From positions 1,184,001-1,248,000 of the forward strand of contig CBDEFM010000002.1 of assembly GCA_965237415.1 (NCBI GenBank): a stretch of 64,000 nucleotides of DNA, in the 5' to 3' direction. Below, piece by piece: positions 1 through 64,000 of this stretch. How positions within the stretch are numbered: position 1 is the first letter of the stretch; each line of letters opens with the position of its first letter. A model generated the notes under the pieces. That model did no database searches and had not been told where the DNA came from. It saw only the letters and a list, made by a program, of their open reading frames with translations. Both the position numbers and the translations under genes were made by a program. The DNA is from Alphaproteobacteria bacterium. GTDB taxonomy: Bacteria; Pseudomonadota; Alphaproteobacteria; UBA828.

Positions 1-1006
1 CTTGGGTTTCGAGGGCAACACCTGGATGGATGCGGCCACCAACCTGCTGAGCTCAATAGCAGGGACCAAGGACTACAAGGACCGGGTGGATATCCAGATC
101 CAGTCGGCCCGAGGCAACGCCCAGACCCAGATCCAGCAGATCAACGCGATGGTGCAGGCGGGCGCGCAAGTCATCGTCTCCTGGGCGCTCTCTCCGACGG
201 CGCTCAACCGCGCCATCCGCAACGCCTGCCGCCGGGGCGTGGTCTTCGTCACCTTCGACGCCCAGGTCACCGAGCCTTGCGCCTATCACGTCGGCATCAA
301 TCAGGACTGGGCCGGTGCGGGGCCGGCCGAATGGCTGGCCGAGGAGCTTGGCGGCAAGGGCAACATCGTCTTCATGGGCGGGATCCCCGGCAACATGGTC
401 GACCTGCGGCGGAACGCCGCGGCCAAGGCGGTGTTCGCCGATTTCCCGGACATCACGATCATCGCCGACACGCCCAGCATGTGGAACAACGCCACGGCGA
501 AGCAGAAGCTGACCGAGATCGTGGCCACCCACGGCTGGGACAAGATCGACGGGCTGTGGACCCAGACCGGCTGCTACGTCTTCACCCAGATGCAGGTGGA
601 CGAGGGCCGCGGCGACCAGCTCAAGCCCTGCGCCGGCAACGGCACCAACGGTCACCGCGTGGCGCAGCTCCCGCCGGGAACGACCGAGGGCGCCTACGGG
701 CTGCGCAGCGCCTCCATGGGCTCGCCGCCCTGGGCCGCGCCGTTTGCCTTCAAGCTCGCGATGACAAAGTTCGACGGCACCGACATTCCGCGCTTCTACG
801 AGATCCCGATGCCGCTGGTGACACCGGGGCAGACGGAACTTTGCGACACCGCGGACAAGGGTGAGCTCACGGCCAAGAGCTGGTCGTGCAATGCGGTGCC
901 GCTCTCCGTTGCGCCGTCCAACTACTTCATCGACGTTTGGCATTCGGAGGTGCCGGAACTCGACGTCTATTCCGCCCTCAACGGCACGGTGCCCGACGGT
1001 AGCTGA
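1..1006 (+). CDS. Sugar-type (RbsB-like) ABC transporter substrate-binding protein, 5' end outside window
   Basis: Periplasmic binding protein type I features; close paralogue of 10810-11934 (GFEGNTWMDAA, THGWD.IDGLWTQ.GCY); followed by ATPase and permease. Confidence 0.85.
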   Translation, partial: LGFEGNTWMDAATNLLSSIAGTKDYKDRVDIQIQSARGNAQTQIQQINAMVQAGAQVIVSWALSPTALNRAIRNACRRGVVFVTFDAQVTEPCAYHVGINQDWAGAGPAEWLAEELGGKGNIVFMGGIPGNMVDLRRNAAAKAVFADFPDITIIADTPSMWNNATAKQKLTEIVATHGWDKIDGLWTQTGCYVFTQMQVDEGRGDQLKPCAGNGTNGHRVAQLPPGTTEGAYGLRSASMGSPPWAAPFAFKLAMTKFDGTDIPRFYEIPMPLVTPGQTELCDTADKGELTAKSWSCNAVPLSVAPSNYFIDVWHSEVPELDVYSALNGTVPDGS

Positions 1007-1146
1007 TCGCGGCCGGCAGGCAGCGGCAGCAAACCGGGCCGGATCCGGCCGGGACGAAGGCGCTGGGGGCGCGGCGGTCATCGCCGCGCCCCGCAGCATC
1101 GTTATGGCCGGCATGACCGGCCGGTACCGGCGCCCGGGGGCCGGCT

Positions 1147-2670
1147 ATGGATGAGCAGGCGCCGGCGGTCGAGATCCGCGGCCTGAGCAAGGCGTTCGGC
1201 GCGACCGTCGCGCTCGACGACGTCTCACTCACCATTCCGCGCGGCGAGGTTCATGCGCTTCTCGGCGAGAACGGGGCCGGCAAGTCGACCCTGGTCAAGA
1301 TACTGAGCGGGCTAAGCCGGCAGGACACCGGCGAGGTCGCGCTGTTCGGCGACGCCGCCCGCATCGACACGCCGCGCGACTCACACCGGCTCGGAATCCA
1401 GACTGCCCATCAGGAGATTTCGCTGATCGGCGATCTCACCGTCGTGCAGAGCATGTTGCTGCCCTATGAGCCGACCGGCCCCACCGGACACATCAGGCGG
1501 CGCGACTCGGAGCGGCAGGTACGGCGCGCCCTCGCCGAACTCGGCCTCGACGATATCGACCCCCACGCCGAGGTGAGAACGCTGGCGCTGCCGACCCGGC
1601 AGAAGATCGAGATCGCCCGTGCCGTCTCGCGCAAGCCGCGCCTGCTCCTGCTGGACGAGCCGACCTCGTCGCTCTCCGGCAACGACGTGCAGTGGCTCGG
1701 CGCGCTCTTCGACCGGCTGCGCGCCGAGGGCACGACGATCGTCTTCATCTCGCACCGGATGCAGGAGGTGCGGGATTTCTGCGACAGCCTGACGATCCTG
1801 CGCAACGGCCGCATGGTGGGGGGCTTCAGGGCCGGCGAAATCTCCGACGACCGAGTGATCGAGCTGGTGATCGGGCGCTCGCTGGCCGCGACCTTCCCGC
1901 CCAAGCCGGCCGAGCCGGCCCGGCGCGGGGAGGCGCCGATCCTGGCCGCCGAAGGACTCGCCATCGAGGGAGGCATGGAGGATTTTTCCTTCTCCCTCTG
2001 GCCCGGCGAGATTCTGGGCGTCGGCGGGCTCGACGGCATGGGCCAGCGCGACCTCTTCCTCGCGCTCTTCGGCATGGTGGGGCTCAGCGCCGGCGACATC
2101 CTGATCGGCGGGAACCGGGTGACCCTGCGGACGCCCAAGGACGCCGTGAACAGCCGCATCGGCATCAGCTTCGTGCCGGAAGACCGCAAGACGGAGGCGC
2201 TCTTCCTCGCGCTGACGGGCCGGGAGAATATCTCGCTTCCGATCATCGATAGCTGCGTGCGCTTCGGCCTGGTGGACCTGCAGCGGGAATCGCAGGCCGT
2301 GGGCCGGGCGCTCGACATGGTGCAGGTCGACAGGCGCGCGCTCCACAGCCCCTGCAACGTCTTCAGCGGCGGCAACCAACAGAAGATCGCCATCGCCAAG
2401 TGGCTGCTCGCCGAGAGCCGCGTGCTGCTCATGTACGACCCGACGCGGGGCGTCGACGTCGGTACCAAGGCCGAGATCTACGCCCTCATGCGGGCGTACG
2501 CGGAGGCCGGCGGGGCGGTGCTCTACTACTCGACCGACGTGCCGGAGCTCGTCAACCTCTGTGACTCGGTGATGGTGATCTACCGCGGCCGCAAGGCGGC
2601 CTCGCTCGCCGGCGACGAGATCACCGAGGCCAGCATCATGCGCGCCGCTCTCGGCGAGGGCACTCCATGA
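1147..2670 (+). CDS. Sugar ABC transporter ATP-binding protein (RbsA/MglA-like, two ABC domains)
   Basis: GENGAGKST Walker A, LLLDEPT Walker B, second domain with FSGGNQQK and DPTRGVDVGTK. Confidence 0.95.
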   Translation: MDEQAPAVEIRGLSKAFGATVALDDVSLTIPRGEVHALLGENGAGKSTLVKILSGLSRQDTGEVALFGDAARIDTPRDSHRLGIQTAHQEISLIGDLTVVQSMLLPYEPTGPTGHIRRRDSERQVRRALAELGLDDIDPHAEVRTLALPTRQKIEIARAVSRKPRLLLLDEPTSSLSGNDVQWLGALFDRLRAEGTTIVFISHRMQEVRDFCDSLTILRNGRMVGGFRAGEISDDRVIELVIGRSLAATFPPKPAEPARRGEAPILAAEGLAIEGGMEDFSFSLWPGEILGVGGLDGMGQRDLFLALFGMVGLSAGDILIGGNRVTLRTPKDAVNSRIGISFVPEDRKTEALFLALTGRENISLPIIDSCVRFGLVDLQRESQAVGRALDMVQVDRRALHSPCNVFSGGNQQKIAIAKWLLAESRVLLMYDPTRGVDVGTKAEIYALMRAYAEAGGAVLYYSTDVPELVNLCDSVMVIYRGRKAASLAGDEITEASIMRAALGEGTP

Positions 2671-4751
2671 CATCGCTCGGTGCCCTGCGGGCGCCCTACC
2701 TGCCGCCGTTCAGCTGGTCACGTCAGCGCGGCACGATCGTCGCCATCGCCGTGTTTGCCGCCACCATGATCGCGCTGCAGCTCATCACCGGCCAGGGCAT
2801 CGCCTATTTCGACATCAGCAGCATCAGCGCGAGCGCCGCGACGCTGGCACTCGCCGCGCTCGGCGAGACCATCGTCATCCTTGCGGGCGGGCTCGACCTC
2901 TCGGCGGGCGCGGTGATCTCGCTCGTCAACGTGGTCCTGGTCACCCAGCTCGCTCCCGCCGTCGATATGGGGACCGGCCTCTTCACCCTCGTCGCGCTGG
3001 TCATCGCGCTCGGCCTGGGCGCGGCCATCGGCGCCGTCAACGGCTTCCTCGTCGCCTATGTCCGCCTGCAGTCGATCGTGGTGACGCTCGCCACCATGTT
3101 CATCGCCCAGGGCGCGGCGCTGCTCGTGCTCAAGTTCCCCGGCGGCGAGATGCCGTGGGACTTCAGCCTGGTCTTCACCGGCGACCTGGTACCCGAGGGC
3201 CTGCCCGCCCCCGTCGTCGTCCTGGCAATCGCCATTCTGTTCTGGCTGCTGCTGAAGAACACGCGGATCGGCACGGGAATCTACGCCATCGGCAGCGACG
3301 AAGGATCGGCACAGGCCAACGGCGTGGATGTGCGGCGTACGCGCTTCCTCACCTTCACCTTCGCCGGCATGTGCTACGGCGCGGCCGGCCTCTTCATTAC
3401 CGCCAACATGGGCGGCGGAGACCCGCTGATCGGCGCGAAGATGCTGCTCCAGATTTTCGCCGCCGTCGTGCTGGGGGGCACGCTCATCGGCGGCGGCCGG
3501 GGCGGCGCCGTCGGCACGATCTTCGGTGCTCTCACCCTCACCGTCGTGGTCAACATCTTCCTCGTGCTGGGCGTGCGCACCTACTACACGCCGATCGTCG
3601 AGGGCTTGATCCTGCTCATCGCCGTTCTCGGCTTCTCGCTCGGCCGCGACTCGCCGGTGGTGGAGATCACCCGCTTCTGGCGGGCGACGCTGCGGGCGCT
3701 CCGGGAGTCCTCCCTTCCCTCCAAGCTGCGGGTCGTGGGCGAGCCGATTCGCCTCGGGGGACTGGACCCACCGGCAGGCGGCGGCTTCACTGCTGCCGCC
3801 GTCCCGTGGCTCGACCGGCACCGCGCGGTGCTGCGCTTCGCCGTGCCGGCCTACCTCTTCTACATCGTCATCCTGGGTACCACGCTCGGCATCTTCGGGG
3901 GCGGCTTCTCGCCGCTCGCCTACCTCAACGCCATGCTGATCCTGACCGCCTTTTTGGCGATTCTCGGCCTCGGCCAGGGCACGGTCATCATCACCGGCGG
4001 GCTCGATCTCTCGGTGCCGTGGACCATGACCTTCCCGGCGATCGTCGTCACCACCCTCTGCAACGGCGTCGACGCGCCGGCGGCGTGGGTTATCCCGGCG
4101 GCGCTCGGGATCGGGATCGCCATCGGCTTCCTCAACGGCATGACCATCGTGCTTTTCGGGCTCTCGCCGATCATCGTGACGCTTGCCATGAACGGCATCC
4201 TGGAGGGCGTGTCGCTGCTGTTCAGCTCGGGCGCGCCCATCGGCAAGGCGCCGCCCGCGCTGGCCTGGTTCGTCACCGGGCGCATCGGCGGCATCGCCCC
4301 GATAGGCTGGTTCCTCATCGTCTTCGTCGTTGCCGCGACCCTCTACCTGAACAGGAGCGCGCAGGGCCGGCGCATTTTCGCTGTCGGCAACAGCCAGCGC
4401 GTCAGCCGCCTCTCGGGCGTGCGGATCGGCTTCCCGATCGTCGGCGCCTACATGCTGAGCGGATTCTGCTCGGCGTTAGTCGGGGTCTTCCTCGCGGGCT
4501 TCAGCGGGCAGGCGTTCTTCGGCATGGGCGACCCTTACCTGCTCTCCTCGATCGCCGTCGTGGTGCTGGGCGGCACCCTCATTACCGGGGGGCGCGGCCA
4601 CTACTTGGGAATCCTGGGTGGCGCGCTCCTGTTCACCGGGCTTGGCATCATGCTCTCGGGCACGGTGCTGCCCGAGGCCGTGCGCAACATCATCTATGGC
4701 CTCGTCCTGCTCGGCGCGATCGTCGCGCTCCGAGAGCGCGCGGACACATAG
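2667..4751 (+). CDS. ABC permease with two fused RbsC-like (BPD_transp_2) domains
   Basis: 694 aa hydrophobic protein; GGLDLS and VVLGGTLI.GGRG motifs each occur twice. Confidence 0.9.
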   Translation: MTSLGALRAPYLPPFSWSRQRGTIVAIAVFAATMIALQLITGQGIAYFDISSISASAATLALAALGETIVILAGGLDLSAGAVISLVNVVLVTQLAPAVDMGTGLFTLVALVIALGLGAAIGAVNGFLVAYVRLQSIVVTLATMFIAQGAALLVLKFPGGEMPWDFSLVFTGDLVPEGLPAPVVVLAIAILFWLLLKNTRIGTGIYAIGSDEGSAQANGVDVRRTRFLTFTFAGMCYGAAGLFITANMGGGDPLIGAKMLLQIFAAVVLGGTLIGGGRGGAVGTIFGALTLTVVVNIFLVLGVRTYYTPIVEGLILLIAVLGFSLGRDSPVVEITRFWRATLRALRESSLPSKLRVVGEPIRLGGLDPPAGGGFTAAAVPWLDRHRAVLRFAVPAYLFYIVILGTTLGIFGGGFSPLAYLNAMLILTAFLAILGLGQGTVIITGGLDLSVPWTMTFPAIVVTTLCNGVDAPAAWVIPAALGIGIAIGFLNGMTIVLFGLSPIIVTLAMNGILEGVSLLFSSGAPIGKAPPALAWFVTGRIGGIAPIGWFLIVFVVAATLYLNRSAQGRRIFAVGNSQRVSRLSGVRIGFPIVGAYMLSGFCSALVGVFLAGFSGQAFFGMGDPYLLSSIAVVVLGGTLITGGRGHYLGILGGALLFTGLGIMLSGTVLPEAVRNIIYGLVLLGAIVALRERADT

Positions 4752-4835
4752 CTCGCTCCGGGAGCGCGCGGACACATAGCTCGCTCCGGGGGCACGCGGA
4801 CGCATAGTTCGCTCCGAGAGCGCGCGGACGCATGA
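4726..4835 (+). repeat. Four tandem copies of a 28-bp unit reiterating the permease 3' end including its stop codon
   Basis: CGCTCCGAGAGCGCGCGGACACATAGCT-like units start at 4726, 4754, 4782 and 4810. Confidence 0.9.
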
Positions 4836-4857
4836 CCTTGGTGAGAAATCCGGCCTA
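4832..4857. repeat. Solo copy of the MITE terminal inverted repeat
   Basis: ATGACCTTGGTGAGAAATCCGGCCTA resembles the right TIR of the 17661-18013 element; it overlaps the stop codon of the oxygenase gene. Confidence 0.65.
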
Positions 4858-5913
4858 TTGGGTGAAGCGCGATTCGGTGTCTGCAGTGCCGAACTTGCGG
4901 CTGTCCTCGTCGCTCCACTCCTCGCCGCTCGCCTGGCTGGCAAATTTCTCGACCATGTAGTCGCCGGCGGTGATCGGCGGATATTTCGCCGGCCGCTCCG
5001 CACTTTGACAGGTCGGCAGACACTCGATCACCGCGTCGTGACGGGGTTCGACGAAATAGCAGAGCGAGAGGCGCCGCCCGGCGGTGCGCGGCGGGTTGAC
5101 CACGCGGTGCCGCGTAGAGCGCCAGCGGTCGTTCGTCCAGCGCATCATCTGGTCGCCGATATTGACCACGAACGATCCGGCGACGGCCGGCACGTCCACC
5201 CAGGTGCCGTCGGGGCTGCGCGCCTGCAGGCCACCCGGCTTGTCCTCGATCAGGCAGATGGTGAGGTTGTCGTAGTCCGAATGCTCGCCGGCGCGGAGCT
5301 GCCCCTCCTCCGCCGCCGTCCGCTGCTGCGGATAGTTCAACACGCGCAGGATGCTGAATCCGTTCTCGAGCCTTGGGTCGAAATGGTCCTCGGGAAGATC
5401 GAAGGCCAGCGCCGCAATCCTGTGCAGGTGCCGCCCCAGCCGGTCCAGCGCTTCGATATAGGCCTCGATCGCCGATTTGAACGCCGCCGGACGCTCCGGC
5501 CAGATATTGGGGGCGTAGTGGGGAGCCGCCGCCTCGGTGTGGAAGGAGGGGTCGTCCGGCACGTCGAGCGGGCCGAAGGAGAGCGATTCCTTCAGGTCGG
5601 GCGGCGTCTCCACGCCAATCGTCGCCGAGAGGTGCTCGGTGCCGAGCGGCTCGTAGCCCCGGTTTGCCTTGTCGTCCTGCCGCTGCCTGATGGCGAGCTT
5701 CTCCTCCAGCGGCAGGTCGAAGAACGCTCTCGCCTCGCGCTGTGCCCGCTCGCAGATCGCCGGGTCGACCCCGTGGCCGGAAATCAGGAAGAAGCCGATG
5801 CGCTCGCAGGCGCGGTTGACCTCGCCTGCGACCCGCCGCCTGTCGGCGTGGCCCCCGGCAAAATAGGGGCCGAGGTCGATGAGCGGGATCTCCGAGAAGG
5901 GTCCGGTGGACAT
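4855..5913 (-). CDS. 2-oxoglutarate/Fe(II)-dependent dioxygenase, isopenicillin N synthase family
   Basis: IPLIDL N-terminus, GFFLISGHGV, HSD...H facial triad (EHSDY, STRHRVV), RLS 2OG-binding motif. Confidence 0.92.
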   Translation of the reverse strand: MSTGPFSEIPLIDLGPYFAGGHADRRRVAGEVNRACERIGFFLISGHGVDPAICERAQREARAFFDLPLEEKLAIRQRQDDKANRGYEPLGTEHLSATIGVETPPDLKESLSFGPLDVPDDPSFHTEAAAPHYAPNIWPERPAAFKSAIEAYIEALDRLGRHLHRIAALAFDLPEDHFDPRLENGFSILRVLNYPQQRTAAEEGQLRAGEHSDYDNLTICLIEDKPGGLQARSPDGTWVDVPAVAGSFVVNIGDQMMRWTNDRWRSTRHRVVNPPRTAGRRLSLCYFVEPRHDAVIECLPTCQSAERPAKYPPITAGDYMVEKFASQASGEEWSDEDSRKFGTADTESRFTQ

Positions 5914-5998
5914 GGATACTGCTCGCGTGCCGGGCTACAGGCCCTCAGCCGCCGGCCGCCACAACGCGTAGAGGGCCGGCGGCGCGGTTCGCGCCCTC

Positions 5999-6913
5999 CT
6001 AATCCGCGGCGGGCGCGCCCTCGGTCGTGCGGTTGAAGGGATGGCGGCGTTTGAAGTCCTCGGCCATCTCCCGCATCGTGACCATGCGCACGCCGGTATG
6101 CGCGAGCATGTGGTCGAAGATCCGCTCCAGCATCATCAGCACTTGCGGTTTGCCGGCGCAATCGGGATGGATCACGCAGGTGTAGATCGCGTAGTCGTAG
6201 TGGCGGTAGATCCAGTCGAACTGGTCGCGCCAGATGTCCTCGACGTCCCGGGGATTCACCCAGCCGTGGCTGTTGGGGAAGGTCTTCACGAACATCATGG
6301 GCGGCGCGTCGTCGAGGTACCAGCTCGCGGGCAGCTCGACGAGATCGACCGCGTCACCCGCCACCCAGGGCTTCATCCACGATGCGGCTTCCTGGGTGTA
6401 GTCGATCTTGGTCCAGCTATCGCCCCTGCGCAGATAGTGCGGCGTGTAGTCATCCTCCATGACGCTGCGGTCGTAGAGGAAATTGCGCTCCATAAGGAGG
6501 TCGATGGTATTGGGACTCAGTTCCCACCACGGCGCGACATAGCCCACGGGGTGCACGCCGCAGAGGTCGGTCACCAGCTCGATGCACTTGTCGAGGACAT
6601 CGGCCTCCTGCTGGCGGGACATGGCGAGCGGGTTCTCATGGGTGTAGCCGTGCACCCCCAGCTCGTGGCCGTGCTTCACGATCAATTCCGATTCTTTCGG
6701 GAAGCTCTCGATCGAATGGCCGGTGATGTCCCACGTCGTCTTGATGCCGTAGCGCTCCATCATCTCCAGGATTCGCGGCACCCCTTGGCGCGCCGCGAAG
6801 ACGCCGCGCGAGATGTCGCAAGGTGAGTCGGCACCGCCGAACGATCCGATCCAGAGCGAAACCGAATCGAAATGGGGATTGAAGCAAACCTGGATGTCTT
6901 TCTTCGTGGCCAT
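5999..6913 (-). CDS. Polysaccharide deacetylase (CE4) family protein, H. pylori PgdA/PuuE-like
   Basis: GSFGGADSPCDISRG, HELGVHGYTHENP, GYVAPWWE, WYLDDAPPMMF, IHPD motifs. Confidence 0.85.
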   Translation of the reverse strand: MATKKDIQVCFNPHFDSVSLWIGSFGGADSPCDISRGVFAARQGVPRILEMMERYGIKTTWDITGHSIESFPKESELIVKHGHELGVHGYTHENPLAMSRQQEADVLDKCIELVTDLCGVHPVGYVAPWWELSPNTIDLLMERNFLYDRSVMEDDYTPHYLRRGDSWTKIDYTQEAASWMKPWVAGDAVDLVELPASWYLDDAPPMMFVKTFPNSHGWVNPRDVEDIWRDQFDWIYRHYDYAIYTCVIHPDCAGKPQVLMMLERIFDHMLAHTGVRMVTMREMAEDFKRRHPFNRTTEGAPAAD

Positions 6914-6998
6914 GATCCTGCCTCCCTTTGTCGCCGCATCGCGGCGGGTATCGTCAGCCGATGCCTCCTGTCTCAGGCGTCTGTGTACTCCCGACGCA

Positions 6999-7082
6999 TG
7001 TCATGCATCCGCGCGCTCTCGCAGCATGTCATGCATCCACGCGCTCCCGGAGCGTGTCATGCATCCGCGCGCTCCCGGAGCG
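6999..7082 (-). repeat. Three tandem copies of a 28-bp unit reiterating the 3' end of the second permease
   Basis: TGTCATGCATCCGCGCGCTCCCGGAGCG-like units at 6999, 7027 and 7055; reverse complement is homologous to the 4726 unit. Confidence 0.88.
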
Positions 7083-9192
7083 CGACGATAGCGCCGAGAA
7101 GGACTAGCCCATAGATGATACTGCGCACCGCCTCGGGCAGCATCGTCCCCGTCAGCAGCGAGCCGAGCGCCGTGAACAGCAAGGCGCCGCCGAGGATGCC
7201 GACGAAGTGGCCGCGCCCGCCTGTGATCAGCGTGCCGCCCAGCACCACCACGGCGATCGACTGCAGCAGGTATGGATCCCCCATGCCGAAGAACGCCTGC
7301 CCGCTGAAGCCCGAGAGAAACACGCCCACCAGCGCGGAGCAGAAGCCGCTCAGCATGTAGGCGCCCACGATGACGGAGCCGGTCCAGACGCCGGAAAGGT
7401 GCGCGACCGTGACGCTGTTGCCGACCGCGTAGAGCCGCCGCCCGAAGGCCGTCCGGTTGAGGAAGATCGTGGCTGCGATCGCGAAGGCGATCAGGAACCA
7501 GCCGATGGGTGCGATGCCGAGCAGTCGGCCCGATACGAACCAGCGCAACACGGGCGGCGAGCCGCCGATCGGTGCGCCGTCGCTGAAGATGAGCGAAATG
7601 CCCTCGAGCAGGCCTGCCATCGCCAGTGTGACGATGATCGGCGACAACCTGAAGAGCACGATCATGAACCCGTTCAGGAAGCCGATCGCAAGGCCGATCA
7701 CCAGCGCAAGCGGCACCGCCCAATAGGCCGGACCGTCCTTGCCGAAGCAGAAGGTGGTGACGACGATGGCCGGGAAGGTGATGGCCCAGGCGACCGAGAG
7801 GTCGAGCCCGCCGGAGATGATGACCGCGCCCTGACCCAGCCCGAGGATCGCGAGAAAGGCGGTGAACAGCAGGAGGACGTTGAGATATTCGAGCGCCGAC
7901 AGGTCCCCGCCGAAAATCACCACCGTGGCGATCACGATCACGGCGAACATGACGTAGGTGGGAGAGATGTAGCGCAGCGTGGCCTGGTTGCGGGCGAGCC
8001 AGCCTGCCGCCGGGCGGGCAGAGCCGGGCCCGCCGCGCGCGTCCGCCCGCCCCAGCAGGTCCTGCAACAACCCCTGGCCCGCCGCCGTCACACTTGCCGC
8101 GGGGCTCGATGCAAGGGCCCGGGTGCTGAGCGCGCGCCTCCAGCCGCGCACGGTCTCGACCACGGGCATGTCCCGACTCAGCGAGAGGCCGAGCACGGCA
8201 AGGATCAGGATGGCGCCTTCGGCAAGCGGCACGTACCAGGTGCGCATGCCGAGAAGGAGGAAGATCGTCAGGATGATCGTGAGTGTCAGCGCACCGAAGA
8301 TGGTGCCGACGCAGCCACCGCGCCCACCGCCGATCAGCGTCCCGCCGATGACCACCGCGGCGAATATCTTAAGCAGAAACTTGGCGCCGATCAGCGGGTC
8401 GGCGGAGCCGATCTGGGCCGTCATGAACATGCCGGCGGCGCCGTAGCAGACGCCGGCGATGGTGTAGGTCCAGAACTTCGTCATCCGCACGTCGGTGCCG
8501 CTCGCCAGCGCCGACTTTTCGTCGCTGCCGATGGCGTAGATTCCGGTCCCGAGCCGCGAATTGCGCAGTGCCAGCCACAGCACGATGACGACCGCGAGCA
8601 CGATGATGGGCGCAGGCAACACCCCGGCGATGGCCTCGCCGGTGAAGAACATGCTGAACTCCCACGGCGCCTCGCCGCCTGCATGAGTCATCACCAGCAA
8701 GGCCGCACCTTGCGCGATGAACATCGTGGCGAGCGTGACGACGATTGCCGACAGGCCGAGAAAGGCGATCAGGAAGCCGTTGATCGCACCGATCGCGGCG
8801 CCCACCGCAAGCGCCAGCGCGAGCGCGGCCCCGATGAACTCGGCGCCCGAAAGCACGGCAACATCGGAAGAGAACTCGGAACCGCCGCCGAGGAACTGGA
8901 TGATCATGACGTTGACGAGCGAGATCACCGCACCTGCGGACAGGTCGAAGCCTCCGGCCAGGATGACGATGGTCTCGCCCACGGCGGCAAGCGCCAGGGT
9001 GGCGGCTCCGGTGGTGATGGAGCTCACGTCGAAATAGGTGATCCCTTCGCCCTTGATGAGCTGCAGGATGATCAGCATCACCAGGAACACACCGACCGAC
9101 ATCAGGAGGCCGCGCTGACGATTCCAGTTCACGGCAGGCAAGCCGACCCGCGGCCACCGCGACGGCGGCGGCACCAACGATCGATCGCTCAA
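7057..9192 (-). CDS. ABC permease with two fused RbsC-like domains (paralogue of 2667-4751)
   Basis: Same duplicated motifs; near-identical C-terminus LGAIVALRERAD. Confidence 0.9.
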   Translation of the reverse strand: MSDRSLVPPPSRWPRVGLPAVNWNRQRGLLMSVGVFLVMLIILQLIKGEGITYFDVSSITTGAATLALAAVGETIVILAGGFDLSAGAVISLVNVMIIQFLGGGSEFSSDVAVLSGAEFIGAALALALAVGAAIGAINGFLIAFLGLSAIVVTLATMFIAQGAALLVMTHAGGEAPWEFSMFFTGEAIAGVLPAPIIVLAVVIVLWLALRNSRLGTGIYAIGSDEKSALASGTDVRMTKFWTYTIAGVCYGAAGMFMTAQIGSADPLIGAKFLLKIFAAVVIGGTLIGGGRGGCVGTIFGALTLTIILTIFLLLGMRTWYVPLAEGAILILAVLGLSLSRDMPVVETVRGWRRALSTRALASSPAASVTAAGQGLLQDLLGRADARGGPGSARPAAGWLARNQATLRYISPTYVMFAVIVIATVVIFGGDLSALEYLNVLLLFTAFLAILGLGQGAVIISGGLDLSVAWAITFPAIVVTTFCFGKDGPAYWAVPLALVIGLAIGFLNGFMIVLFRLSPIIVTLAMAGLLEGISLIFSDGAPIGGSPPVLRWFVSGRLLGIAPIGWFLIAFAIAATIFLNRTAFGRRLYAVGNSVTVAHLSGVWTGSVIVGAYMLSGFCSALVGVFLSGFSGQAFFGMGDPYLLQSIAVVVLGGTLITGGRGHFVGILGGALLFTALGSLLTGTMLPEAVRSIIYGLVLLGAIVALRERADA

Positions 9193-10724
9193 GACGACTC
9201 GCCCTCGCCGAGCGCCGCGCGCATGACGGCGGCCTCCGACAGCGCCTCGCCGCTCAGCGTCGCTGCCTCGCGGCCCCGGTAAACGACCTTGACCTCATCG
9301 CAGAGGTTGACCAGCTCCGGCACGTCCGTCGAATAAAACAGCACCGCGCCGCCCGCGCTCGCGTACGCGCGAATCATCACGTAGATCTCTGCCTTGGTGC
9401 CGACATCGACGCCACGCGTCGGGTCGTACATGAGCAGGATGCGGTTCTCGGTCAGAAGCCACTTGGCGATTACGATCTTCTGCTGATTGCCGCCGCTGAA
9501 GACCCGGCACGCGGTATGGAGCGCGCGACGGTCGACCTGCACCAGATCGAGAACCCGGGAAACGGCAGCGGATTCCGCAGCCGTATCGATCATGCCGAAA
9601 CGCCTGAAGCGGTCGATGACCGGCAGCGAAACGTTCTCCCGCCCGGTCATCTCCAGCGCCAGCGCCTCCGTCTTTCGCTCCTCGGGCACGAGGCTGATGC
9701 CGATATCGGCGCGCAGCGCATCGCGTGGCGACTTGAGCGCGACCGGCTTGCCGTAGACCGAGATCGTGCCGGCCGTGGGGGTGATCATGCCGAACAGCGT
9801 GAGAAAGAGCTCGCGTTGGCCCATTCCCTCGAGCCCGGCGATGCCGAGCACGTCGCCGGGCCGGAGCTCCAGCGAGATGTCCTTGAGCCGGCCGGCCGCC
9901 GCGAGTCCCTCTGCCGAAAGGACAGGAATTGTCGCCTCGTCTTCGGTACGTGCGGGCTTCTCGGGGAAGGTCGCGGCCAGCGAGCGGCCGATCACGAGCG
10001 CGATGACCTCCTCTTCCGAAATATCGGCGACCGCGAAGCTGCCGACGTTCGCGCCGTTTCGCAGCACGGTCAGGTTGTCGCAGAGGCGCCGAACCTCCTG
10101 CATCCGGTGGGAGATGAAGACCGTGGTGACGCCCCCTTGCCTCAACCCCTCGATCAACCCCTGCAGCCATTCCACATCCTTGGCGGAAAGCGCCGAGGTC
10201 GGCTCGTCCAGCAGCAGGATCCTGGGCTCGCGCGAGACCGCACGGGCAATCTCGATCCGCTGTTGTGTGGAAAGGTCGAGTGTCGAGGTCTCCACGCGGG
10301 GGTCGATATCGTCGAGGCCCATGTCCCGAAACATCTCGCGCACGAGCTCTTCCGAGCGCCGCCGGCGCACCTGCCAGAGCAGCCGCGAGGGCTCGTAGGG
10401 CAGCAACATGTTCTGCGTGACCGTGAGGTCCTTGATCAGCGAGATTTCCTGATAGGCGGTCTGGATGCCGACGCGGTGCGCGGCCCGGGGACCACCCAGC
10501 CTCGTACTCTCGCCGAAGAGGGAGATCTCGCCGGCGTCCGGCCGGATCAGGCCGCTGAGAATCTTGACCAGCGTGGACTTGCCGGCGCCGTTCTCGCCCA
10601 ACAGTGCGTGCACGTCGCCGGGCCGGACGGCCAGCGACACATCATCCAGGGCAACCGTGGCGCCGAAATGCTTTCTTAGTCCGACGACCTCGAATGCAGG
10701 CGCCCCGCTCCCGCTCTCTTCCAC
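9189..10724 (-). CDS. Sugar ABC transporter ATP-binding protein
   Basis: GENGAGKST, LLLDEPT, FSGGNQQK; paralogue of 1147-2670. Confidence 0.95.
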   Translation of the reverse strand: MEESGSGAPAFEVVGLRKHFGATVALDDVSLAVRPGDVHALLGENGAGKSTLVKILSGLIRPDAGEISLFGESTRLGGPRAAHRVGIQTAYQEISLIKDLTVTQNMLLPYEPSRLLWQVRRRRSEELVREMFRDMGLDDIDPRVETSTLDLSTQQRIEIARAVSREPRILLLDEPTSALSAKDVEWLQGLIEGLRQGGVTTVFISHRMQEVRRLCDNLTVLRNGANVGSFAVADISEEEVIALVIGRSLAATFPEKPARTEDEATIPVLSAEGLAAAGRLKDISLELRPGDVLGIAGLEGMGQRELFLTLFGMITPTAGTISVYGKPVALKSPRDALRADIGISLVPEERKTEALALEMTGRENVSLPVIDRFRRFGMIDTAAESAAVSRVLDLVQVDRRALHTACRVFSGGNQQKIVIAKWLLTENRILLMYDPTRGVDVGTKAEIYVMIRAYASAGGAVLFYSTDVPELVNLCDEVKVVYRGREAATLSGEALSEAAVMRAALGEGESS

Positions 10725-10809
10725 GGCAGCGCGTCAGGCCCGGCGGAGGCCTCCGTACGGAACCCGCTTGCGCGGGCCCCGAACGGAAGATGCCTCGCAG
10801 GCAGCCCGT

Positions 10810-11934
10810 CTACTGACCTTCCGGTACCGTGCCCTCGAGCGCTGAGAACAGGTCGAGCTCGCTGACCCAGGGATGCCAGACATCGACGAAATAGTTCGGC
10901 GGCACCCCGAGATCGGGATGGTAGGTGTTGCAGTTGCGCTCCAGCAACTCCTCGCGCGTCCCCTCGGTGCAGACCACGACCTGGCCCGGCTCGACCAGCG
11001 GCATCGGCACCTGGGTGAAGCGCGGCGGCTCCGCACCGCCGTCGGCATAGGCCACGGCGATCTTGAGAGCGTAGGCGCCCAGCCAGGTGGGCGAGCCCAT
11101 GGAGCTGCTCTTCATGCCCAACGCGCCCGGCACCGAGCCGGGCTCGGCGATGGCAATGCGGTGGCCGTTGGTGCCGTTACCGGCGCAGGGCACGAGCTGG
11201 TCCGCCCGGCCGGCCTCGACCTGGATCTGCGACAACATGTAGCAGCCCACCTGGGTCCACAGCCCATCGATGTTGTCCCAGCCGTGGGTGGCGACGATCT
11301 TGGTCAGCTCCTGCCTGGCGTGGGCGTTGTTCCAGTTGCTGTACGCATGAACCAGGATGCTGATATCGGGGTATTGGGAGAAGACCTCCATGGCGCCGTC
11401 GGTGCGGGCGTGATCGATGTAGTGCCCGGGGTAACCGCCCATGACGATGATGCTGCCCTTGCCGCCGAGTTCCTCGGCCAGATATTCCGCGGGTCCCGCG
11501 CCGGCCCAGGTCTGATCGAGGCCGATATGGTAGGCGCAGGGCTCGGTCACCGACGCGTCGAAGGTCATCACGATGATGCCCCTCTCGCACGCCTGACGGA
11601 TCGAGCGATTGAGCGCGGTGCGCGAGTTCGGCCACAGGATGATGATGTCGGCATCGCCCTGCATCATGGCGTTGACCTGCTGGATCTGAGTCTGGATGTC
11701 GCCCCGGGCCGATTGCATGTTGAGCTCCGCCCGGTCCTTGTAGGCCTTGGTCTTGGCCATGGCGCTGATCAGGTTCTGCGCCGCATCCATCCAGGTGTTG
11801 CCCTCGAATCCCACGCTGACGAAGACCTTGTACTTGTCCTCCTGGGCCGCCGCCGGCGACGGGCCGAAGATGCCGCCCACCGCCAGTGCCAGGGCAGCGA
11901 TCGCCAACACTGCGAGTTTCGCCCGTTTGATCAT
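10810..11934 (-). CDS. Sugar-type ABC transporter substrate-binding protein
   Basis: Sec signal peptide ending ...PAAAQ; paralogue of 1-1006; AAGGGAGG RBS. Confidence 0.9.
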   Translation of the reverse strand: MIKRAKLAVLAIAALALAVGGIFGPSPAAAQEDKYKVFVSVGFEGNTWMDAAQNLISAMAKTKAYKDRAELNMQSARGDIQTQIQQVNAMMQGDADIIILWPNSRTALNRSIRQACERGIIVMTFDASVTEPCAYHIGLDQTWAGAGPAEYLAEELGGKGSIIVMGGYPGHYIDHARTDGAMEVFSQYPDISILVHAYSNWNNAHARQELTKIVATHGWDNIDGLWTQVGCYMLSQIQVEAGRADQLVPCAGNGTNGHRIAIAEPGSVPGALGMKSSSMGSPTWLGAYALKIAVAYADGGAEPPRFTQVPMPLVEPGQVVVCTEGTREELLERNCNTYHPDLGVPPNYFVDVWHPWVSELDLFSALEGTVPEGQ

Positions 11935-11945
11935 GTTTTCCTCCC

Positions 11946-12014
11946 TTGGTTATGAGCCTTTGAGCAGCTCTCTTGTCGTTTGGTTATGAGCCTTCAAGAG
12001 GCTCTGTTGTTGTT
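11946..12014. repeat. Imperfect ~34-bp tandem duplication upstream of the binding-protein gene
   Basis: TTGGTTATGAGCCTT...GCTCT.TTGT.GT at 11946 and 11980. Confidence 0.7.
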
Positions 12015-12036
12015 GCCTGGGGTCCCGCCCTACGTC

Positions 12037-13059
12037 TCAAGGCTGATCGGACGCCCGCTCTCCCGAGGCGCCGATGGCGGTCATCATCAGGAACTTGTCC
12101 AGCAGGTTCTTGCCCGTGGTGACCGGCGGGTACTTGGCCGGATTGTCCGCGCTCTGGCAGGCCGGGAAACATTCGATGATGGTGTCGTAGTTCGTATAGA
12201 AGAAGAAGATCATCGACTGCCGGCGGCTGTCGCTCGCCTTATCCCGCGGCGGGTTGACAACCCGGTGCAAGGTGGAGACCCAGCGGTCGTTGGTCCACAT
12301 CTGCATCTGGTCGCCGAGATTGATGCTGAAGGCATTGGGCACCACCGGCACGTCCACCCATTCGCCGTCGCGGTTCATGGCCTGGAGGCCGCCGGGCCTG
12401 TCCTCGATCCAGCAGATCGTGCAGGCGCCGAAATCGGAGTGCGCGCTGGCGCGGAACTGGTTATCCAGAGGCGGGGCGGGCTGATCCGGGTAGTTGAGGA
12501 CGCGAAACTGGCTGACGTGCCTGTCGACCCGCGTATCGAAATAGTTTTCGTCGAGGTCGAGGGCGCAGGCGAAGATTCGCATGAGCGTGAAGGCGAGGCG
12601 CTCCATCGCATCCCAGTATGCGAGCCAGATTTCCTCGAGCTCGGCAGGACGCGCGGGCCAGCGGTTCTCGACAAAGTGCTGGCCGGCTTCGCCGCAGTGA
12701 AAGTAGGGCTCGTCCGGCACATCGGGCGGGCCGACGGTCAGCGATTCCTTGAGGTCTCCGGGGCCGCGCGCGCCGCGGCTCTCGGCCAGGCACTCCTTGA
12801 GGGCAGGGCTGTAACCCCTGATGACGTCGTCCGCCCAGCGCTCGATCGTCATCTTCTCCGCCAGCGGCAGATCGAAGAAGTGCCGGCTGACGTCGTAGGT
12901 TGCCCCGGTCAGCGCCGGGTCGACCCCGTGGCCGGTGATGACGAAGAATCCGATATCCTCACACGCCTGCTTGACCTCGGCCGCCACGCGCGCCTTGCCG
13001 TCGCGGTCGCCGCCGAGAAACGGCGCAATGTCGATAACGGGAACCTGACGAAGGGTCAT
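12037..13059 (-). CDS. 2OG-Fe(II) dioxygenase, isopenicillin N synthase family (paralogue of 4855-5913)
   Basis: VPVIDI, AHSDFG, STLHRVVNPP, RQS motifs. Confidence 0.92.
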   Translation of the reverse strand: MTLRQVPVIDIAPFLGGDRDGKARVAAEVKQACEDIGFFVITGHGVDPALTGATYDVSRHFFDLPLAEKMTIERWADDVIRGYSPALKECLAESRGARGPGDLKESLTVGPPDVPDEPYFHCGEAGQHFVENRWPARPAELEEIWLAYWDAMERLAFTLMRIFACALDLDENYFDTRVDRHVSQFRVLNYPDQPAPPLDNQFRASAHSDFGACTICWIEDRPGGLQAMNRDGEWVDVPVVPNAFSINLGDQMQMWTNDRWVSTLHRVVNPPRDKASDSRRQSMIFFFYTNYDTIIECFPACQSADNPAKYPPVTTGKNLLDKFLMMTAIGASGERASDQP

Positions 13060-13207
13060 TTTCCTGCCCTCGTGTCCCGGTAGGCCGGGAACCTTGCCCG
13101 CTCGCGCATTAACTCGTCAAGGCGCAAGCGCGCCGTCGGCGTTGACTGCGCTCCTGCCCGCCGTGCGAGCGGTGGGCCGGCCTGCGGTTGCCGGAGGCCG
13201 GTGGCGC

Positions 13208-14068
13208 TCAGTCGGTGTCGTTCTCGATTTGGGGCAGCGAGCGGACGTAGGCGAGAATCGCGCTGAGATCCTGGCGATCCATCGTGGCGTAGCGTTCGTA
13301 GGGCATCGGCGGGCCGAGCTCGTCACCGTCGGGCCTCAGCCCCTTGGTGATAGCCGTGCGCATCTTGCGGCTGTTCCAGCGGCCGAGGCCGGTATCCCAG
13401 TCCGGCGTGATGTTGCGCGCCACTGTCTCACCCCAGGGGCCCTCCATCTCGTGGCCGCCGGCGCCCAGCATGTTCTCGTGGTCCCGCCAGCCGTCGACGA
13501 ACGGGGTGTGGCAGTCGATGCAGTTGGCGATCGGGCCTGCCAGATATTCGCCATAGGCGCCGAGATCGTAGTAGGCGACCTCCGGCACCTCGCCGAGCGG
13601 CGGGCCGTAATCGGCGGGCAAGGGAATATCGTACTCGGACGCCGGCACCTCGTTCCTGATCGGCGGGATCGAACGCAGATAGGCGACGATGGCCTGCGCG
13701 TCGCGGTCCGAAATCCCGCGGTAGAGGGCAATCGGCATGGCGGGGCCGATGATTGAGCCGTCCGGCCGCTTGCCTTCCCTGATCGCGGCGATGATCTCCT
13801 CATCGCTCCAGCCGCCGATTCCGGTTTCGACATCGGGCGTGATGTTCGACGCGTAAGCCGTGTACTCGTCCTCCTCGAACACCAGGCCGCCGGCGAAATG
13901 CTTGTCGGCGATCTGGCCGTCCTCGTCCCATGGCGTGTGACAGACCGGGCAGGCGGCGACGCTCTTCATCAGATACGTGCCCCGCTCGAGAGGGGTCTCG
14001 GCGGCGCTCGTCCCGGCGAGCATCAACGCTGCCAGGATGATCGTCGCGGTCGCAGCAATCGTTCTCAT
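13208..14068 (-). CDS. Periplasmic diheme cytochrome c
   Basis: Signal peptide; two CxxCH motifs (CPVCH, CIDCH), each followed by NITPD.ETG.G.W-like and P.MP segments. Confidence 0.9.
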   Translation of the reverse strand: MRTIAATATIILAALMLAGTSAAETPLERGTYLMKSVAACPVCHTPWDEDGQIADKHFAGGLVFEEDEYTAYASNITPDVETGIGGWSDEEIIAAIREGKRPDGSIIGPAMPIALYRGISDRDAQAIVAYLRSIPPIRNEVPASEYDIPLPADYGPPLGEVPEVAYYDLGAYGEYLAGPIANCIDCHTPFVDGWRDHENMLGAGGHEMEGPWGETVARNITPDWDTGLGRWNSRKMRTAITKGLRPDGDELGPPMPYERYATMDRQDLSAILAYVRSLPQIENDTD

Positions 14069-14347
14069 GGCGGCCTCCCACCGGTGGAGCTGCCTCCCCG
14101 CTTCTCACGGGGAAGCGAGGCATCCGAATGCCGCAACGGTAGCACGAGAGCCCCGCTCGCGGCGCCTTCACTTCTGTGCCGGCATGCACGATTTGCAAAT
14201 GAGGACCGGCGCCGGCGCCGTGCTCTTTCCGCCTTCTCTTGCGCCAGTGCGGGCGCTATGCTCCCGCCATTCGGAACGATACGGCCCGATCGTGCGGAAA
14301 ACAAAAATAGAAAAGTCGGCGCAGCGAGGCCACGCAGGAGGCGAGCA

Positions 14348-15439
14348 ATGACCAAGCCAGTGCTGAACTTGACCGGCGATCCCAGGGATCGGGGCCGCGC
14401 CCACGGCGAGATCATGTCGAAGGAGATCGGCCAGAACCTCGAGCGTTATCTCAAGCGTTTCCAGATCCTCGGCTTCGAGAAGGATGCACTGATGGCCGAA
14501 TCCGCAAATTGGGCCGAGGCGCTCCGTCCGAAAGACCCAATTTTCTGGGAGGAGATCGACGGCGTGGTCGATGGCTCGGGGCGCAGCCTGGAGGAGATCA
14601 CTCTCCTCAACGTGCGCTACGAGATGCTCGTCAACATGATGAAGAGCAATGCACAGGCGCAGTTTCAGCCCACCGCCATGGACGCCTGCACGTCATTCGC
14701 GGTGCTGCCCGAGCGCTCGAAGAATGGCGAAACCATGATCGGCCAGAACTGGGACTGGGTGAGGGACATCAACACCGTGGTCTCGCGGGTGAAGAGGGAC
14801 GACGGGCCGGACTTCATCCACATCGGCGAGGTCGGCACAATCGGCGGCCTGCAAGGCGTCAACGAGAATGGCATCGGCGTGGTCATCAACGCGCTGCTGA
14901 CGCCGGAGGACGGCAAGTACGAATACGAGAAGCCCTACCGGATGCGGGTGCGCGACATCCTCAACGCGCGCAACATGCAGGAGGCGATTCTCGGTGTCTG
15001 CGGCACCAACCGCTCGGTCAGCATGAACTTCCTCATCGCCCATGAGGACGGCATCGCCATCGACATCGAGACCAGCCCGGACAAGGAGGCGTTCATTTAT
15101 CCCGCGGACGGGTTGCTCACGCACTCCAACCATTTCTGCGAGCTCGACGTGGAGTCCGAGGTGGTGAAGCTCTGGCCGAACACCATGTACCGCCACGTAC
15201 GCCTGGAACGGTTGCTCAGGCAATCGCAGGAGCTCGACTCCGACACCATCAAGACGGCAATGGCGGACCACTTCGCCTATCCGCATTCGATCTGTGCGCA
15301 CTATGACGAGGACGAGGCGGAGACGCTGCGGCTGCAGAGCAATCATTCCATCATGATCTCGCTGAAGCAGCGGACGCTTCACATCACCGATAAGCATCCC
15401 TGCGAGTCCGGCTACGAGGAGTATCCCCTCGCCGCGTAA
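14348..15439 (+). CDS. C45 family autoproteolytic acyltransferase/peptidase (Ntn hydrolase, AAT-like)
   Basis: RGRAHG, LNVRYE, ACTSF (catalytic Cys), GQNWDW, G.NENG, THSNHF; AGGAGG RBS before ATG 14348. Confidence 0.9.
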   Translation: MTKPVLNLTGDPRDRGRAHGEIMSKEIGQNLERYLKRFQILGFEKDALMAESANWAEALRPKDPIFWEEIDGVVDGSGRSLEEITLLNVRYEMLVNMMKSNAQAQFQPTAMDACTSFAVLPERSKNGETMIGQNWDWVRDINTVVSRVKRDDGPDFIHIGEVGTIGGLQGVNENGIGVVINALLTPEDGKYEYEKPYRMRVRDILNARNMQEAILGVCGTNRSVSMNFLIAHEDGIAIDIETSPDKEAFIYPADGLLTHSNHFCELDVESEVVKLWPNTMYRHVRLERLLRQSQELDSDTIKTAMADHFAYPHSICAHYDEDEAETLRLQSNHSIMISLKQRTLHITDKHPCESGYEEYPLAA

Positions 15440-15530
15440 GCGCGTCGGCCTTGTGGCCCTGATGCCGGCCCGGCACCGGGAGTTTCTGCCGGTGCCGGCT
15501 TCGCCCGCAGGTGTCTGAGGGGAGGGAGCC

Positions 15531-15875
15531 GTGTGCGCGTTCTGCGCGATGATGGCCGACGGCAGCGTTCACTGGACCGAGGCCGGAACCGACGCCGGCC
15601 AGTCAGGCGCGCCGGAGAGCGGGCGCGAGCGCTACCTCGGCCGGCTGCGCCGTGTCTCGCTGGTCAACCGGATCCTCGACCACTATGGCTGCCAGGCGTC
15701 GGACTGGGCCAACAACCAGTACGTCGTCCGCAGCCTCGCCGGCCGCACAACCATGGTGGCGCACCTGCCCCAGGTGTGGGCGGCAGCGGAGGAAATCGCC
15801 GGGCGCCCGCTCGACCCCCTGGACCCGGCCCTGCTCGATGCGCTGCGCCGCGCCGACGTGGCGCTTAGCGAATAG
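15531..15875 (+). CDS. Small hypothetical protein with N-terminal CxxC
   Basis: MCAFC...HWTE...DW...DPLDP pattern; GAGGGAG RBS before GTG. Confidence 0.65.
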   Translation: MCAFCAMMADGSVHWTEAGTDAGQSGAPESGRERYLGRLRRVSLVNRILDHYGCQASDWANNQYVVRSLAGRTTMVAHLPQVWAAAEEIAGRPLDPLDPALLDALRRADVALSE

Positions 15876-15900
15876 CCCGGAATTCTCGCCAAGGTCACGG
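15872..15900. repeat. Solo MITE terminal inverted repeat starting at a TAG stop codon
   Basis: ATAGCCCGGAATTCTCGCCAAGGTCACGG matches the left TIR at 17661. Confidence 0.7.
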
Positions 15901-15917
15901 CCTTCGCGGCGGCGTCT

Positions 15918-16754
15918 TCACGCTCTTTCCTTGCGCGCGAAGAGCATCCAGAAGGCACCGCAGATCAGGATCAGGCTGGCCACCAGGGCAAGCGTGTTGA
16001 GCGCATAGATCAACGGCACGTTCGACGAGTGGGAGGACGCCTGCGCCCAGGCGTAGAGCGGAAGCGTGGTCTTGCGGCCACCGACATAAATGCTGCGCGA
16101 GAGCTCGTTGAACGACAGCAGGAACCCGAAGAGCCCGGCGGCGACGATACCCGGTCGCAAAGCCGGATATTCGATATGCCAGAAACGCTCCCAGGCGCCG
16201 GCGCCCAGGTCTGCCGCGGCATCGAGCAAGCGCGTATCGAAGCGTGACGCCATCACCACCACGGCGAGCAGGGAGAAGGGAAAGGCCCACACGAAATGGC
16301 CGATCCCGAGCGACCAGTACCCGAGCTTGAATCCCATGAACGAACGGAAATACATGAAGAGCGCGGTCCCCATGATCACGCCCGGCACGAAGAGCGGCAG
16401 AATGACGGCGAAGAGCACCGGTCCGCGACCTCTCATGTGGGGCAGCGCCCGGCCGACCAGGGTCGCGCTCACCATCGACGCCAGTCCGACCACCGCGGCG
16501 ATGACCAGGCTCAACCACAAGGGATCGACCCACTTCCTGCTGCGGAAGAGCCGCTCGTACCACTCTCCGGTAAAGTCGCCAGGAATGCCGCCCAAGGGCT
16601 CCGACGTGGCGGACATCAGCGCCAGCCAGACGATCGGCGCATAGATCAAACCGATGATCACATAGCCGGGGCAGGCGGCGAGCCAGCTTCGCCAACCTTC
16701 GTCGAGGTTGCGCTGGCGCTTGACGCGCGGGCCGGGCCGGGACGCTCCGCTCAT
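15918..16754 (-). CDS. ABC permease, PotC-like (polyamine-type)
   Basis: EAA-like motif LLDAAADLGAG, FLLSFNE, TTLPLY. Confidence 0.88.
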   Translation of the reverse strand: MSGASRPGPRVKRQRNLDEGWRSWLAACPGYVIIGLIYAPIVWLALMSATSEPLGGIPGDFTGEWYERLFRSRKWVDPLWLSLVIAAVVGLASMVSATLVGRALPHMRGRGPVLFAVILPLFVPGVIMGTALFMYFRSFMGFKLGYWSLGIGHFVWAFPFSLLAVVVMASRFDTRLLDAAADLGAGAWERFWHIEYPALRPGIVAAGLFGFLLSFNELSRSIYVGGRKTTLPLYAWAQASSHSSNVPLIYALNTLALVASLILICGAFWMLFARKERA

Positions 16755-17671
16755 CGCTTGAGCCCCTCGAAGACCTCTCCGAACCCGCCGAGCCTGAGCA
16801 TCAGAAGACGAAGCACGAAGAGCAGCGCGACCATGGCGACGAGGATGACCGTCGCCATTGCGGCGGCCACCGCATAGTTGAGCGCCGTCAAGAGACTGTG
16901 CACGGAGTTGCCCAGCAGGTGGGCGTGCCCGCCGCCGAGCAGCGAAGGAATAACGTCGGCGCCCAGCATGGGGACGAAGGTGAAAACGATCCCGGCGATG
17001 ATGCCCGGCATCACCAGGGGAAGAATGACGTGCAACAAGGTGTGAACCGTACCGCCGCCGAGATCCCGGCTCGCCTGCAGCAGCTCGTCGTCGATCATCA
17101 CGGCGGCCAGGAATATCGGGAACACCATGGTGGGGAAGTAGGGCCCGATGAGTCCCAGATGCACCGCGAACTCGGAAAAGAGCAGCCAGTCGAGCGGTTC
17201 GTCGATCAGTCCGAGGCCCATGAGCGCGCTATTGACGAAACCCTGGGTGCCGAGCACCGCCCGCCAGACGATGGTGCGCGCCGCCACGCTCAGGAAGAAC
17301 GGAACCGTCAGAAGCGCCAGCGTCATCGCGCGGATCGGGGCGGATTGGGTCCCTTTGGCCAACCAGAGAGCGAAGGGGAGCGCAACCAGCAGCTCGATCG
17401 CCGTCACCGTCGCGGCAATGCGGAACGTCCGGAGCGTTACCGACCAGCGGCCCGACTCGAAAAGATTGAGATAGGCGTCAACGTTCGGGTCGAAGTAGAC
17501 GCGAAAACCCTTAATCGAGAGAAACGACCAGACCACGAGGCCAATCAAGGGCACCAGCATCACCAACGCCCAAACCACCATGAAGGCCCAGACCGGGCCG
17601 TGGCGTTCGCCCACCAGCCCGCGGAGAAAATGCAAGGCGGGCGGCGGACTGCCGAAGCTCCTAGCCCGCAA
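16751..17671 (-). CDS. ABC permease, PotB-like; original start (ATG 18017) separated by a MITE insertion
   Basis: LLQASRDLGG motif, G.VNSAL..LGL; removing the MITE restores the reading ATG TCT AGG AGC TTC GGC (MSRSFG). Confidence 0.8.
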   Translation of the reverse strand: MRARSFGSPPPALHFLRGLVGERHGPVWAFMVVWALVMLVPLIGLVVWSFLSIKGFRVYFDPNVDAYLNLFESGRWSVTLRTFRIAATVTAIELLVALPFALWLAKGTQSAPIRAMTLALLTVPFFLSVAARTIVWRAVLGTQGFVNSALMGLGLIDEPLDWLLFSEFAVHLGLIGPYFPTMVFPIFLAAVMIDDELLQASRDLGGGTVHTLLHVILPLVMPGIIAGIVFTFVPMLGADVIPSLLGGGHAHLLGNSVHSLLTALNYAVAAAMATVILVAMVALLFVLRLLMLRLGGFGEVFEGLKR

Positions 17672-18013
17672 TTCTCACGACGGTCATGGTCTGCGCGGCG
17701 CTCTCCGGCCGACAGGGTAGGAACGGCGCGCAGCGCATCGTGCGCTCCCGCGCGCGTCCCGCGCGACGCAGGACATCGGGCAAGCGCCGTGACGCACACT
17801 GTCGGCCGGAGAGCGCCGCCCTTCGGGTCGCGCCCAGGCGCCCGCCCGCATCGTGCGCTCCGCGCGCGTCCCGCGCGACGTCGCGGGCCTCAACCGTAGA
17901 CACCGATACGCTTTTCGGCCCGCTCCTGGCGGATCGAACGTCTGGGTGCATCGTGCGCTCCGCGCGCGTCCCGCGCGACGCAGGCCGTGACCCTGGAGAG
18001 AAATGCGGGCTAG
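17661..18013. mobile_element. Non-autonomous MITE (~349 bp) with ~28-bp imperfect TIRs, flanked by CTAG on both sides
   Basis: Left CTAGCCCGCAATTCTCACGACGGTCATGG, right CCGTGACCCTGGAGAGAAATGCGGGCTAG; three internal ~33-bp direct repeats (17735, 17848, 17948) and a 21-bp inverted repeat (17695-17715/17799-17819). Confidence 0.8.
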
Positions 18014-18085
18014 ACATGACCTACGGCTTCAGCAGCCCGCCATCCTTCGTCATTGCGCAGAGATATCGCCGCAAGCAGCCTGACG

Positions 18086-19276
18086 TTACGCCTGAACGAA
18101 ACGATCCCACTCGGATTCGATGGCCTGCGCATTATCCGGCGCGGCATTCTGCCAGAACTGCTCGGCGGTAAACTTCTTCTCGATCTTGGCGAGGTTCTCC
18201 TCGATGGACTGGATCTTCTCGGGTTCCCAGTTCTCCGACTTGGCGTACTCGAGTCCCAGTTGCGGGTTCCCCGTCACATAGCCGCGCAGCACGGCGATCT
18301 GGGCGCTGTACGCGCCGCCGAGGAAACCGTCGATCGCACGGTAGATCGTCTCGAGGTTGCCGCGCTCCGCCGCCTGCGCGGGGATGTAGGCCCCCAGCAT
18401 CCACTTGTTGTATCCCTCGACGGTGTAGGCATAGCGGACGTTGTGGCCCTGGCGCTGAAGCGCCTTTACCGCCGGCTCCCAACAGTTCTGGACGATGACT
18501 TCGCCGTTGGCCATGAGGTCGATAGACTCCTCCCAGGTACCCCAGAGGGACCGGAACTGGCCGGCGTTCTTGCGCTCGATGAGGAAGTCCGCCGTCGTCT
18601 TCGCTTCTTCGGGGGTCATGTTGGACGGCTGGTCGATGGTCGCCAGGCCGTGGTGCTTCAGGTACATGCCCGCCATGGCGAACGTGGTGAGCCAGGTATC
18701 CTCCAGCGAGACCTTGCCCATGGTCTCTTCGCTGTCGAAGAGGAGGTCGTAGGTCAGCGGCTCCTCGCGATTGAGCTGGTCGGGGAAATAGGCGAAGGAA
18801 TCGGCGTTGAAGACGATGGGGACTCCGTACTGGGTGCCGTCCTTGCCGCGAAGCAGGGGACTGCGCTTGACCGTATCGGGCACGCCGTCCCAGCGCTTCA
18901 TGGCGGATTCGTCGATCGGCATGATGAGGCCTTCCGGAGCCAGACGATCCTCCACGCCGCCGTCGAAGCAGAACATGTCGAAATCGTCGCCGGCGGCATC
19001 GGCGATGGCCTCTTTCAGGAACACACCGGGATCGCTGGCGATCGCCTTCCACTCGACGGTGATCCCGGTCTCCGCAGTAAAGGCAGACCAGTCGTCCAGC
19101 GCAACCACGTTCGGGCCGATGATCCTGATGGTCGTTTCCTCGGCCCTCGCCTGCCTCGGCGAGGTCTTGAGGATTGCCGGCGCGGCAATGGCCGCACCAA
19201 GTGCCGCCGAGCCCTTGAGGAAGTTGCGACGGCTGCGCCCTTTCGCCGTCCGGGCACCATTCTCGCGTTTAGACAC
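18086..19276 (-). CDS. PotD/PotF-like extracellular solute-binding protein, Tat-exported
   Basis: SRRNFLKG twin-arginine motif; AFTAETGITV, YGVP motifs; GGAGGG RBS before GTG 19276. Confidence 0.85.
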   Translation of the reverse strand: MSKRENGARTAKGRSRRNFLKGSAALGAAIAAPAILKTSPRQARAEETTIRIIGPNVVALDDWSAFTAETGITVEWKAIASDPGVFLKEAIADAAGDDFDMFCFDGGVEDRLAPEGLIMPIDESAMKRWDGVPDTVKRSPLLRGKDGTQYGVPIVFNADSFAYFPDQLNREEPLTYDLLFDSEETMGKVSLEDTWLTTFAMAGMYLKHHGLATIDQPSNMTPEEAKTTADFLIERKNAGQFRSLWGTWEESIDLMANGEVIVQNCWEPAVKALQRQGHNVRYAYTVEGYNKWMLGAYIPAQAAERGNLETIYRAIDGFLGGAYSAQIAVLRGYVTGNPQLGLEYAKSENWEPEKIQSIEENLAKIEKKFTAEQFWQNAAPDNAQAIESEWDRFVQA

Positions 19277-19485
19277 TGCATTCCCTCCCTGTGTCGTTGT
19301 TGGAGACAAGAGTAGCTGCATGACCGGCGCCGCTCAACAGACCGGCACGGCGACACAGCCGCCGGGCTCTTCATCGATCTGGATGCCGTCCTCTTCCGAC
19401 GGCATCACCCATTAAGCTGCGTCAACGCGTTGGAGGCGGGCTTGCCTCCTGCTGACTCGGGTTGCCGAACGACGCGCCCGGAGGG

Positions 19486-21543
19486 CTAGAAATCCACCCG
19501 ATAATTGCCCTGCGCGTCGGTCGTCGCGGTCATCCCCGGCAGCAGGAGCACCGTGGTCGTTTCCTCTTCGATGACGGCGGGTCCATCGATCACGGCCGCG
19601 GATCCGAGCGACCCGCCATCGTAGACGGGAAGCTCCGCCAGCCCACCCAGCTCCCGGACATAAATCCGCCTCGGCGATTTCTCCGGAAGCGGGCCGTCCT
19701 GAGCGGGCACCGCGCCCTTGCCTACCGCGTCGCTCTCCCACCGTGCACCGATCGCGCGAACCTTCCAGGTCGTGAATTCCACCAGATCTTCGTCGATGCG
19801 GATCGTGTAGACCCGCTCGTGCGTCTGATGAAAGCCCTCGACTAGAACCTCGATATCGCTCTCCTCGATCCCGGCGTCGGTCACGGTGAAGGGCACTTCG
19901 ATTTCCCAGGATTGATACTGATAGCGGCCCATGAAGGCATACTCGAAGCGGCGCCGTTCGGCGGGAACCCCGGCACGCGCCAGAAAGCTGTTGCCGACTT
20001 CGCGCAGCCGTTCGAGCAGTTCGTTGACGGCCCGGCCGACGAAGCGCTCCGCATCGGTGTGCAGTGTCGCGGTCTCCTCCCACTTGATGTCGGAGATGAG
20101 GCCGCCGAGCGCGCTCAATCCGGCCGTCAGTTTCGGGATCATGAAATTCCTGATCCCCAGTTCGCGGACCAACTCGCCGACATGGCACGCCGTCGCCCCG
20201 CCGCCCGCCACAAGATAGCTTTCCCGCGGGTTTATGCCCTCGTTGACCGTAATGTCCTCGATCGCCGCGATCATGTGGTGGTTGCTCGTGGTGTGAATCG
20301 CATAGGCCGCTTCGACGAGATCGATGCCGAGGGCCTCGGCGACGGTGCCCACCGCCCGCTCCGCGGCCTCGCGGTCGAGCCTGATCCTGCCGCCGAGATA
20401 ATAGTCGGGGTCGATGATGCCTAAGATGACGTTCGCATCGGTGACCGTTGGCTCGGTGCCGCCCTTGCCGTAACAGGCCGGCCCCGGCATCGCGCCTGCG
20501 CTTTGCGGACCGACATGCAGCAGCCCGCCCACGTCGACCCAGGCGATGCTGCCGCCGCCGGCCCCGATGGATCGCACGTCCACCTTGGGTATTCCGAGGC
20601 GGTCGTTGCCGAACATCGCCTCGGGCGATACGACGAGCCGGCCGGCGCGGATGGCCGAGACATCGAAGGTCGTGCCACCCATGTCGATGACGATGACGTC
20701 CTCTTCCGCGGTCAGGTGCGATGCCGCGATTGGCGCGAGCGTGGGGCCCGACATGACGCTGTAGATCGGCTTACGGAGCATTTCGTCGGGCGGCATCATG
20801 CCGCCGATGCAATTGGCCAGCAGAAGCTCCTTCCGGAAACCGGCTTCCGTCAGGCTGTCGCGCAGCTCGCCCACATAGGCGCCGACGATCGGGTGCAGCG
20901 ACGCGTCGATCGCGGCCGAAATCATGCGCCGGTACTCGCGCGGTATCGGGTTGAGTCGGTGGCTGAGGGTGACCGGCTGCTCCGGCCAGTCTTGCCGGAA
21001 GATCTCGCCGACCCGCTCTTCATGCGCACCGTTGACGATCGACCAGAGCAGGCAGACCGCGACAGCCTCGACATCCATGTTTCGAAAGTGCGCAATCGCA
21101 GCGCGGACATCGGCGTCGCTGAGCGGCTCGTACTCCTGGCCGTCCGCGTCGATGCGGCCCGCGACCTCGAAGGTCAGGTGACGCGGCACGAAGGGATCGG
21201 GATAGTCCAGGCGCCATTCGAAGGTTCGCTTGGGCTGTGCCTCCCGCAGGGTCAGGACGTCCGGGTGGCCCTTGTTGCAGATCAGTCCAACCCGCGCGGT
21301 CCTCCCTTCCACCAGGGCATTGGTCGAGACCGTGGTGCCGTGGACGATGGAATCCACCTTCGCCAGGAATGTCTTCGAATCGAGCGCGTAATGCGCCGCC
21401 GCCAGATCGAGCACGTCCATGACGCCGTGCGCGAACTGGCCCGGGGTCGTCGGCGACTTGAAGATCTTCATCTCGCCGCGGTTCTCGGTGATCACGCAGT
21501 CGGTGAAGGTGCCGCCGATATCGATGCAGACGTCGAATGCCAT
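19486..21543 (-). CDS. Hydantoinase A / 5-oxoprolinase family subunit (ATP-dependent)
   Basis: DIGGTFTD, HGTT.STNAL, DMGGTTFD, IGAGGGSIA, GPACYGKGG.EPTVTDAN. Confidence 0.93.
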   Translation of the reverse strand: MAFDVCIDIGGTFTDCVITENRGEMKIFKSPTTPGQFAHGVMDVLDLAAAHYALDSKTFLAKVDSIVHGTTVSTNALVEGRTARVGLICNKGHPDVLTLREAQPKRTFEWRLDYPDPFVPRHLTFEVAGRIDADGQEYEPLSDADVRAAIAHFRNMDVEAVAVCLLWSIVNGAHEERVGEIFRQDWPEQPVTLSHRLNPIPREYRRMISAAIDASLHPIVGAYVGELRDSLTEAGFRKELLLANCIGGMMPPDEMLRKPIYSVMSGPTLAPIAASHLTAEEDVIVIDMGGTTFDVSAIRAGRLVVSPEAMFGNDRLGIPKVDVRSIGAGGGSIAWVDVGGLLHVGPQSAGAMPGPACYGKGGTEPTVTDANVILGIIDPDYYLGGRIRLDREAAERAVGTVAEALGIDLVEAAYAIHTTSNHHMIAAIEDITVNEGINPRESYLVAGGGATACHVGELVRELGIRNFMIPKLTAGLSALGGLISDIKWEETATLHTDAERFVGRAVNELLERLREVGNSFLARAGVPAERRRFEYAFMGRYQYQSWEIEVPFTVTDAGIEESDIEVLVEGFHQTHERVYTIRIDEDLVEFTTWKVRAIGARWESDAVGKGAVPAQDGPLPEKSPRRIYVRELGGLAELPVYDGGSLGSAAVIDGPAVIEEETTTVLLLPGMTATTDAQGNYRVDF

Positions 21544-21545
21544 GC

Positions 21546-23363
21546 CTACCCCGACGATTCGTCCGCGGCGCGCAGGGCCGCCGTCGCGTCTTCATCGACG
21601 CTGTAGTCGACCCCGTTCTCGGCCAACTTGAGCACCACCTTGTAGGCGCTTTCGGCGCGTTCCGCGCTGATCCACTCGCGATTGGTTGCGGCCGCGACCT
21701 TCGCCGGATCGCGGGATGACGGATCGCCGTATCCGCCACCGCCGCAGGTCACGAAGCGCAGCATTTCGCCGGGCAGGAAGATATCCGAGGCGAAGGGCTC
21801 GAGCTTCTCGAGCTGGCCGTTGCGGTGGCGCTTCAGGTTGGCGGAGCAGGCCGAATCCATCCCGCCGATCACCCCGCGCGGCGGCGACACGTCGCCGTCG
21901 CTGCCCCAGTAAGCGGTCATCTCGCCCGCGAGCGGGCCGAACTCGCCCTCCAGCGCAGGCGCGCCGTCCCATTCGCCCGGACCCAGCGAATCCTTGGCGA
22001 TCTGGCGGGAGGTTATGATGATCGGGTACATGCTCTCGTCGATCTCGATCGAGTCGAGGCGCATCTGCCCGCCGTCGCAGGCCGCGCCGCTCAGCAGCCA
22101 TCCGTCGTAGCCATAGAGGCCCGGCCCGCTGCCGTAGCCGATGAAGACCTGGTTCACGTAGGGGTGGTCGCCCTTGCGCGGGTCGCTGCCGGAAATGACG
22201 GCTTCGCCGCTGCTCTGGGAATAGGCGAACTCGCCCATTCCGTAAGGTTGGCCGATCTGCGAGAAGCAACAGGTGACGGCGGTGATCAGCCGTGAGTTCA
22301 CGTTCGTCGTCGCGACCGATGTGCCGGCGGGATATTTCGGCCGCCCGACCACGCAACCGTCGCGCAGCAGCACATTGATGCGGGACGCGCTGCCCTGGTT
22401 GTGCGGAATGCTGGCGTCGAGGTTGTAGAATACCCCGATGCGGCAGGATGCGGCGGCACAGGCCTCGGACAGGTTGATCCCGCCGGGCACGCAATCGATG
22501 TTGTCGCGGGCATCGACGGTCACCTCTCCCGCATCGGGATCGATGGTGACGAAGACCTTGACCGGCACCCCGTCATCGGCGACGCCGGGCACCGGATCGT
22601 GGCAGGTCTCGTAGGTCCAGGTGCCCTTCGGCAGCTTCTCGATCTCGGCGATGGCCCGGCGCTCACCGTAGTCCATCCAGTCCTCGATGAAGTCCCTGAT
22701 CGTCTCTTTGCCGTAACGCTCGACCAGCTCCTTGAGCCGCCGCTCGGCGGTCCGACAGGCGCCGATCTGGGCGAGATAGTCGCCATACCAGATTTCGCCG
22801 ACCCGGATTTTGATGCGGCACATGCGAATGATGTCGTTCTTGTCCTTGAAGTTTTCCTGAACCCGGACGCAGGGGAGATGCACGCCCTCCTCGTATATCG
22901 TGGCCGCTTCGGGCAGGTAGGTGCTGGGGATCGGCGCGCCGATATCCGCGTGATGAGAACGTGACAGCGCCCAGAAGAGAGGCTCGCCATCGCAGAAAAC
23001 CGGGACGCAGACGGTGATATCCGCATGATGGGTCGCACCGGTGTAGGGGCAGTTGTTGATGTAGGCGTCGCCTTCCTTAATGTCGTCGAAGAATCCGGTG
23101 ATCGGCATCGTGGTGAGCTCGAGCGCAATGACATGCACCGGAACGACATCCTCGACGCAGAGCAGCCGGTGGTCGTAGGTCAGCAAGCCGCACGACATGT
23201 CGCGCGAGTTCTTGATCACCGCAGACCGGCTCGCCTTCATGACGGTGTTCACCATCTCGCGGCTGATCGCCTCGAGCCGGTGCGACAGGACCGAGAGCAG
23301 GAAGGGCTCGATGCGTTGTTCCGAGCGCCGTGACGGGGCCTCTTGCCCCTCGGCCTTCACCAT
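21546..23363 (-). CDS. Hydantoinase B / oxoprolinase family subunit
   Basis: RDMSC, N.PY.GATHHAD, HHADIG, GGGGYGDP. Confidence 0.93.
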   Translation of the reverse strand: MVKAEGQEAPSRRSEQRIEPFLLSVLSHRLEAISREMVNTVMKASRSAVIKNSRDMSCGLLTYDHRLLCVEDVVPVHVIALELTTMPITGFFDDIKEGDAYINNCPYTGATHHADITVCVPVFCDGEPLFWALSRSHHADIGAPIPSTYLPEAATIYEEGVHLPCVRVQENFKDKNDIIRMCRIKIRVGEIWYGDYLAQIGACRTAERRLKELVERYGKETIRDFIEDWMDYGERRAIAEIEKLPKGTWTYETCHDPVPGVADDGVPVKVFVTIDPDAGEVTVDARDNIDCVPGGINLSEACAAASCRIGVFYNLDASIPHNQGSASRINVLLRDGCVVGRPKYPAGTSVATTNVNSRLITAVTCCFSQIGQPYGMGEFAYSQSSGEAVISGSDPRKGDHPYVNQVFIGYGSGPGLYGYDGWLLSGAACDGGQMRLDSIEIDESMYPIIITSRQIAKDSLGPGEWDGAPALEGEFGPLAGEMTAYWGSDGDVSPPRGVIGGMDSACSANLKRHRNGQLEKLEPFASDIFLPGEMLRFVTCGGGGYGDPSSRDPAKVAAATNREWISAERAESAYKVVLKLAENGVDYSVDEDATAALRAADESSG

Positions 23364-23627
23364 TGCCGTCTCCCCGTCGTTCGAGGCCGGCCGCGTTGAT
23401 GGTTGCTTGTGGCGGCCGCGCGCCGGAATTATTTCACGGCGTCTCGTCCGGGCGCCGTTCGATCCACTATCCGTGCCCCATTTTTCCTGTCAAGAATGGC
23501 ACGGCCAGGCGTGTCGAAGCGGCTCACGCGGCCTTCCGGGTTTGGGTGTCGATGACCGCCGCGTCAGTCCCCGGGCCGTTTACCGACGTCGGGCCAGTCC
23601 CTCAAGCTCACGCCGCTCCGATGCCGA

Positions 23628-23680
23628 CAAGCCCGCATTTTTCACCACGGTCATGGTCTGCGCTGCTCTGTCCGCCGGTC
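23628..23680. repeat. Left end of a further, degenerate MITE copy
   Basis: CAAGCCCGCATTTTTCACCACGGTCATGGTCTGCGC closely matches 17661-17696. Confidence 0.75.
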
Positions 23681-24011
23681 ACCCCTCCGACACAATCGAC
23701 GAACATTTTCTCATAGGCCGTTCGGTGAAGACGCCATGTCAGATACGACATGGCAATTTACCTGTTCTACATGGCTGAGTTGCGGGATAATGTGTCGTTC
23801 CGCCGCCGGTATCCCTGTCCTCGCTGGGCCGGCCGTAGCGTAGTCGCGGCGTTGCGTCCGATCCCAGGCCGGCGGCGGACAAAGCCCCGGCGCCGCTGGC
23901 GGCCACCGTTTGCCTCCTGGGCTCTCGACCGTCGCGCGGCGCCGGGGCCGTCTCTTTGTACACCGGAGATCTGGCCTGCGCTCTCTGCGCGTGTGCCGCG
24001 CATCTTCGTTT

Positions 24012-24136
24012 CGCGCGCGTTCTGCGTGACCTCTGTCCGCGCGCGTTCTGCGTGACCTCTGTCCGCGCGCGTTCCGCGTGACCTCTGTCCGCGCGCGTTC
24101 CGCGCGACCTCTGTCCGCGCGCGTTCCGCGCGACCC
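24012..24136. repeat. Tandem array of ~5 copies of a 26-bp unit
   Basis: CGCGCGCGTTCYGCGYGACCTCTGTC units at 24012, 24038, 24064, 24090 and 24116 (partial); no spacers. Confidence 0.92.
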
Positions 24137-24140
24137 CCGC

Positions 24141-24527
24141 TCATGCGTTGCCTGCCAGCAGGTGGGCGTTGATCTGGTCGAGCTGCTTGTCGAGGCCGGC
24201 GATCATCTTGTCCGTGCCGTCGAGCGTCGCGCGGAGCGCCGCGATCTCCCCCTGCACCGCCGTGACCGAGCGGCCGAGGGCGGCGAACTCGCGGGCATCG
24301 GGGAGGGCTTCGAGCGCGGTGGAGAGCTTGACCAGGCCGCGCTCGACGGTCTCCATGCGCGCGCCCAAGGCGCCGACGCCGGTGTCGCGCTTCTCCAGGT
24401 CGCCCAGGCTCTTGCTGGCGACGGCGCCGGCGGATTCGAGCCGGCGCACCCGCACGAAGAGGCCGACGCAGGCGCCGACGACGGCACCCACCGCACCGCG
24501 CGCGACCCAGGTTTCGAGGTCGCTCAT
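24141..24527 (-). CDS. Mu gp25-like (DUF2730-like) membrane-anchored coiled-coil protein of the lysis operon
   Basis: N-terminal TM helix, then coiled coil with LEALPD..EF..L and a C-terminal I..HLL pattern; position after endolysin and holin. Confidence 0.6.
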   Translation of the reverse strand: MSDLETWVARGAVGAVVGACVGLFVRVRRLESAGAVASKSLGDLEKRDTGVGALGARMETVERGLVKLSTALEALPDAREFAALGRSVTAVQGEIAALRATLDGTDKMIAGLDKQLDQINAHLLAGNA

Positions 24528-25051
24528 CGGGCCGCTCCGCCCTCGCGCGGACGCCGCTTCTCGATCTGGCGGGAACCGAACCACCAGAGCATCGCGGCGG
24601 TGAAGAGATAGAGCACGGTCTCGACGATGCGGGGCCGGAGGCCCATGGCTGCGAGATCGGACGCGCCCAGCAGGAAGTAGATCGCGCCCACGAGGGCGAA
24701 GAGGCTCCAGGTGAGCAACGGCCGCGTGAGGCCCCGCACGGCGTCGACGAATTGCATGAGCCGGCCTTCGCCGGGGCGGGACCAGCGCCGGCTGGCCTCC
24801 CGGTACGAGGCTTCAAGCGCTTCCCACTCGGCCCGCTCCCGCGTGGCCTGGGCCTCGATGGCGGCGTGGGCCGCGGCGCCCTCGGCCTCGGCCTTCGCGA
24901 GCTCGATGTCGAGGCGGCGCAGGTCCAGCTCCTGGCTGTGCTGCTGGCGGGACTGGAAGAAGTCGACGACGGCCGAAAGCGCCGTGCCCAGCAGCCCGGT
25001 TGCGCCGCCGGTGAGCACCGAGGCGCCGAGATTGAAGAGGGTCTCAAGCAT
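24524..25051 (-). CDS. Putative holin (3TM holin-like)
   Basis: N-terminal amphipathic helix, VDAVRGLTRPLLT followed by two TM segments, and WWFGSR C-terminus typical of this holin class. Confidence 0.65.
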   Translation of the reverse strand: MLETLFNLGASVLTGGATGLLGTALSAVVDFFQSRQQHSQELDLRRLDIELAKAEAEGAAAHAAIEAQATRERAEWEALEASYREASRRWSRPGEGRLMQFVDAVRGLTRPLLTWSLFALVGAIYFLLGASDLAAMGLRPRIVETVLYLFTAAMLWWFGSRQIEKRRPREGGAAR

Positions 25052-25526
25052 TGTTCATCTCCCGCGCGCCTGCCGGCGCGACTATCTCCCGCGCGCCTGC
25101 CGGCGCGACCTCCAACACGAAGGGCCGGTCTGCGGCCCAGTCCATGAGATGGCGAAAGGCCGTGCGGGAGGCGAACACCGCCGCCTGGCGGCGCCCGCTC
25201 ACGGTCATCCGCCCCCGGCGGAGGCCCGGCAGCAGGCAGCCCGATGTGTGGGTATGCCAGCCGCGCTCCACGTCGCCGCCGAGGTTGCCGGCATGGAAGA
25301 GGATGTGGCTGCGGCCTTGCACCTGCGTCACCAGCAGGCAACGCCGGTGGCGCGGCGACAGGTGCGGCACCACCTCGTAGAGCCCGGCCGGGATGCAGGA
25401 GCGGTTGCGCCGGTTGCCGCGCCAGGGCGGCTCCATGATGCAGAGAGGCGGAAGGCCGGGGCCGCTCAGGACCCCCAGCGTGCCCTGCTCGCTCTCCTGC
25501 TCCCGCCTGAGGATCGCCCGCTGCAT
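25044..25526 (-). CDS. DUF5675-like putative phage endolysin (L,D-transpeptidase-like fold)
   Basis: GTLG, EPPW..N..N.SCIPAGLY, V.GRSHILFHAGN, T.GCLLPG motifs; 27-bp in-frame duplication (VAPAGARE x2) at the C-terminus. Confidence 0.75.
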   Translation of the reverse strand: MQRAILRREQESEQGTLGVLSGPGLPPLCIMEPPWRGNRRNRSCIPAGLYEVVPHLSPRHRRCLLVTQVQGRSHILFHAGNLGGDVERGWHTHTSGCLLPGLRRGRMTVSGRRQAAVFASRTAFRHLMDWAADRPFVLEVAPAGAREIVAPAGAREMNNA

Positions 25527-25576
25527 GGGACGATCATGGGCACGCGCGCCCGACCTGTGCACCGCACCATGGTCCG
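25527..25576 (-). promoter_or_regulatory. Putative activator-dependent late promoter, copy 1 (lysis cassette)
   Basis: CGGACCATGGTGCG (25576-25563) - 24 nt - CATGAT - 6 nt - ATG 25526. Confidence 0.75.
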
Positions 25577-25709
25577 GTGCTTTGCCGCTCACGGCAGCCG
25601 GCCTGCGGCCGGCGCCTCCGCGAGGGCGCCGCAGGAGCGGCGGGCCGCGGTCGCGGCCTATCGCGAGCCCGTCAAAGACGGACTCGCTCTAGCTAGGGTA
25701 GCACCGGCG

Positions 25710-26258
25710 TCAGTCGACGAGCCATTTGGTGCGCCAGAACGCGCGCATGTCGAGCGCCATACTGGGGCCGACGACATCGGGTGTGGCGCCGACCGCTGCT
25801 CGATGCTCCGGGCCTGCGGGGCGCGTATCGGCGCCTTCCCAGGGCAGCGGACCCTGCCAGACGATCTTGTCCCCGATCGCGTAGATGGCGCAGTCGGGCC
25901 GGGCGGCGGGATGAGCCTGCGCGATCCTCTCGCGGCAGCGCTCGAGCGCCGGATACCTGTAGTGGACATCCCTGATCGGACGGGCCGAGACATGGTCGAG
26001 GATATGGCAGCCGAGGGTGCCGCAGTAGACGTACCAGCCGCCCCGCCCGTTGCGGTCGAGAGCGAGCACGGCATAGCCGCTTCTCGCATGGCGCAGATAG
26101 TCGCCCCACCACGCCGTGAACCAGGCCGGCGCCTCCGCGTGCAGATCGTCGGCGGAGGCGGCGGTGGCCCGTATCCGCTGGCCTTCGATGTGGGTGGGCG
26201 CTGTGCACGCCGCGAGCAGGGCCGCCGCCAGGACGAGGATCAGCGCCGCGCGGGGCAT
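25710..26258 (-). CDS. Lipoprotein translationally coupled to the repressor gene
   Basis: Lipobox LLAAC; TGATG overlap with the repressor stop; Cys pattern AL..C...C.IYA.G..IVW. Confidence 0.65.
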   Translation of the reverse strand: MPRAALILVLAAALLAACTAPTHIEGQRIRATAASADDLHAEAPAWFTAWWGDYLRHARSGYAVLALDRNGRGGWYVYCGTLGCHILDHVSARPIRDVHYRYPALERCRERIAQAHPAARPDCAIYAIGDKIVWQGPLPWEGADTRPAGPEHRAAVGATPDVVGPSMALDMRAFWRTKWLVD

Positions 26259-27172
26259 CACTCGAAGGTCCGCGAGGCCCAGCGCACCTCGCCCACCACC
26301 TCCGCCTCTGGGGGCCAGGGCACCGGCTCCCAGGACGGGTGATCGCTGACGAGGAACCACTGCCGCCCGCGCCGCTCCAGGCGCTTCACAACCAAGCCCT
26401 CGTCCGTGGTGACCACGAAGATGCGGCCGGTGCGGCGGCGGGTGCGGGTACGGTCCACCAGAATCTTGGCGCCGGCAGGGAGCGTCGGCTCCATGGACTC
26501 GCCCCGCACCGAAATGACCACGCAGAGCGTCGGGTCGATGCCATGGCCGTCGAGCCAGTCGCGGCGGAACCAGACCGGCCCCTTGACCGGCGCCTCGTCG
26601 AGATTGACCGCGCCGCCGCCCGCCGCGGCTTCGATCTCGCGCGTCCCCACCGAGCGCGCGCCGGGGGTCACGCCATCCTCGTTGGCCGCCGCGACGGGCC
26701 TTGCGTCGGCGTTGGCAAAGCCCACCGCCGGCGCCGGCCGCAGCTCCCCCGGAATTGGATCGCCGCCGGCGTCCGCGACCAGCCGCACCAGCGTCTGCAC
26801 CGCGCCCTCGAGGCCCAACAGAGGCACCGCCTCGTAGGGCGCGGCCTGCGATGCGTCGTTCCAACCGGGCGCCGGCGGTTCCGACAAAGCCCCGCCTGCC
26901 GCAGCACGGGCCGCGCCATCCCCGTCGTCCTCACCGTCGGCACGCACGCCGGCGGACGGGCCGATCGAAAGCGTCAACCCGAGGGCGGCGCAGATCTCGG
27001 CCGCGCGGTCCACCGAGGGCGCCTGCTCTCGCGTGGGATCGAGAATCCCGCGCAGCGTCCAGGGCCTGAGCCCGTGGGCGGCTTCGAAGCGCCGCGCGCC
27101 CACGCCGGCCGCCGTCAGGGCCTCGCGCACGGCGCGGCGGATTTGCTCGCTGGGTCGAGTCGGACTCGGCAT
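26258..27172 (-). CDS. Phage CI-like repressor: N-terminal HTH plus C-terminal S24 peptidase
   Basis: APSVDRAAEICAALGL HTH segment; AAAGGG cleavage site; VRGESMEPT (Ser) and LVVKRL (Lys); VVGEV.W terminus. Confidence 0.88.
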   Translation of the reverse strand: MPSPTRPSEQIRRAVREALTAAGVGARRFEAAHGLRPWTLRGILDPTREQAPSVDRAAEICAALGLTLSIGPSAGVRADGEDDGDGAARAAAGGALSEPPAPGWNDASQAAPYEAVPLLGLEGAVQTLVRLVADAGGDPIPGELRPAPAVGFANADARPVAAANEDGVTPGARSVGTREIEAAAGGGAVNLDEAPVKGPVWFRRDWLDGHGIDPTLCVVISVRGESMEPTLPAGAKILVDRTRTRRRTGRIFVVTTDEGLVVKRLERRGRQWFLVSDHPSWEPVPWPPEAEVVGEVRWASRTFE

Positions 27173-27246
27173 GTGCACAATATAGCACATCCTTCTATGC
27201 ATGAAAGTGCTTGATTCTATCATGCTCGATCATGCATATATGTGTG
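27173..27246. promoter_or_regulatory. Divergent repressor/Cro switch region
   Basis: 74-bp AT-rich island; minus strand TGcTATATT extended -10 six nt before repressor ATG; plus strand TTGATT-18-CATATA six nt before ATG 27247; repeated ATGCAT/GTGCAC palindromes. Confidence 0.6.
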
Positions 27247-27552
27247 ATGGTGCACAGTGACCGGCTGCTCATCGCCCTGATCCGCTCATACGCGGCGGCG
27301 CGCGGCATCTCCGTCTCCTACGCCTCGCGCCTGCTCACCGGCAGCGGCGACACGGTGGATCGCGTCACCGCCGGCGCCAGCATCACCGCGCGCCGGGCCG
27401 AGACCATCCTGCGCCGCGCCTCGCAGCGCTGGCCCGACGGCCGCGCCTGGCCCACCGACATTCCGCGCCCGGCGCCTCAAGGGGAGTACGACCAAGGGGC
27501 AACGACGACGCCGAGCGTTCCCGAACCCGGCGACAAGAAACAAGAGACATGA
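27247..27552 (+). CDS. Cro/Ner-like small DNA-binding protein
   Basis: Divergent from repressor; Y..A.GIS.S..SR..G.G and WP....WP.DIPRP pattern seen in alphaproteobacterial phage Cro-like proteins. Confidence 0.7.
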   Translation: MVHSDRLLIALIRSYAAARGISVSYASRLLTGSGDTVDRVTAGASITARRAETILRRASQRWPDGRAWPTDIPRPAPQGEYDQGATTTPSVPEPGDKKQET

Positions 27553-27565
27553 AAGGGAGAAGCAG

Positions 27566-28108
27566 ATGACCGCACCTGCGGCGGCGCCAATTTCGATGGA
27601 GGACATCGTCGCCCTCGCGAGGGCCTTCGCGGCGGCGCGCGCGGCGACGGAGGCGCTGGCCGAGGACATCAAGGCGCTGCAGCGCAAGGCCTTGCGAAGC
27701 CGCCTTCGCGCGCTCCGCACCCGGATCGGCGAACAGGCGGCGTCGGAGGAGGCATTGCGTGCCGCGATCCTGGCCCGGCCCGACCTCTTCGTCAGACCGC
27801 GCACCGTCGCGGTGGACGGCATCAGGTTCGGGCTTCGCAAGCAGCCGGGCAGCGTTTCGGTGGGCGACGAGGCGCAGGCGATCAGTCGGCTGCGCGAGCT
27901 CTTCCCGAACCGGGCCGTGGGGCTGATCCGCGTCAAGGAATCCCTCGACCGTGCGGCGCTCCGCAAGTTTCCGGCGGCCGAGCTCGCGCAGATCGGCGTC
28001 ACCATGGAGAAGGCGACGGATGAGGTCGCCATCGCCGCTGCATCCGGCGATCTCGACCGGGTTGTCGCCGCCCTGCTCGACGACGCCGCACACATGGAAG
28101 CGGCATGA
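27566..28108 (+). CDS. Mu Gam-like host-nuclease inhibitor family protein
   Basis: N-terminal coiled coil, then LF..PRT..V.GI.FGLRK.PG, IRVKESLDR.AL, L..IGV. Confidence 0.7.
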   Translation: MTAPAAAPISMEDIVALARAFAAARAATEALAEDIKALQRKALRSRLRALRTRIGEQAASEEALRAAILARPDLFVRPRTVAVDGIRFGLRKQPGSVSVGDEAQAISRLRELFPNRAVGLIRVKESLDRAALRKFPAAELAQIGVTMEKATDEVAIAAASGDLDRVVAALLDDAAHMEAA

Positions 28109-28267
28109 GGGGCGGAAGAGTCGGCGGCGCGGAACACGTGGCGAGCCGGGCCGCGCGCGCCCGCGCCGAACGCCTGTGGCACGAAACTGTCGCGCGCCCA
28201 GGCGCGCCCGAGAGCAATGTTGCGCGGCCCTGCACGCCTGCGAACGATTTGAGCGCAGCGAGAAACC

Positions 28268-28310
28268 CCCACCTCACCCTGGCCCTCTCCTCCCCGCCGG
28301 GAGGAGAGGG
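28268..28310. repeat. REP-like palindrome (CCTCACCC...CCCTCTCC/GGAGAGGG type)
   Basis: Perfect 12-bp stem CCCTCTCCTCCC (28283-28294), loop CGCC, GGGAGGAGAGGG (28299-28310). Confidence 0.75.
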
Positions 28311-28407
28311 AGAAAAAGCTGTCACCGCCCACGTTCCCTCTCCGCCCCCCAGCGCCGCAAGGCGCGAGAGCCAAGTGAGCGGAGCGAACGCCCGGCGCCT
28401 GAGGGAG

Positions 28408-28941
28408 ATGGAAAGAGTGGCGGAAAGGGACAGGGAGAGGCGGGGGACGACAAACGACCCTCCCCTCCCCAACGACCCCGCGACGCGCAAGCTGCGGGCG
28501 CTCTGGATCAGCGCGTTTCACCTGGGCCTGACCCAGGACCGCTCGGACGGCGCGCTCGTAGCCTGGCTCCGCCGCCAGACGAACCTCGACTCCGACACCT
28601 GCCTGACCGCCGACGGTCTCGACCGCGCCGTTCAGCCGTTGGAGGCCTGGCTCGCGCGCGCCGCAGGCGTGGACTGGCGGCCGCACCTCTCCCTCGACCG
28701 GAGCGGGCGGGTGCGGGAGACCCGCCGCCCCCGAGCGCGGGTGTTGGAGGCCCAATGGCGCCTGCTCCACCGCCAGGGGCGGGTGCGGATTGGGAGCCAC
28801 GCGGCGCTTGGCGCCTACGCCGCCCGCTTCGCCGGCCTCGGCCGCGCCGACTGCCACCTCGCGCTCAGCGACGCCCAGTCCGACGCCCTGATCCGCCACC
28901 TCGGCAAATGCATCCGCGCGGCAGGCAAGGGCCATGGCTGA
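28408..28941 (+). CDS. Mu GemA/gp16-like regulatory protein (C-terminal half of the family)
   Basis: RKLRALW...LG..DRSD.AL.AW.RRQT...L.AWLAR motif; GAGGGAG RBS before ATG 28408 (ORF is open from 28105). Confidence 0.65.
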   Translation: MERVAERDRERRGTTNDPPLPNDPATRKLRALWISAFHLGLTQDRSDGALVAWLRRQTNLDSDTCLTADGLDRAVQPLEAWLARAAGVDWRPHLSLDRSGRVRETRRPRARVLEAQWRLLHRQGRVRIGSHAALGAYAARFAGLGRADCHLALSDAQSDALIRHLGKCIRAAGKGHG

Positions 28942-29281
28942 TGTCGCGCCCCTCCCCGGCGTGCTGGAGGAGATCGCGGACATCGCGGGCCGGCCGACCG
29001 CGATCGCGATCGCGCTCGCCTGGGGCGGTCGCGAGGTCCACATCCCGAAGCCGCTTCATCTGGCGCGCCACCCCGACCACCCCCTCGCCCGCCTGCTGGA
29101 GGCCGAGGGAACGGCGCTCAAGGTCTCGGACTACCTCGGCGGAAGCTGCATCTACCTGCCGCGGGCCCGACGCGCCTGCGCCCTTCACCTCGCCGCCGCC
29201 GGCGCGACGCCCGCCGAGGTCGCCGCGCGCCTCGGGCTCTCCCCCAGCGCCGCCAGGCGATACATCAGGGGAGCGCCTTAG
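28934..29281 (+). CDS. Mor/C-like transcriptional activator
   Basis: LPGVL.EIA..AG...A..IA..WGG.EVHIPK, GG..IYLP and a C-terminal HTH (EVAARLGLS..AARRY); follows gemA as in Mu-like phages. Confidence 0.75.
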   Translation: MADVAPLPGVLEEIADIAGRPTAIAIALAWGGREVHIPKPLHLARHPDHPLARLLEAEGTALKVSDYLGGSCIYLPRARRACALHLAAAGATPAEVAARLGLSPSAARRYIRGAP

Positions 29282-29538
29282 GGACGCCCGGTGCGACGGG
29301 AACACAAGCAAGCGGCGGGACAAGCGCCGGGCGCATGAGTGATATGCTTTGGGGGCGGACTGTCCGGCGTTGCACGGCCGCCGTGCCATGACCACATCAC
29401 GGGTGGCGGCGCCCGGCCCGCATCCCCGCGAGGGAGGGGCCGCGCCGCCGCAGATTCAACAGAGGGCCACGCGCGGACGATCGGTCCATCGAGCGGCAGC
29501 CACCGGAGCCCGGTTAGAATAGGAAAGGGTACGTCGTC

Positions 29539-30033
29539 ATGCCCCAGTCATTGCACCCCACGAAGATCGACATTGCCGACAACACACGCGCCGCGATGGT
29601 CGAGCTGCTCAACGCGCGCCTCGCCGACGCGGTGGACCTCGCGACCCAGATGAAGCAGGCCCACTGGAACGTGAAGGGCCCCTCCTTCATCGCCCTGCAC
29701 GAGCTCTTCGACGCCATCCACGTGGCCGTTCAGGGCCACGTCGACAACCTGGCGGAGCGCATCACGGTGCTGGGCGGCACCGCGCGCGGCACGGCTCAGG
29801 TCGCAGCGGCGGACTCGGGCCTCCCCGCCTATCCGCTGGAAATCACAGCGGGCGCCGATCATGTGGAGGCGGTGAGCATCGCGCTCGCCGCCTTCGGCAA
29901 GGGCATCCGCGCCGCCATTGCCGAGGCCGGCGAAGCCGGCGATGCCGACACCGAAGACCTCTTCGTCGAGGTCTCGCGCGACATCGACAAGAACCTCTGG
30001 CTGGTCGAGGCCCACGCGCAGTCGCAGCGCTAG
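29539..30033 (+). CDS. dps: DNA starvation/stationary phase protection protein Dps
   Basis: KQAHWNVKGPSFIALHELFD, D.LAERI..LGG, DK.LW.VEAH. Confidence 0.95.
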   Translation: MPQSLHPTKIDIADNTRAAMVELLNARLADAVDLATQMKQAHWNVKGPSFIALHELFDAIHVAVQGHVDNLAERITVLGGTARGTAQVAAADSGLPAYPLEITAGADHVEAVSIALAAFGKGIRAAIAEAGEAGDADTEDLFVEVSRDIDKNLWLVEAHAQSQR

Positions 30034-30044
30034 ACAGAGTTGCT

Positions 30045-30074
30045 CCAGGGCGCTCGTGGCGAAGAGCGCCCTGG
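30045..30074 (+). terminator. Hairpin downstream of dps
   Basis: CCAGGGCGCTC-8 nt-GAGCGCCCTGG 11-bp stem; no clear U-tract. Confidence 0.45.
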
Positions 30075-30287
30075 GCGGCGCGGTAAAAGTTACAAAAAGG
30101 GTGGCGGGTGCCTACAAAACGAAGCCAATTTCGCGTAGCACCATGATTAACGAACATAAAATATAGATTTTCGCTCGAAGCCCTCCCCCATCGGGACGCC
30201 GTGCCGGCGGCAAAGACCGGTTGACTCGTCGGCGCCCGATGCGTCAGGGTTTTACCCATAGTGAAATGCGGGGGCGCCTCTCGGGGG

Positions 30288-30953
30288 ATGGCCAAGAGCT
30301 CGGCGAAGGCACGGCCGGCGGAGACGGACGCCCCCTTGGGGAAGCGGCTGCGCGACCGCCGCCAGCAGCTCGGACTGACGCTCAAGGAGGTGGCCAACGG
30401 CGCCGGCCTCTCGGTGGGTTTCATCTCTCAGATCGAACGGGGGCTCAACGCGCCCTCTCTGTCATCGCTCGCCGCCATCTCCGGCGTGCTGCGCACCCAC
30501 GTCACCGAGTTCCTGACACAGCCCCGGCCGGATGCGCCCTTCACGCTGATGGGCGAGCGGCGCAGCTTCGCCATCGAGCAGCACGCGCTCCGCTACGAGC
30601 GCATTTCGGCATCCTTCCCCGGCAGCGTTCTCAACGGCGTCATCATCCACAAGCCGCCGGGGCATCGCTCCGAGTGGATCCGGCACGAGGGCGAAGAGCT
30701 TTTCTACATCCTGGAGGGGGCAATCACGGTAGAGACCGAGGACGAGAGCACCGTGCTCGAGGCCGGCTCCTCCATCCATTTCAAGTCGACGCGACGGCAT
30801 TCGAGCTGGAACCACGGCACGTCGCCGGCCGTGATCCTGCATGTGTGCACATCGGATCTGTTCGGCGACCAGAGCAAGCGGCCGCAAGCGGCGGACGATG
30901 CCAGACCGTCGCAGGCGGCCGAAACCGAGGATTGCGACAAGGGAGAACCATGA
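30288..30953 (+). CDS. XRE-family HTH plus cupin transcriptional regulator
   Basis: LTLKEVA..AGLSVGFISQIERG..PSL; HEGEE.FYILEG, H...N cupin motifs. Confidence 0.9.
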   Translation: MAKSSAKARPAETDAPLGKRLRDRRQQLGLTLKEVANGAGLSVGFISQIERGLNAPSLSSLAAISGVLRTHVTEFLTQPRPDAPFTLMGERRSFAIEQHALRYERISASFPGSVLNGVIIHKPPGHRSEWIRHEGEELFYILEGAITVETEDESTVLEAGSSIHFKSTRRHSSWNHGTSPAVILHVCTSDLFGDQSKRPQAADDARPSQAAETEDCDKGEP

Positions 30954-30954
30954 C

Positions 30955-32547
30955 ATGAGAGCACTACTGAAATTGCTGTCGGCAGCCTCGCTGGTGGCGG
31001 CCTTGGGCGCGGTGCCCCAGATCGTTCAGGCCGGCGGCGTGCTGCGCCTCGACGAGGTCGCGGTCGGCGAGCTCGACCCGGCCAAGGCGTCGGACTACGC
31101 CGATTCCATCCTGATGTTCAACGTCTACGACACCCTCGTCATCCCGCAGCAGGGCGCGCCCGGTCACGATCCGCATCTGGCCGCGAGCTGGTCTGGCGAA
31201 GGGACGAGCTTCACCTTCACCCTGCGCGATGACGTGAAGTTCCAGAGCGGCAATCCGCTCACCGCCGACGATGTAGTCTTCTCGCTCGACCGCATGAAGA
31301 CCATCGGCCACGGGCTCTCCTACCTGTTCGTGAGCGTGCAGGGCGCCGAGGCGCTGGACGCCCACACCGTACGCTTCGATCTTTCCGAGCCCTATGCGCC
31401 CTTCGTCTCGTCGCTGGTGCGGCTCCCCATCGTCGACAAGCAGCTCGTCATGGCCAATCTCGGCGAAGGCGAGGGCGAGATGGGGGACTGGGGCCAGGCC
31501 TTCCTCTCGCAGAACGGGGGCGGGTCGGGCGCCTATCGGGTGGTCTCCCACAACCCGCAGGACGAGACGGTGATGGAGAAGAGCGCCGACTACTTCCTGC
31601 CCATCGCCGAAGCGGCGCCGGATACGGTGCGGCTTCGCTACGGGCTCGAGGCGGCGACGGTGCGCACGCTCATCGCCCAGGGCGAGCATGACATCTCCTC
31701 GCAGTGGGTGCCACCGGAGGTGCTCCGCGCGCTTTCCGAGGGCGGCGCGCAGCTCCTCACCGAGGGCGGCGTGACCGGCTTCTATATGAAGTTGAACACG
31801 ACCAAGCCGCCGCTCGACGACGTGCACTGCCGCCTTGCGCTGGCCAAGGCCTTCGACTACGAGGGGGGCATCAAGATCATCGCGGTCACCGACGAAGTCT
31901 CGCAGGGGACGCTGTCGACGGGCGCGATCCCCGCCGCGATGCTGGGCGCCAACCCGCGGGAGAAGGCGCAGACGCGCGACCTCGACGCGGCACGGCAACA
32001 TCTGGCCGATTGCCGCTACTCGCCGGACGACTTCACCCTGGGGCTCACCTGGATTGGCGAGGTGCCGCTGGAAGAACGCTTCGCGCTCCTCATGCAGGCG
32101 AACTTCTCGGAGATCGGCATCAACTCCGAAATCAGGCGGGTGCCGTGGGCGCTCTTCGCCGAGCAGGTATCGAACGCCGAGACCTCGCCCCACGTCTCGC
32201 AGGTCTATGTCACCGCGGTGACCGGCGATTCCGATACGCTGCTCTACGGCATGTACCACTCCAGCGCGGCCGGGACGTGGCAATCGCCCGAACACCTGAA
32301 TGACGCCGAGGTGGACCGCCTGCTGGAAGCCGGGCGCACGGGGGCGACGCCGGAGGCCCGGGCGGACGCCTATTCGGCGCTCAACGACAGGCTGATAGCG
32401 ATTTCGCCCACCATCTACGCCCACGACTCGCTATCGGTCTTCGCGGCGTCCAACCGGGTCAAGGTGCCGGCGCTGAGCGACCCGGCCAAGGCCTTCGGGC
32501 TCGACAGCTTCGGCTTCAGCTTCCGCCTCATGGAAATGACCGAGTAG
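30955..32547 (+). CDS. Peptide/nickel-type ABC substrate-binding protein (family 5)
   Basis: Signal peptide; LDPA, NVYDTLV, FTLRDDVKF.SGNPLTADDVVFS. Confidence 0.92.
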   Translation: MRALLKLLSAASLVAALGAVPQIVQAGGVLRLDEVAVGELDPAKASDYADSILMFNVYDTLVIPQQGAPGHDPHLAASWSGEGTSFTFTLRDDVKFQSGNPLTADDVVFSLDRMKTIGHGLSYLFVSVQGAEALDAHTVRFDLSEPYAPFVSSLVRLPIVDKQLVMANLGEGEGEMGDWGQAFLSQNGGGSGAYRVVSHNPQDETVMEKSADYFLPIAEAAPDTVRLRYGLEAATVRTLIAQGEHDISSQWVPPEVLRALSEGGAQLLTEGGVTGFYMKLNTTKPPLDDVHCRLALAKAFDYEGGIKIIAVTDEVSQGTLSTGAIPAAMLGANPREKAQTRDLDAARQHLADCRYSPDDFTLGLTWIGEVPLEERFALLMQANFSEIGINSEIRRVPWALFAEQVSNAETSPHVSQVYVTAVTGDSDTLLYGMYHSSAAGTWQSPEHLNDAEVDRLLEAGRTGATPEARADAYSALNDRLIAISPTIYAHDSLSVFAASNRVKVPALSDPAKAFGLDSFGFSFRLMEMTE

Positions 32548-32596
32548 ACTTCCCACGGCGGGGCGGGCGTTCTCACTGCCTGCCCCGCCCCGCTGC

Positions 32597-32642
32597 CAAG
32601 CCCGGAACTCTCACCATGGTCTTGGTGAGAAATCCGGGCTAG
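32597..32642. repeat. Collapsed MITE: two TIRs head-to-head forming a hairpin
   Basis: CAAGCCCGGAACTCTCACCA-TGGTCT-TGGTGAGAAATCCGGGCTAG between the binding-protein and permease genes. Confidence 0.75.
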
Positions 32643-32651
32643 AGGCGGGCC

Positions 32652-33677
32652 GTGACGCCGACGCTTCTCATCTTTGTGCGGCGCGTCGGGATCTCCTGCA
32701 TCGTCCTGCTGGGGGTCTCGATGCTGATCTTCGCGATCGCCCGGATCATTCCGGGCGATCCTGCACGCATTGCGCTCGGGCCGAGCGCGACCGACGAGTC
32801 GGTTGCGAAACTCAGGGCGGAGCTCCGCCTCGACGAGCCGATCGCGGTCCAGTACGGGCACTTCCTGAGCGATCTCGCGCAGGGCGACCTCGGCATCTCG
32901 CTCTACACCAACCGGCCGGTGGTGGTGGATATCGCGCAGTTTCTGCCGGCCACTCTCGAGCTCATCTTCGTCGCCGGCGCGATGATGATTGCGATCGGGC
33001 TTCCGCTCGGCATCACATCGGCGCGCTACCGAGGCACCTGGATCGACAATTCCATCCGCGTGGTCACGTTGCTCGGGGTCTCGGCGCCGAGCTTCGTCTG
33101 GGCCATTATCCTGATGCTGCTGTTCGCGTTCTTTCTGCCCCTCTTCCCCATCGCCGGCCGCATCACGGACACGTACAGCATCGAGGCGGTCACGGGCTTC
33201 CTGCTGCTCGACACATTGATTGCGGGCAAACCCGGCGCCTTCGGCAACGCCGCCTGGCACATCATCCTGCCGGCCTTTGCGCTGGCGCTTTCCGGCATCG
33301 GGCAGACGGCGCGGCTCACGCGCGCCAATATGGTGGAGACCTACGACAAGCCCTTCATCGAGATGGCGCGCTCCTATGGCGTGCCGGATCGCCGCATCGC
33401 GCGCCGCTACGCCTTCAAGCCGTCGCTGATCCCGTCGCTCACGATCATCGGGCTCGATTTCGCGGCCATGCTGGGCAACGCCTTTCTCGTCGAGGCGGTG
33501 TTCGCCTGGCCCGGCCTCTCGCGCTACGGCGTCTCGGTCATCCTGCGCAAGGACCTGGATGCGATCGTCGGCACCGTGCTCGTCATCTCGGCCACCTTCC
33601 TCATCATGAACCTCATCGTCGATGTGCTGGTCACGTTCATCAACCCGCGCATCCGCTACGCGCGAGCGCGCTCATGA
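32652..33677 (+). CDS. Peptide ABC permease, DppB-like
   Basis: PGDPA, GDLGISL, PATLEL, ARLTR..M, VEAVF.WPG. Confidence 0.92.
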   Translation: MTPTLLIFVRRVGISCIVLLGVSMLIFAIARIIPGDPARIALGPSATDESVAKLRAELRLDEPIAVQYGHFLSDLAQGDLGISLYTNRPVVVDIAQFLPATLELIFVAGAMMIAIGLPLGITSARYRGTWIDNSIRVVTLLGVSAPSFVWAIILMLLFAFFLPLFPIAGRITDTYSIEAVTGFLLLDTLIAGKPGAFGNAAWHIILPAFALALSGIGQTARLTRANMVETYDKPFIEMARSYGVPDRRIARRYAFKPSLIPSLTIIGLDFAAMLGNAFLVEAVFAWPGLSRYGVSVILRKDLDAIVGTVLVISATFLIMNLIVDVLVTFINPRIRYARARS

Positions 33678-34507
33678 GGCGGGCCGTCGCGATCCTGGCC
33701 TCGAACCCGCTGTCGCTGCTGGGGCTGATCCTGGTCGGCATCATCCTCATCTGCGCGGTCTTCGCGGACTTCATCGCCCCCTTCCCCGAGCATCGCGGCG
33801 CGGTCGTGGACTTCGCCAACTTCAACCAGCCGCCCAAGTGGCCGCACCTCATGGGGACCGATCTGGTCGGCCGCGATCTCTTCAGCCGCGTCATCTACGC
33901 CTATCGGATATCGCTGATCCTGGGCGCGGTGGTGCTCGGCATCGCGGTCCCCGTCGGGGTCACGGTCGGCCTGATCGCGGGCTACTTCGACCGCTATACC
34001 GAGTTCGCGCTGATGCGCGTGACCGACGTCTTCCTCTCCGTCCCGCCGCTGGTGCTCGCCATGTCGATCATGGGCGTGCTGGAGCCGACGCTGATCAACG
34101 GGATGCTGGCGGTCACCGCGATGTGGTGGCCGTGGTACGCGCGGCTCGTCTACAACATGACGCGGGGGGAGAAGGAGGAAGGCTACGTGCTCGCCGCCGA
34201 GGTGATCGGCGCCTCGCGCCTGCATGTGATGTTCCGCGAGATTCTGCCGAACTGCTTCCCCTCCATCGTCACGAAGATGACGCTCGACCTCGGCTTCATC
34301 ATCCTCATCGCCTCCTCGCTCTCCTTCCTCGGCCTCGGCGTGCAGCCACCGACGCCCGACCTCGGCTCGATGGTGGCCGACGGCGCGAAGTACCTGCCCG
34401 ATTCCTGGTGGCTCACCATCTTCCCGAGCCTCGCCATCCTGATCGCGGTGTTCGGCTTCAACCTCATCGGTGACGGCTTGCGCGAGCTCTTCGGGGCCGA
34501 CCAATGA
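33674..34507 (+). CDS. Peptide ABC permease, DppC-like
   Basis: H.MGTD.VGRD.FSR, LSFLGLGVQPPTPD.G, FNLIGDGLR. Confidence 0.92.
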   Translation: MRRAVAILASNPLSLLGLILVGIILICAVFADFIAPFPEHRGAVVDFANFNQPPKWPHLMGTDLVGRDLFSRVIYAYRISLILGAVVLGIAVPVGVTVGLIAGYFDRYTEFALMRVTDVFLSVPPLVLAMSIMGVLEPTLINGMLAVTAMWWPWYARLVYNMTRGEKEEGYVLAAEVIGASRLHVMFREILPNCFPSIVTKMTLDLGFIILIASSLSFLGLGVQPPTPDLGSMVADGAKYLPDSWWLTIFPSLAILIAVFGFNLIGDGLRELFGADQ

Positions 34508-35385
34508 CCGTGCCGACGCTCGATATCCGGGACCTCCGGCTCGGCTTCAAGACCTACGACGCCTATGTCGAGGTGCTGCACGGGATCTCGCTCTCCATCC
34601 AGCCGGGCGAGCGGGTCGCGCTGGTGGGCGAATCCGGCTCCGGCAAATCGGTGACCGCGCGTATCGTGTTGGGGCTCCTGCAGCTGCTGCGCTCGGCACG
34701 CATCTCCGGCAGCGTGGTCTTCGAAGGGCGCGACCTCGACCGGCTGTCGGCGCGGGAACGCCGCCGGCTGCGGGGCACGCAGATGACCATGGTGTTTCAG
34801 GACCCGACCTCGTCGCTCAATCCCGTCTACCGCATCGGCACCCAGTTCCACGAAGTGCTCAGGCGGGCCGAGCCTCGGATCACCGAGCAGGCGGCCCGGC
34901 AGCGGGCGGCGCAAATGCTCTCGGAAGTCTCCATCGACGACCCGGACCGGGTCTTCGACTCCTACGCCTTCCAGCTTTCGGGCGGGATGAACCAGCGCGT
35001 GATGATCGCGATGGCGCTCGCCAACGAGCCCGCGCTGCTCATCGCCGACGAGCCCGGCACCGCGCTCGACGTGACGGTGCAGGCCCAGACGCTCAAGCTG
35101 ATGCGCGAGCTCGTCGAGCATCACCACACGTCGGTGCTGTTCATCTCCCACAACCTCGGCGTGGTGCGCGAGTTCGCGGACCGCGTCTACGTCATCTACA
35201 AGGGCCGCATCGTCGAGCAAGGGCCGTGCGCGTCGGTCTTCGAGCGCCCCGGCCACGCCTACACGCGGGCGCTCATGGCGGCGGTGCCGCGCATCACCGG
35301 CGGCGGGCTGCCGGACATCGATGACGAGCCGCGCGACTTCTCGGAGCCCCTGGTCGTGCACGAGGCCGGCGGAGGCGCCCCATGA
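34504..35385 (+). CDS. Peptide ABC ATPase, DppD-like
   Basis: GESGSGKS, LSGGMNQR, IADEP. Confidence 0.92.
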   Translation: MTVPTLDIRDLRLGFKTYDAYVEVLHGISLSIQPGERVALVGESGSGKSVTARIVLGLLQLLRSARISGSVVFEGRDLDRLSARERRRLRGTQMTMVFQDPTSSLNPVYRIGTQFHEVLRRAEPRITEQAARQRAAQMLSEVSIDDPDRVFDSYAFQLSGGMNQRVMIAMALANEPALLIADEPGTALDVTVQAQTLKLMRELVEHHHTSVLFISHNLGVVREFADRVYVIYKGRIVEQGPCASVFERPGHAYTRALMAAVPRITGGGLPDIDDEPRDFSEPLVVHEAGGGAP

Positions 35386-36194
35386 GCCCGCCGATCCTCG
35401 AGGTGCTGGGTCTCACCAAGGTCTTCCGGCTCGAGGATCGCGAGGTCCCCGCCCTCATCGATGTGTCGTTCGATGTCAGGGTCGGTGAGTGCCTCGCCAT
35501 CGTGGGCGAATCCGGTGCCGGCAAGACCACCGTCGCCAACCTCATCCTCGGCGTCTATCCGCCGACATCGGGCGCAGTCCTGATGCACGGCGCCGCCTTG
35601 CCCGCCCGGCGGCGGCGCGAGCACCGGCGCGCCATCCAGCTCGTGCAGCAGAACCCGCTCTCCACCCTCAACCCGAAGCGCACCGTCGGCGCCTCGCTCC
35701 GCCTTGCCCTCGACGTGCACCGCATCGGCGAACGGCGGGAACGGCCGGAGATCGTGGCGACGCTCCTCGAAGAAGTGGGCCTGCCCGGGGAATTCGCGCG
35801 GCGTTACCCCGCAGCACTCTCCGGCGGGCAGCGGCAGCGCGTCGCGGTCGCCCGTGCGCTGGCCTGCCGCTCGGAGCTGGTGGTTCTGGACGAGCCCACC
35901 TCCTCGCTCGACGTGCTGGTGCAGGCGCGCGTCCTCAGGCTGCTGCAGGAACTGCGGCCCAGGCGCGGCCTCACCTACCTCTTCATCACCCACGACCTCT
36001 CAGTGGTGCGCAACTTCGCCGATCGGGTCGCGGTGTTCGAGAAGGGGCGGCTCATCGAGATCGGCGTCACCGAGACCCTGTTCGCGGCGCCCCAACAGGC
36101 TTACACACGGCGCCTCATCAGCGCGGTGCCGGTCGTCACCCGCGAAGAGGAGGCCGTGCGGGACGCGCTCGCGCAGGGGGAGCTTCACCCATGA
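35382..36194 (+). CDS. Peptide ABC ATPase, DppF-like
   Basis: GESGAGKT, LSGGQRQR, VLDEPTSSLD. Confidence 0.92.
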   Translation: MSPPILEVLGLTKVFRLEDREVPALIDVSFDVRVGECLAIVGESGAGKTTVANLILGVYPPTSGAVLMHGAALPARRRREHRRAIQLVQQNPLSTLNPKRTVGASLRLALDVHRIGERRERPEIVATLLEEVGLPGEFARRYPAALSGGQRQRVAVARALACRSELVVLDEPTSSLDVLVQARVLRLLQELRPRRGLTYLFITHDLSVVRNFADRVAVFEKGRLIEIGVTETLFAAPQQAYTRRLISAVPVVTREEEAVRDALAQGELHP

Positions 36195-36273
36195 CTGAAG
36201 CTGCGCGCGTCATCTCCGCTCTGCGCTACCGCCGCGCTTCGTATTCTTTTCCTTTGACCGTGGGAGGCCATTA

Positions 36274-38349
36274 ATGGCTGCGAAATCCATTCGCGTCGCA
36301 ACCGACGTCGGCGGAACCTTCACCGACCTCCTGGTTTTCGAGACCGACGGCGACACCGGCGAGGCCGTCGTCCGCAGCGCGAAGACCGACACCACCCCCG
36401 CAGGCTACGAGGAAGGCGTGTTCGATGTCATGGCGAAGGCGGACGTCGCGGCGGACTCGGTGGGCTTCCTCGCCCACGGGACGACGGTGGTCATCAACGC
36501 GCTGACCGAGCGCACCGGCGTCAGGGTCGGCCTCATCACGACGCAGGGGTTTCGCGATACGCTGGAGATCGCGCGCGGCAACCGGCCCGACTTCTTCAAT
36601 CTGCACTATCAAAAGCCCGAGCCCTTCGTGCCGCGCAACCTGCGCCGCGAGCTGCCCGGCCGCATCGACTACCACGGGCAGGAGATGCACCCCATCGACC
36701 TCTCACCGCTGCCGGAGATCGTCGCGGACTTTCAGGCCGAAGGCGTGGAGGCGGTCGCGATCTGCTTCATCCACGCCTACGCGAACCCTGCGCACGAACA
36801 AGCCGCTCTCGCCGAGCTCAACCGGCTCTGGCCGGAGGTCTCCGCCATCTCATCCCACCAGATCACGCGCGAGTGGCGCGAATACGAGCGCACCAGCACC
36901 GCCGTGCTCTCGGCCTACGTGCAGCCGGTGGCGGAGCGCTACCTCCAGCGCCTCGACGCCGGCCTCGCCGAGCGCGGCTTCGACGGCGGCCTTTACATCA
37001 TGCAGTCCAACTGCGGCGTGGATTCCGTCGACACCGTCTCGCGCATTCCCATCACGATGGTTGAATCGGGGCCGGCATCGGGCGTCTGGGGCGCGGCGGA
37101 GCTCGGCCGGCTGATCGACGAGCCCAACGTGCTCGCGCTGGACATCGGCGGCACGACCGCCAAGTGCTCGCTGATCGAAGACGCCGACGTCAGGATCAAG
37201 ACCGACTACTGGATCGGGCGGACCCGCGCCAGCGCGGGTTATCCCGTCATGGTCCCCGTCGTCGATCTGGTGGAGATCGGCAACGGCGGCGGCTCCATCG
37301 CCTGGGTCGACGACTTCGGCAAGCTGCGCGTGGGCCCGCGCTCCGCCGGCGCGATGCCGGGTCCTGCGGCTTATGGGCGCGGGGGGACCGAGGCCACCAC
37401 GACCGACGCCAATCTCTGGCTCGGCCGCATCAACCGCGACTACTTTTGCGGGGGCACGGTGCAGGCCGACATGGACGGGGTAGCGAAGGCCATCGAGGCG
37501 GTGGGATCGCGGCTCGGCGTGGACGCCGACGAGGCCGCCCGCGGCATCGTGCGCATCGCCAACAACAACATGGTCAACGCGCTCAAGCTGGTCTCCGTCA
37601 ACCGCGGGTTCGACCCGCGCGACTTCACGCTGATCGCGTTCGGCGGCGGCGGCGCGATGCACGCGGTGGCGCTCGCCCAGGAGCTCGGCGTCACCAAGGT
37701 GGTGGTGCCGGCCGATGCCTCGGTGTTCTCCGCCTGGGGCATGCTGATGTCCGACCTGCGCCGCGACGATGTGGTCACCCTCCTCGTCGATCTCACTGCC
37801 GGGAACGCCGCCGCCATCGAGGGAGCGTTTGCCGAGACGGAGGAGCGCGCGCGGAACCGCTTCGCGGCCGAAGGCATCGCGGCATCCGCGGTCAAGCTCG
37901 CGCGCCTCGGCAAGTTCCGCTACCAGAACCAGGAGCACACCACCGAGGTGCCGTTGGAGACCGGGCCTGTGACCGCCGAAGGCATCGCCGCCATCGAGGC
38001 CGCCTTCCACGAGACCTACGAGCGCGAATACACTTACAGGCTCGACGCCCCGGTCGAGATGGTGGGCTTTCACGTCGTCGCCACGGTCGACATCGGCAAG
38101 CTCACCATGACAACGCGGCAGGCGACGGGGCGGCTGCTCGGCGACGCGCAGAAGGGCACGCGCCGCGTCGACTATGCGCTGGAAGGCGTGCGCGTGGCAG
38201 CGATCTACGACGGCGAGCGGCTGGAGCCCGGCATGGCTTTCGAGGGACCCGCCATCGTCGAGGATTCTGGGACCACGGTCGTGGTCCACCCCGGCAACCA
38301 CGCCGAGGTGGACGACTTCGGCAATATCCGCATTCATATCCGCAACTGA
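36274..38349 (+). CDS. Hydantoinase A / oxoprolinase family subunit
   Basis: DVGGTFTD, HGTTVVINAL, ESGPASG, DIGGTT, GNGGGSIA. Confidence 0.93.
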   Translation: MAAKSIRVATDVGGTFTDLLVFETDGDTGEAVVRSAKTDTTPAGYEEGVFDVMAKADVAADSVGFLAHGTTVVINALTERTGVRVGLITTQGFRDTLEIARGNRPDFFNLHYQKPEPFVPRNLRRELPGRIDYHGQEMHPIDLSPLPEIVADFQAEGVEAVAICFIHAYANPAHEQAALAELNRLWPEVSAISSHQITREWREYERTSTAVLSAYVQPVAERYLQRLDAGLAERGFDGGLYIMQSNCGVDSVDTVSRIPITMVESGPASGVWGAAELGRLIDEPNVLALDIGGTTAKCSLIEDADVRIKTDYWIGRTRASAGYPVMVPVVDLVEIGNGGGSIAWVDDFGKLRVGPRSAGAMPGPAAYGRGGTEATTTDANLWLGRINRDYFCGGTVQADMDGVAKAIEAVGSRLGVDADEAARGIVRIANNNMVNALKLVSVNRGFDPRDFTLIAFGGGGAMHAVALAQELGVTKVVVPADASVFSAWGMLMSDLRRDDVVTLLVDLTAGNAAAIEGAFAETEERARNRFAAEGIAASAVKLARLGKFRYQNQEHTTEVPLETGPVTAEGIAAIEAAFHETYEREYTYRLDAPVEMVGFHVVATVDIGKLTMTTRQATGRLLGDAQKGTRRVDYALEGVRVAAIYDGERLEPGMAFEGPAIVEDSGTTVVVHPGNHAEVDDFGNIRIHIRN

Positions 38350-38368
38350 ACGAGACGGCGGCAGCACC

Positions 38369-40066
38369 ATGACAACGATGACCACGATCACGAACGATCC
38401 GATCACGCTTGAGATCATCCAGAATTCGCTGCAGAGCGCGGCCGACGAGATGTTCGCGGCCATGAAGAAGACTGCGATGAGCTCGATCATCTACGAGGTG
38501 CTCGACATGGGCACCGGGATCACCGACGCGAAGGGCGAAATTGCTTGCTCGGGCGCCGGCATTCCGGCCTTCGTCGGCGTGCTCGACAAGGCGGTGACGG
38601 TGATCGTCGAGAAGTTCGACGACCCCGGCGAGGTCGAGCCCGGCGACGTCTTCGTCACCAACGACCCCTATTACGGCGGGGTGACGCACCTCAACGACAT
38701 CGTCGTCGTCATGCCGGTCTTCGTCGAAGACCGCATCATCGCCTGGACCGCGAACATCGCGCACAACTCGGACGTGGGCGGTATGGCGCCGGGCTCGCTC
38801 ACCGGCGAGGCGACGGAGATCTTCCAGGAAGGGCTGCGGCTGCCCGCCATCAAGATGATCTCCAGGGGCGAGCCGATCCAGCCGGTGCTGGAGATCATCA
38901 AGGTCAACTCGCGCATGCCCGACGTGCTCGAAGGCGATGTCTGGGCCGCGATCGCCTCGGTGCGCATCGGCACCGCCCGCCTCGCGGAGATCGCCGAGAA
39001 GTATGGCGCCGCCACCTTCGAGCAGGCGATGACGTCGTTCATGGACTATGGCGAGCGGGTGTCGCGCTCGGCGCTCACGTCGCTTCCCAAGGGCACCTTC
39101 ACGCTCGCCGAGGAACAGGACGACGGCCAGGTCTTCAACGTCACGATCACGATCGCCGACGACGAATTCGTCGTCGACCTGCGGGACAACCCGGATCAGG
39201 CGACGAACCCGGTCAACACCAGCCGGGACGGCGTGATGGTGTCGGCGCAGATGATCTTCAAGTCGCTGACCGACCCCTATTCGCCGTGCAACGCCGGCTC
39301 CTTCCGCCCGATCCGCCTGCTGACGCGCGAGGGCTCGGTGTTCCACGCCGAGGAGCCCGCGCCCGTCGGCTTCTACTACGAGATCGACCTGCGCGCGTAC
39401 GACCTGATGTGGCGCTGCCTCGCGCAGCACATGCCGGAGCGCCTGGCCGCCGGGCACTTCGCCTCGGTGTGCGGCACCTTCATCGGCGGCATCCACCCCG
39501 ACACCGGCCGCCAGTACACGATCATCGAGCCGCAGCTCGGCGGCTGGGGCGGCCGCGAGGGGATGGACGGGAACAACGCCATGTTCTGCGGCTTCCACGG
39601 CGAGACCTTCAACTGCCCGGCCGAGATCAACGAGGCGCGCAACGGGCTCTACGTCGACCAGATGGCGCTCAACGTCCAGCCAGGCGGCGAGGGCCAGTTC
39701 ACCGGCGGGCGCGGCATCGTCATGGACTACCGAGTCCGCGCCAACGACGGCTTCCTGACCATAGGCTACACGCGCTCGAAGTTCCCGGCCTGGGCGCTCG
39801 ACGGCGGGCACGAAGGCTCCCCCAACTACGTCGACTTCATCCCGCGCGAGGGGGAGCGCCAGCGCTTCGCCTTCGTCTCCGGCCTCAAGACGCAGAGGGA
39901 TGATGTGATCCGCGTCGTCACCGGCAACGGCGGCGGCTTCGGCGATCCGAAGAAGCGCGATCCCGACCGCGTGCGCCGGGACGTGAGGAACGGCCTCATC
40001 AGCCCAGAGCGGGCGCGGGAGGTCTACGGCGTGACAATCGATCCAGACAACGGGAGGACCGCATGA
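38369..40066 (+). CDS. Hydantoinase B / oxoprolinase family subunit
   Basis: DPITLEII, NDPYYGGVTHLND, HNSDVGG, GNGGGFGDP. Confidence 0.93.
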   Translation: MTTMTTITNDPITLEIIQNSLQSAADEMFAAMKKTAMSSIIYEVLDMGTGITDAKGEIACSGAGIPAFVGVLDKAVTVIVEKFDDPGEVEPGDVFVTNDPYYGGVTHLNDIVVVMPVFVEDRIIAWTANIAHNSDVGGMAPGSLTGEATEIFQEGLRLPAIKMISRGEPIQPVLEIIKVNSRMPDVLEGDVWAAIASVRIGTARLAEIAEKYGAATFEQAMTSFMDYGERVSRSALTSLPKGTFTLAEEQDDGQVFNVTITIADDEFVVDLRDNPDQATNPVNTSRDGVMVSAQMIFKSLTDPYSPCNAGSFRPIRLLTREGSVFHAEEPAPVGFYYEIDLRAYDLMWRCLAQHMPERLAAGHFASVCGTFIGGIHPDTGRQYTIIEPQLGGWGGREGMDGNNAMFCGFHGETFNCPAEINEARNGLYVDQMALNVQPGGEGQFTGGRGIVMDYRVRANDGFLTIGYTRSKFPAWALDGGHEGSPNYVDFIPREGERQRFAFVSGLKTQRDDVIRVVTGNGGGFGDPKKRDPDRVRRDVRNGLISPERAREVYGVTIDPDNGRTA

Positions 40067-40872
40067 AAGCCAACGCCCCCCTCAAGCTGATGTATCTCAA
40101 CCCGGTCGGCACCGAGGCCTACGACGCCGTCTTCGCCGACATGGCACGCACCTACAAGCTGCCGGGCACGGAGGTCCACATCGCCTGCCTGGCGGACGCG
40201 GGCGGTAGCTTCACCCACATCGAGTACCGCTCCTACGAGACCATCGTCTCGCGCGGCATTATCAGGGCGACACGCCAGGCCGCGCGCGAGGGCTTCGACG
40301 CGCTCGCCATCGGCTGCTTCTACGACACGGCGCTGCACGATGCCCGCGAGATCTCGGGCGAGATGGTCGTGACCGCGCCCTGCCTTGCTTCGTGCGAAAT
40401 CGCGGCGAGCCTCGCCAACCGCTTCGGCATCATCGTGGGGCGGCGCAAGTGGGTGAACCAGATGAACGCCGTCGCCCGCGAGCACGGCTACGGCGAGCGC
40501 CTCAGCGGCTTCTATCAGGTCGAGCTCGGCGTCAACGACTTCCAGACCGATCACGCGGAGACCGAGCGGCGGCTGGTCGCGGCCGGGAAGCGCGCGGTCG
40601 AAGAGGACTACGCCGAAGCGCTGATCCTCGGATGCACGCTGGAGATCGGCTTCTACCGCGAGATCGAGAAGGCCGTCGGCGTGCCGGTGATCGACCCCTC
40701 CATCGCAGCGCTCAAGCGCGCCGAGTATGCCGCGCAGCTCAAGCGCCAGTGCGGCTGGGTGCCGAGCCGCATGTGGTCCTGCGAGCCGCCGCCCGAGGAG
40801 GAGATCGCGCGCTTCGGCGGCTTCGATGAAGGCGAGGCCTTCGGCCAGCGCCTGGTCGTCGAGGCGGAGTGA
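40063..40872 (+). CDS. Asp/Glu/hydantoin racemase family protein
   Basis: LNPV, IGCFYD and ILGCT catalytic cysteines, VPVIDP. Confidence 0.9.
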   Translation: MKANAPLKLMYLNPVGTEAYDAVFADMARTYKLPGTEVHIACLADAGGSFTHIEYRSYETIVSRGIIRATRQAAREGFDALAIGCFYDTALHDAREISGEMVVTAPCLASCEIAASLANRFGIIVGRRKWVNQMNAVAREHGYGERLSGFYQVELGVNDFQTDHAETERRLVAAGKRAVEEDYAEALILGCTLEIGFYREIEKAVGVPVIDPSIAALKRAEYAAQLKRQCGWVPSRMWSCEPPPEEEIARFGGFDEGEAFGQRLVVEAE

Positions 40873-40897
40873 CGGCGCTCGGCCCTCGCCGGTCTGC

Positions 40898-41071
40898 TTA
40901 GTCCGCCCCGTCTGCCACGGGATCGAAATCGGCCTTGGGCGCGCGGCAGTCGGGACAGCACCAGTCGTCCGGCAGATCCTCGAAGGCTGTGCCGGGCGGT
41001 GTGTCGCGCTGCGCCTCGCCCTTGGCAGGGTCGTAGACGTAGCCGCACCAGCGACACCGATAGCGCGTCAT
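40898..41071 (-). CDS. Rubredoxin
   Basis: [11 protein letters not shown]...[15 protein letters not shown]. Confidence 0.92.
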
Positions 41072-41135
41072 GGCGACCGTCGCCGACAAATGACGGCGTG
41101 CGACCGGCGCAACCGGCCGCGCGCCGTTACCTCAA

Positions 41136-42305
41136 TCAGTGAATGCCGAGCTTCTCGGCAGCCATCTGCGTTCCCTTGATGCGGGACTCGATCTTCTGAA
41201 ACGCCACGTCGCGGGCGTAGTCCGGCGAGCCGTGGTTGGGCTTCACGTCGATGCTGAAGGGCGAGAAGCCGCAATCGTCGGTTGAGGCGATCTGCTCCTT
41301 CGGCAGGTGATTGGCGGCCGCGACGAGCTGATCGCACACTTCCTCGGGCGATTCGACCCGCGGGTTCTGCGGGTTGACGACGCCGATAAAGGCCATCTGC
41401 GTGACGCCGTTCGCGTCGGTTCGGATGCTGGCCGCGATGTCCTTGTAGACCTGCTCCTGGTTCCGCTCGCTCTTGAACTGGATCATGAAGTAGCCGGCAT
41501 TCAACTGGAACATGCTCGGCAGCAGGTCGTTGTAGGGCACATCGGCGCTGTGCACGGAATCGCAGTCGCCGCCGGGGCAGGTGTGGATGCCGATGTTCAC
41601 CCGCTCCTCCGCCGTGAAGCGGTCGAGCACCCCGTTGATGAGATCGATGAAGTGGGGAAGCATCTCGCGGCCGGTCCAGGGGTTGCGCGAATCGTTGCGG
41701 CAGGAGAGCCGGCCTTCGGTGAAGTCGATCGAGACCCTGACGGCGCCGGCAGCGAAGGCGGCGCGCACGTCCTTCTCGCACTCGTCGATCAGGTCGGCCT
41801 CGAACGTCGCGCGAGAGTAGCCCTCGATCTCCTCATCGAGCGGATAGAGCAGCGCCAGCATCGAGGGCGCGATGACCGCCTGCTTCATCGGCTTGGTCGC
41901 AGACTTGATCGAGAGCTTCAGCGAATCCGCGGCGAAGCTCTTGTAGCGGAAGGGGCCGCCGGTGAGCAGCGGCAACTGGCGATTGTGGCCGTCGGCGAAG
42001 ATGGCGAAATACTGGCCGCCGCCCCCCAGATGGTCGGCAAGGCCCGTCCCCGCCAGCGTGTCGGTGATCGGATAGGTCGCGAAGCTCGACCAGCGTTGCT
42101 CGCCGTCGGAGACGATGGGCGAGCCGGTCGCCTCCATGCGCGCGATCGAATCGCGCACGGCTTCCTCCTGCTCCGCCTCCAGGTCGGCCTTCGAAATCTC
42201 GCCCGCGTCGTAGGCGGCATACGCGGCCTGGAGCTTGGAGGGCCGGGGCAGCGAACCCACGGGTTCTGTCGGAATTCCGGTGGCAGCGCGCGGATCGTAG
42301 GTCAT
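41136..42305 (-). CDS. Cobalamin-independent methionine synthase II family protein (core MetE C-terminal domain only)
   Basis: TEPVGSLPRP, SDGEQR, HTC and DDCGFS zinc ligands; GGAGA RBS. Confidence 0.85.
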   Translation of the reverse strand: MTYDPRAATGIPTEPVGSLPRPSKLQAAYAAYDAGEISKADLEAEQEEAVRDSIARMEATGSPIVSDGEQRWSSFATYPITDTLAGTGLADHLGGGGQYFAIFADGHNRQLPLLTGGPFRYKSFAADSLKLSIKSATKPMKQAVIAPSMLALLYPLDEEIEGYSRATFEADLIDECEKDVRAAFAAGAVRVSIDFTEGRLSCRNDSRNPWTGREMLPHFIDLINGVLDRFTAEERVNIGIHTCPGGDCDSVHSADVPYNDLLPSMFQLNAGYFMIQFKSERNQEQVYKDIAASIRTDANGVTQMAFIGVVNPQNPRVESPEEVCDQLVAAANHLPKEQIASTDDCGFSPFSIDVKPNHGSPDYARDVAFQKIESRIKGTQMAAEKLGIH

Positions 42306-42414
42306 CGGTGGTCTCCCTGTATCTGGCGATGTGTTCCGGCATGGTCCCATATCAGCGGCGCGACACAAAATACGGTGCTGGTGCGACGCGGCCGACGTCC
42401 CCATCTGCGTGCCC

Positions 42415-42464
42415 CGCACCTTGGTGCGATGGGCAGCGCTGCCGGCTGTCGTCATGGTACGGGC
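42415..42464 (+). promoter_or_regulatory. Putative activator-dependent late promoter, copy 2 (terminase)
   Basis: CGCACCTTGGTGCG (42415-42428) - 24 nt - CATGGT - 6 nt - ATG 42465. Confidence 0.75.
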
Positions 42465-43862
42465 ATGGCCGGCCCCGACTCTGACGACCGAGAGACCATG
42501 AATTGGGAGCGAGCGCGCCCTACCCTCCTCCCCTACCAGGCCCGCTGGTTGGCGGACGGTGCCGGCCTCAAGGTGATCGAGAAGGCGCGGCGCGTGGGCA
42601 TCTCCTGGGCGGAAGCCTACGACGCGGTGATGCACGCGGGCGCCGCCGGCAGCGGCAACGTCTACTACCAGGCCTACAACTGGGAGATGACCCGGGGCTT
42701 CATCGCGGATTGCGCCGACTGGGCGCGGACGCTGCAGTTGGTGGCCGGCTCTCTCGGCGAAACTCTGATCGACGAAGGCCAGCGCATCCAGGCCTTTCGC
42801 ATCGCCTTCGCCTCGGGCCGCGAGATCGTCGCCATGACCTCGGCACCCCGCGCCTTCCGCTCCAAGGGCAGGCCCGGCGACCTCGCCATCATCGACGAGG
42901 CGGCCTTCGTCGACGATCTCGGTCAGGTGCTCAAGGCAGCGATGGCCTTCCGCGTCTGGGGCGGGCGGGCGCACGTCATCAGCACCCACAACGGCGAGGC
43001 CAATCCCTTCGCCGCGCTCTGCCGCGACCTGCGCGAGGGCGCGCGGCCCGGCTCTTTGCATCGCATCACGCTGGAGGAGGCACTGGCGGAGGGACTCTTC
43101 CGCAAGATCGCTGCGGCCCAGGGCCGGCCCTGGTCGGCGGAGACCGAGGCCGCCTGGGAAGCCGAAATCAGGGCGGAGTACGGTACTTATGCGTCAGAAG
43201 AGCTCGACTGCATCCCCGCTGCCGGCGGCGGCGCCTGGCTCGGCTGGGAAGCGATCCGCACCTGCGAAGACCGCGCCGCCGGCGATCCCGCCGCCTTCGC
43301 CGGCGGTTCCACCACTATCGGCGTGGACGTGGCGAGGCGCCGCGATCTCTGGGTCGCCGCGGTGCTGGAGCAGGTGGGCGACGTGCTCTGGCTGCGCGAA
43401 CTGGTGGTGCGACAGGGCATCCCCTTCAGCGCGCAGCGGGCGATTGTGGGTGACTTGGCCGCGCGCTATCGGCCCACCCGCATCGCCGTGGACCAGACCG
43501 GCATGGGCGAGGCCGTGGTGGAGCAGCTGCAGGAGGACCTGGGCCGGACCACCGTCGAGGGCGTGTTGATGACCGGGCCGCGCCGGCTCGATGCGGCGAC
43601 GGCGCTGCGGGAAGCGGTGGAGGACCGCCGCCTCCGCATTCCGCCCGACGGCGATCTGAGGCGCGACCTCCACGCCGTCCGCGCCGAGGCCGGGCCGACC
43701 GGGGCGCCGCGCCTCATGGCGGAGCGCTCGGGCACCGACGGCCACGCCGACCGCTTCTGGGCTCTGGCGCTCGCCTGCACCGCCGCCCGCACCGCGGCCA
43801 CCGCGACCATCGAGGGCGCTACCGCCGGCCCCCGCGCCGCCACCCTCGCGGGCTTCTATTGA
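42465..43862 (+). CDS. Mu gp28-like terminase large subunit
   Basis: LLPYQ..W, EKARRVGISW (Walker A variant), IIDEAAF (Walker B), ISTHNG..NPF, GVDVAR.RDL and GHADRFWA nuclease acidic residues. Confidence 0.9.
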   Translation: MAGPDSDDRETMNWERARPTLLPYQARWLADGAGLKVIEKARRVGISWAEAYDAVMHAGAAGSGNVYYQAYNWEMTRGFIADCADWARTLQLVAGSLGETLIDEGQRIQAFRIAFASGREIVAMTSAPRAFRSKGRPGDLAIIDEAAFVDDLGQVLKAAMAFRVWGGRAHVISTHNGEANPFAALCRDLREGARPGSLHRITLEEALAEGLFRKIAAAQGRPWSAETEAAWEAEIRAEYGTYASEELDCIPAAGGGAWLGWEAIRTCEDRAAGDPAAFAGGSTTIGVDVARRRDLWVAAVLEQVGDVLWLRELVVRQGIPFSAQRAIVGDLAARYRPTRIAVDQTGMGEAVVEQLQEDLGRTTVEGVLMTGPRRLDAATALREAVEDRRLRIPPDGDLRRDLHAVRAEAGPTGAPRLMAERSGTDGHADRFWALALACTAARTAATATIEGATAGPRAATLAGFY

Positions 43863-44082
43863 GGGGCGCGCGTCGCGCCCTCTCCGCCCTCGGGCTGCCG
43901 TGGCACGTCATCGGAAATTCTCATTGCCGGCCCAACAAAACGATACTTGTCCCAATACCGCGGCGTTCACATCTCTTGATTGTAGGCCCCACCCGCTGCG
44001 GTGCTGGCTCTGACTGACCCGCCTCACCCGCCGCGCGGCAGGGCTCGAAAGCGAGGATCGCGAAGCGAAGAGGATGCGAGCC

Positions 44083-45426
44083 ATGGCAGACGAGAACGAC
44101 GACACACGCAGAGGCAAGAACGACAGCGAAGCGCAAGAAGGGGATCCGCTTGGGCTGTACGTCGGCAGCCAGGCCGGCGAAACGTTTGACGGCGGCGACG
44201 TCTTCGCTGTCTACGACCTCGCCGGGGGAGCCGACAGGGCGAACTATCGAGGCGGCGACAACGCCTTCCTCCTGGGCGGAAGCGGCGACGACTTCTTGAT
44301 GAGCAACGGCGACGATTTCATCATGGGTGGCAGCGGCGACGACACGATCAATGCCATGGGACGCGAAAGCGTCGTCCGCGGCGGCAGCGGCGACGACACC
44401 ATCCTCGGCACACTCGGAAACGACTGGCTGATCGGCGACGCCGGCGACGACACCATCGACAGCTCCGGCGGAAACGATTTCATCGCCGGCGGCGATGGCG
44501 ACGACCTTCTGTACGGCCGCGGCGGGAACGACTGGGTCATCGGTGGAGCCGGGGACGATCGCATGTCGGGCGGCGACGGCCGCGATATCTTCCATTTCCA
44601 TGCCGACAACGGCCACGACACGATCTTCGACTTCCGCGGCAGCGAGGACATCATCGACCTGACCGGATTCGAGGTGCGGATCACTTGGACGGAGTTGAGC
44701 GCGCGGTTCGCAATCGCGGACAACGGCCGGGACGCGGTAATTGACCTCAGTGGATGGGGCGGCGGAACGATCACGTTGCGCAACGTCAGGCCGGCATACC
44801 TCAGCGAAGACATGTTCTACCTGCCCGATCCCCAGTCCCCCTTGGAGGGCGGGGACGAAGAAGAGGGCTTCTACGTTCCCGGCACCGCCACCTTTGTCGG
44901 TCACCCCGGCGCCGATGCCCTGGTCGCAGACGGACGCGCCGACTTCATCTTCGGCGGCGAGGGCGACGACAGGCTCGACGGTGGCGGCGGCGAGGACTGG
45001 ATCCTCGGCGGCGAAGGCAACGATACGCTCGACGGCAACACTGGCAACGACCGCCTGTTCGGCGGCGAAGGGCGCGACACGCTGGACGGCGGGGAAGGCA
45101 GCGACTGGCTCAGCGGCGGCACCGGCACCGATACGCTGACGGGTGGCACCGGGGCCGACACCTTCGCCTATTTCGCCGGCCATGGAAGCGACACGATCAC
45201 CGACTTCACCGACGGCGAAGACGTGATCGACCTGAGTTCGCTCGACTCCATCTCGGGCTTCGATGACCTGAGCGCGATCCAGCTCGGCTCGTTCGTTGCG
45301 ATCGACCTGGGCGGCCACGGCGGAGGCACCATCGCGCTCGAGAATTTCGATATCGAAGTCCTGGACGAGACGGATTTCGTGTTCTACCAGCCTCCCGTTG
45401 CCGATCCCGCACAGGACGGCATGTAG
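44083..45426 (+). CDS. RTX/hemolysin-type calcium-binding repeat protein
   Basis: Two blocks of GGxGxD nonapeptide repeats, each followed by G.DTI.DF...ED.IDL. Confidence 0.9.
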   Translation: MADENDDTRRGKNDSEAQEGDPLGLYVGSQAGETFDGGDVFAVYDLAGGADRANYRGGDNAFLLGGSGDDFLMSNGDDFIMGGSGDDTINAMGRESVVRGGSGDDTILGTLGNDWLIGDAGDDTIDSSGGNDFIAGGDGDDLLYGRGGNDWVIGGAGDDRMSGGDGRDIFHFHADNGHDTIFDFRGSEDIIDLTGFEVRITWTELSARFAIADNGRDAVIDLSGWGGGTITLRNVRPAYLSEDMFYLPDPQSPLEGGDEEEGFYVPGTATFVGHPGADALVADGRADFIFGGEGDDRLDGGGGEDWILGGEGNDTLDGNTGNDRLFGGEGRDTLDGGEGSDWLSGGTGTDTLTGGTGADTFAYFAGHGSDTITDFTDGEDVIDLSSLDSISGFDDLSAIQLGSFVAIDLGGHGGGTIALENFDIEVLDETDFVFYQPPVADPAQDGM

Positions 45427-45537
45427 CCGGTAGGCGCGGGCTACTTAGGCCCGCGCGACTCTACATTCCGCGCACACGACCCGGTGGGCGTGCGCGCCTG
45501 TCTTACCGCGCGCGGGACCTTTCAGGCCCGCGCGACC

Positions 45538-45587
45538 CGCACCATGGTGCGGTGCACAGGGCGCGCCAGGTCCGCGATGATCGGGCC
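45538..45587 (+). promoter_or_regulatory. Putative activator-dependent late promoter, copy 3 (portal)
   Basis: Perfect palindrome CGCACCATGGTGCG (45538-45551) - 24 nt - GATGAT - 6 nt - ATG 45588; shares 20 identical nt (ACCATGGTGCGGTGCACAGG) with copy 1. Confidence 0.8.
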
Positions 45588-45640
45588 ATGTTGAACGCCC
45601 GATCCTCCGCTTCTCTCCCGACAGCCGGGAGCCACCCCTG

Positions 45641-46969
45641 ATGGCGGCGACCGGTCTGGCCGGGCGGCTCCGTCGGCTGCTCCCGCCCTCCCGCGCGCGC
45701 GTGCCGGCGGGGCCGCCCTTGGGCGAGGTCGCCGCTGCCAGCATCGCGGGGCGCCTCCAGCCCTATATCGGCGAGCTTCCGCTCAACCCGCGCCAGCCTT
45801 CGCGTTACGCCGATCGCTACCGCGACGAGGGCCACGCGCTCCAAATCTATCGCGACATCCTGCGGGACGAGCGCTGCCAGGCGGCCCTTGACCAGCGCCT
45901 CGACGCCGCCATAGCGCGGCCCTGGACGGTCGAGCCCGGCGGAGATACGCCGGAAGACCGCGCCGCGGCGGACGATCTCGCCCGCCAGCTCGCAGGCGTG
46001 GGCTTCGACGCCGTCAGCCGCCAGCTCCTGCACGGGGTCTGGTACGGCTACGCCATCGCCGAGGCGCTCTGGGCCCGCGAGGCAGACCGTGTCGTGCTCG
46101 ACCGCCTCGTGGTGCGCGCGCCGGACCGCTTCCGCTGGTCGGCGGAGGGCGCGCCGCTGCTCCGCACCGAGACCCAGCCCCTCGGCGCGCCGCTGCCAGG
46201 CGGAAAATTCGTCGTCCTCCGCCGCCCCGGCGAGCACGGCGACCTGCCGCACGGGCCGGGCCTCGCGCGCTGGTGCTTCTGGCCGGTCTGGCTCAAGCGC
46301 CACGGGCTCAAGTTCTGGTCAGTCGCGCTCGAAAAGTTCGGCGCCCCCGGCGTCAAAGGCACGTATCCGAGGAACGCGAGCGCCGAGCAGAAGGCCGACC
46401 TGCTGGATCTGGTCCAGTCCTTCGCCACAAACCTCGGCGTCATCCTGCCCGAGGGGCAGGAGATCGAGATCGTCGAGAGTGCGCGCCGCGCCGGCGGGGA
46501 TTTTCTGGCCTTCGTCGCCTATCTCGACCGCGCCATATCGACGACGATCCTCGGGCAGTCCGCCACCACCGACATGGGGCCCTGGCGCGGCACCGCCGAG
46601 GTGCAGCGCGACGTGCGCGACGAGACCGTCGCCGCCGACTGCCGCCTGCTCGATAACGCGCTGAACGGCACAATCGCCCGTTGGCTTACCCAGTGGAATT
46701 TCCCGAGCGCGGCGACGCCCCGCATCCGCCGCGACGCATCGCCGCCCGAGGACCTCGACGCCCGCGCCCGCCGCGAGGCCGTCATCGCCAGCACCAGCGG
46801 CCTGCGCCCGACCCGCGCTGGCGGATGGTATGCACATCGAGCGCACCTACGGCGGGGATTGCCCCGTACCTTGGGAGGAAGCGGCGGGAGGGCCTGCACC
46901 GGTATAGAGCTGCTGGCGGATGGTATGCTTAAAGGGTCGTGGGACTCGGCTGGCCTAGTCTGGGCTTGA
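45641..46969 (+). CDS. Mu gp29-like portal protein (DUF935); extreme C-terminus frameshifted
   Basis: Y.DILRD, R..A..A.PW.VEPGG, GYAIAE..W, GL...CFWPV.LKR.G.KFW...LEKFG.P, ILGQ..TT, VQ.DVR. Confidence 0.88.
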   Translation: MAATGLAGRLRRLLPPSRARVPAGPPLGEVAAASIAGRLQPYIGELPLNPRQPSRYADRYRDEGHALQIYRDILRDERCQAALDQRLDAAIARPWTVEPGGDTPEDRAAADDLARQLAGVGFDAVSRQLLHGVWYGYAIAEALWAREADRVVLDRLVVRAPDRFRWSAEGAPLLRTETQPLGAPLPGGKFVVLRRPGEHGDLPHGPGLARWCFWPVWLKRHGLKFWSVALEKFGAPGVKGTYPRNASAEQKADLLDLVQSFATNLGVILPEGQEIEIVESARRAGGDFLAFVAYLDRAISTTILGQSATTDMGPWRGTAEVQRDVRDETVAADCRLLDNALNGTIARWLTQWNFPSAATPRIRRDASPPEDLDARARREAVIASTSGLRPTRAGGWYAHRAHLRRGLPRTLGGSGGRACTGIELLADGMLKGSWDSAGLVWA

Positions 46970-47100
46970 CATGAGTGGGTAGGCGTAAACACTTGACTTC
47001 TGACGGCACCGGCAGTGACCGGCTGGGCGCCACTAAGACACAGCGAGGGAGTAGGCCCAATGACCGGCCGAAGGCTGATCAAGCCCGCGCGGCGTTGGCC

Positions 47101-47328
47101 GTGCCCAAAGGCCTTAGAAGAGAGCGCCGCCCGGCCGATGGAGTCGGGTGCGCCGCATACGTTGCCAGAATAGCTTTTGGCGAAATTGAGAACACCACCT
47201 ACGAGCAGCCACACAAGGTGCGAGCCGGCCAAGCTGGTGGTCGCGCGCAAGCGGCGTCCATGACTCCGAGTGAGCGCAGCGCGATTGCACGCGAGGCCGC
47301 CGCCGCGAGGTGGGAGAACCGGCAATGA
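47101..47328 (+). CDS. Small basic protein (PKG...RPAD...ARIA.GEIE...GG.A.A..MTP.ERS.IAR.AA.ARW family)
   Basis: Recognisable small-protein pattern often seen in mobile-element neighbourhoods (recalled, not searched); GTG start inferred. Confidence 0.6.
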   Translation: MPKGLRRERRPADGVGCAAYVARIAFGEIENTTYEQPHKVRAGQAGGRAQAASMTPSERSAIAREAAAARWENRQ

Positions 47329-47657
47329 CTGAGATCGTGATCGAAGTGAAGTCGACACTCGAATGGACCGCCACGCAGACCGAATCCAGCCACAAATGGA
47401 TTGCTGAGTGCGAGGCTCTCGGCTTGTCCATGGAGGGGGATTCATTGGACGAACTTCACAGTTTGATCCCCGAGGCGTGCTTTGCCTTGTTCGTCGATCT
47501 GTTGGAAGACAATGAGCTGGACCAATTCTTGATGGAGCGGGGATGGCACGCCATGAACATGCCGGCTGGTCCAGTCAACGACGATATCGAGTTTTTCATC
47601 CCCTGGAATCTCGTTGCACAGGGGACAGCTTGTGGTTCCGAACGACGCCCTCATTAG
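47325..47657 (+). CDS. HicB/DUF1902-like antitoxin-like protein
   Basis: WIAEC..LGL..EGDSLDEL...I.EA motif typical of HicB N-terminal domains; GGGAG RBS. Confidence 0.6.
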   Translation: MTEIVIEVKSTLEWTATQTESSHKWIAECEALGLSMEGDSLDELHSLIPEACFALFVDLLEDNELDQFLMERGWHAMNMPAGPVNDDIEFFIPWNLVAQGTACGSERRPH

Positions 47658-47856
47658 TGTTCTGCGTCGCAAGCTGAACTACAAGTTCAAGAGGCAAACC
47701 GAACGAGTCAACGTTTACAAGGAGCGCGGCAGCACACGCCGCGCTCTGATTAAGAAGAGTGCGTGGCATACGCCAGAATATGCGCGCTCGATCCTCCGTT
47801 CGGCCGGAATGGACGAAGAAGACATCGAGCAATTCCTGGCCCAGGTCAACAACTGA
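47632..47856 (+). CDS. HicA-like small basic protein (candidate toxin)
   Basis: 74 aa basic protein; L..L...Y.F.RQ, RSILR.AGM..E.I..FL pattern; overlaps the HicB-like gene; canonical GSH His absent. Confidence 0.5.
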   Translation: MVPNDALISVLRRKLNYKFKRQTERVNVYKERGSTRRALIKKSAWHTPEYARSILRSAGMDEEDIEQFLAQVNN

Positions 47857-47904
47857 AACAAGACTGAGGAGTGAGGCCCGGACCGATAATCTGCCGGGTC
47901 CCGC

Positions 47905-47928
47905 CACCAGCGCCTTTAGGCGGTGGTG
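47905..47928. other. Hairpin (terminator or IS200/IS605-like end)
   Basis: CACCA-G-CGCCT-TT-AGGCG-G-TGGTG. Confidence 0.35.
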
Positions 47929-48026
47929 AAATACCTGCTCTCGAACGGGAACATCTCGTCCGACACCCAGTCCGGACGGACGGTTGACGCAGCCTGATTC
48001 ATACGGGGTTCTTCACGTCTGGGCGC

Positions 48027-51000
48027 TCAAGCCGCGGCGTATTCGAGCAGGAGGTCCTTGGCCTCGACGGACTGACCCGCCGCCACATGCAGCGCCGCGA
48101 CGGTGCCGTCGCGCTCGGCGTGGAGCGCGGTTTCCATCTTCATCGCCTCGATGGTCATCAGCAGATCGCCGGCAACCACCGAACGCCCGCTCGCGACCGC
48201 CACCGAGGCGACGACGCCCGGCATCGGGGCCGGGACGTGGCACGGGTTGGCCGGATCGGCCTTCGGGCGGCGGACGACGCTCGCCGATGCCTCTCTGTTC
48301 TCGACCTTGACGGTGCGTGGCTGGCCGTTCAGCTCGAAGAAGACCCGCACCGCGCCCTCCTCGTCGGTCTCTCCCACGGCCAGGCAGCGGATGACCAGCG
48401 TGTGCCCCCGCTCGATCTCGACCGAGATGTCGCGCCTGGGCGGTAGCCCGTAGAAGAACACGTCGGTCGGCAAGGCGGAGACCGGGCCGTACAGATCGTG
48501 CCGCGCCGCGTAGTCCGCGAACACCTTGGGATAGAAGAGCCAGGAATAGACGTCCTCATCCGAGAGCGACCAGCCGGTCTCCTCCTCCGCCCGCGCACGC
48601 TCGGCCGCGAGGTCTGCGGGCGGAAGGATGGCGCCAGGACGCCCCTCGATCGGCTTCTCGCCTTTCAGGATTTTGCTGGCGAGCGGTTCGGGGAACCCGC
48701 CCGGCATGCGGCCGAGCTCGCCGCGAAAGAGGCCCACCACAGAGTCCGGAAATGCGATCTCGCGGTCGGGGTCCTCGACGTCGGCCCGCGTGAGGCCGCC
48801 GGAGACCATCACCAGCGCCATGTCGCCGACCACTTTGGAGGTGGGCGTCACCTTCACGATGTCGCCGAACATGCGGTTGATCTCGGCGTAGGCCTCGGCC
48901 ACCTCGTGCCAGCGTTCGGCGAGGCCCAGCGCGCGCGCCTGCTCGCGCAGGTTCGTGAACTGCCCGCCCGGCATCTCGTGCAGGTAGACCTCGGAGGCCG
49001 GCGCCCGCATGTCGGTCTCGAACGCGGCGTACTCCGCGCGTACCACCTCCCAGTAGTCGGAGATCTCCCGCACATGCGCGGGGTCGAGCCCGGTGTCGCG
49101 CGGCTGGCCACGAAGCGCCTCCACCATCGAGCCCAGGCAGGGCTGCGAAGTGAAGCCCGAGAGGCTGTCCATCGCGAGGTCCACCGCATCCACGCCCGCA
49201 TCCACCGCGGCGAGCACGCTGGCAGCGGCGATCCCGGAGGTGTCGTGGGTGTGGAAGTGCACCGGAAGCCCGGTCTCCTCCTTCAGCGCGTGGACCAGCT
49301 CGCGGGCGGCAGCGGGCTTGACCAGCCCCGCCATGTCCTTGATGCCGAGGATGTGGGTGCCCGCGTCGCGCAACTCGCGGGCCATGGCGAGGTAGTACGC
49401 GAGGTCGTAGCGGCTCCGGCGCGGGTCGTGCAGGTCGCCGGTGTAGCAGATCGCCGCCTCGCAGAGCCGGCCTGTCTCCAGCACCGCATCGACGGCGACG
49501 CGCATGTTTTCGACCGAGTTGAGCGGATCGAAGATGCGGAAGAGATCGATGCCCGAGGCCGCCGCGCGGGCCACGAAGCCCTCGACCACGTTGTCGGGGT
49601 AGTTGGTGTAGCCGACCCCGTTGGAGGCCCTGAGAAGCATCTGCAGCAGAATGTTGGGGACCCGCGACCGCAGGCGCTCCAGACGCTCCCACGGGCACTC
49701 GCCCAGGAAGCGGAGCGCCACGTCGAAGGTGGCGCCGCCCCAGCATTCGAGCGAGAAGAGCTGCGGCAGGTTGTGGGCGTAGGCGTCGGCGACCTGGCAG
49801 AGATCGTGGGTGCGCATCCGGGTCGCCAGCAGCGACTGGTGGGCGTCCCGCATGGTGGTGTCGGTGACGAGCACGGGCGTCTGCCCCAGCATCCATGCCG
49901 CGACCGCCTCCGGCCCCTCGGCGTCGAGCAGTGCCTTCGCGCCCGGCGCGGGCTTCTTCGCGTGGAGCGGCGGCGGATTGGGATTGCGGGCGTGGGCCGG
50001 CGGCGCGGGCCGGTCCTTCACCTCGGGGTGGCCGTTGACGGTGGTCTCGGCGATGTAGCGAAGCAGGCGGCTCGCCCGGTCGCGCGGGCGTGCGAAGGCG
50101 AGGAGCTCCGGGTTGTCGTCGATGAAGCGGGTCGTCACCTGCCCTTGCCGGAATGCCTCGTCGCTCACGAGGCGCTCGAGAAAATCGATGTTGGTCGCGA
50201 CCCCCCTGATCCGGAACTCCTGGAGCGCACGGCGCATGCGGTCGATCGCGCCCTCCCGCGACGACGCCCACGCCGTGACCTTCTCCAGCAGAGAATCGTA
50301 ATGGCGGGTGATGACCGCGCCCGTGTAGGCGGTGCCGCCATCCAAGCGAATGCCGAAGCCGGTGGCGGCCCGGTAGGCGGTGATCCGCCCGTAGTCGGGG
50401 ATGAAGCGGTCGAGCGGGTCCTCGGTCGTGATCCGGCACTGCACGGCGTGGCCCCGCAGCGCGATGTCGTCCTGCGGCGGGCAGGCATCCTCCGGCGCGT
50501 CCCCGATGGCCCCGCCTTCGGCAATCCGGATCTGGGCCCGCACCAGGTCGATGCCGGTCACCTGCTCGGTGACCGTGTGCTCCACCTGAATTCGCGGGTT
50601 CACCTCGATGAAATGAAAACTGCCGGTGTCAAGATCGTGCAGGAACTCGACCGTGCCCGCGTTGAGGTAGTCGGCTTCCTGCGCGATGGCCAGCGCGTAT
50701 CCGGTGAGCGCGTCGCGCTCCTCCGGGCGGAGGACGGGGGCGGGGGCGCATTCCACGATCTTCTGGTTGCGCCGCTGCACCGAGCAGTCGCGCTCGAAGA
50801 GGTGGACAATCCGGCCGTGGCCATCTGCCAGCACCTGGACCTCGAGATGACGCGCGCGGCGGATGAAACGCTCGAGGTAGATATCGTCCTTGCCGAAGGC
50901 GGCGTCCGCCTCGCGCCTTGCGGCAAGCAGGGCGGCCTCGAATTCATCCTCGGTCTCGACGATCCGCATGCCGCGCCCGCCGCCGCCCCAGCTCGCCTTG

Positions 51001-51479
51001 AGCATGCCGGGAAAGCCCACGGGGCGAACGAGGGCGAGCGCCTCGGCGGTATCCGCAGGCAGCGCATCCGTCGCCGGCACCGTCGGCACGCCGGCGCTGG
51101 CCGCGATGGCCCGCGCGGACACCTTGTCGCCGAGCAGGCGCAGCGTCTCCGGCCGCGGGCCGATGAAGGCGATCCCCGCTTCGGCGCAGGCCTCGGCGAA
51201 CTCGGGCGATTCGGAGAGGAAGCCGTAGCCCGGATGAATGGCGTCGCTCTCCGTCTCGACCGCGACCCGGATGATGTCGTCCACGGCCAGGTAGGCGGTG
51301 ACGGGGCCGCGCCCCTCGCCGATGCGATAGGACTCGTCCGCCTTGAAGCGATGGAGGGAGAGGTGATCCTCTTCGGCGAAGACCGCGACCGTGGCCTTGC
51401 CCATCTCGTAGGCGGCGCGCAGGACGCGAATGGCGATCTCGCCCCGGTTCGCCACCAGTATTCGTTCGAAGCCGCTCAT
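48027..51479 (-). CDS. pyc: Pyruvate carboxylase
   Basis: ANRGEIAIR, HPGYGFLSE, RDAHQSL, WGGATFD, HEMPGGQ, IVKVTPTSK, EAMKME biotin motif. Confidence 0.97.
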   Translation of the reverse strand: MSGFERILVANRGEIAIRVLRAAYEMGKATVAVFAEEDHLSLHRFKADESYRIGEGRGPVTAYLAVDDIIRVAVETESDAIHPGYGFLSESPEFAEACAEAGIAFIGPRPETLRLLGDKVSARAIAASAGVPTVPATDALPADTAEALALVRPVGFPGMLKASWGGGGRGMRIVETEDEFEAALLAARREADAAFGKDDIYLERFIRRARHLEVQVLADGHGRIVHLFERDCSVQRRNQKIVECAPAPVLRPEERDALTGYALAIAQEADYLNAGTVEFLHDLDTGSFHFIEVNPRIQVEHTVTEQVTGIDLVRAQIRIAEGGAIGDAPEDACPPQDDIALRGHAVQCRITTEDPLDRFIPDYGRITAYRAATGFGIRLDGGTAYTGAVITRHYDSLLEKVTAWASSREGAIDRMRRALQEFRIRGVATNIDFLERLVSDEAFRQGQVTTRFIDDNPELLAFARPRDRASRLLRYIAETTVNGHPEVKDRPAPPAHARNPNPPPLHAKKPAPGAKALLDAEGPEAVAAWMLGQTPVLVTDTTMRDAHQSLLATRMRTHDLCQVADAYAHNLPQLFSLECWGGATFDVALRFLGECPWERLERLRSRVPNILLQMLLRASNGVGYTNYPDNVVEGFVARAAASGIDLFRIFDPLNSVENMRVAVDAVLETGRLCEAAICYTGDLHDPRRSRYDLAYYLAMARELRDAGTHILGIKDMAGLVKPAAARELVHALKEETGLPVHFHTHDTSGIAAASVLAAVDAGVDAVDLAMDSLSGFTSQPCLGSMVEALRGQPRDTGLDPAHVREISDYWEVVRAEYAAFETDMRAPASEVYLHEMPGGQFTNLREQARALGLAERWHEVAEAYAEINRMFGDIVKVTPTSKVVGDMALVMVSGGLTRADVEDPDREIAFPDSVVGLFRGELGRMPGGFPEPLASKILKGEKPIEGRPGAILPPADLAAERARAEEETGWSLSDEDVYSWLFYPKVFADYAARHDLYGPVSALPTDVFFYGLPPRRDISVEIERGHTLVIRCLAVGETDEEGAVRVFFELNGQPRTVKVENREASASVVRRPKADPANPCHVPAPMPGVVASVAVASGRSVVAGDLLMTIEAMKMETALHAERDGTVAALHVAAGQSVEAKDLLLEYAAA

Positions 51480-51529
51480 CGATCCGCCCGTTCGCCCGAC
51501 CGCCGGGTGCGGGCCTTCTACACGGATGT

Positions 51530-52705
51530 CTATTCCTGTGGAAGCCGCTGGTGCGGCGCGCCGCTACCGACCCCCATCTCGCGCAGCACGTCCTCCGCCG
51601 CTTCGACGAAACGGGCCATGGTGTCGGCGCGGAAGGCGCCGATGCAGCCGACGCGGAAGCTCTCCTCCCGCGCGAGCTTGCCGGGATAGATCACGAAACC
51701 GCGTTCCGCGAGCAGGTCGTAAAACGTCTCGAAGTCCCAGGCGGGATCGGCCGGCGCGCGGAAGGTCACGATGATGGGCGCCTGCACGCCATCGGCCAGC
51801 AGCGTCTCGAAGCCGAGGCCGCGCATGCCGTCCACCAGGGTGCGGCAGTTCTCCCAGTAGCGGGCGAAGCGGCCGGCGACGCCGCCCTCGTCGTCGAGTG
51901 CATCGAGCGCCCGGTCGAGCGCGGCGAGGATGTGCGTGGGCGGCGTGAACCGCCATTGGCCGTTGGCTTCGAGGCCCGCCCACTGGGCGTGGAGATCGAG
52001 GCTCACGGCATGGGCGTTGTCGGCGCAGCCTGCGAGGTGGCCGGCGCGCACGATGACGAAGCCCACGCCGGGCGCCCCCTCCAGGCACTTGTTGGCGGAC
52101 GCCGCGAGGCTCGCGAGCGGCAGCCGCCCGAGATCGATCGGGATGCCGCCGAAGGAGCTCATGGCGTCCACGTGCAGGCGGCGGCCGGCCTCGCTCACGG
52201 CGGCGGCGAGATCGGCAAGCGGATTGAGGATGCCCGTCGTGGTCTCGCAGTGGACGAGCGCGACGTCGGTGATGTCGGGTTCCGCCGCGAGCCGCTCTGC
52301 GAGCGCAGACGCCGTCGGCGGTACGGTCTCGTCCGTCTCCATGACGCTGTGGGCGCGCGCCATGCGCCGGCAAATCTCGACCATGCGGCGGCCGTAGGCG
52401 CCACCGACCAGGATCAGCAGATGGCCGTCGCGCGGGACCAGCGTGCCGAGCTGGGCTTCCACCGCGAAGGTGCCGCTGCCCTGTATCGGCACGCAGGTGA
52501 ACGCCTCGCCGGCGGCGGCGAGCGCGAGCAGCCTGCGGCGCACGGCCGCGGTGAGCTCGATGAACGCCGCATCGCGCGAGCCCCAGTCGCGGTCCATCGC
52601 CGCACGGGTCTCGGGCCGGGTGGTGAGCGGGCCGGGCGTGAGCAGGACGGTGCCGGCGCCCCCGCCGCCTTCCCCGTCAGCGGGCGGCGGCGCGGCCGAG
52701 GGCAT
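51530..52705 (-). CDS. phnW: 2-aminoethylphosphonate--pyruvate transaminase
   Basis: LLTPGPLTT, DWGSRD, HCETTTGILNP, DAMSSFG, SANKCLEG.PG, QWRFTPPTH, IYPGKL. Confidence 0.93.
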   Translation of the reverse strand: MPSAAPPPADGEGGGGAGTVLLTPGPLTTRPETRAAMDRDWGSRDAAFIELTAAVRRRLLALAAAGEAFTCVPIQGSGTFAVEAQLGTLVPRDGHLLILVGGAYGRRMVEICRRMARAHSVMETDETVPPTASALAERLAAEPDITDVALVHCETTTGILNPLADLAAAVSEAGRRLHVDAMSSFGGIPIDLGRLPLASLAASANKCLEGAPGVGFVIVRAGHLAGCADNAHAVSLDLHAQWAGLEANGQWRFTPPTHILAALDRALDALDDEGGVAGRFARYWENCRTLVDGMRGLGFETLLADGVQAPIIVTFRAPADPAWDFETFYDLLAERGFVIYPGKLAREESFRVGCIGAFRADTMARFVEAAEDVLREMGVGSGAPHQRLPQE

Positions 52706-54344
52706 CGAGGGCTTCGGGCGTATCCACGTCGATGGTTACCGAGTGATCGGGGCTCTCGACCTCGTACACGGCATCCGCGTGGTCGCCGATCAGGTGGCGC
52801 GCGCCGACATCGCCCGAGAGGTTGCGCATCTCGCCGAAGAAGCGCGCCGCCCACAGCACGGGATTGCCGCGCTTGCCGCGGTAAGTGGGCACGCCGATGG
52901 CGTGGCCTTCGGGCGGGTTGAAGTCCGCGATCAGCCGGTCGATCAGCGCCGCCGAGGTGCGCGGCATGTCGCCGAGGCAGACCACGGCGCCGTCGATCCC
53001 AGGGGCTCGCTCGGAGTCGAGCGCTTCGACACCGCAATGGAGCGAGCTGCTCATGCCCTCGGCGAAGTCGGAGTTGTGGGCGAACGCCACATCCAGCCCG
53101 GCGAGCGCTGCCCGGACGCGTTCCGCCTCGTGGCCGGTCACGACGACCACCGGCGCGGCCTTGGACGCAAGCGCCGCGGCCGCCACGCGCCGCACCATCG
53201 GCACGCCGTCCACCTCGATCAAGAGCTTGTTGAGCGTGCCCATGCGCCGCGACTGCCCCGCCGCGAGCACGACGGCCGCGATACGGGGCGGCGACGCTGG
53301 GGGGACCGCCTCGTCCGTGCGCGCGGCGCTCCGGGGCGAGGCGCGGCCCCGGGGCAAGGGCCGGCTCGGAATCTCCATCAGGAGGCCGCCGGCCCCCATG
53401 CGCATGATGTCCGATGCCGTGACCTCGACGCCGGCGAAGATGCGCTGCAGCACCCAGTCGAAGCCGTTGAGCTTGAGCGAGCGGGCGCAGCCGGGGAGCC
53501 CGAGCACGTGCGACTCGCCGAGGCGCGCGAGGAGCAGCAGGTTGCCGGGGTCCACCGGCATGCCGAAGTGGTCGATGGCCCCGCCCGCCTCCACCACGGC
53601 GGCCGGCACCACATCCCGCCGGTCGACGATGGCCGATGCGCCGGCGATGAGGATGACGTCGCAGCCCCGCCCGTGAAGCTGGCCCACCGCGTCCGCCACC
53701 TCGGTGCGGCTGTGGGCGCAGCGGACCTCGGCGGCGAGCGAGCCGTCGAGCCGGGAAAGCCGTGTAGCGACGGCGCCCGTGGTCGAATCGAGCACGCTCT
53801 CGCGCATCCCCGGCAGCCGGGTCTGGATCAGGCCGACCGTGCGCGCCTTGAGCGTCGCGAGGCGCAGTATCGGCCCGCCCTCTTCCGCGATCTCGACGCA
53901 GTGCTCGACCACCCGCCGTGAGGCGGCGAAGGGGATCACTTTGATCGTCGCCACCATCTGGCCCGCCTCGACCAGGGCGTGGGGTGCGACGGTGCCGAGC
54001 GTCATGGCCTCGTCGAGAAGATTGAGCCGGTCCACCCGCGCATCGTCGATCGCAGCGAGGCCGTGCGCTTCGGCAAAGATGTTGCAGCGGCCGGTGAAGG
54101 CATCGCCGAGGGTGAGCCCCGGCCCGCAGACTGCGCGTGCGACGGTCTCGGCGGCCTCGTCCTCGCCCACGTCGTCGGGCTCCAGACGGGCGCCGGAAAC
54201 GGTCGCGATCTTCGCCTCCAGCAGCACGGCGATGTCCTCGGCCGAAAGCACGCGCCCCTTCTTGAAGGCGCGGCCGGGCAGGCGCACGCTGTGGGCGAGG
54301 ATCAGTCCTTGCGCCTCTGCGACCGGCACGTCGCCGAAGATCAT
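52677..54344 (-). CDS. Molybdopterin-binding domain / MocA-like nucleotidyltransferase fusion
   Basis: GMPVDPGNLL, GLPGCARS in the N-terminal part; LAAGQSRRMG..NKLL, LGDMP, GNPVLW, GDVGAR in the C-terminal part. Confidence 0.88.
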   Translation of the reverse strand: MIFGDVPVAEAQGLILAHSVRLPGRAFKKGRVLSAEDIAVLLEAKIATVSGARLEPDDVGEDEAAETVARAVCGPGLTLGDAFTGRCNIFAEAHGLAAIDDARVDRLNLLDEAMTLGTVAPHALVEAGQMVATIKVIPFAASRRVVEHCVEIAEEGGPILRLATLKARTVGLIQTRLPGMRESVLDSTTGAVATRLSRLDGSLAAEVRCAHSRTEVADAVGQLHGRGCDVILIAGASAIVDRRDVVPAAVVEAGGAIDHFGMPVDPGNLLLLARLGESHVLGLPGCARSLKLNGFDWVLQRIFAGVEVTASDIMRMGAGGLLMEIPSRPLPRGRASPRSAARTDEAVPPASPPRIAAVVLAAGQSRRMGTLNKLLIEVDGVPMVRRVAAAALASKAAPVVVVTGHEAERVRAALAGLDVAFAHNSDFAEGMSSSLHCGVEALDSERAPGIDGAVVCLGDMPRTSAALIDRLIADFNPPEGHAIGVPTYRGKRGNPVLWAARFFGEMRNLSGDVGARHLIGDHADAVYEVESPDHSVTIDVDTPEALDALGRAAAR

Positions 54345-54354
54345 GGGCCGCCAG

Positions 54355-55074
54355 TCACGATCCGGCGCCCCCGGCCGGCGCGGGCGGCTGGCGGCGCACC
54401 TGGGTCACCTCGGCCATGATCGAAACCGCGATCTCGGCGGGCGAGCGCGCGCCGATGGCGAGGCCGATGGGGGCGTGAATGCGGCCAAGCTCGTCCTCGG
54501 AAAAACCCTTCTCGCGCAGGCGCTCCAGCCGCTTGCCGTGGGTCCGCCTGCTGCCCAGCGAGCCGATATAGAAGACCGGCGCCCGCACTGCGACCTCCAG
54601 CGCCGGGTCGTCGATCTTGGGGTCGTGGGTGAGCGTCACCACCGCCGTGCGGTGGTCGGGCACGAGCCGGTTCAGCGCGTCGTCGGGCCACTCGGTCGAG
54701 ACCTCGATGGCGGGAAAGCGTGCGGCATCGGCGAAGGCACGGCGCGGATCGCAGACGATCACGGCGTAGCCCGCGGCCTCGGCCATCCGTGCCAGCGCCT
54801 GCGTGATGTGGACGGCGCCGACGATGACCATTCGCGCCGGCGGGTTATGGACGTGGACGAACCAGGTCTCGTCCCCGGCCTCCACCTGCCTGCTCTGGTC
54901 GGCGCGGAGCGCCTCTTGTGCCGCCGCCGCCACGGCCTCGGGCAGCGCATCGCCGGCGGTATCGCCATTCGGGTAGACGAGCGCCTGCCCGCCGCCGTCG
55001 AGCGCGGTGACGAGAGCGACCGCGCGGTCCGCGGCGCGGTCGCCGTTCAGCCGGTCGAGGATGGCGCGCTGCAT
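54355..55074 (-). CDS. XdhC/CoxF family protein (C-terminal part)
   Basis: IVGAVHI, THDPKIDD, YIGSLGSRRT, PIGL.IGA.SPAEIAVSIMAE. Confidence 0.9.
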   Translation of the reverse strand: MQRAILDRLNGDRAADRAVALVTALDGGGQALVYPNGDTAGDALPEAVAAAAQEALRADQSRQVEAGDETWFVHVHNPPARMVIVGAVHITQALARMAEAAGYAVIVCDPRRAFADAARFPAIEVSTEWPDDALNRLVPDHRTAVVTLTHDPKIDDPALEVAVRAPVFYIGSLGSRRTHGKRLERLREKGFSEDELGRIHAPIGLAIGARSPAEIAVSIMAEVTQVRRQPPAPAGGAGS

Positions 55075-55084
55075 CGCTGCCCGC

Positions 55085-55417
55085 TCACTCGACCCGCTCG
55101 ACGAGCACGCGAACGGTGCCGCCGCAGGCGAGACCAACCTCCCACGCCTGCTCGTTGGAGACGCCGAACTCGAGCACGCTCGGCCGGCCTGCGCCCATGA
55201 CCTTTTGCGCCTCCTCGATCACCGCGCCTTCGATGCAGCCGCCGGAGACCGAGCCCTCGAAGTGGCCGTCGGCGTCGGCGACAAGCTGGCTGCCCACGGG
55301 GCGGGGCGACGAGCCCCAGGTGGCGATGACGGTGGCGAGCGCCACGTCCCTGCCCTCGTCGCACCAGCGGGCGGCGGTGCCCAGAATGTCCTCTTGCCCG
55401 GCGTGATCCGAACTCAT
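55085..55417 (-). CDS. XdhC/CoxI family protein (N-terminal part)
   Basis: ATVI.TWGSSPRPVG, GSVSGGCIEG, VGLACGG. Confidence 0.9.
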   Translation of the reverse strand: MSSDHAGQEDILGTAARWCDEGRDVALATVIATWGSSPRPVGSQLVADADGHFEGSVSGGCIEGAVIEEAQKVMGAGRPSVLEFGVSNEQAWEVGLACGGTVRVLVERVE

Positions 55418-55459
55418 CGGGCTTCCTCCCTTTTTACGCGGGCCGCGGTCGCGGGCGCC

Positions 55460-56401
55460 TCACTCCGCGACGGCGGCCATCCCGGCCTCGACATCCGCAA
55501 GGATACGCTGCGTCTCGCCGTTCCGCGCCTTCTCGATGTCATCCTGATACTTCAGGAGGACGCCCAGAGTCTGATCGACGACCGCAGGGTCGAGGCTCTC
55601 CTGCGCGAGCGTGCTGAGCGCGCGCAGCCAATCGATGCTCTCCGCAACGCCCGGCGACTTGAAGAAGTCGAGCTCGCGCAGCTGCTGCACGAAGGCCACG
55701 ACCTCGTAGATCAATCTCGGGGCGGCCTCCGGCACCCGCACGCGCAGGATCTCGCGCTCGCGCTGGGCGTCGGGGTAGTCGATCCAGTGATAGAGGCAGC
55801 GCCGCTTGAGGGCGTCGTGGATTTCGCGGGTCCGGTTGGAGGTGATGAGCACGATCGGCGGCTCTGCCGCGCGGATGGTGCCGATCTCCGGAATCGTGAT
55901 CTGGTAGTCGTCCAAGATCTCCAGCAGAAACGCCTCGAACGGCTCGTCGGCGCGGTCGAGCTCGTCGATCAGCAGTACCGGCGGCCCGGTATCGTGCGGG
56001 CGGAGCGCCTCCAGTAGCGGCCGGCTGATGAGGAATCGCTCCGAGAAGATATCGCCGGCCAGCGTCTGGCGGTCGCGGTCGCCCATCGCCTCCGACAGGC
56101 GAATCTCGATCATCTGCCGCGCGTAGTTCCACTCGTAGACGGCGGACGAGACGTCGAGCCCCTCGTAGCACTGGAGACGCAGCAGGGAGCGCCCGAGACG
56201 CTCGGCCAAAACGCTCGCGAGCGCGGTCTTGCCGACGCCAGCCTCGCCTTCGAGAAAGAGCGGGCGGTTCAGGCGGAACGCGACGAACAGGCTGGTCGCC
56301 AGGTTGCGATCGGCCACATAGTCGCCGCCGGAGAGCAGCGCGAGCGTCTCGTCGACGGTTGCGGGGATCGCCACGCCGTTAACCATTTCAGGAACTTTCA
56401 T
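55460..56401 (-). CDS. MoxR-family AAA+ ATPase, CoxD-like
   Basis: LEGEAGVGKT, RLQCYEGLD, LIDELDRAD, TSNRTREIHDALKRRC. Confidence 0.92.
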   Translation of the reverse strand: MKVPEMVNGVAIPATVDETLALLSGGDYVADRNLATSLFVAFRLNRPLFLEGEAGVGKTALASVLAERLGRSLLRLQCYEGLDVSSAVYEWNYARQMIEIRLSEAMGDRDRQTLAGDIFSERFLISRPLLEALRPHDTGPPVLLIDELDRADEPFEAFLLEILDDYQITIPEIGTIRAAEPPIVLITSNRTREIHDALKRRCLYHWIDYPDAQREREILRVRVPEAAPRLIYEVVAFVQQLRELDFFKSPGVAESIDWLRALSTLAQESLDPAVVDQTLGVLLKYQDDIEKARNGETQRILADVEAGMAAVAE

Positions 56402-56855
56402 CGGAAAGGCGCTCGATCAGATCGGCGATCGCCTCCGGCTTGTCAAGGTCTAACGCCGGCTGGCGGCCATCCTCCGCCAGCACACGCAGGCCTCTGCCGG
56501 CCTCGTGCCCGGGGCTGCATTCGACCGTGAGCCGGGCGGCGGCACTCTCGTCGAAACCGAGTGCCAGCACCACGTCCGCATCGCCCGCGAGCGCTGCGAG
56601 GGCGGCCGCCTGAGGCGGCGCCGGCGGGTCGTTGCGATGCACACGCGCCCAGCGCCGGCCGGAGACCACGACGACATCGCGCGCGCCGGCAGCGGCATGC
56701 TCGTAGCTGTCCTTACCCGGCGCGTCGATGGCGAGCGGACCCTGGCTCGCGGCGATCACGGCGACGCGCCGGCCGCGGCCCGTCAGCGTCTCGATCAGCT
56801 GCGTCGCCATCGCATCCCGCTCCTCCGCAGGGCCGGCAATCGCCACCACCACCAC
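56388..56855 (-). CDS. MobB-like protein with degenerate P-loop
   Basis: L..RG.RVAVI, ID.PGKDSY.H..AGA motifs; Walker A not conserved. Confidence 0.65.
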   Translation of the reverse strand: MVVVAIAGPAEERDAMATQLIETLTGRGRRVAVIAASQGPLAIDAPGKDSYEHAAAGARDVVVVSGRRWARVHRNDPPAPPQAAALAALAGDADVVLALGFDESAAARLTVECSPGHEAGRGLRVLAEDGRQPALDLDKPEAIADLIERLSDESS

Positions 56856-56862
56856 GCGCGGC

Positions 56863-57513
56863 TCAGATCACGCCGGTGAACACGAGGATCAGGACCACGG
56901 CGACGACGATCACCGCCCCGACCCAGGCCGCGGTGGGGAGCCCCATCCGCTGTGCCGCCGGCGCGAGCGGCGGCCCCGCGGCCTCGGCCGGTGCGCCTTC
57001 CTGTGCAGCGTCGGCCGGGGGCGCGGCGGGCTCCGGTTCGGGCTCTGCTGCGTCCTCGGCTTCCGCTTCCTCGCCGCCGCCCAGCTTCTCGGCAAGGCTG
57101 TCGAAGAACTGCTTGGAGAGCTTCTTTGCGGTGGAATCGATGAGGCGCGAGCCGATCTGCGCGAGCTTGCCGCCGACCTTCGCATCGACGTCGTAGTGCA
57201 CGACTGTCTCGCCGCCGTCGGCGACCAGCCGGACCTTGGCCTCGCCCGAGGCGAAGCCGGCGGCACCCCCTTGGCCCTGGCCGGAGATCGTATAGCCGTT
57301 GGGCGGGTCGAGATCGGAAAGCGTGACACCGCCCGCGAAGGTCGCCTTGACCGGGCCGACCTTGATGACCAGCGTCGCGGTCATCTCGGTATCCGACGTC
57401 TTCTCGATCTCCTGGCAACCGGGCAGGCACTCCTTCAGGACCTCGGGGTCGTTGAGCGCCCGCCACACGGTCTCCCGGTCGGTCGGGACCCGGATCTCGC
57501 CGTTCATCTTCAT
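56863..57513 (-). CDS. coxG: CoxG-like (SRPBCC) protein with C-terminal membrane anchor
   Basis: VW.ALNDPEVL..CLPGC, KVGPVKATF.G, GGKLAQIGSRLID. Confidence 0.88.
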   Translation of the reverse strand: MKMNGEIRVPTDRETVWRALNDPEVLKECLPGCQEIEKTSDTEMTATLVIKVGPVKATFAGGVTLSDLDPPNGYTISGQGQGGAAGFASGEAKVRLVADGGETVVHYDVDAKVGGKLAQIGSRLIDSTAKKLSKQFFDSLAEKLGGGEEAEAEDAAEPEPEPAAPPADAAQEGAPAEAAGPPLAPAAQRMGLPTAAWVGAVIVVAVVLILVFTGVI

Positions 57514-57556
57514 GGCCGCCTGGCCCCCTGCCCTGCCGTGCCGGCGCTCGGCGCCG

Positions 57557-59251
57557 CTAAACGTAGTAGATGACCAGGCAGGCGCCAAGGAGGACCAGGA
57601 TCCAGAGCGCGGCGACGCCGGTCGGCCAAGTGCGTGCCAGCACCCCGCCCGGCCTGTGCTGATGCGCGATCAGGAAAATCAGGCGATCGAGGCCGCGTGC
57701 GGACTGCTCCCGGACGTGCGCGGCGAGCGCCGACGCCGCAGCGTCAACGAGGCGCGTCACGCGCGGCAGCAAGCGCCGGTACACCCACTCGCTGTCGATG
57801 TTCACCGAGCGCAGCTCGGGCGGGTAGAGCCCGACCAGGTTGAGGAAGGCGAAGGCCAAAGCCGAGAAGAAGAGAAGCTGGACCTGCACCAGCACGTGGC
57901 TGCCGGTGTAGGGCACGTAGCCCACCTCGTAGGGCAGCAACGAATAGAGCCATGCCGGATAGCAGCCGATGACGATGCAGAGGATCGCCGCCATCGCCAT
58001 GGCAATCCGCATGTTGAGCGGCGCTTCGCGAGTGCGGATGCCGCTGTCGTGGGCGAAGAAGGCAAAGTAGGGGATCTTGATGCCGGCATGGTGGAAGACG
58101 CCGGCGGAGGCGAAGAGCAGCAGAATCCAGACGATCCAATGGCCCTCGGCCGCGGCCGCGCTCATCACCATCGACTTGCTGACGAAGCCGGAGAAGAGCG
58201 GGAAGGCCGAGATCGATGCTGCGCCCACGATGCAGAGCCCGGTGGTCTGGGGCATCGACTTGTAGAGCCCGCCCAGCTCCGAGCCGTTGATCTTGCCGGT
58301 CTGGTGCAGCACCGCACCCATCGACATGAGCAGCAGCCCCTTGAAGATGACATCGTTGAAGGCGTGGCTGACGGCGCCGTTGAGCGCGAGCGACGTGCCG
58401 ATGCCGACGCCGACCACCATGAAGCCGATCTGGTTGATCATGCTGTAGGCGAGCACGCGGCGAAGATCGTTCTCGATGACGGCAAAGAAAATCGGGAACG
58501 CCGTCATCGCCGTGCCGATGGGGATCAGCACCTCGGTGCCGGCATAGCCGCGGGCCAGCGCATAGACCGCGAGCTTGGTCGTGAATGCGCTCAGGAACAC
58601 CATTCCCGTCGGCGTCGATTCCGGGTAGGCGTCGGTGAGCCAGGTGTGCACCAGCGGGAAGCCGCACTTGATGCCGAAGGCGACGAAGATCAGCACGCCG
58701 CCGAGGCTCCCGATTCCGATATGGCCGAAGGCGCTGGACCCGGTGTCGCCGATCAGGATCACCGCGCCCCCCAGCAGCAGGAGGCCGGAGACGAGCTGGA
58801 ACACCAGGTAGCGCATGGCGGCGCGCACCGCCCGCGGCTCACGCCGGGCGAGGATCAGCAGCACCGAGCCGAGCGTCGTCCCCTCCCAGAAGATGAGCAG
58901 GCTGATGAGGTCGCCGGCGAACACGGCGCCGAGCGCCGAGCCCGCATAGAGCAGCATTCCGGCCTGCTGCAGGCGGTCGCGCACATGGAAGGCGAAGACG
59001 GCGCCGAGGAACGCCGCGATGTGGAAGAGAAGGCCGAAGAGCAGGCTCAGCGAATCGGCGCGAAGCAGCTCCAGACGCGTGTCGAGGAGGGCAACCTCGA
59101 GTCCTCCCCCGCCGTTCCACACCCCCCACAGGTTGATCCCGCCGAGCAGCGGTACGGCCGGCACGAGGAGACGGCGCAGTCCCCCCGGCAGCAGCAGCAC
59201 GAGGACCGCCGCAACAAGGAAGATGAAGGCGGGGGGGATGCTACTCGTCAT
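57557..59251 (-). CDS. Mrp-type Na+/H+ antiporter subunit D-like
   Basis: HTWLTDAYPE, SAFTTK, RRVLAYS, PLFSGFVSK. Confidence 0.88.
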   Translation of the reverse strand: MTSSIPPAFIFLVAAVLVLLLPGGLRRLLVPAVPLLGGINLWGVWNGGGGLEVALLDTRLELLRADSLSLLFGLLFHIAAFLGAVFAFHVRDRLQQAGMLLYAGSALGAVFAGDLISLLIFWEGTTLGSVLLILARREPRAVRAAMRYLVFQLVSGLLLLGGAVILIGDTGSSAFGHIGIGSLGGVLIFVAFGIKCGFPLVHTWLTDAYPESTPTGMVFLSAFTTKLAVYALARGYAGTEVLIPIGTAMTAFPIFFAVIENDLRRVLAYSMINQIGFMVVGVGIGTSLALNGAVSHAFNDVIFKGLLLMSMGAVLHQTGKINGSELGGLYKSMPQTTGLCIVGAASISAFPLFSGFVSKSMVMSAAAAEGHWIVWILLLFASAGVFHHAGIKIPYFAFFAHDSGIRTREAPLNMRIAMAMAAILCIVIGCYPAWLYSLLPYEVGYVPYTGSHVLVQVQLLFFSALAFAFLNLVGLYPPELRSVNIDSEWVYRRLLPRVTRLVDAAASALAAHVREQSARGLDRLIFLIAHQHRPGGVLARTWPTGVAALWILVLLGACLVIYYV

Positions 59252-59483
59252 AGTAGTCCTCGCGCCGCATCACGAGGCGGCGCAGCTCCTTCGCGGCGAG
59301 CACGAGCACGACGCAGGCGATGAAGCCGAAGAACCCGTAGAAGCCGAACCAGCCTTCCCAGAAGAACTCCTCGTGCCGGTGAAAACCGGCGTCGATCGCC
59401 AGCACGCCGACACAGAGGCCTGCGAAGATCTTGATGAGGAGCATCACGTTGCGGCGTTCGTCGAGCCAGTATTTCTTCTTCAT
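59241..59483 (-). CDS. Small membrane protein of the Mrp operon
   Basis: Two TM segments, GFYG.FGF.ACV.LVL.AK.LR..VMR.EDYYD; embedded in the operon. Confidence 0.7.
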   Translation of the reverse strand: MKKKYWLDERRNVMLLIKIFAGLCVGVLAIDAGFHRHEEFFWEGWFGFYGFFGFIACVVLVLAAKELRRLVMRREDYYDE

Positions 59484-59492
59484 CTCAGACTC

Positions 59493-60962
59493 TTACGGCG
59501 TTTCTGCGAGAGGCTGAACGAGCATGAGAAGCGCCTGCGGGTAGAAGAAGAGTGCAGCCGTGCCGAGCGCCGCCACGAGGGTCGCCGCCAGAATCGGCCA
59601 GGGCGCCTCGGCCCGCCCGACCGCCACGCCGGGGCCTGCGCCTGGCGCGGGGAAGAAGGCGCGGACGAGGATCGGCAGGAAGTAGAGCGCGTTGAGCAGC
59701 GAGCTGCCGAGCAGGACGGCGATCACCGCGATATGGCGCCCGTCGTCGGCGCCTGCCACCAGGTACCACTTGCTCCAGAGCGCGGCGAAGGGCGGCAGCC
59801 CGATCAGCCCGAGCGCGCCGACAGTGAACGCGCCCATGGTGATGGGCATGCGGTAGCCGATGCCGTCGAGCTCGCTCACCAGCCTCTTGTGGGCGGCGGT
59901 GTAGATCGCGCCCGCGCAGAAGAAGAGCGTGATCTTGCCGAAGGCGTGCGTCGCCATGTGCATGGCGCCGCCCACGACGCCCGCGCTGGTCGCAAGCGCG
60001 CCCCCCAGCACCACATAGGCAAGCTGGCTCACGGTCGAATAGGCGAGCCGGCGTTTCAGGTCGTCCTGACGCAGCGCGATCAGCGAGGCGATCACGATGG
60101 TCGCGGCGGAGACCGCGATCAGCCACTCGCTGCCCGCCATCGAGCGGAGGAAATCGAGGCCGAAGATGTAGACCAGGACCTTGAGCACCGTGAACACGCC
60201 GGCCTTCACCACCGCCACCGCGTGCAGGAGCGCGCTCACCGGCGTGGGCGCCACCATCGCCGCCGGCAGCCAGCCGTGGAGCGGCATGAGCGCCGCCTTG
60301 CCGATGCCGAACATGTAGAGCACCAGCAGCACGGCGGCTGTGCGTTCGCTCACGGCACCGGCGAGGATTCCGCCCTTCTCGAAATCGAGCGTCCCCACCT
60401 CGACCCAGGTCCAGAGGATCGCGAAGAGCTGCAGCAGGATCGATGTCGACAGCAGGATCCCGAGGTAGGTCCTGCCGGCGCGCCGTGCCTCGTCGGTGCC
60501 GCTGTGGGTCACCAGCGGATAGGTGGAGAGCGTCAGCGCCTCGTAGAACAGGAAGAGCGTGAACATGTTGCCGGCGAAGGCGATGCCGATGGAGCTGCCG
60601 AGCGCGACCGCGAAGCAGACGTAGTAGCGGGTCCGGTGGCCCTCCTTGTTGGCGCGGACGTAGCCGATCGAATAGACCGTCGTCGCGATCCAGAGGAACG
60701 ACGCGATCAGCGCGAACAGCATCCCGAGCGGCTCGAGCGCGAAGGCGATGGGGAGCCCCGGCACGATGTCGAAGAGCGCGACGCGGGGCGTTTCGCCGGC
60801 CACGACCGACGGCGCGAGGGAGACGACCAGGCCGAAGAGCGCGACCGCGGTGACCACGGAGACCGCCTCCTGCAACACCGGCCGCCTCGCGGTCGCCGAG
60901 ATCAGGAGCGCGCCTGCCAACGGCACCGCCAGGGCGGCGAGGATCTGCGCGGCGTGGCTCAT
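59493..60962 (-). CDS. Mrp antiporter subunit D family
   Basis: HGWLPAAMVAPTPVSALLHAVAVVKAG, LKRRLAYSTVSQ. Confidence 0.9.
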   Translation of the reverse strand: MSHAAQILAALAVPLAGALLISATARRPVLQEAVSVVTAVALFGLVVSLAPSVVAGETPRVALFDIVPGLPIAFALEPLGMLFALIASFLWIATTVYSIGYVRANKEGHRTRYYVCFAVALGSSIGIAFAGNMFTLFLFYEALTLSTYPLVTHSGTDEARRAGRTYLGILLSTSILLQLFAILWTWVEVGTLDFEKGGILAGAVSERTAAVLLVLYMFGIGKAALMPLHGWLPAAMVAPTPVSALLHAVAVVKAGVFTVLKVLVYIFGLDFLRSMAGSEWLIAVSAATIVIASLIALRQDDLKRRLAYSTVSQLAYVVLGGALATSAGVVGGAMHMATHAFGKITLFFCAGAIYTAAHKRLVSELDGIGYRMPITMGAFTVGALGLIGLPPFAALWSKWYLVAGADDGRHIAVIAVLLGSSLLNALYFLPILVRAFFPAPGAGPGVAVGRAEAPWPILAATLVAALGTAALFFYPQALLMLVQPLAETP

Positions 60963-62437
60963 GGCGCGTCCAGCAGCACCGCCGCCGCTCGCCCCGCGAT
61001 GCCGACGGTGAGATCCGTGTGGATCCCGAAGTAGAGCGAGCCCGCGATCATCGCCCAGGTCGAGAGCTGCATGGCCCACGGCGCCTCGCGCACCGGCTCG
61101 CTCTCGGGCGGCGGCGGGTGGAAGTAGGCGGCCTCGATCACGCGGCCTACATAGGCGAGCGCGATCAGCGAGCCGACCAGCACGAAGAGCGCCACCGGCC
61201 AGAGACCTGCCTCGAACGCGCCCTGCACCAGATACCACTTGCTCACGAAGCCGGAGGTGACGGGCACCCCGACGAGGCCGAGGCCGCCGATCACCACCGC
61301 CGCCATAGTGAACGGCATGCGCCGGCCGAGCCCGTGCAAGGCGGCGAGATCGGTCGCACCGAGGCGATAGGCGATGGCGCCGGCCGCGAGGAAGAGCCCG
61401 CCCTTCATCAACGCATGGTTGAAGATGTGGACCAGCGCGCCGGTCACGCCGGTCACGGAGGCGAGCCCGATGCCGACGCCGAGATAGCCGATCTGGCCCA
61501 CGCTGGAGAACGCCAGCAGGCGCTTGAGGTCGGTCTGGAAGACGGCAACGAGCGAGCCCGCGAGCACGGCTATGAGCGAGAGAGCGAGCAGAACCTCCGT
61601 GAGCGGCAGCGTCTCGAAGGCGAAGTGCACGCCGAACACGGTGAAGACGAAGCGGAGCAGCATGTAGGCGCCCACCTTGGTCGCGGTCGCCGCAAGAAAC
61701 GCGCTCACTATCGATGGCGCGTAGGCATAGGCGTTGGGCAGCCAGACATGGAACGGGAAAAGCGCGAGCTTGATCAGGACGCCCACGGTGATGAAGGCGA
61801 AGGCGGCGAGAACCGCCGGCGTCTCGCCCAGAGCCGGCACGCGCTGGGACAAGTCCGCGATGTTCAGGGTGCCGGTCTTGGCATAGAGGAAGCCGATCCC
61901 GATCAGGATCAGCGAGGCGCCGATGGTTCCGATGATGAGATACTGGTAGGAGGCCGTGAGCGCCCGCCGGCGGCGTCCCTGCGCGATCAGCACGTAGCTC
62001 GCGAGCGAGGAGATTTCGAGAAAGACGTAGATGTTGAAGGCGTCGCCGGTCGCGGTGATGCCGAGCAGGCCGGTCAGCGCCAGCAGGAAGATGGCGTAGA
62101 AGAGGTGCCGTCGCTCGGGCCGGACCTCCCGCTCCACGCTCTGGCGGGCGTAGGGCATCATCAGCGCGGCGGTGCCCGCGAGGATCAGGAGGACAAAGGC
62201 GTTGACGGCATCCAGCCGGTATTCGATGCCGATGGGCGGCGCCCAGCCGCCCAGGCGGTAGGAGATCGTGCCGCCGCTCATCACCTGTTCGAGCAGCAGG
62301 GCCGCGATCGCGAGCAGCCCCCAGCAGACGACGGTCGTGAAGCCCCAGGCGTAGCTCCCGCGCCGCAGCAGCACGCAGATCGGCGCCGCAATGAGCGGCA
62401 CCGCCACCTGGAGCACCGGCAGATGAGTCGCGATCAT
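60959..62437 (-). CDS. Mrp antiporter subunit D family
   Basis: GGWAPPIGIE, DAFNIYVFLEI, HVWLPNAY, KRLLAFSSVGQ. Confidence 0.9.
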   Translation of the reverse strand: MIATHLPVLQVAVPLIAAPICVLLRRGSYAWGFTTVVCWGLLAIAALLLEQVMSGGTISYRLGGWAPPIGIEYRLDAVNAFVLLILAGTAALMMPYARQSVEREVRPERRHLFYAIFLLALTGLLGITATGDAFNIYVFLEISSLASYVLIAQGRRRRALTASYQYLIIGTIGASLILIGIGFLYAKTGTLNIADLSQRVPALGETPAVLAAFAFITVGVLIKLALFPFHVWLPNAYAYAPSIVSAFLAATATKVGAYMLLRFVFTVFGVHFAFETLPLTEVLLALSLIAVLAGSLVAVFQTDLKRLLAFSSVGQIGYLGVGIGLASVTGVTGALVHIFNHALMKGGLFLAAGAIAYRLGATDLAALHGLGRRMPFTMAAVVIGGLGLVGVPVTSGFVSKWYLVQGAFEAGLWPVALFVLVGSLIALAYVGRVIEAAYFHPPPPESEPVREAPWAMQLSTWAMIAGSLYFGIHTDLTVGIAGRAAAVLLDAP

Positions 62438-62808
62438 CGCCGATCCTGCTCGTCGATCTCGTCCTCTTCGACGGTCCCGTAGGCGCGCTTGATCGCGACG
62501 GTGAGCGCGAGCCCGACCGCGAGAGTCGAGACGGACACGACGATCGCCGTGAGGATCAGCACGTGGGGAAGCGGGTTGGAATAGACCCCGTAAGCGGCAT
62601 CGATGATCGGCGCGGTGCCGCCCTCGACCTTGCCCACCGTGATGTAGATCAGGAAAATCGCGGACTGGAAGATGCCGAGGCCGATCAGCTTCTTGATAAG
62701 GTTTGAGGGCGCAATGATGGCGTAGAGCCCGATCATCGCCAGCACGATCGCGGCCCAGTAGTTGGCGTGTGCGAGGGCCTCCACCTCAGCGCCACTCAGC
62801 CAGGACAC
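62434..62808 (-). CDS. mrpC: Mrp antiporter subunit C
   Basis: NLIKKLIGL, NPLPHVLILTAIVV. Confidence 0.88.
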   Translation of the reverse strand: MSWLSGAEVEALAHANYWAAIVLAMIGLYAIIAPSNLIKKLIGLGIFQSAIFLIYITVGKVEGGTAPIIDAAYGVYSNPLPHVLILTAIVVSVSTLAVGLALTVAIKRAYGTVEEDEIDEQDRR

Positions 62809-63199
62809 AGAAAATGATGGTCATCACGGCAGCGACCGCGACGCCGACACCGATCTCGATGATGATGATCCCGACGTGGTTGCCGTGGACCGGGTCGCCG
62901 GAGAGCGCGCCATACTCGAGGAACTCGCCGCCGCCGATCATGCTGGCGACGCCCACGCCTGCGTAGAGCAGCACGCCGAGACAGGCGATGACGACCAGGG
63001 CGCGCGGGGGCGCCACGGCGCGCATCGCCTCAGTGCCGAAGACGAGGCCGTAGAGAATCAGGCCGGCCCCGAAGATCACGCCCGCCTGAAAGCCGCCGCC
63101 CGGCCCGTAGTCTCCATGCATCTGAACGTAGAGGGCGAACAGCAGGATCGGCGGGATCAGCAGCTTCGAGACCACGCGCAGGACCAGATGCTCCGTCAT
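62786..63199 (-). CDS. mrpB: Mrp antiporter subunit B
   Basis: HGDYGPGGGFQAG, EIGVG. Confidence 0.88.
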   Translation of the reverse strand: MTEHLVLRVVSKLLIPPILLFALYVQMHGDYGPGGGFQAGVIFGAGLILYGLVFGTEAMRAVAPPRALVVIACLGVLLYAGVGVASMIGGGEFLEYGALSGDPVHGNHVGIIIIEIGVGVAVAAVMTIIFCVLAEWR

Positions 63200-63750
63200 T
63201 CGCGGTCCCTCGCACTTGCGCGGCGCCGCCGCCGGGCGATGCCGAGCATCAGCAGCACGCCGATCCCTGCGGTGAAGATCACCGTGACCTCGCCAAGCGT
63301 ATCGAACCCCCGGTAGGACGCGAGCACCGCGGTGACGATGTTGGGCACGCCAGTCTCCGCCTCGCCCTGCTCCAGATAGTGGGGCGCGACATGCTGTTGC
63401 GCCGGCGCCTCCGGGTCGCCGAAGGCCGGCAGGTCGAGCGTGCCGTAGATCAGCAGGCCGCCGACGACGAGCGAAGCCAGGATCGGGAGCCACGGCCTGC
63501 GATGCGTGATCTTCTCGTGCCGATCGGTCGCGGAGATGGTGAGAAGCATGAAGACGGTGGTCACACCCGCGCCGACGGCGGCCTCGGTAAAGGCCACGTC
63601 GACGGCATCGAGCACGACCCAGAGCGCAGCCATGACCAGACTGTAGATGCCGAGCACCAGTGCGGCCGCCAACAGGTTGCGCAGCGTGACCACGACGAGC
63701 GCCGCCGCGACCAGCAGGGCCAGGAGCAGAATATCGACGTAGATATCTAT
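63196..63750 (-). CDS. DUF4040/MrpB-like antiporter subunit; probable ATA start
   Basis: A.DVAFTEAAVGAG, PNIVTAVLASYRGFDTLGE; hydrophobic helix extends to ATA 63750 with an in-frame TAA just upstream. Confidence 0.8.
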   Translation of the reverse strand: MDIYVDILLLALLVAAALVVVTLRNLLAAALVLGIYSLVMAALWVVLDAVDVAFTEAAVGAGVTTVFMLLTISATDRHEKITHRRPWLPILASLVVGGLLIYGTLDLPAFGDPEAPAQQHVAPHYLEQGEAETGVPNIVTAVLASYRGFDTLGEVTVIFTAGIGVLLMLGIARRRRRASARDRE

Positions 63751-64000
63751 GGCGCGGGGTCCCTGGGCTTACGGGTCCACGGCAGGATCCCGTCGAGCAG
63801 CGCCGCATGGGCGAGCGCGTGCGCTGCGGTCGGCGCGGTGAACACCAGGAATACGAATATCAGCACCAGCTTGAGCGCGGTCAGCGAGAGGCCGGCCTGA
63901 AGCATGAAGCCGAGCAGGATGAAACCCGCGCCGGCGGTGTCGGCGACGCTCGACGCGTGGAGCCGCGTGAAGAAATCCGGCATGCGGATCAGCCCGAGAC
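63747..64000 (-). CDS. mrpG: Mrp antiporter subunit G, 5' end outside window
   Basis: R.PDFFTRLHA...DT.G, F..PTAAHALA. Confidence 0.85.
   Translation of the reverse strand, partial: LGLIRMPDFFTRLHASSVADTAGAGFILLGFMLQAGLSLTALKLVLIFVFLVFTAPTAAHALAHAALLDGILPWTRKPRDPAP

Follow-up and report, generated by a model that had tools for sequence, protein, structure and literature searches.

The stretch of DNA analysed here (64,000 nucleotides, the window) contains three modules of a Mu-like prophage, namely an early operon with a lysis cassette (contig C2, 1.208-1.213 Mb), a large terminase (terL) module (1.226 Mb) and a portal module (1.230 Mb). The interleaving of Mu-like early, lysis, terminase and portal genes with host genes, described in the initial annotation, was confirmed by Pfam and PHROG matches; the intervening host genes encode a Dps-like ferritin, an HTH-cupin regulator, a Dpp-type ABC transporter, hydantoinase A/B and a racemase, in addition to three that are included below. 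The GC content is 72% at 24-30 kb of the window versus about 65% in the flanks, so that the base composition, previously called host-like, is only roughly so. The features are as follows:

24141..24584, minus strand: DUF2730-like membrane/coiled-coil protein, last gene of the lysis cassette (PF10805, E 5.7e-4, below cut-off; phrog_736, E 9e-7)
24524..25051, minus strand: holin-like membrane protein (phrog_6637, E 7.5e-23; phrog_3427, holin, E 3.7e-5)
25044..25526, minus strand: DUF5675 protein, putative endolysin, first gene of the cassette (PF18925, E 1.5e-22); ATG 36 nt past the motif
25563..25576, minus strand: putative Mor-box palindrome of the lysis promoter, CGGACCATGGTGCG on the minus strand
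25710..26258, minus strand: lipoprotein without assigned role; ATG overlaps the repressor stop codon
26258..27223, minus strand: S24/CI/LexA-type repressor with an S24 self-cleaving peptidase domain (PF00717, E 1e-16; phrog_4, transcriptional repressor, E 3.5e-25)
27211..27552, plus strand: ner/cro-like gene, first of the early operon (phrog_7669, E 2.1e-17, function unknown)
27566..28108, plus strand: Gam-like DNA-end protection protein (phrog_491, E 8.8e-11; PF07352, 26 bits, below the cut-off of 28.3)
28105..28941, plus strand: GemA (PF06252, E 2.6e-19)
28934..29281, plus strand: Mor/C-family late activator (PF08765, 26.5 bits, cut-off 24.9; phrog_836, late transcriptional activator, E 1.2e-13)
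40898-41089, minus strand: rubredoxin (host)
Between the phage pieces, minus strand: MetE-like gene (host)
42415..42428, plus strand: putative Mor-box palindrome of the terL promoter, conserved before terL in relatives
42465..43862, plus strand: large terminase TerL (Terminase_6C, E 2.2e-19; phrog_2, E 3.5e-29); ATG 36 nt past the motif
44074-45426: RTX-repeat protein (host)
45538..45551, plus strand: putative Mor-box palindrome of the portal promoter
45588..45641, plus strand: 17-codon mini-ORF read from the sequence, starting at the ATG 36 nt past the motif; its TGA overlaps the portal ATG
45641..46969, plus strand: Mu-type portal (Portal_Mu, PF06074, E 7.1e-87)

In the early region, direct reading of the repressor revealed GESMEP and VVKRL, and its dN/dS is 0.26. 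The lipoprotein gene, which adjoins the repressor gene in the loci of 10 relatives and has a dN/dS of 0.59, begins with a sequence that resembles a signal peptide and lipobox, and Pfam and PHROG family searches returned no match for it. The annotated cro/ner gene retains its position as the first early gene, transcribed away from the repressor in every relative examined, and is named for this position, the sole family match being phrog_7669. A Mor match was found in 15 of 20 other genomes of the genus, with orthologues of 77-97% identity in 14. The clean absence of the transposase genes A/B proved correct: only 13 nt separate the end of ner from the start of gam, where the intact relative L013 carries the Mu transposase, and a genome-wide search for DDE_2 returned no match in this genome. 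The ner-gam adjacency is common to 10 relatives (in G041, gam holds a 4.4-kb insertion), and DDE_2 matches occur in only 3 of the 20 genus genomes. The loss of the transposase genes probably predates the diversification of the genus, and the prophage would since have been unable to move or replicate as a unit.

The lysis genes had been placed after mor; they in fact lie to the left of the repressor on the minus strand. The order of motif, N36, ATG and DUF5675 gene is also found in the intact prophage L039 and in eight relatives; the holin-like gene has a dN/dS of 0.26 (n = 2), and orthologues of the DUF2730-like protein are 82-97% identical in the cassette-bearing loci of nine relatives. Of the catalytic motifs that had been judged intact, the Walker-type ATPase and nuclease motifs of TerL are conserved and align with those of intact phages, to most of which TerL is 65-73% identical, with a final segment of about 25 amino acids that is unlike the phage versions. 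The portal lacks the C-terminal 90 or so amino acids of phage portals, and in this genome its gene is in addition frameshifted after amino acid 393 (a private lesion). The portal gene is present as a single copy, and its product is 38-40% identical to portals of B3-type phages and 55-62% identical to those of the uncultured prophages L012-L021.

The palindrome CG[C/G]ACC[A/T]TGGTGCG stands before each of the late pieces, 36 nt ahead of an ATG. The window contains three sites (25563, 42415 and 45538), i.e., six matches when both strands are counted, compared with 0.08 expected from shuffled sequences, none of 100 shuffles reaching six. The annotated promoter with a constant spacing thus holds for all three late pieces, with the qualification that the ATG before the portal opens the mini-ORF, the length and N-terminus (MMNARSSASLP) of which are kept in most of the portal loci listed for 14 relatives. 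A promoter-like unit is observed before every late module. Its conservation between species covers the palindrome (centre 43-44 nt ahead of the ATG), a GTGCAC block, a -10-like hexamer (positions -12 to -7) and the ATG itself, with drift in the bases that separate them. The intact phages L013 and L039 have the identical palindrome-N36-ATG arrangement ahead of their first late gene. Among 35 more distant loci, which are mostly contiguous Mu-like prophages from other taxa, a search allowing at most one mismatch found exactly one copy in 15, located 1.2-2.5 kb upstream of terL and ahead of the lysis/late genes, and none in 20; a motif directly before terL or portal, which had been named as an observation that would speak against a host-retained regulon, was found in 0 of the 35.

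The prediction that head and tail genes lie outside the window was borne out: a protease gene, a capsid gene and a full siphovirus tail module are located at about 1.12-1.13 Mb behind the identical motif, with a second, duplicated copy at the contig start. In this assembly, the junction of the head and tail modules falls on an apparent inverted duplication of 25.8 kb at the end of a contig, so that the assembly is doubtful there. The protease gene follows the motif in this genome and in nine relatives, with a spacing of N37 to a mini-ORF, and a contiguous cluster of motif, protease, capsid, adaptor and tail genes is present in eight relatives, in five of them behind the same host genes. The tape-measure gene is short (272 aa). 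Copies of the small terminase gene (TerS, gp27) are scattered round the chromosome and evolve almost neutrally (omega 0.3-1.0), the HTH region being disrupted in 6 of 10, and a Mu F-like head gene is missing throughout the genus.

Far from being strain-specific, Mu-derived parts are present in 15-18 of the 20 other species of the genus, at shared chromosomal sites and with a shared ner-gam junction. The capsid gene was found in 16 of these species (92-98% identity) and in 0 of 23 genomes from other genera of the family, and portal orthologues in 15 of 20 genus genomes (84-96% identity). The order MetE-like (minus), terL, portal, PYC (minus) is found in nine species, the layout of lysis cassette, repressor, ner-gam-gemA-mor and dps in eight of nine early-region loci compared, and the terL tree is congruent with the tree of the host PYC gene, all of which agrees with vertical inheritance, a point that the initial annotation had suggested checking. 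Purifying selection is seen on terL, on the portal and capsid genes and on the main tail genes: the median dN/dS values are 0.11 for capsid and tail terminator, 0.15 for portal (n = 11), 0.17 for the major tail gene and 0.24 for terL (n = 8), with 0.23 for Mor, compared with 0.08-0.23 for host genes. The phage genes have diverged together with the host genes, their synonymous divergence (dS 0.36-0.65) matching that of the host (0.29-0.54). Weaker constraint applies to the protease (0.35) and to DUF1833, t183 and the lipoprotein (0.5-0.6). No stop codons occur in 11 portal, 9 capsid, 8 terL and 8 major-tail pairwise comparisons, whereas neutral simulations yielded 5-8 stops per gene, and zero stops in at most 4 of 1000 runs.

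The genes in the window point to an old Mu-like prophage which has lost its transposase, has been split into separately promoted modules and descends from a Mu-like siphovirus of the B3/D3112 type. The remnant appears to be vertically inherited, under selection and putatively controlled by Mor, and particle production from this regulon is plausible at the level of the genus. In the genome analysed here the system is probably impaired, because a gp36-type head-tail adaptor was not found by tblastn of the genome (E<=1e-3), the gpG/Neck1-like gene is reduced to amino acids 73-162 and the portal end is frameshifted. In a functional system, a DNA-damage-type signal would lead to cleavage of the S24 repressor and hence to transcription of ner-gam-gemA-mor. 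A Mor dimer might then bind the palindrome, the centre of which would have the same position relative to the transcription start as that of Mu Mor and C, and mostly leaderless late transcripts would switch on the lysis, packaging, head and tail modules together. Since there is no phage genome large enough for a headful, the heads would be filled with host DNA, and lysis of the cell would follow.

Not all observations fit such a system, and slow decay of a grounded prophage that has no particle function, with only some genes co-opted (e.g., the repressor for immunity, or lysis and tail parts), is an unlikely explanation, albeit one to be taken seriously. The remaining genes would then persist through linkage, the short time elapsed, or because truncated products are toxic and weakly selected against. 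In line with decay, essential structural genes carry private lesions in at least seven species, namely this genome and six relatives: G043 has a broken protease and a deletion that reaches into the capsid start; in G040 about 5 kb splits terL; in G041 about 4.4 kb interrupts gam, and about as much the tail terminator; in G038 the portal is degraded with an internal stop, the protease is split, and gemA and three tail genes are missing; and in G032 and G026 the Mu parts are largely eroded. G035 is an eighth species, with an in-frame stop in the tail gene t183. Pseudogenes in relatives, which the initial annotation had held to count against its own reading, exist in several species. The whole genus has lost the F-like head protein as well as the C-termini of portal and TerL, several tail-tip genes have dN/dS values of 0.5-0.6, and the capsid gene is absent from four genus genomes that are complete or nearly so, three of the genus lacking everything. 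Nevertheless, decay alone would not be expected to leave capsid, portal, tail terminator, major tail and terL in the dN/dS range of neighbouring housekeeping genes (0.11-0.24, at a dS of 0.36-0.62), without a stop in any of the 36 comparisons, nor to leave a footprint of conservation in the promoter elements or all functional classes for a DNA-filled tailed particle instead of one co-opted gene.

The promoter itself has a second possible origin. An nhmmer search places the unit in a dispersed repeat family of 77 sites, of which 65 have ATCCCACTTA-type iterons within 1.5 kb downstream and ten carry gp27, so that the promoters before terL and portal could stem from repeat insertion rather than from selection, and the regulon would be accidental. 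Copy numbers and iteron variants vary by species, a 371-bp unit present in this genome and in G043 has an empty site in G035, G037, G040 and G041, and the left, hairpin-bearing part of the promoter-(gp27)-iteron units is similar to the sequence that precedes the portal motif. The argument of the initial annotation that passive decay could not supply each fragment with a spaced promoter is weakened by this family, at least one unit of which is insertion-polymorphic. As an account of the shared promoter, chance landing of the repeat is nevertheless improbable: in every relative examined, the motif sites of lysis, terL, portal and protease occupy orthologous positions and keep their spacing to the ATG, and therefore predate the species-specific bursts; the lysis promoter is native to intact phages; and the terL promoter is not recognized by the repeat-family model. 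A 19-mer motif has 4-42 copies in 17 of the 20 other genus genomes (0 matches for the reversed pattern), but is absent from three that also lack gp27, capsid and Mor (two have no portal, and G039 has a 41% fragment), which ties the repeats to the element, not the reverse. Very improbable, and already largely refuted, is an assembly artefact, or a still functional transposable phage with its missing genes elsewhere or in trans. The genome is a two-contig MAG with 6.35% estimated contamination, the contig ends are inverted duplicates of internal sequence, and three genus genomes carry a Mu-type transposase elsewhere; however, independent assemblies, including closed single-contig chromosomes, show the identical dispersed layout and ner-gam junction, this genome lacks DDE_2 matches, and the modules are up to about 100 kb to more than 1 Mb apart, which exceeds any headful.

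Taken as a whole, the data are explained best, with somewhat better than even confidence, by an ancient transposase-less Mu-like prophage that is vertically kept as a GTA-like or PBSX-like particle system at the level of the genus. The proposed GTA-like regulon is thus supported in part: most of the checks suggested with it turned out in its favour, and the species lesions, the missing adaptor and truncated gpG-like gene of this genome, and the repeat-family promoter speak against it. Because the Mu pieces have been inherited and largely kept intact across the genus, the element is a candidate gene-transfer-agent-like system of a new type, in which the host would retain the genes for a phage particle, although the copy in this genome looks partly damaged.

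GTAs of the Rhodobacter capsulatus type (RcGTA) in Alphaproteobacteria are encoded by phage-derived genes at several chromosomal loci, are vertically inherited under purifying selection, and are controlled by host CtrA/GafA-type regulators. As far as its genes reveal, the present element likewise has chromosomally kept head, tail, packaging and lysis genes at several loci, inherited vertically under purifying selection, a full gene set that could not be packaged, and a short tape-measure gene. It differs from RcGTA in its Mu-like transposable ancestor, its putative control by its own repressor and a Mor activator with a dedicated promoter box, the lesions in several lineages and its putative particle function; the GTA_TIM and HK97 capsid families were searched for in this genome and are absent, i.e., there is no homology to RcGTA. 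PBSX of Bacillus subtilis is a conserved defective prophage with its own DNA-damage-inducible repressor, which forms lytic particles that package host DNA and does not propagate itself; it is one contiguous cluster from another phage lineage, in Firmicutes. The element would resemble PBSX as a conserved defective prophage with its own repressor, putatively inducible by DNA damage and putatively forming lytic particles with host DNA, but has dispersed modules, each with its own putatively activator-dependent promoter.

With Mu-like siphoviruses (B3/D3112/JBD of Pseudomonas and the RcapMu type of Alphaproteobacteria) it shares the order within modules and the families of repressor/ner, Gam, GemA, Mor, lysis proteins, gp27, TerL, Portal_Mu, protease, capsid, gp36, gpG-like protein and siphovirus tail, and with 15 Mu-like prophages the late promoter box. 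It differs in lacking the A/B transposase, a contiguous genome or ends and an F-like gene, in its truncated portal and TerL ends, in the extra promoters directly before terL and portal, and in its fixed chromosomal positions common to species. According to two accounts of Mu (PMC4390567; PMC2582627), Mor and C bind 16-bp dyads with their centre at -43.5, and the late promoters have a -10 but no -35; here, the centre would likewise be at -43.5 if transcription starts at the ATG, and a -10-like hexamer is present without a TTGACA-like -35. In contrast to Mu, the box is of the CGGACCATGGTCCG type, the transcripts would be leaderless or begin with a mini-ORF, and a single activator gene is seen rather than a cascade of Mor and then C.

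The phage genes of the window belong to a transposase-less, dispersed and vertically inherited derivative of a Mu-like phage. The genome under study (4.75 Mb in two contigs, C1 and C2; 96% complete, 6.35% contamination) carries them among ordinary host genes, and their order was read from family scans.

Phage genes and adjoining host genes (window positions, strand, identity)
24141-24584, minus, DUF2730-like protein (family scan)
24524-25051, minus, holin-like protein (family scan)
25044-25526, minus, DUF5675 protein (family scan)
25710-26258, minus, lipoprotein, its ATG overlapping the stop codon of the repressor gene
26258-27223, minus, S24/CI-type repressor (Peptidase_S24, E 1e-16)
27211-27552, plus, ner-like gene, divergent from the repressor gene
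27566-28108, plus, Gam (family scan)
28105-28941, plus, GemA (family scan)
28934-29281, plus, Mor (PF08765 above its cut-off; phrog_836)
40898-41089, minus, rubredoxin, host gene
between rubredoxin and TerL, minus, MetE-like gene, host gene
42465-43862, plus, TerL (family scan)
44074-45426, RTX-repeat protein (HemolysinCabind), between terL and portal
45641-46969, plus, Mu portal (family scan)
48027-51479, minus, pyruvate carboxylase, host gene

From Mor to TerL the host genes encode, in order, a Dps-like ferritin, an HTH-cupin regulator, a five-gene Dpp-type ABC transporter, hydantoinase A/B, a racemase, rubredoxin and the MetE-like protein. The GC content is about 72% across 24-30 kb versus about 65% alongside. 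Only 13 nt separate the end of ner (27552) from the start of gam (27566), the very interval that is occupied by a Mu transposase (Mu-transpos_C plus rve) in the intact related prophage L013, and the Mu-type DDE domain (PF02914) has no match anywhere in the genome. The Peptidase_S24 match identifies the repressor as of the self-cleaving LexA/CI type, a feature of PBSX-like elements, and direct reading of its sequence reveals a GESMEP motif (Ser) and a VVKRL motif (Lys), which we take to be the catalytic motifs of S24 self-cleavage. The element likewise encodes its own activator of the Mor/C family. A search of PDB sequences returned no Mor match for Mor and nothing useful for the DUF5675 protein.

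Several further observations concern the surroundings of these genes. The Dps-like ferritin gene (29539-30033) lies 3' of mor in every relative examined, including the reshuffled genomes G036, G024 and G026; it could be a phage moron of long standing, or it could share a transcript with the early operon. A further, divergent pair of hydantoinase A/B-like genes adjoins the lysis cassette on its left (19486-23363, minus strand) and is 26-36% identical to the pair at 36274-40066. At the site matching window positions 19352-19482, where this genome has 131 bp, G043, the closest relative, carries a 1.7-kb insertion (L092:912-2590) that consists of two promoter-repeat units around low-GC cargo reading like a small toxin-antitoxin-type pair. 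The RTX gene separates terL and portal in this genome and in the relatives' loci L001 and L018, and precedes portal in the short contig L006; since terL and portal adjoin in the other relatives, it is a later insertion into the remnant. When two metatranscriptome runs and two other runs (all as contigs) were compared with window positions 28000-47999, an RNA-library contig was found to cover 41142-42695, from the MetE-like gene into the start of terL, and word depth was low over terL and portal; these are assembled contigs, which give no reading on expression.

The initial annotation had predicted that head and tail genes would lie outside the window. They were indeed found elsewhere in the genome, with proteins of related prophage loci as queries followed by family scans, and the protease gene stands behind the same box that precedes the late modules of the window.

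Head and tail modules outside the window (contig positions; query search and family scans)
C2:24639-25982, head protease
C2:26352-27326, major capsid protein
C2:1133169 down to 1120973, minus, tail module

The tail module comprises, in order, a truncated second protease copy, the tail terminator, the major tail protein, an assembly chaperone, a 272-aa tape-measure protein, two small virion proteins, a DUF1833 minor tail protein, the tail gene t183, a J-like central fibre of about 1250 aa (0 stops when checked with an in-frame query) and a collar fibre. Altogether, the modules occupy C2 at 1.208-1.213, 1.226, 1.230, 1.121-1.133 and 0.025-0.029 Mb. TerL retains its ATPase and nuclease motifs, portal is a single-copy gene, and gp27, of the TerS family, is present in ten copies. 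Weak matches to other phage proteins at C2:1677856-1682787 and near 1.677-1.690 Mb, among them a gpG-like virion morphogenesis protein (C2:1682455-1682787, 38-47% identity), point to a further prophage remnant some 450 kb away from the window. Matches at C2 889-897 kb to the flanks of the prophage L014 turned out to be housekeeping genes (aroA, rpsA, trpA/B and others) and not phage genes.

The element is old and widespread in the genus. The capsid gene is present in 16 of the 20 other species at 92-98% identity and in none of the family's other genera sampled (23 genomes); portal orthologues occur in 15 of the 20 (84-96% identity over amino acids 1-393), Mor matches in 15 and gp27 in 17. A 19-mer of the promoter is found in 17 of the 20 genomes in 4-42 copies (0 for a reversed-pattern control). 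Three complete genomes (G033, G039 and G042) lack the promoter 19-mer, gp27, capsid and Mor altogether; two of them have no portal, and G039 has only a 41% fragment. A Mu-type transposase is present anywhere in the genome in only 3 of the 20. Gene order is shared as well. Nine species share the order MetE-like (minus), terL, portal, pyruvate carboxylase (minus), and eight of the nine early-region loci fetched for comparison have the layout lysis cassette, lipoprotein-repressor, ner-gam-gemA-mor, dps; in G036 and G024 the ner-gam junction and the mor-dps adjacency are kept and the module order is different. Eight relatives have a contiguous head-tail cluster (motif, protease, capsid, the 330-aa protein X330, a gp36-type adaptor, a gpG/Neck1-like protein, tail terminator, rest of the tail), which in five of them lies behind the same four host genes. 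The terL tree equals the pyruvate carboxylase tree for the shared taxa, and the portal tree is only partly resolved.

Selection was assessed by pairwise Nei-Gojobori dN/dS between this genome and its relatives, based on tblastn alignments from which only HSPs covering 70% or more of the query were kept. The early genes have only n = 1-2 in this comparison, the additional early-region loci lying outside that run.

Median dN/dS by gene
capsid, 0.11 (n = 9)
tail terminator, 0.11 (n = 8)
portal, 0.15 (n = 11)
major tail protein, 0.17 (n = 8)
Mor, 0.23 (n = 2)
terL, 0.24 (n = 8)
repressor, 0.26 (n = 2)
Gam, 0.31 (n = 2)
protease, 0.35 (n = 6)
DUF1833, t183 and lipoprotein, 0.5-0.6 (n = 5, 6 and 2)
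neighbouring host genes, 0.08-0.23

Purifying selection acts on the genes for packaging, head, main tail, lysis and regulation. The dS values of phage genes (0.36-0.65) and host genes (0.29-0.54) have similar ranges, and therefore both have diverged for the same time. Neutral simulation at the observed dS produced 5-8 stop codons per gene, with at most 4 of 1000 runs free of stops, and no stop was found in 36 comparisons of portal, capsid, terL and major tail genes. Synteny, dN/dS, dS, the neutral simulation and the agreement of the terL and pyruvate carboxylase trees all document vertical inheritance combined with purifying selection, as would be expected of a gene transfer agent (GTA).

Losses and lesions argue against a working system. 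Throughout the genus the portal is shorter at its C-terminus than phage portals by ~90 aa, and TerL by ~25 aa, and a Mu F-like gene, which phage queries did not find in the genome under study, is counted among the genus-wide losses. Further lesions are scattered among the species: the protease is broken and a deletion runs into the capsid start (G043), terL is split by ~5 kb (G040), gam and the tail terminator are each split by ~4.4 kb (G041), DUF1833 is shortened (G036), and t183 contains an in-frame stop (G035). In G038 the portal is degraded, gemA is gone, the protease is split and three tail genes are gone, and in G032 and G026 the element is largely eroded. The loci compared for G037, G034 and G025, which cover part of the gene set, showed no lesion. 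Apparent stops in ner (G043), DUF2730 (G040) and DUF5675 (G037), as well as in protease, Neck1, X330 and adaptor, proved to fall within non-coding extensions of the queries or at the natural ends of genes and were discounted.

The genome under study has lesions of its own. Its portal gene is frameshifted after amino acid 393, its head and tail modules lie apart, and it lacks about 740 bp that in relatives code for the greater part of the gp36-type adaptor and for residues 1-72 of the gpG-like protein. The complete, uninterrupted structural gene set expected of a GTA is hence absent from this genome (adaptor, gpG-like protein, portal end), and its own copy of the system is probably impaired. 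The tail module abuts a second copy of the promoter and the first 385 codons of protease, which form the end of a 25.8-kb inverted duplication of 99.96% identity whose other copy is the start of contig C2 (C2:1-25793 versus C2:1132014-1157806); the copy at the contig start ends inside the phage protease gene. Likewise, the last 5 kb of C1 equal C2:2224311-2229310 inverted, and its first 5 kb equal C1:268345-273345 inverted. These contig-end copies may be genuine large inverted repeats at which the assembly broke; alternatively, they are structural variants or artefacts.

Each late module has a conserved promoter-like unit built around a palindromic box. Three window sites match CGCACCWTGGTGCG with at most one mismatch, that is, 6 matches over both strands versus 0.08 expected from shuffled sequences, and the exact sequence occurs 10 times in the genome, where base composition predicts about 0.12 occurrences. 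At both DUF5675 and terL the end of the motif lies 36 nt before the ATG. At portal it lies 36 nt ahead of the ATG of a 17-codon mini-ORF, the TGA of which overlaps the portal ATG, and at protease it lies 37 nt ahead of a mini-ORF. Four elements are conserved across species, namely the palindrome, a following GTGCAC block, a hexamer and the ATG, and the 12-14 nt between them vary. The hexamer (CATGAT, GATGAT, CATGGT or CAGGAT) is located at -12 to -7 of the ATG and GTGCAC in the -35 region, a placement read from the sequence. At all four modules (lysis, terL, portal and protease) the palindrome is centred 43-44 nt before the ATG, and this distance is kept across species; if the transcription start is taken at the ATG, the centre would be at -43.5. 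In Mu, the Mor site of Pm and the C site of the late promoters are centred at -43.5, the late promoters having a -10 and no -35 element (PMC4390567; PMC2582627). We infer that this motif serves as a Mor box and that late transcription would be leaderless.

Together with portal, 35 more distant loci were retrieved, for the most part contiguous Mu-like prophages of other taxa. The box (CGGACCATGGTCCG) occurs once in 15 of them, in all cases 1.2-2.5 kb upstream of terL; with up to one mismatch allowed, the other 20 have no copy. In the intact prophages L013 and L039 the first late gene has its ATG 36 nt behind the box, and gp26, gp27 and terL then run without a promoter of their own. Because the box is found at the first late gene of those prophages, it is native to this phage group, and the copies directly before terL and portal are derived features of the genus. 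In several other metagenome-assembled genomes an intact Mu-like prophage is repeated, with 3 to 8 copies of the same element per genome (L024-L031, from one Rhodobacteraceae genome; L014-L016; L012/L013/L036), as expected of actively transposing phages; the genus studied here, by contrast, has one fixed copy.

The promoter unit is not confined to the phage modules. A profile of it detects 77 sites in the genome, and at 65 of these an array of 10-bp iterons (ATCCCACTTA) follows within 1.5 kb on the same strand, so that a repeat unit comprises a Mor-box promoter, an ATG, an optional gp27 gene or remnant and an iteron array (e.g., C2:1398606-1399310, C2:436749-437119 and C2:1079237-1079400). Most units are geneless and 110-430 bp long. 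Ten contain gp27, in two subfamilies, four copies looking intact and six having a disrupted HTH region; omega among the copies is 0.3-1.0. Eight promoter-like sites without iterons were inspected for further phage genes downstream, and none was seen. Species differ in copy number and in the favoured iteron variant, and one unit of 371 bp, shared by this genome and G043, occupies a site that is empty in four other species; therefore, the family has spread since speciation. This polymorphic insertion gave rise to the idea that the units are MITEs bounded by terminal inverted repeats with TA duplication, which was dropped: the putative end sequence (147 genome copies) flanks 23 of the 77 units on the right and 2 on the left. 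This second short repeat ends in GGCGAGAAATCCGGGCTA (e.g., C2:437100-437119) and shows no consistent pairing with the units. Hairpin repeats of the type GCGCGGGACCTTTCAGGCCCGCGC recur ahead of some units, including the portal promoter. The initial annotation had argued that passive decay would leave no precisely spaced promoter ahead of each fragment. The 77-site family weakens the case for selection from a shared promoter; what speaks for it is the location of the four module promoters at orthologous sites in every relative examined.

How the element might act can be outlined from its genes. Cleavage of the repressor would induce it, Mor would then drive leaderless late transcription, and particles would assemble that could be filled only with host DNA. 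As is typical of GTAs, packaging, head, tail and lysis genes reside in the chromosome without a means of self-propagation. A more far-reaching reading is that of an independent Mu-derived GTA family in which one Mor-type activator fires leaderless promoters at the dispersed lysis, terminase, portal and head-tail modules, and in which about 60-70 units of promoter, TerS (gp27) gene or remnant and ATCCCACTTA array serve as distributed pac-like packaging-initiation sites. If this were true, headful packaging would start all round the chromosome, and the species-specific iteron variants would represent co-evolution with TerS. The 60 arrays on C2 exhibit no even spacing of the kind expected of designed pac sites (coefficient of variation of the gaps 1.07 versus 0.98 for random positions) and no strand bias. 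We regard this reading as improbable.

To our knowledge, the few known GTA lineages include none described as descended from a transposable phage. No description of a Mu-derived GTA was found in the open-access literature. The genomic case is that of a Mu-like phage that lost its mobility together with A/B, came apart into modules and yet stayed under selection while a genus radiated. Its control logic is unusually readable (one activator, one 14-bp box, a fixed spacing to a putatively leaderless start), and both the promoter box and the 77-site repeat family lend themselves to direct tests. Because lesions are scattered among the species, domestication and loss can be seen side by side, and the genus offers a natural experiment on the question of whether elements of this kind are kept for the benefit of the host.

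With regard to known systems, the Mu-type families Gam, GemA, Mor, gp27 and Portal_Mu are present in this genome, and gp36 in relatives only. In an intact Mu-like transposable prophage, ner and gam flank a DDE transposase A (and B) and the genome is one contiguous piece of about headful size, whereas here the transposase is missing and the modules are dispersed. The RcGTA family is characterised by an HK97 capsid and the GTA_TIM host-specificity protein, whereas neither PF05065 nor PF13547 has a match in this genome (the Caulobacter control was positive). GTA and PBSX-like particles operate by induction and filling with host DNA, and the present element is a candidate, as yet unproven, member of this functional class.

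Follow-up and report, generated by a model that had tools for sequence, protein, structure and literature searches.

The palindromic motif that occurs three times in the window (the whole 64,000-nucleotide stretch of DNA that was analysed) is, going by its sequence context, very probably a promoter, and the wider reading, that an ancestor of the genus domesticated a Mu-like phage and that the motif is its late promoter, taken with the GTA and packaging-start interpretation as a whole, is considered probable. One copy of the motif heads each operon of a scattered phage gene set comprising lysis, terL, portal, head and short tail genes, which are spread over at least four loci between host genes. 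The product of this gene set, as predicted from its sequences, is rather likely to be a short-tailed particle able to package only host DNA, i.e. a GTA candidate. Most copies of the motif in the genome head dispersed intergenic cassettes, for which a role as dispersed packaging-start (pac) sites is tentatively proposed.

The sequence-only reading had described three dyads, each followed at fixed distances by a hexamer and an ATG. All of them were found in the places claimed, and the 24+6+6 spacing was verified for all three. The promoters in the window are as follows.

25563 to 25576, minus strand: dyad of the lysis-operon promoter, centred at -43.5; also present before DUF5675 in genomes G004, G003 and G018
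25524 to 25561, minus strand: core of the lysis-operon promoter, with a weak -35 at 25561-25556, the -10 CATGAT at 25538-25533 and the +1/ATG at 25526
42415 to 42467, plus strand: terL promoter, with the dyad at 42415-42428, a weak -35 at 42430-42435, the -10 at 42453-42458 and the +1/ATG at 42465
45538 to 45590, plus strand: portal promoter, with the dyad at 45538-45551, a weak -35 at 45553-45558, the -10 at 45576-45581 and the +1/ATG at 45588

In this layout, the dyad occupies positions -50 to -37 relative to the ATG and is followed by a weak -35, a -10 element with A-11 and T-7, and a +1 at the ATG, the +1 being placed on the basis of A-11 and T-7. The sites had been described as having no consensus -35; with a distance to the -10 of exactly 17 bp, all three have a hexamer that matches TTGACA at four of six positions (TGCACA, TGGGCA and TGCACA), while the cassette copies mostly match at three of six. 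The bare 14-mer with up to two mismatches occurs three times in the window against 0.76 expected, a marginal excess that 4 of 100 shuffles reach, and the statistics of the bare palindrome were set aside as sole support. A dyad with at most one mismatch followed by 36 nucleotides and ATG has no occurrence across 200 shuffled windows. A-11 and T-7 are present in 51 and 50, respectively, of the 52 sites that were found without using them, as compared to 21-50 of 52 for the spacer columns, and in 38 and 37 of 40 sites of four other genomes. An A and a T in this arrangement are found at offset 24 in 101 of 564 dyad matches, against 5-28 at other offsets.

A leaderless start at the ATG, as proposed earlier, held for the lysis gene, with the promoter ATG in frame with DUF5675 in all four genomes, and for terL (6 of 10), but not for the portal and the head genes, where the +1 ATG opens a coupled leader peptide. 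ATG 45588 is not the portal start; it is out of frame and opens a leader of 17 aa, the stop codon of which overlaps the portal ATG at 45641.

45588 to 45641, plus strand: leaderless 17-aa leader ORF, its TGA overlapping the portal ATG (TGATG), an overlap kept in 11 of 11 genomes examined
45641 to 46969, plus strand: Mu-type portal (PF06074, E=7e-87; dN/dS about 0.15)

Leader coupling was observed at 11 of 11 portal loci and 14 of 14 head loci, and leader-peptide coupling is a way in which a copied promoter can suit genes without their former operon. The transcripts would then, with high probability, begin at the AUG, which would start either the protein itself or a short leader from which ribosomes pass on to the start of the portal or protease.

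The earlier suggestion of an activator-dependent late promoter read by a Mor/C-like protein is borne out by the Mu geometry, the position of the dyad after the Mor/C gene and the co-occurrence within the genus, which together point to binding by the following protein.

28934 to 29281, plus strand: Mor/C-like late activator, the putative dyad reader (phrog_836 late transcriptional activator, E=1.2e-13; Pfam Mor)

Once CI is lifted, this protein would bind the dyad and recruit the sigma-70 polymerase, so that all the parts come on together, a course of events in which we have considerable confidence. The protein scores 26.5 bits with Pfam Mor against a cut-off of 24.9 and has a single orthologue (77-97%) in 14 of 20 genus genomes, where the motif and the Mor orthologue co-occur. 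PDB profile searches with it, from which an alignment containing two off-frame rows was left out, retrieved generic HTH domains, neither Mu Mor nor C being among them, and a search of the genome with PF08765 (Mor) gave nothing at E<=0.001. In intact related Mu-like prophages, the dyad directly follows the Mor/C gene, ahead of the protease; it comes after Mor in prophage loci L130, L211, L212 and L015 and precedes the protease in L205. The full pattern is present at 4 of 19 viral Mor loci and absent from the other 15; a search with a 17-mer gave 25 viral hits.

The resemblance to Mu extends to the geometry, the dyad centre of Mu Plys and PI being at -43.5 according to the available parts of PMC2582627 and PMC4390567. 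The late and middle promoters of Mu (Plys, PI, PP, Pmom and Pm, with the activators C and Mor) share with those described here the 5-bp arms, a recognisable -10 and a poor -35, and in both systems a promoter follows the activator gene and another precedes the protease (PMC2582627, PMC4390567 and bioRxiv 2025.05.02.651988). The dyad here spans 14 bp with a 4-bp centre, whereas the Mu Pm element, as given in the available part of PMC4390567, spans 16 bp with a 6-bp spacer. Unlike in Mu, the dyad has another sequence, near-perfect symmetry and a start at AUG, with about 70 chromosomal copies as against four phage copies. That a host regulator reads the dyad, or that it is a mere hairpin tag of a repeat family with Mor as a bystander, would agree with a near-perfect palindrome in dozens of copies and with the modest Mor family assignment, but appears very improbable, in view of the dyad directly after Mor in intact phages, the fixed -43.5 geometry and the lack of the motif in all 20 genomes that fall outside the genus as well as in the three genus genomes without terL and Mor.

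Within the genus, the motif was found in 17 of 20 genomes, the same 17 in which gp27 is present, while none of the 20 genomes outside it had the motif. The genome-wide matrix scan that had been suggested as a check was carried out with a 60-bp matrix and yielded 73 sites, with none in the shuffled contig. The impression that the motif occurs only before phage late genes was thereby overturned, as 63 of the 73 scored sites head dispersed cassettes. Genome G018 has 23 exact motif matches, yet no capsid match. The motif provides a compact handle to find all members of the regulon, including an unknown protein (C2:642643) with a second dispersed 3' repeat, for which no family was found, the only hits being unnamed Atlas clusters.

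The gene set is scattered and host-maintained, not a prophage, and its sequences indicate vertical inheritance under purifying selection. Its further members in the window, and the genes around them, are listed below.

24141 to 24584, minus strand: DUF2730-like protein (PF10805 below cut-off; phrog_736)
24524 to 25051, minus strand: holin-like membrane protein (phrog_6637; weak phrog_3427 holin)
25044 to 25526, minus strand: DUF5675 protein, first gene of the lysis operon (PF18925, E=1e-22; phrog_1501), a putative endolysin by position
25710 to 26264, minus strand: 184-aa protein, adjoining CI in G004, G002 and G003; no family found
26258 to 27223, minus strand: CI-like repressor with an S24 domain, by family matches
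27211 to 27552, plus strand: small protein divergent from CI (phrog_7669), Cro/Ner by position only
27566 to 28108, plus strand: Mu Gam-like protein, preceded in intact relatives by transposases A and B, which are missing here
28105 to 28941, plus strand: GemA (PF06252)
42465 to 43862, plus strand: Mu-type large terminase (terL), single copy (dN/dS about 0.25)

The head operon lies ~1.2 Mb from terL in this assembly, and the gene set would not be packageable as a unit. Synteny with host genes is observed, as are capsid orthologues (92-98%) in 16 of 20 genus genomes and portal orthologues (84-96%) in 17 of 20, two of them partial. The median dN/dS values are 0.09 for the capsid, 0.15 for the portal, 0.17 for the tail tube, 0.25 for terL and 0.22 for Mor, and the dS of the gene set is near that of host genes. 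The tape measure has only 256-272 aa. An intact Mu-like prophage was considered and rejected: Mu transposase B was not found in this genome, A-like matches are weak (26%), and the genes occupy at least four loci and are not contiguous between TG...CA ends. Profile searches of this genome gave no match to Mu gpT or Mu F, gp26 and the adaptor were not found in it, and its neck and portal are damaged, the portal C-terminus being frameshifted near residue 393; this copy of the gene set may be decaying.

Like RcGTA (Rhodobacter capsulatus), the system has head, tail and lysis genes that are maintained by the host and distributed over several loci, no replication genes and a short tape measure, and the operon terS of genome G003 is without the N-terminal DNA-binding part, like RcGTA TerS (PMC6854486). 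Unlike RcGTA, the portal, capsid and terminase are of the Mu type, control is of the phage type (Mor/CI), and there are many solo TerS copies that retain the HTH, every one accompanied by a repeat array. The capsid is phrog_1005 and the portal PF06074; the HK97-type capsid PF05065 (RcGTA-like, Rhodogtaviriformidae) had no match in this 96% complete genome. A defensive or structural regulon, in which the cassettes would act as decoys for the activator or terminase of incoming Mu-like phages or the particles would have some other function, is an improbable alternative. It would accommodate the intact Mu-like prophages with similar dyads in this genus and the failure to find gene F in this genome, whereas selection on TerL, portal, capsid, tail and lysis genes alike fits DNA-filled released particles, and the gene set is kept in genomes without a transposase B match.

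The cassettes are intergenic and consist, in order, of the promoter, a solo terS or a short terS remnant, and an array phased at 10 bp (63 of 73 sites, ~65), ten of them containing a solo small terminase (gp27). The WW period of the array is 10, with an autocorrelation of 0.164 at lag 10 and 0.033 at lag 5 against 0.01-0.02 for random sequence; the phasing is kept while the unit changes, and cassettes differ in the sequence type of their array. At 19 of 19 loci examined in 12 genomes, solo terS is followed by an array, as judged by eye. As array units differ, matches to the exact array pattern were limited to 5 of 20 genus genomes, and a generic detector recovered no more than 11 of the 29 solo loci; a loose pattern matched 87 of 300 random windows, and array calls outside this genome were therefore made by eye. 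One of the five matched genomes, G012, is a 15-kb contig that is 98-99% like the genes of this genome and is possibly a contaminant. The intact prophages fetched had no cassette-type array inside, and Rfam applied to eight cassette loci reported only a neighbouring tRNA.

The solo copies of terS cluster with the terS that G003 carries within its operon, and are the only terS in this genome, in which terL is conserved. They are weakly constrained: short-type copies mostly have a dN/dS of 0.4-0.5 and long-type copies one of about 0.7, and the recognition helix of the long type looks disrupted. One solo TerS, from a single cassette copy, is predicted to bind the TerL of the window: the modelled complex scored 0.69, the best of three controls 0.00, and 116 of 157 solved pairs attain the mark used, as against 2 of 215 mismatched ones. 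The runs agree in at least 56% of contacts, with a partner pLDDT of 56 and the predicted TerL contact in TerS residues 166-184; this pass may reflect likeness, because TerS-TerL is a textbook pair. The TerS monomer model had no significant fold match, P74-26 TerS ranking 9 with E=3.

Under the packaging-start reading, which is one possibility and is offered with reserve at each of its steps, TerS rings would wrap the phased array and recruit TerL through a C-terminal helix, leading to headful packaging of the neighbouring host DNA. Mu terminases start from a chromosomal site and, with transposition lost, the cassettes could replace many Mu ends; they might have spread as DNA adjacent to them was packaged preferentially. 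Mini-Mu transduction is a known phenomenon, and Mu pac is located within the left end, at about bp 32-54. In Mu-like phages, the first cut is made in host DNA beside the integrated end, followed by headful filling (PMC5557969, in part); unlike Mu packaging or mini-Mu transduction, there is no transposition here and there are no TG...CA ends. According to PMC4737164, the SPP1/SF6 pac likewise brings together a promoter, terS and direct repeats, in bendable DNA that suits a ring of HTHs spaced by one helical turn, and the 10-bp period of the array matches the spacing of the TerS helix-turn-helix domains. SPP1/SF6, as described there, have one site per phage, overlapping the terS start, whereas here the array comes after terS and occurs ~65 times in the host chromosome. 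The arrays as copies of a terminal pac were also considered, an idea weakened by similar repeats at both ends of the G002 prophage.

An alternative of the same tentative standing accepts the promoter and the particle as proposed and treats the cassettes as selfish or neutral MITE/REP-like repeats, born from terS plus promoter, irrelevant to packaging and copied, as may be, by other repeat-moving machinery. MITEs and REP repeats are intergenic, occur in many copies, and include internal-deletion derivatives of a gene-bearing form as well as empty and filled alleles, all of which the cassettes resemble. The cassettes follow gene ends in 47 of 62 cases, a bias to 3' ends in keeping with this alternative, and like selfish elements they are polymorphic, with empty and filled alleles, and nest with other repeat families; at one empty site, a composite of several such families may be flanked by an 11-bp repeat. 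The weak selection on terS and the faster divergence of cassette interiors than of flanks between genomes G000 and G004 favour it as well. Unlike MITEs, no terminal inverted repeats were found in the cassettes, the gene-bearing form of which encodes a small terminase, not a transposase, and which carry a regulated promoter. The dyad, A-11 and T-7 are better kept in them than spacer positions, the array holds its 10-bp phasing despite the change of unit, the conserved terL has no other terS in this genome, and one solo TerS is predicted to bind it, all of which count against mere repeats.

Arrays as relic Mu ends, i.e. transposase sites, with the cassettes as mini-Mu moved by helper prophages, are an account still less probable than the defensive one. 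An intact 39.2-kb prophage in G002 with a 5-bp target duplication has both ends GAATC-rich and array-like, as is the L012 end, in agreement with it, but in G002 and L014 the period of the end repeats is close to 21-22 bp, the cassettes are without TG...CA termini and have one array each, and the transposase matches in this genome are confined to the weak A-like ones. As a separate observation, each of the two termini of the intact prophages has end repeats, which resemble transposase sites.

In its fullest form, the packaging-start reading describes an independently evolved Mu-derived GTA that would package from dozens of cassettes on the same late activator, some with their own terS, the cassettes spreading through a bias towards their own transfer; this is rather doubtful. 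Known GTAs are thought to package randomly. According to PMC6854486 and PMC7947584, discrete packaging starts are not known for GTAs, and neither a Mu-derived GTA nor dispersed terS cassettes were found in the literature searched, which excludes most subscription papers. If true, this GTA would be the first in which packaging begins at defined sites, and a host-encoded, genome-wide analogue of lateral transduction; with GTA starts mapped, the genes that move would become predictable, and packaging-drive cassettes would offer a selfish route that bears on GTA persistence. In this genome, about 38% of the sequence is situated downstream of an array at a distance of up to 40 kb.

The three copies of a 14-bp palindrome (dyad) described in the sequence-only reading, in which 24 nt, then a hexamer, then 6 nt separate the dyad from an ATG, were all present at the positions it had given. 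These copies and the regulatory genes of the window are as follows.

Dyads and regulatory genes in the window
25576-25563, minus strand: dyad 1
42415-42428: dyad 2
45538-45551: dyad 3
26258-29281: CI, Gam, GemA and the late activator

The count of the bare 14-mer is marginal, three copies being reached in 4 of 100 shuffles, and the dyad with 36 nt and an ATG did not occur in 200 shuffled windows. The genes 3' of the window dyads are Mu-like, namely DUF5675 with holin-like and DUF2730-like genes, the large terminase (terL) and the Mu portal. A gene for a Dps/ferritin-like protein (29539-30033) adjoins the activator gene (Mor) in 4/4 relatives examined and in G003 and G018 separates Mor from the lysis promoter. 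An RTX calcium-binding repeat protein (44074-45426) is encoded between terL and portal in the genome holding the window (G000), the two genes being adjacent in several relatives, and a GC-rich hairpin repeat (about 45507-45537) abuts the portal promoter and many of the repeat cassettes described below.

Taking the A of the ATG as +1, the dyad occupies -50 to -37 (centre -43.5), and a weak -35, with 4/6 matches in all three window sites, lies 17 bp from a -10 hexamer with A-11 as its second base and T-7 as its sixth. Each of the two residues was conserved in 63/68 sites seeded by dyad plus array, where -11 and -7 were not used in finding. With the dyad, -11 and -7 masked, 52 sites were found, carrying A-11 in 51 and T-7 in 50, as against 44-50 for dyad columns 2-14 and 21-50 for the spacer columns; sites picked by an exact 17-mer in G002, G014, G018 and G006 gave 38/40 and 37/40, respectively. 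The Mu late and middle promoters share this dyad centre. Excerpts of PMC2582627 describe a 16-bp dyad for Mu C centred at -43.5 in Plys, PI, PP and Pmom, with a -10 and no typical -35, those of PMC4390567 a dyad with 5-bp arms likewise centred for Mor at Pm, and those of bioRxiv 2025.05.02.651988 the recruitment of polymerase by both proteins. In intact Mu-like prophages a similar dyad, again with A..T at this offset, is found 3' of the Mor gene (L130, L211, L212, L015) or 5' of the protease (L205). Among 80 viral terL loci, 19 have a Mor homologue and four of these the full pattern; T-7 is missing from the dyad site of L018, L014 and L019 have related dyads as judged by eye, and the full pattern was not found in the remaining Mor loci. 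The family assignment of the window activator is modest in family and profile searches, which counts against the Mor reading. We are fairly confident that the promoter is real, a Mor/C-like protein being its probable activator.

Leaderless transcripts had also been proposed. For DUF5675 (4/4 genomes) and terL (6/10) the ATG is in frame with the gene. At the portal it instead opens a 17-aa leader (14 aa in one genome), and the stop codon of this leader and the portal start codon overlap in 11/11 genomes. Upstream of the head operon the ATG is placed one base further and opens leaders of 18-58 aa, the stop overlapping the protease start in 14/14 loci; this position is the start of the protease proper in the intact prophage. 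Leaderless initiation with translational coupling is suggested by this arrangement.

The 4.75-Mb genome has 8 exact motif copies and 50 at ≤1 mismatch. A matrix was built from 61 seeds, for each of which an ATG was a requirement, and it identified 73 sites, with none in the shuffled contig. The earlier impression that the motif occurs only before phage late genes was mistaken, as 63/73 sites head cassettes in which a tandem array lies ≤1.3 kb downstream; conversely, the promoter precedes 63/66 arrays, and of the three arrays without it one comes after the tail fibre gene. The small terminase (terS), Mu gp27 (PF11985), matches at ten genome loci (9 over the cut-off), while most other cassettes retain just a short stretch like its start. 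The exact 17-mer has 7-44 copies in 17/20 other genomes of the genus, the same 17 carrying 1-15 copies of gp27, and is absent from 20 genomes outside it; G012, G015 and G016 gave no matches for motif, gp27, terL, Mor or capsid.

Each of the 19 high-scoring solo terS copies compared, from 12 genomes, lies between the dyad on its upstream side and an array on its downstream side, as judged by eye. In the tree, solo terS proteins and the G003 operon copy make up one group, sister to phage L015, with moderate support for the exact node (93/66), and terS is under weak selection. Array units differ in G002, G014, G019 and G020, array subtypes also occur in short cassettes of G002 and G006, and WW dinucleotides recur with a period of 10 bp. 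Cassettes mostly lie outside genes by crude gene calls (58/62) and after a same-strand gene end (47/62). Empty alleles are present, and the 20 cassettes of G004 have a flank in common with a G000 cassette in 14 cases, not in 4 and unclearly in 2. Arrays such as G000:C2:1399280-1399330 hold several GAATC words; GANTC, the form that these match, is the CcrM methylation target in Alphaproteobacteria.

The particle genes outside the window lie on contig C2 of G000.

Head and tail genes of G000
C2:24625 onward: protease, scaffold and capsid, motif at head
C2:1133183 backward: neck, tail tube, tape measure (272 aa), tail tip and fibre, adjoining atpH, motif present

The operon is thus split in G000, both halves with the motif, and contiguous in most relatives. 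An inverted duplication of promoter and protease start accompanies the split (C2:22000-25400 and C2:1132400-1135000), and the head half is followed by a fragment that is presumably group II intron-like. A 96-aa protein family with no assigned function (11 genome matches; C2:24122-24409 and about ten other places) has one copy 5' of the head-operon promoter in most relatives, where an ORF without family match also follows the capsid gene (L141:2726-3688, L136:5331-6902).

Orthologues are single-copy across the genus, being found for capsid in 16/20 genomes (92-98% identity), portal in 17/20 (84-96%, two partial), terL in 15/20 (77-95%, three broken or partial) and Mor in 14/20 (77-97%). Median dN/dS against relatives, with a few loci counted twice, is 0.09 for capsid, 0.115 for terminator, 0.15 for portal, 0.17 for tail tube, 0.22 for Mor, 0.25 for terL, 0.33 for DUF5675 and Dit and 0.49 for hub, and dS is near that of host genes. 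Transposase B had no match in G000, G003, G018 and G019, and searches of G000 found no gene F, gp26 or HK97 capsid. In G003 the gene order is still the ancestral one, and terS, which is without its N-terminal part, lies between the lysis genes and terL. An intact Mu-like relative in G002 (39.2 kb, 5-bp target duplication) has a capsid 81% identical; the order of this prophage (C1:174072-213279) is permuted, tail and head lying left of CI while the right end is occupied by lysis, terminase, portal and F. Its tail is contractile-type by ORF inspection. By these sequence comparisons the particle genes are domesticated. The G000 copy may be failing, because an adaptor gene was not matched there, the neck gene is incomplete, and about 12 bases, absent from the contigs of two DNA runs, shift the reading frame of the portal tail. 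The system around the promoter is, on balance, a reasonable candidate for a Mu-derived gene transfer agent (GTA).

The window TerL is the predicted docking partner for the C-terminal helix of a solo TerS encoded 170 kb away. The complex scored 0.69 against 0.00 for the best of 3 controls, on a scale whose mark is reached by 116/157 solved and 2/215 mismatched pairs; contact agreement was at least 56% and partner pLDDT 56, the prediction using its own alignments for what is a textbook kind of pair. In Mu-like phages the cut is made in host DNA adjoining the integrated end, and filling is headful (excerpts of PMC5557969), and in SPP1 the packaging-start (pac) region joins promoters, terS and direct repeats, TerS HTHs being spaced one turn apart on bendable DNA (excerpts of PMC4737164). 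Because of these two layouts, it is proposed that the cassettes would take the place of Mu ends as packaging starts, and by this analogy they might possibly be dispersed pac sites, a reading we hold tentatively. An array lies upstream of 38% of the genome within 40 kb and 67% within 80 kb. That the cassettes are selfish repeats fits nearly as well. No cassette-type arrays were found in the intact prophages examined, whose end repeats resemble transposase sites; the relevant passages of PMC6854486 and PMC7947584 report no known discrete GTA packaging starts, and our literature search found nothing comparable to a Mu-derived GTA with dispersed terS cassettes.

Another dyad-linked gene encodes a protein of unassigned family with an N-terminal STGPRT...NALSHG stretch (G000:C2:642565-643500; L139, L273-L292), which we take to bear a possible likeness to small terminases. 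Its Atlas neighbours are unnamed and commonly from Acidobacteriota, and G003 and G018 carry amplified copies of the gene. In 20/20 loci from 12 genomes it is preceded by the same dyad and has, close to its 3' end, a conserved AAAACGAAGCCAATT motif. This motif is also a dispersed repeat (window 30116-30131 and 17 other G000 places), mostly without gene or promoter, one copy following a dyad promoter at C2:956733; the repeat and its dyad gene parallel the terS/array design of the cassettes.
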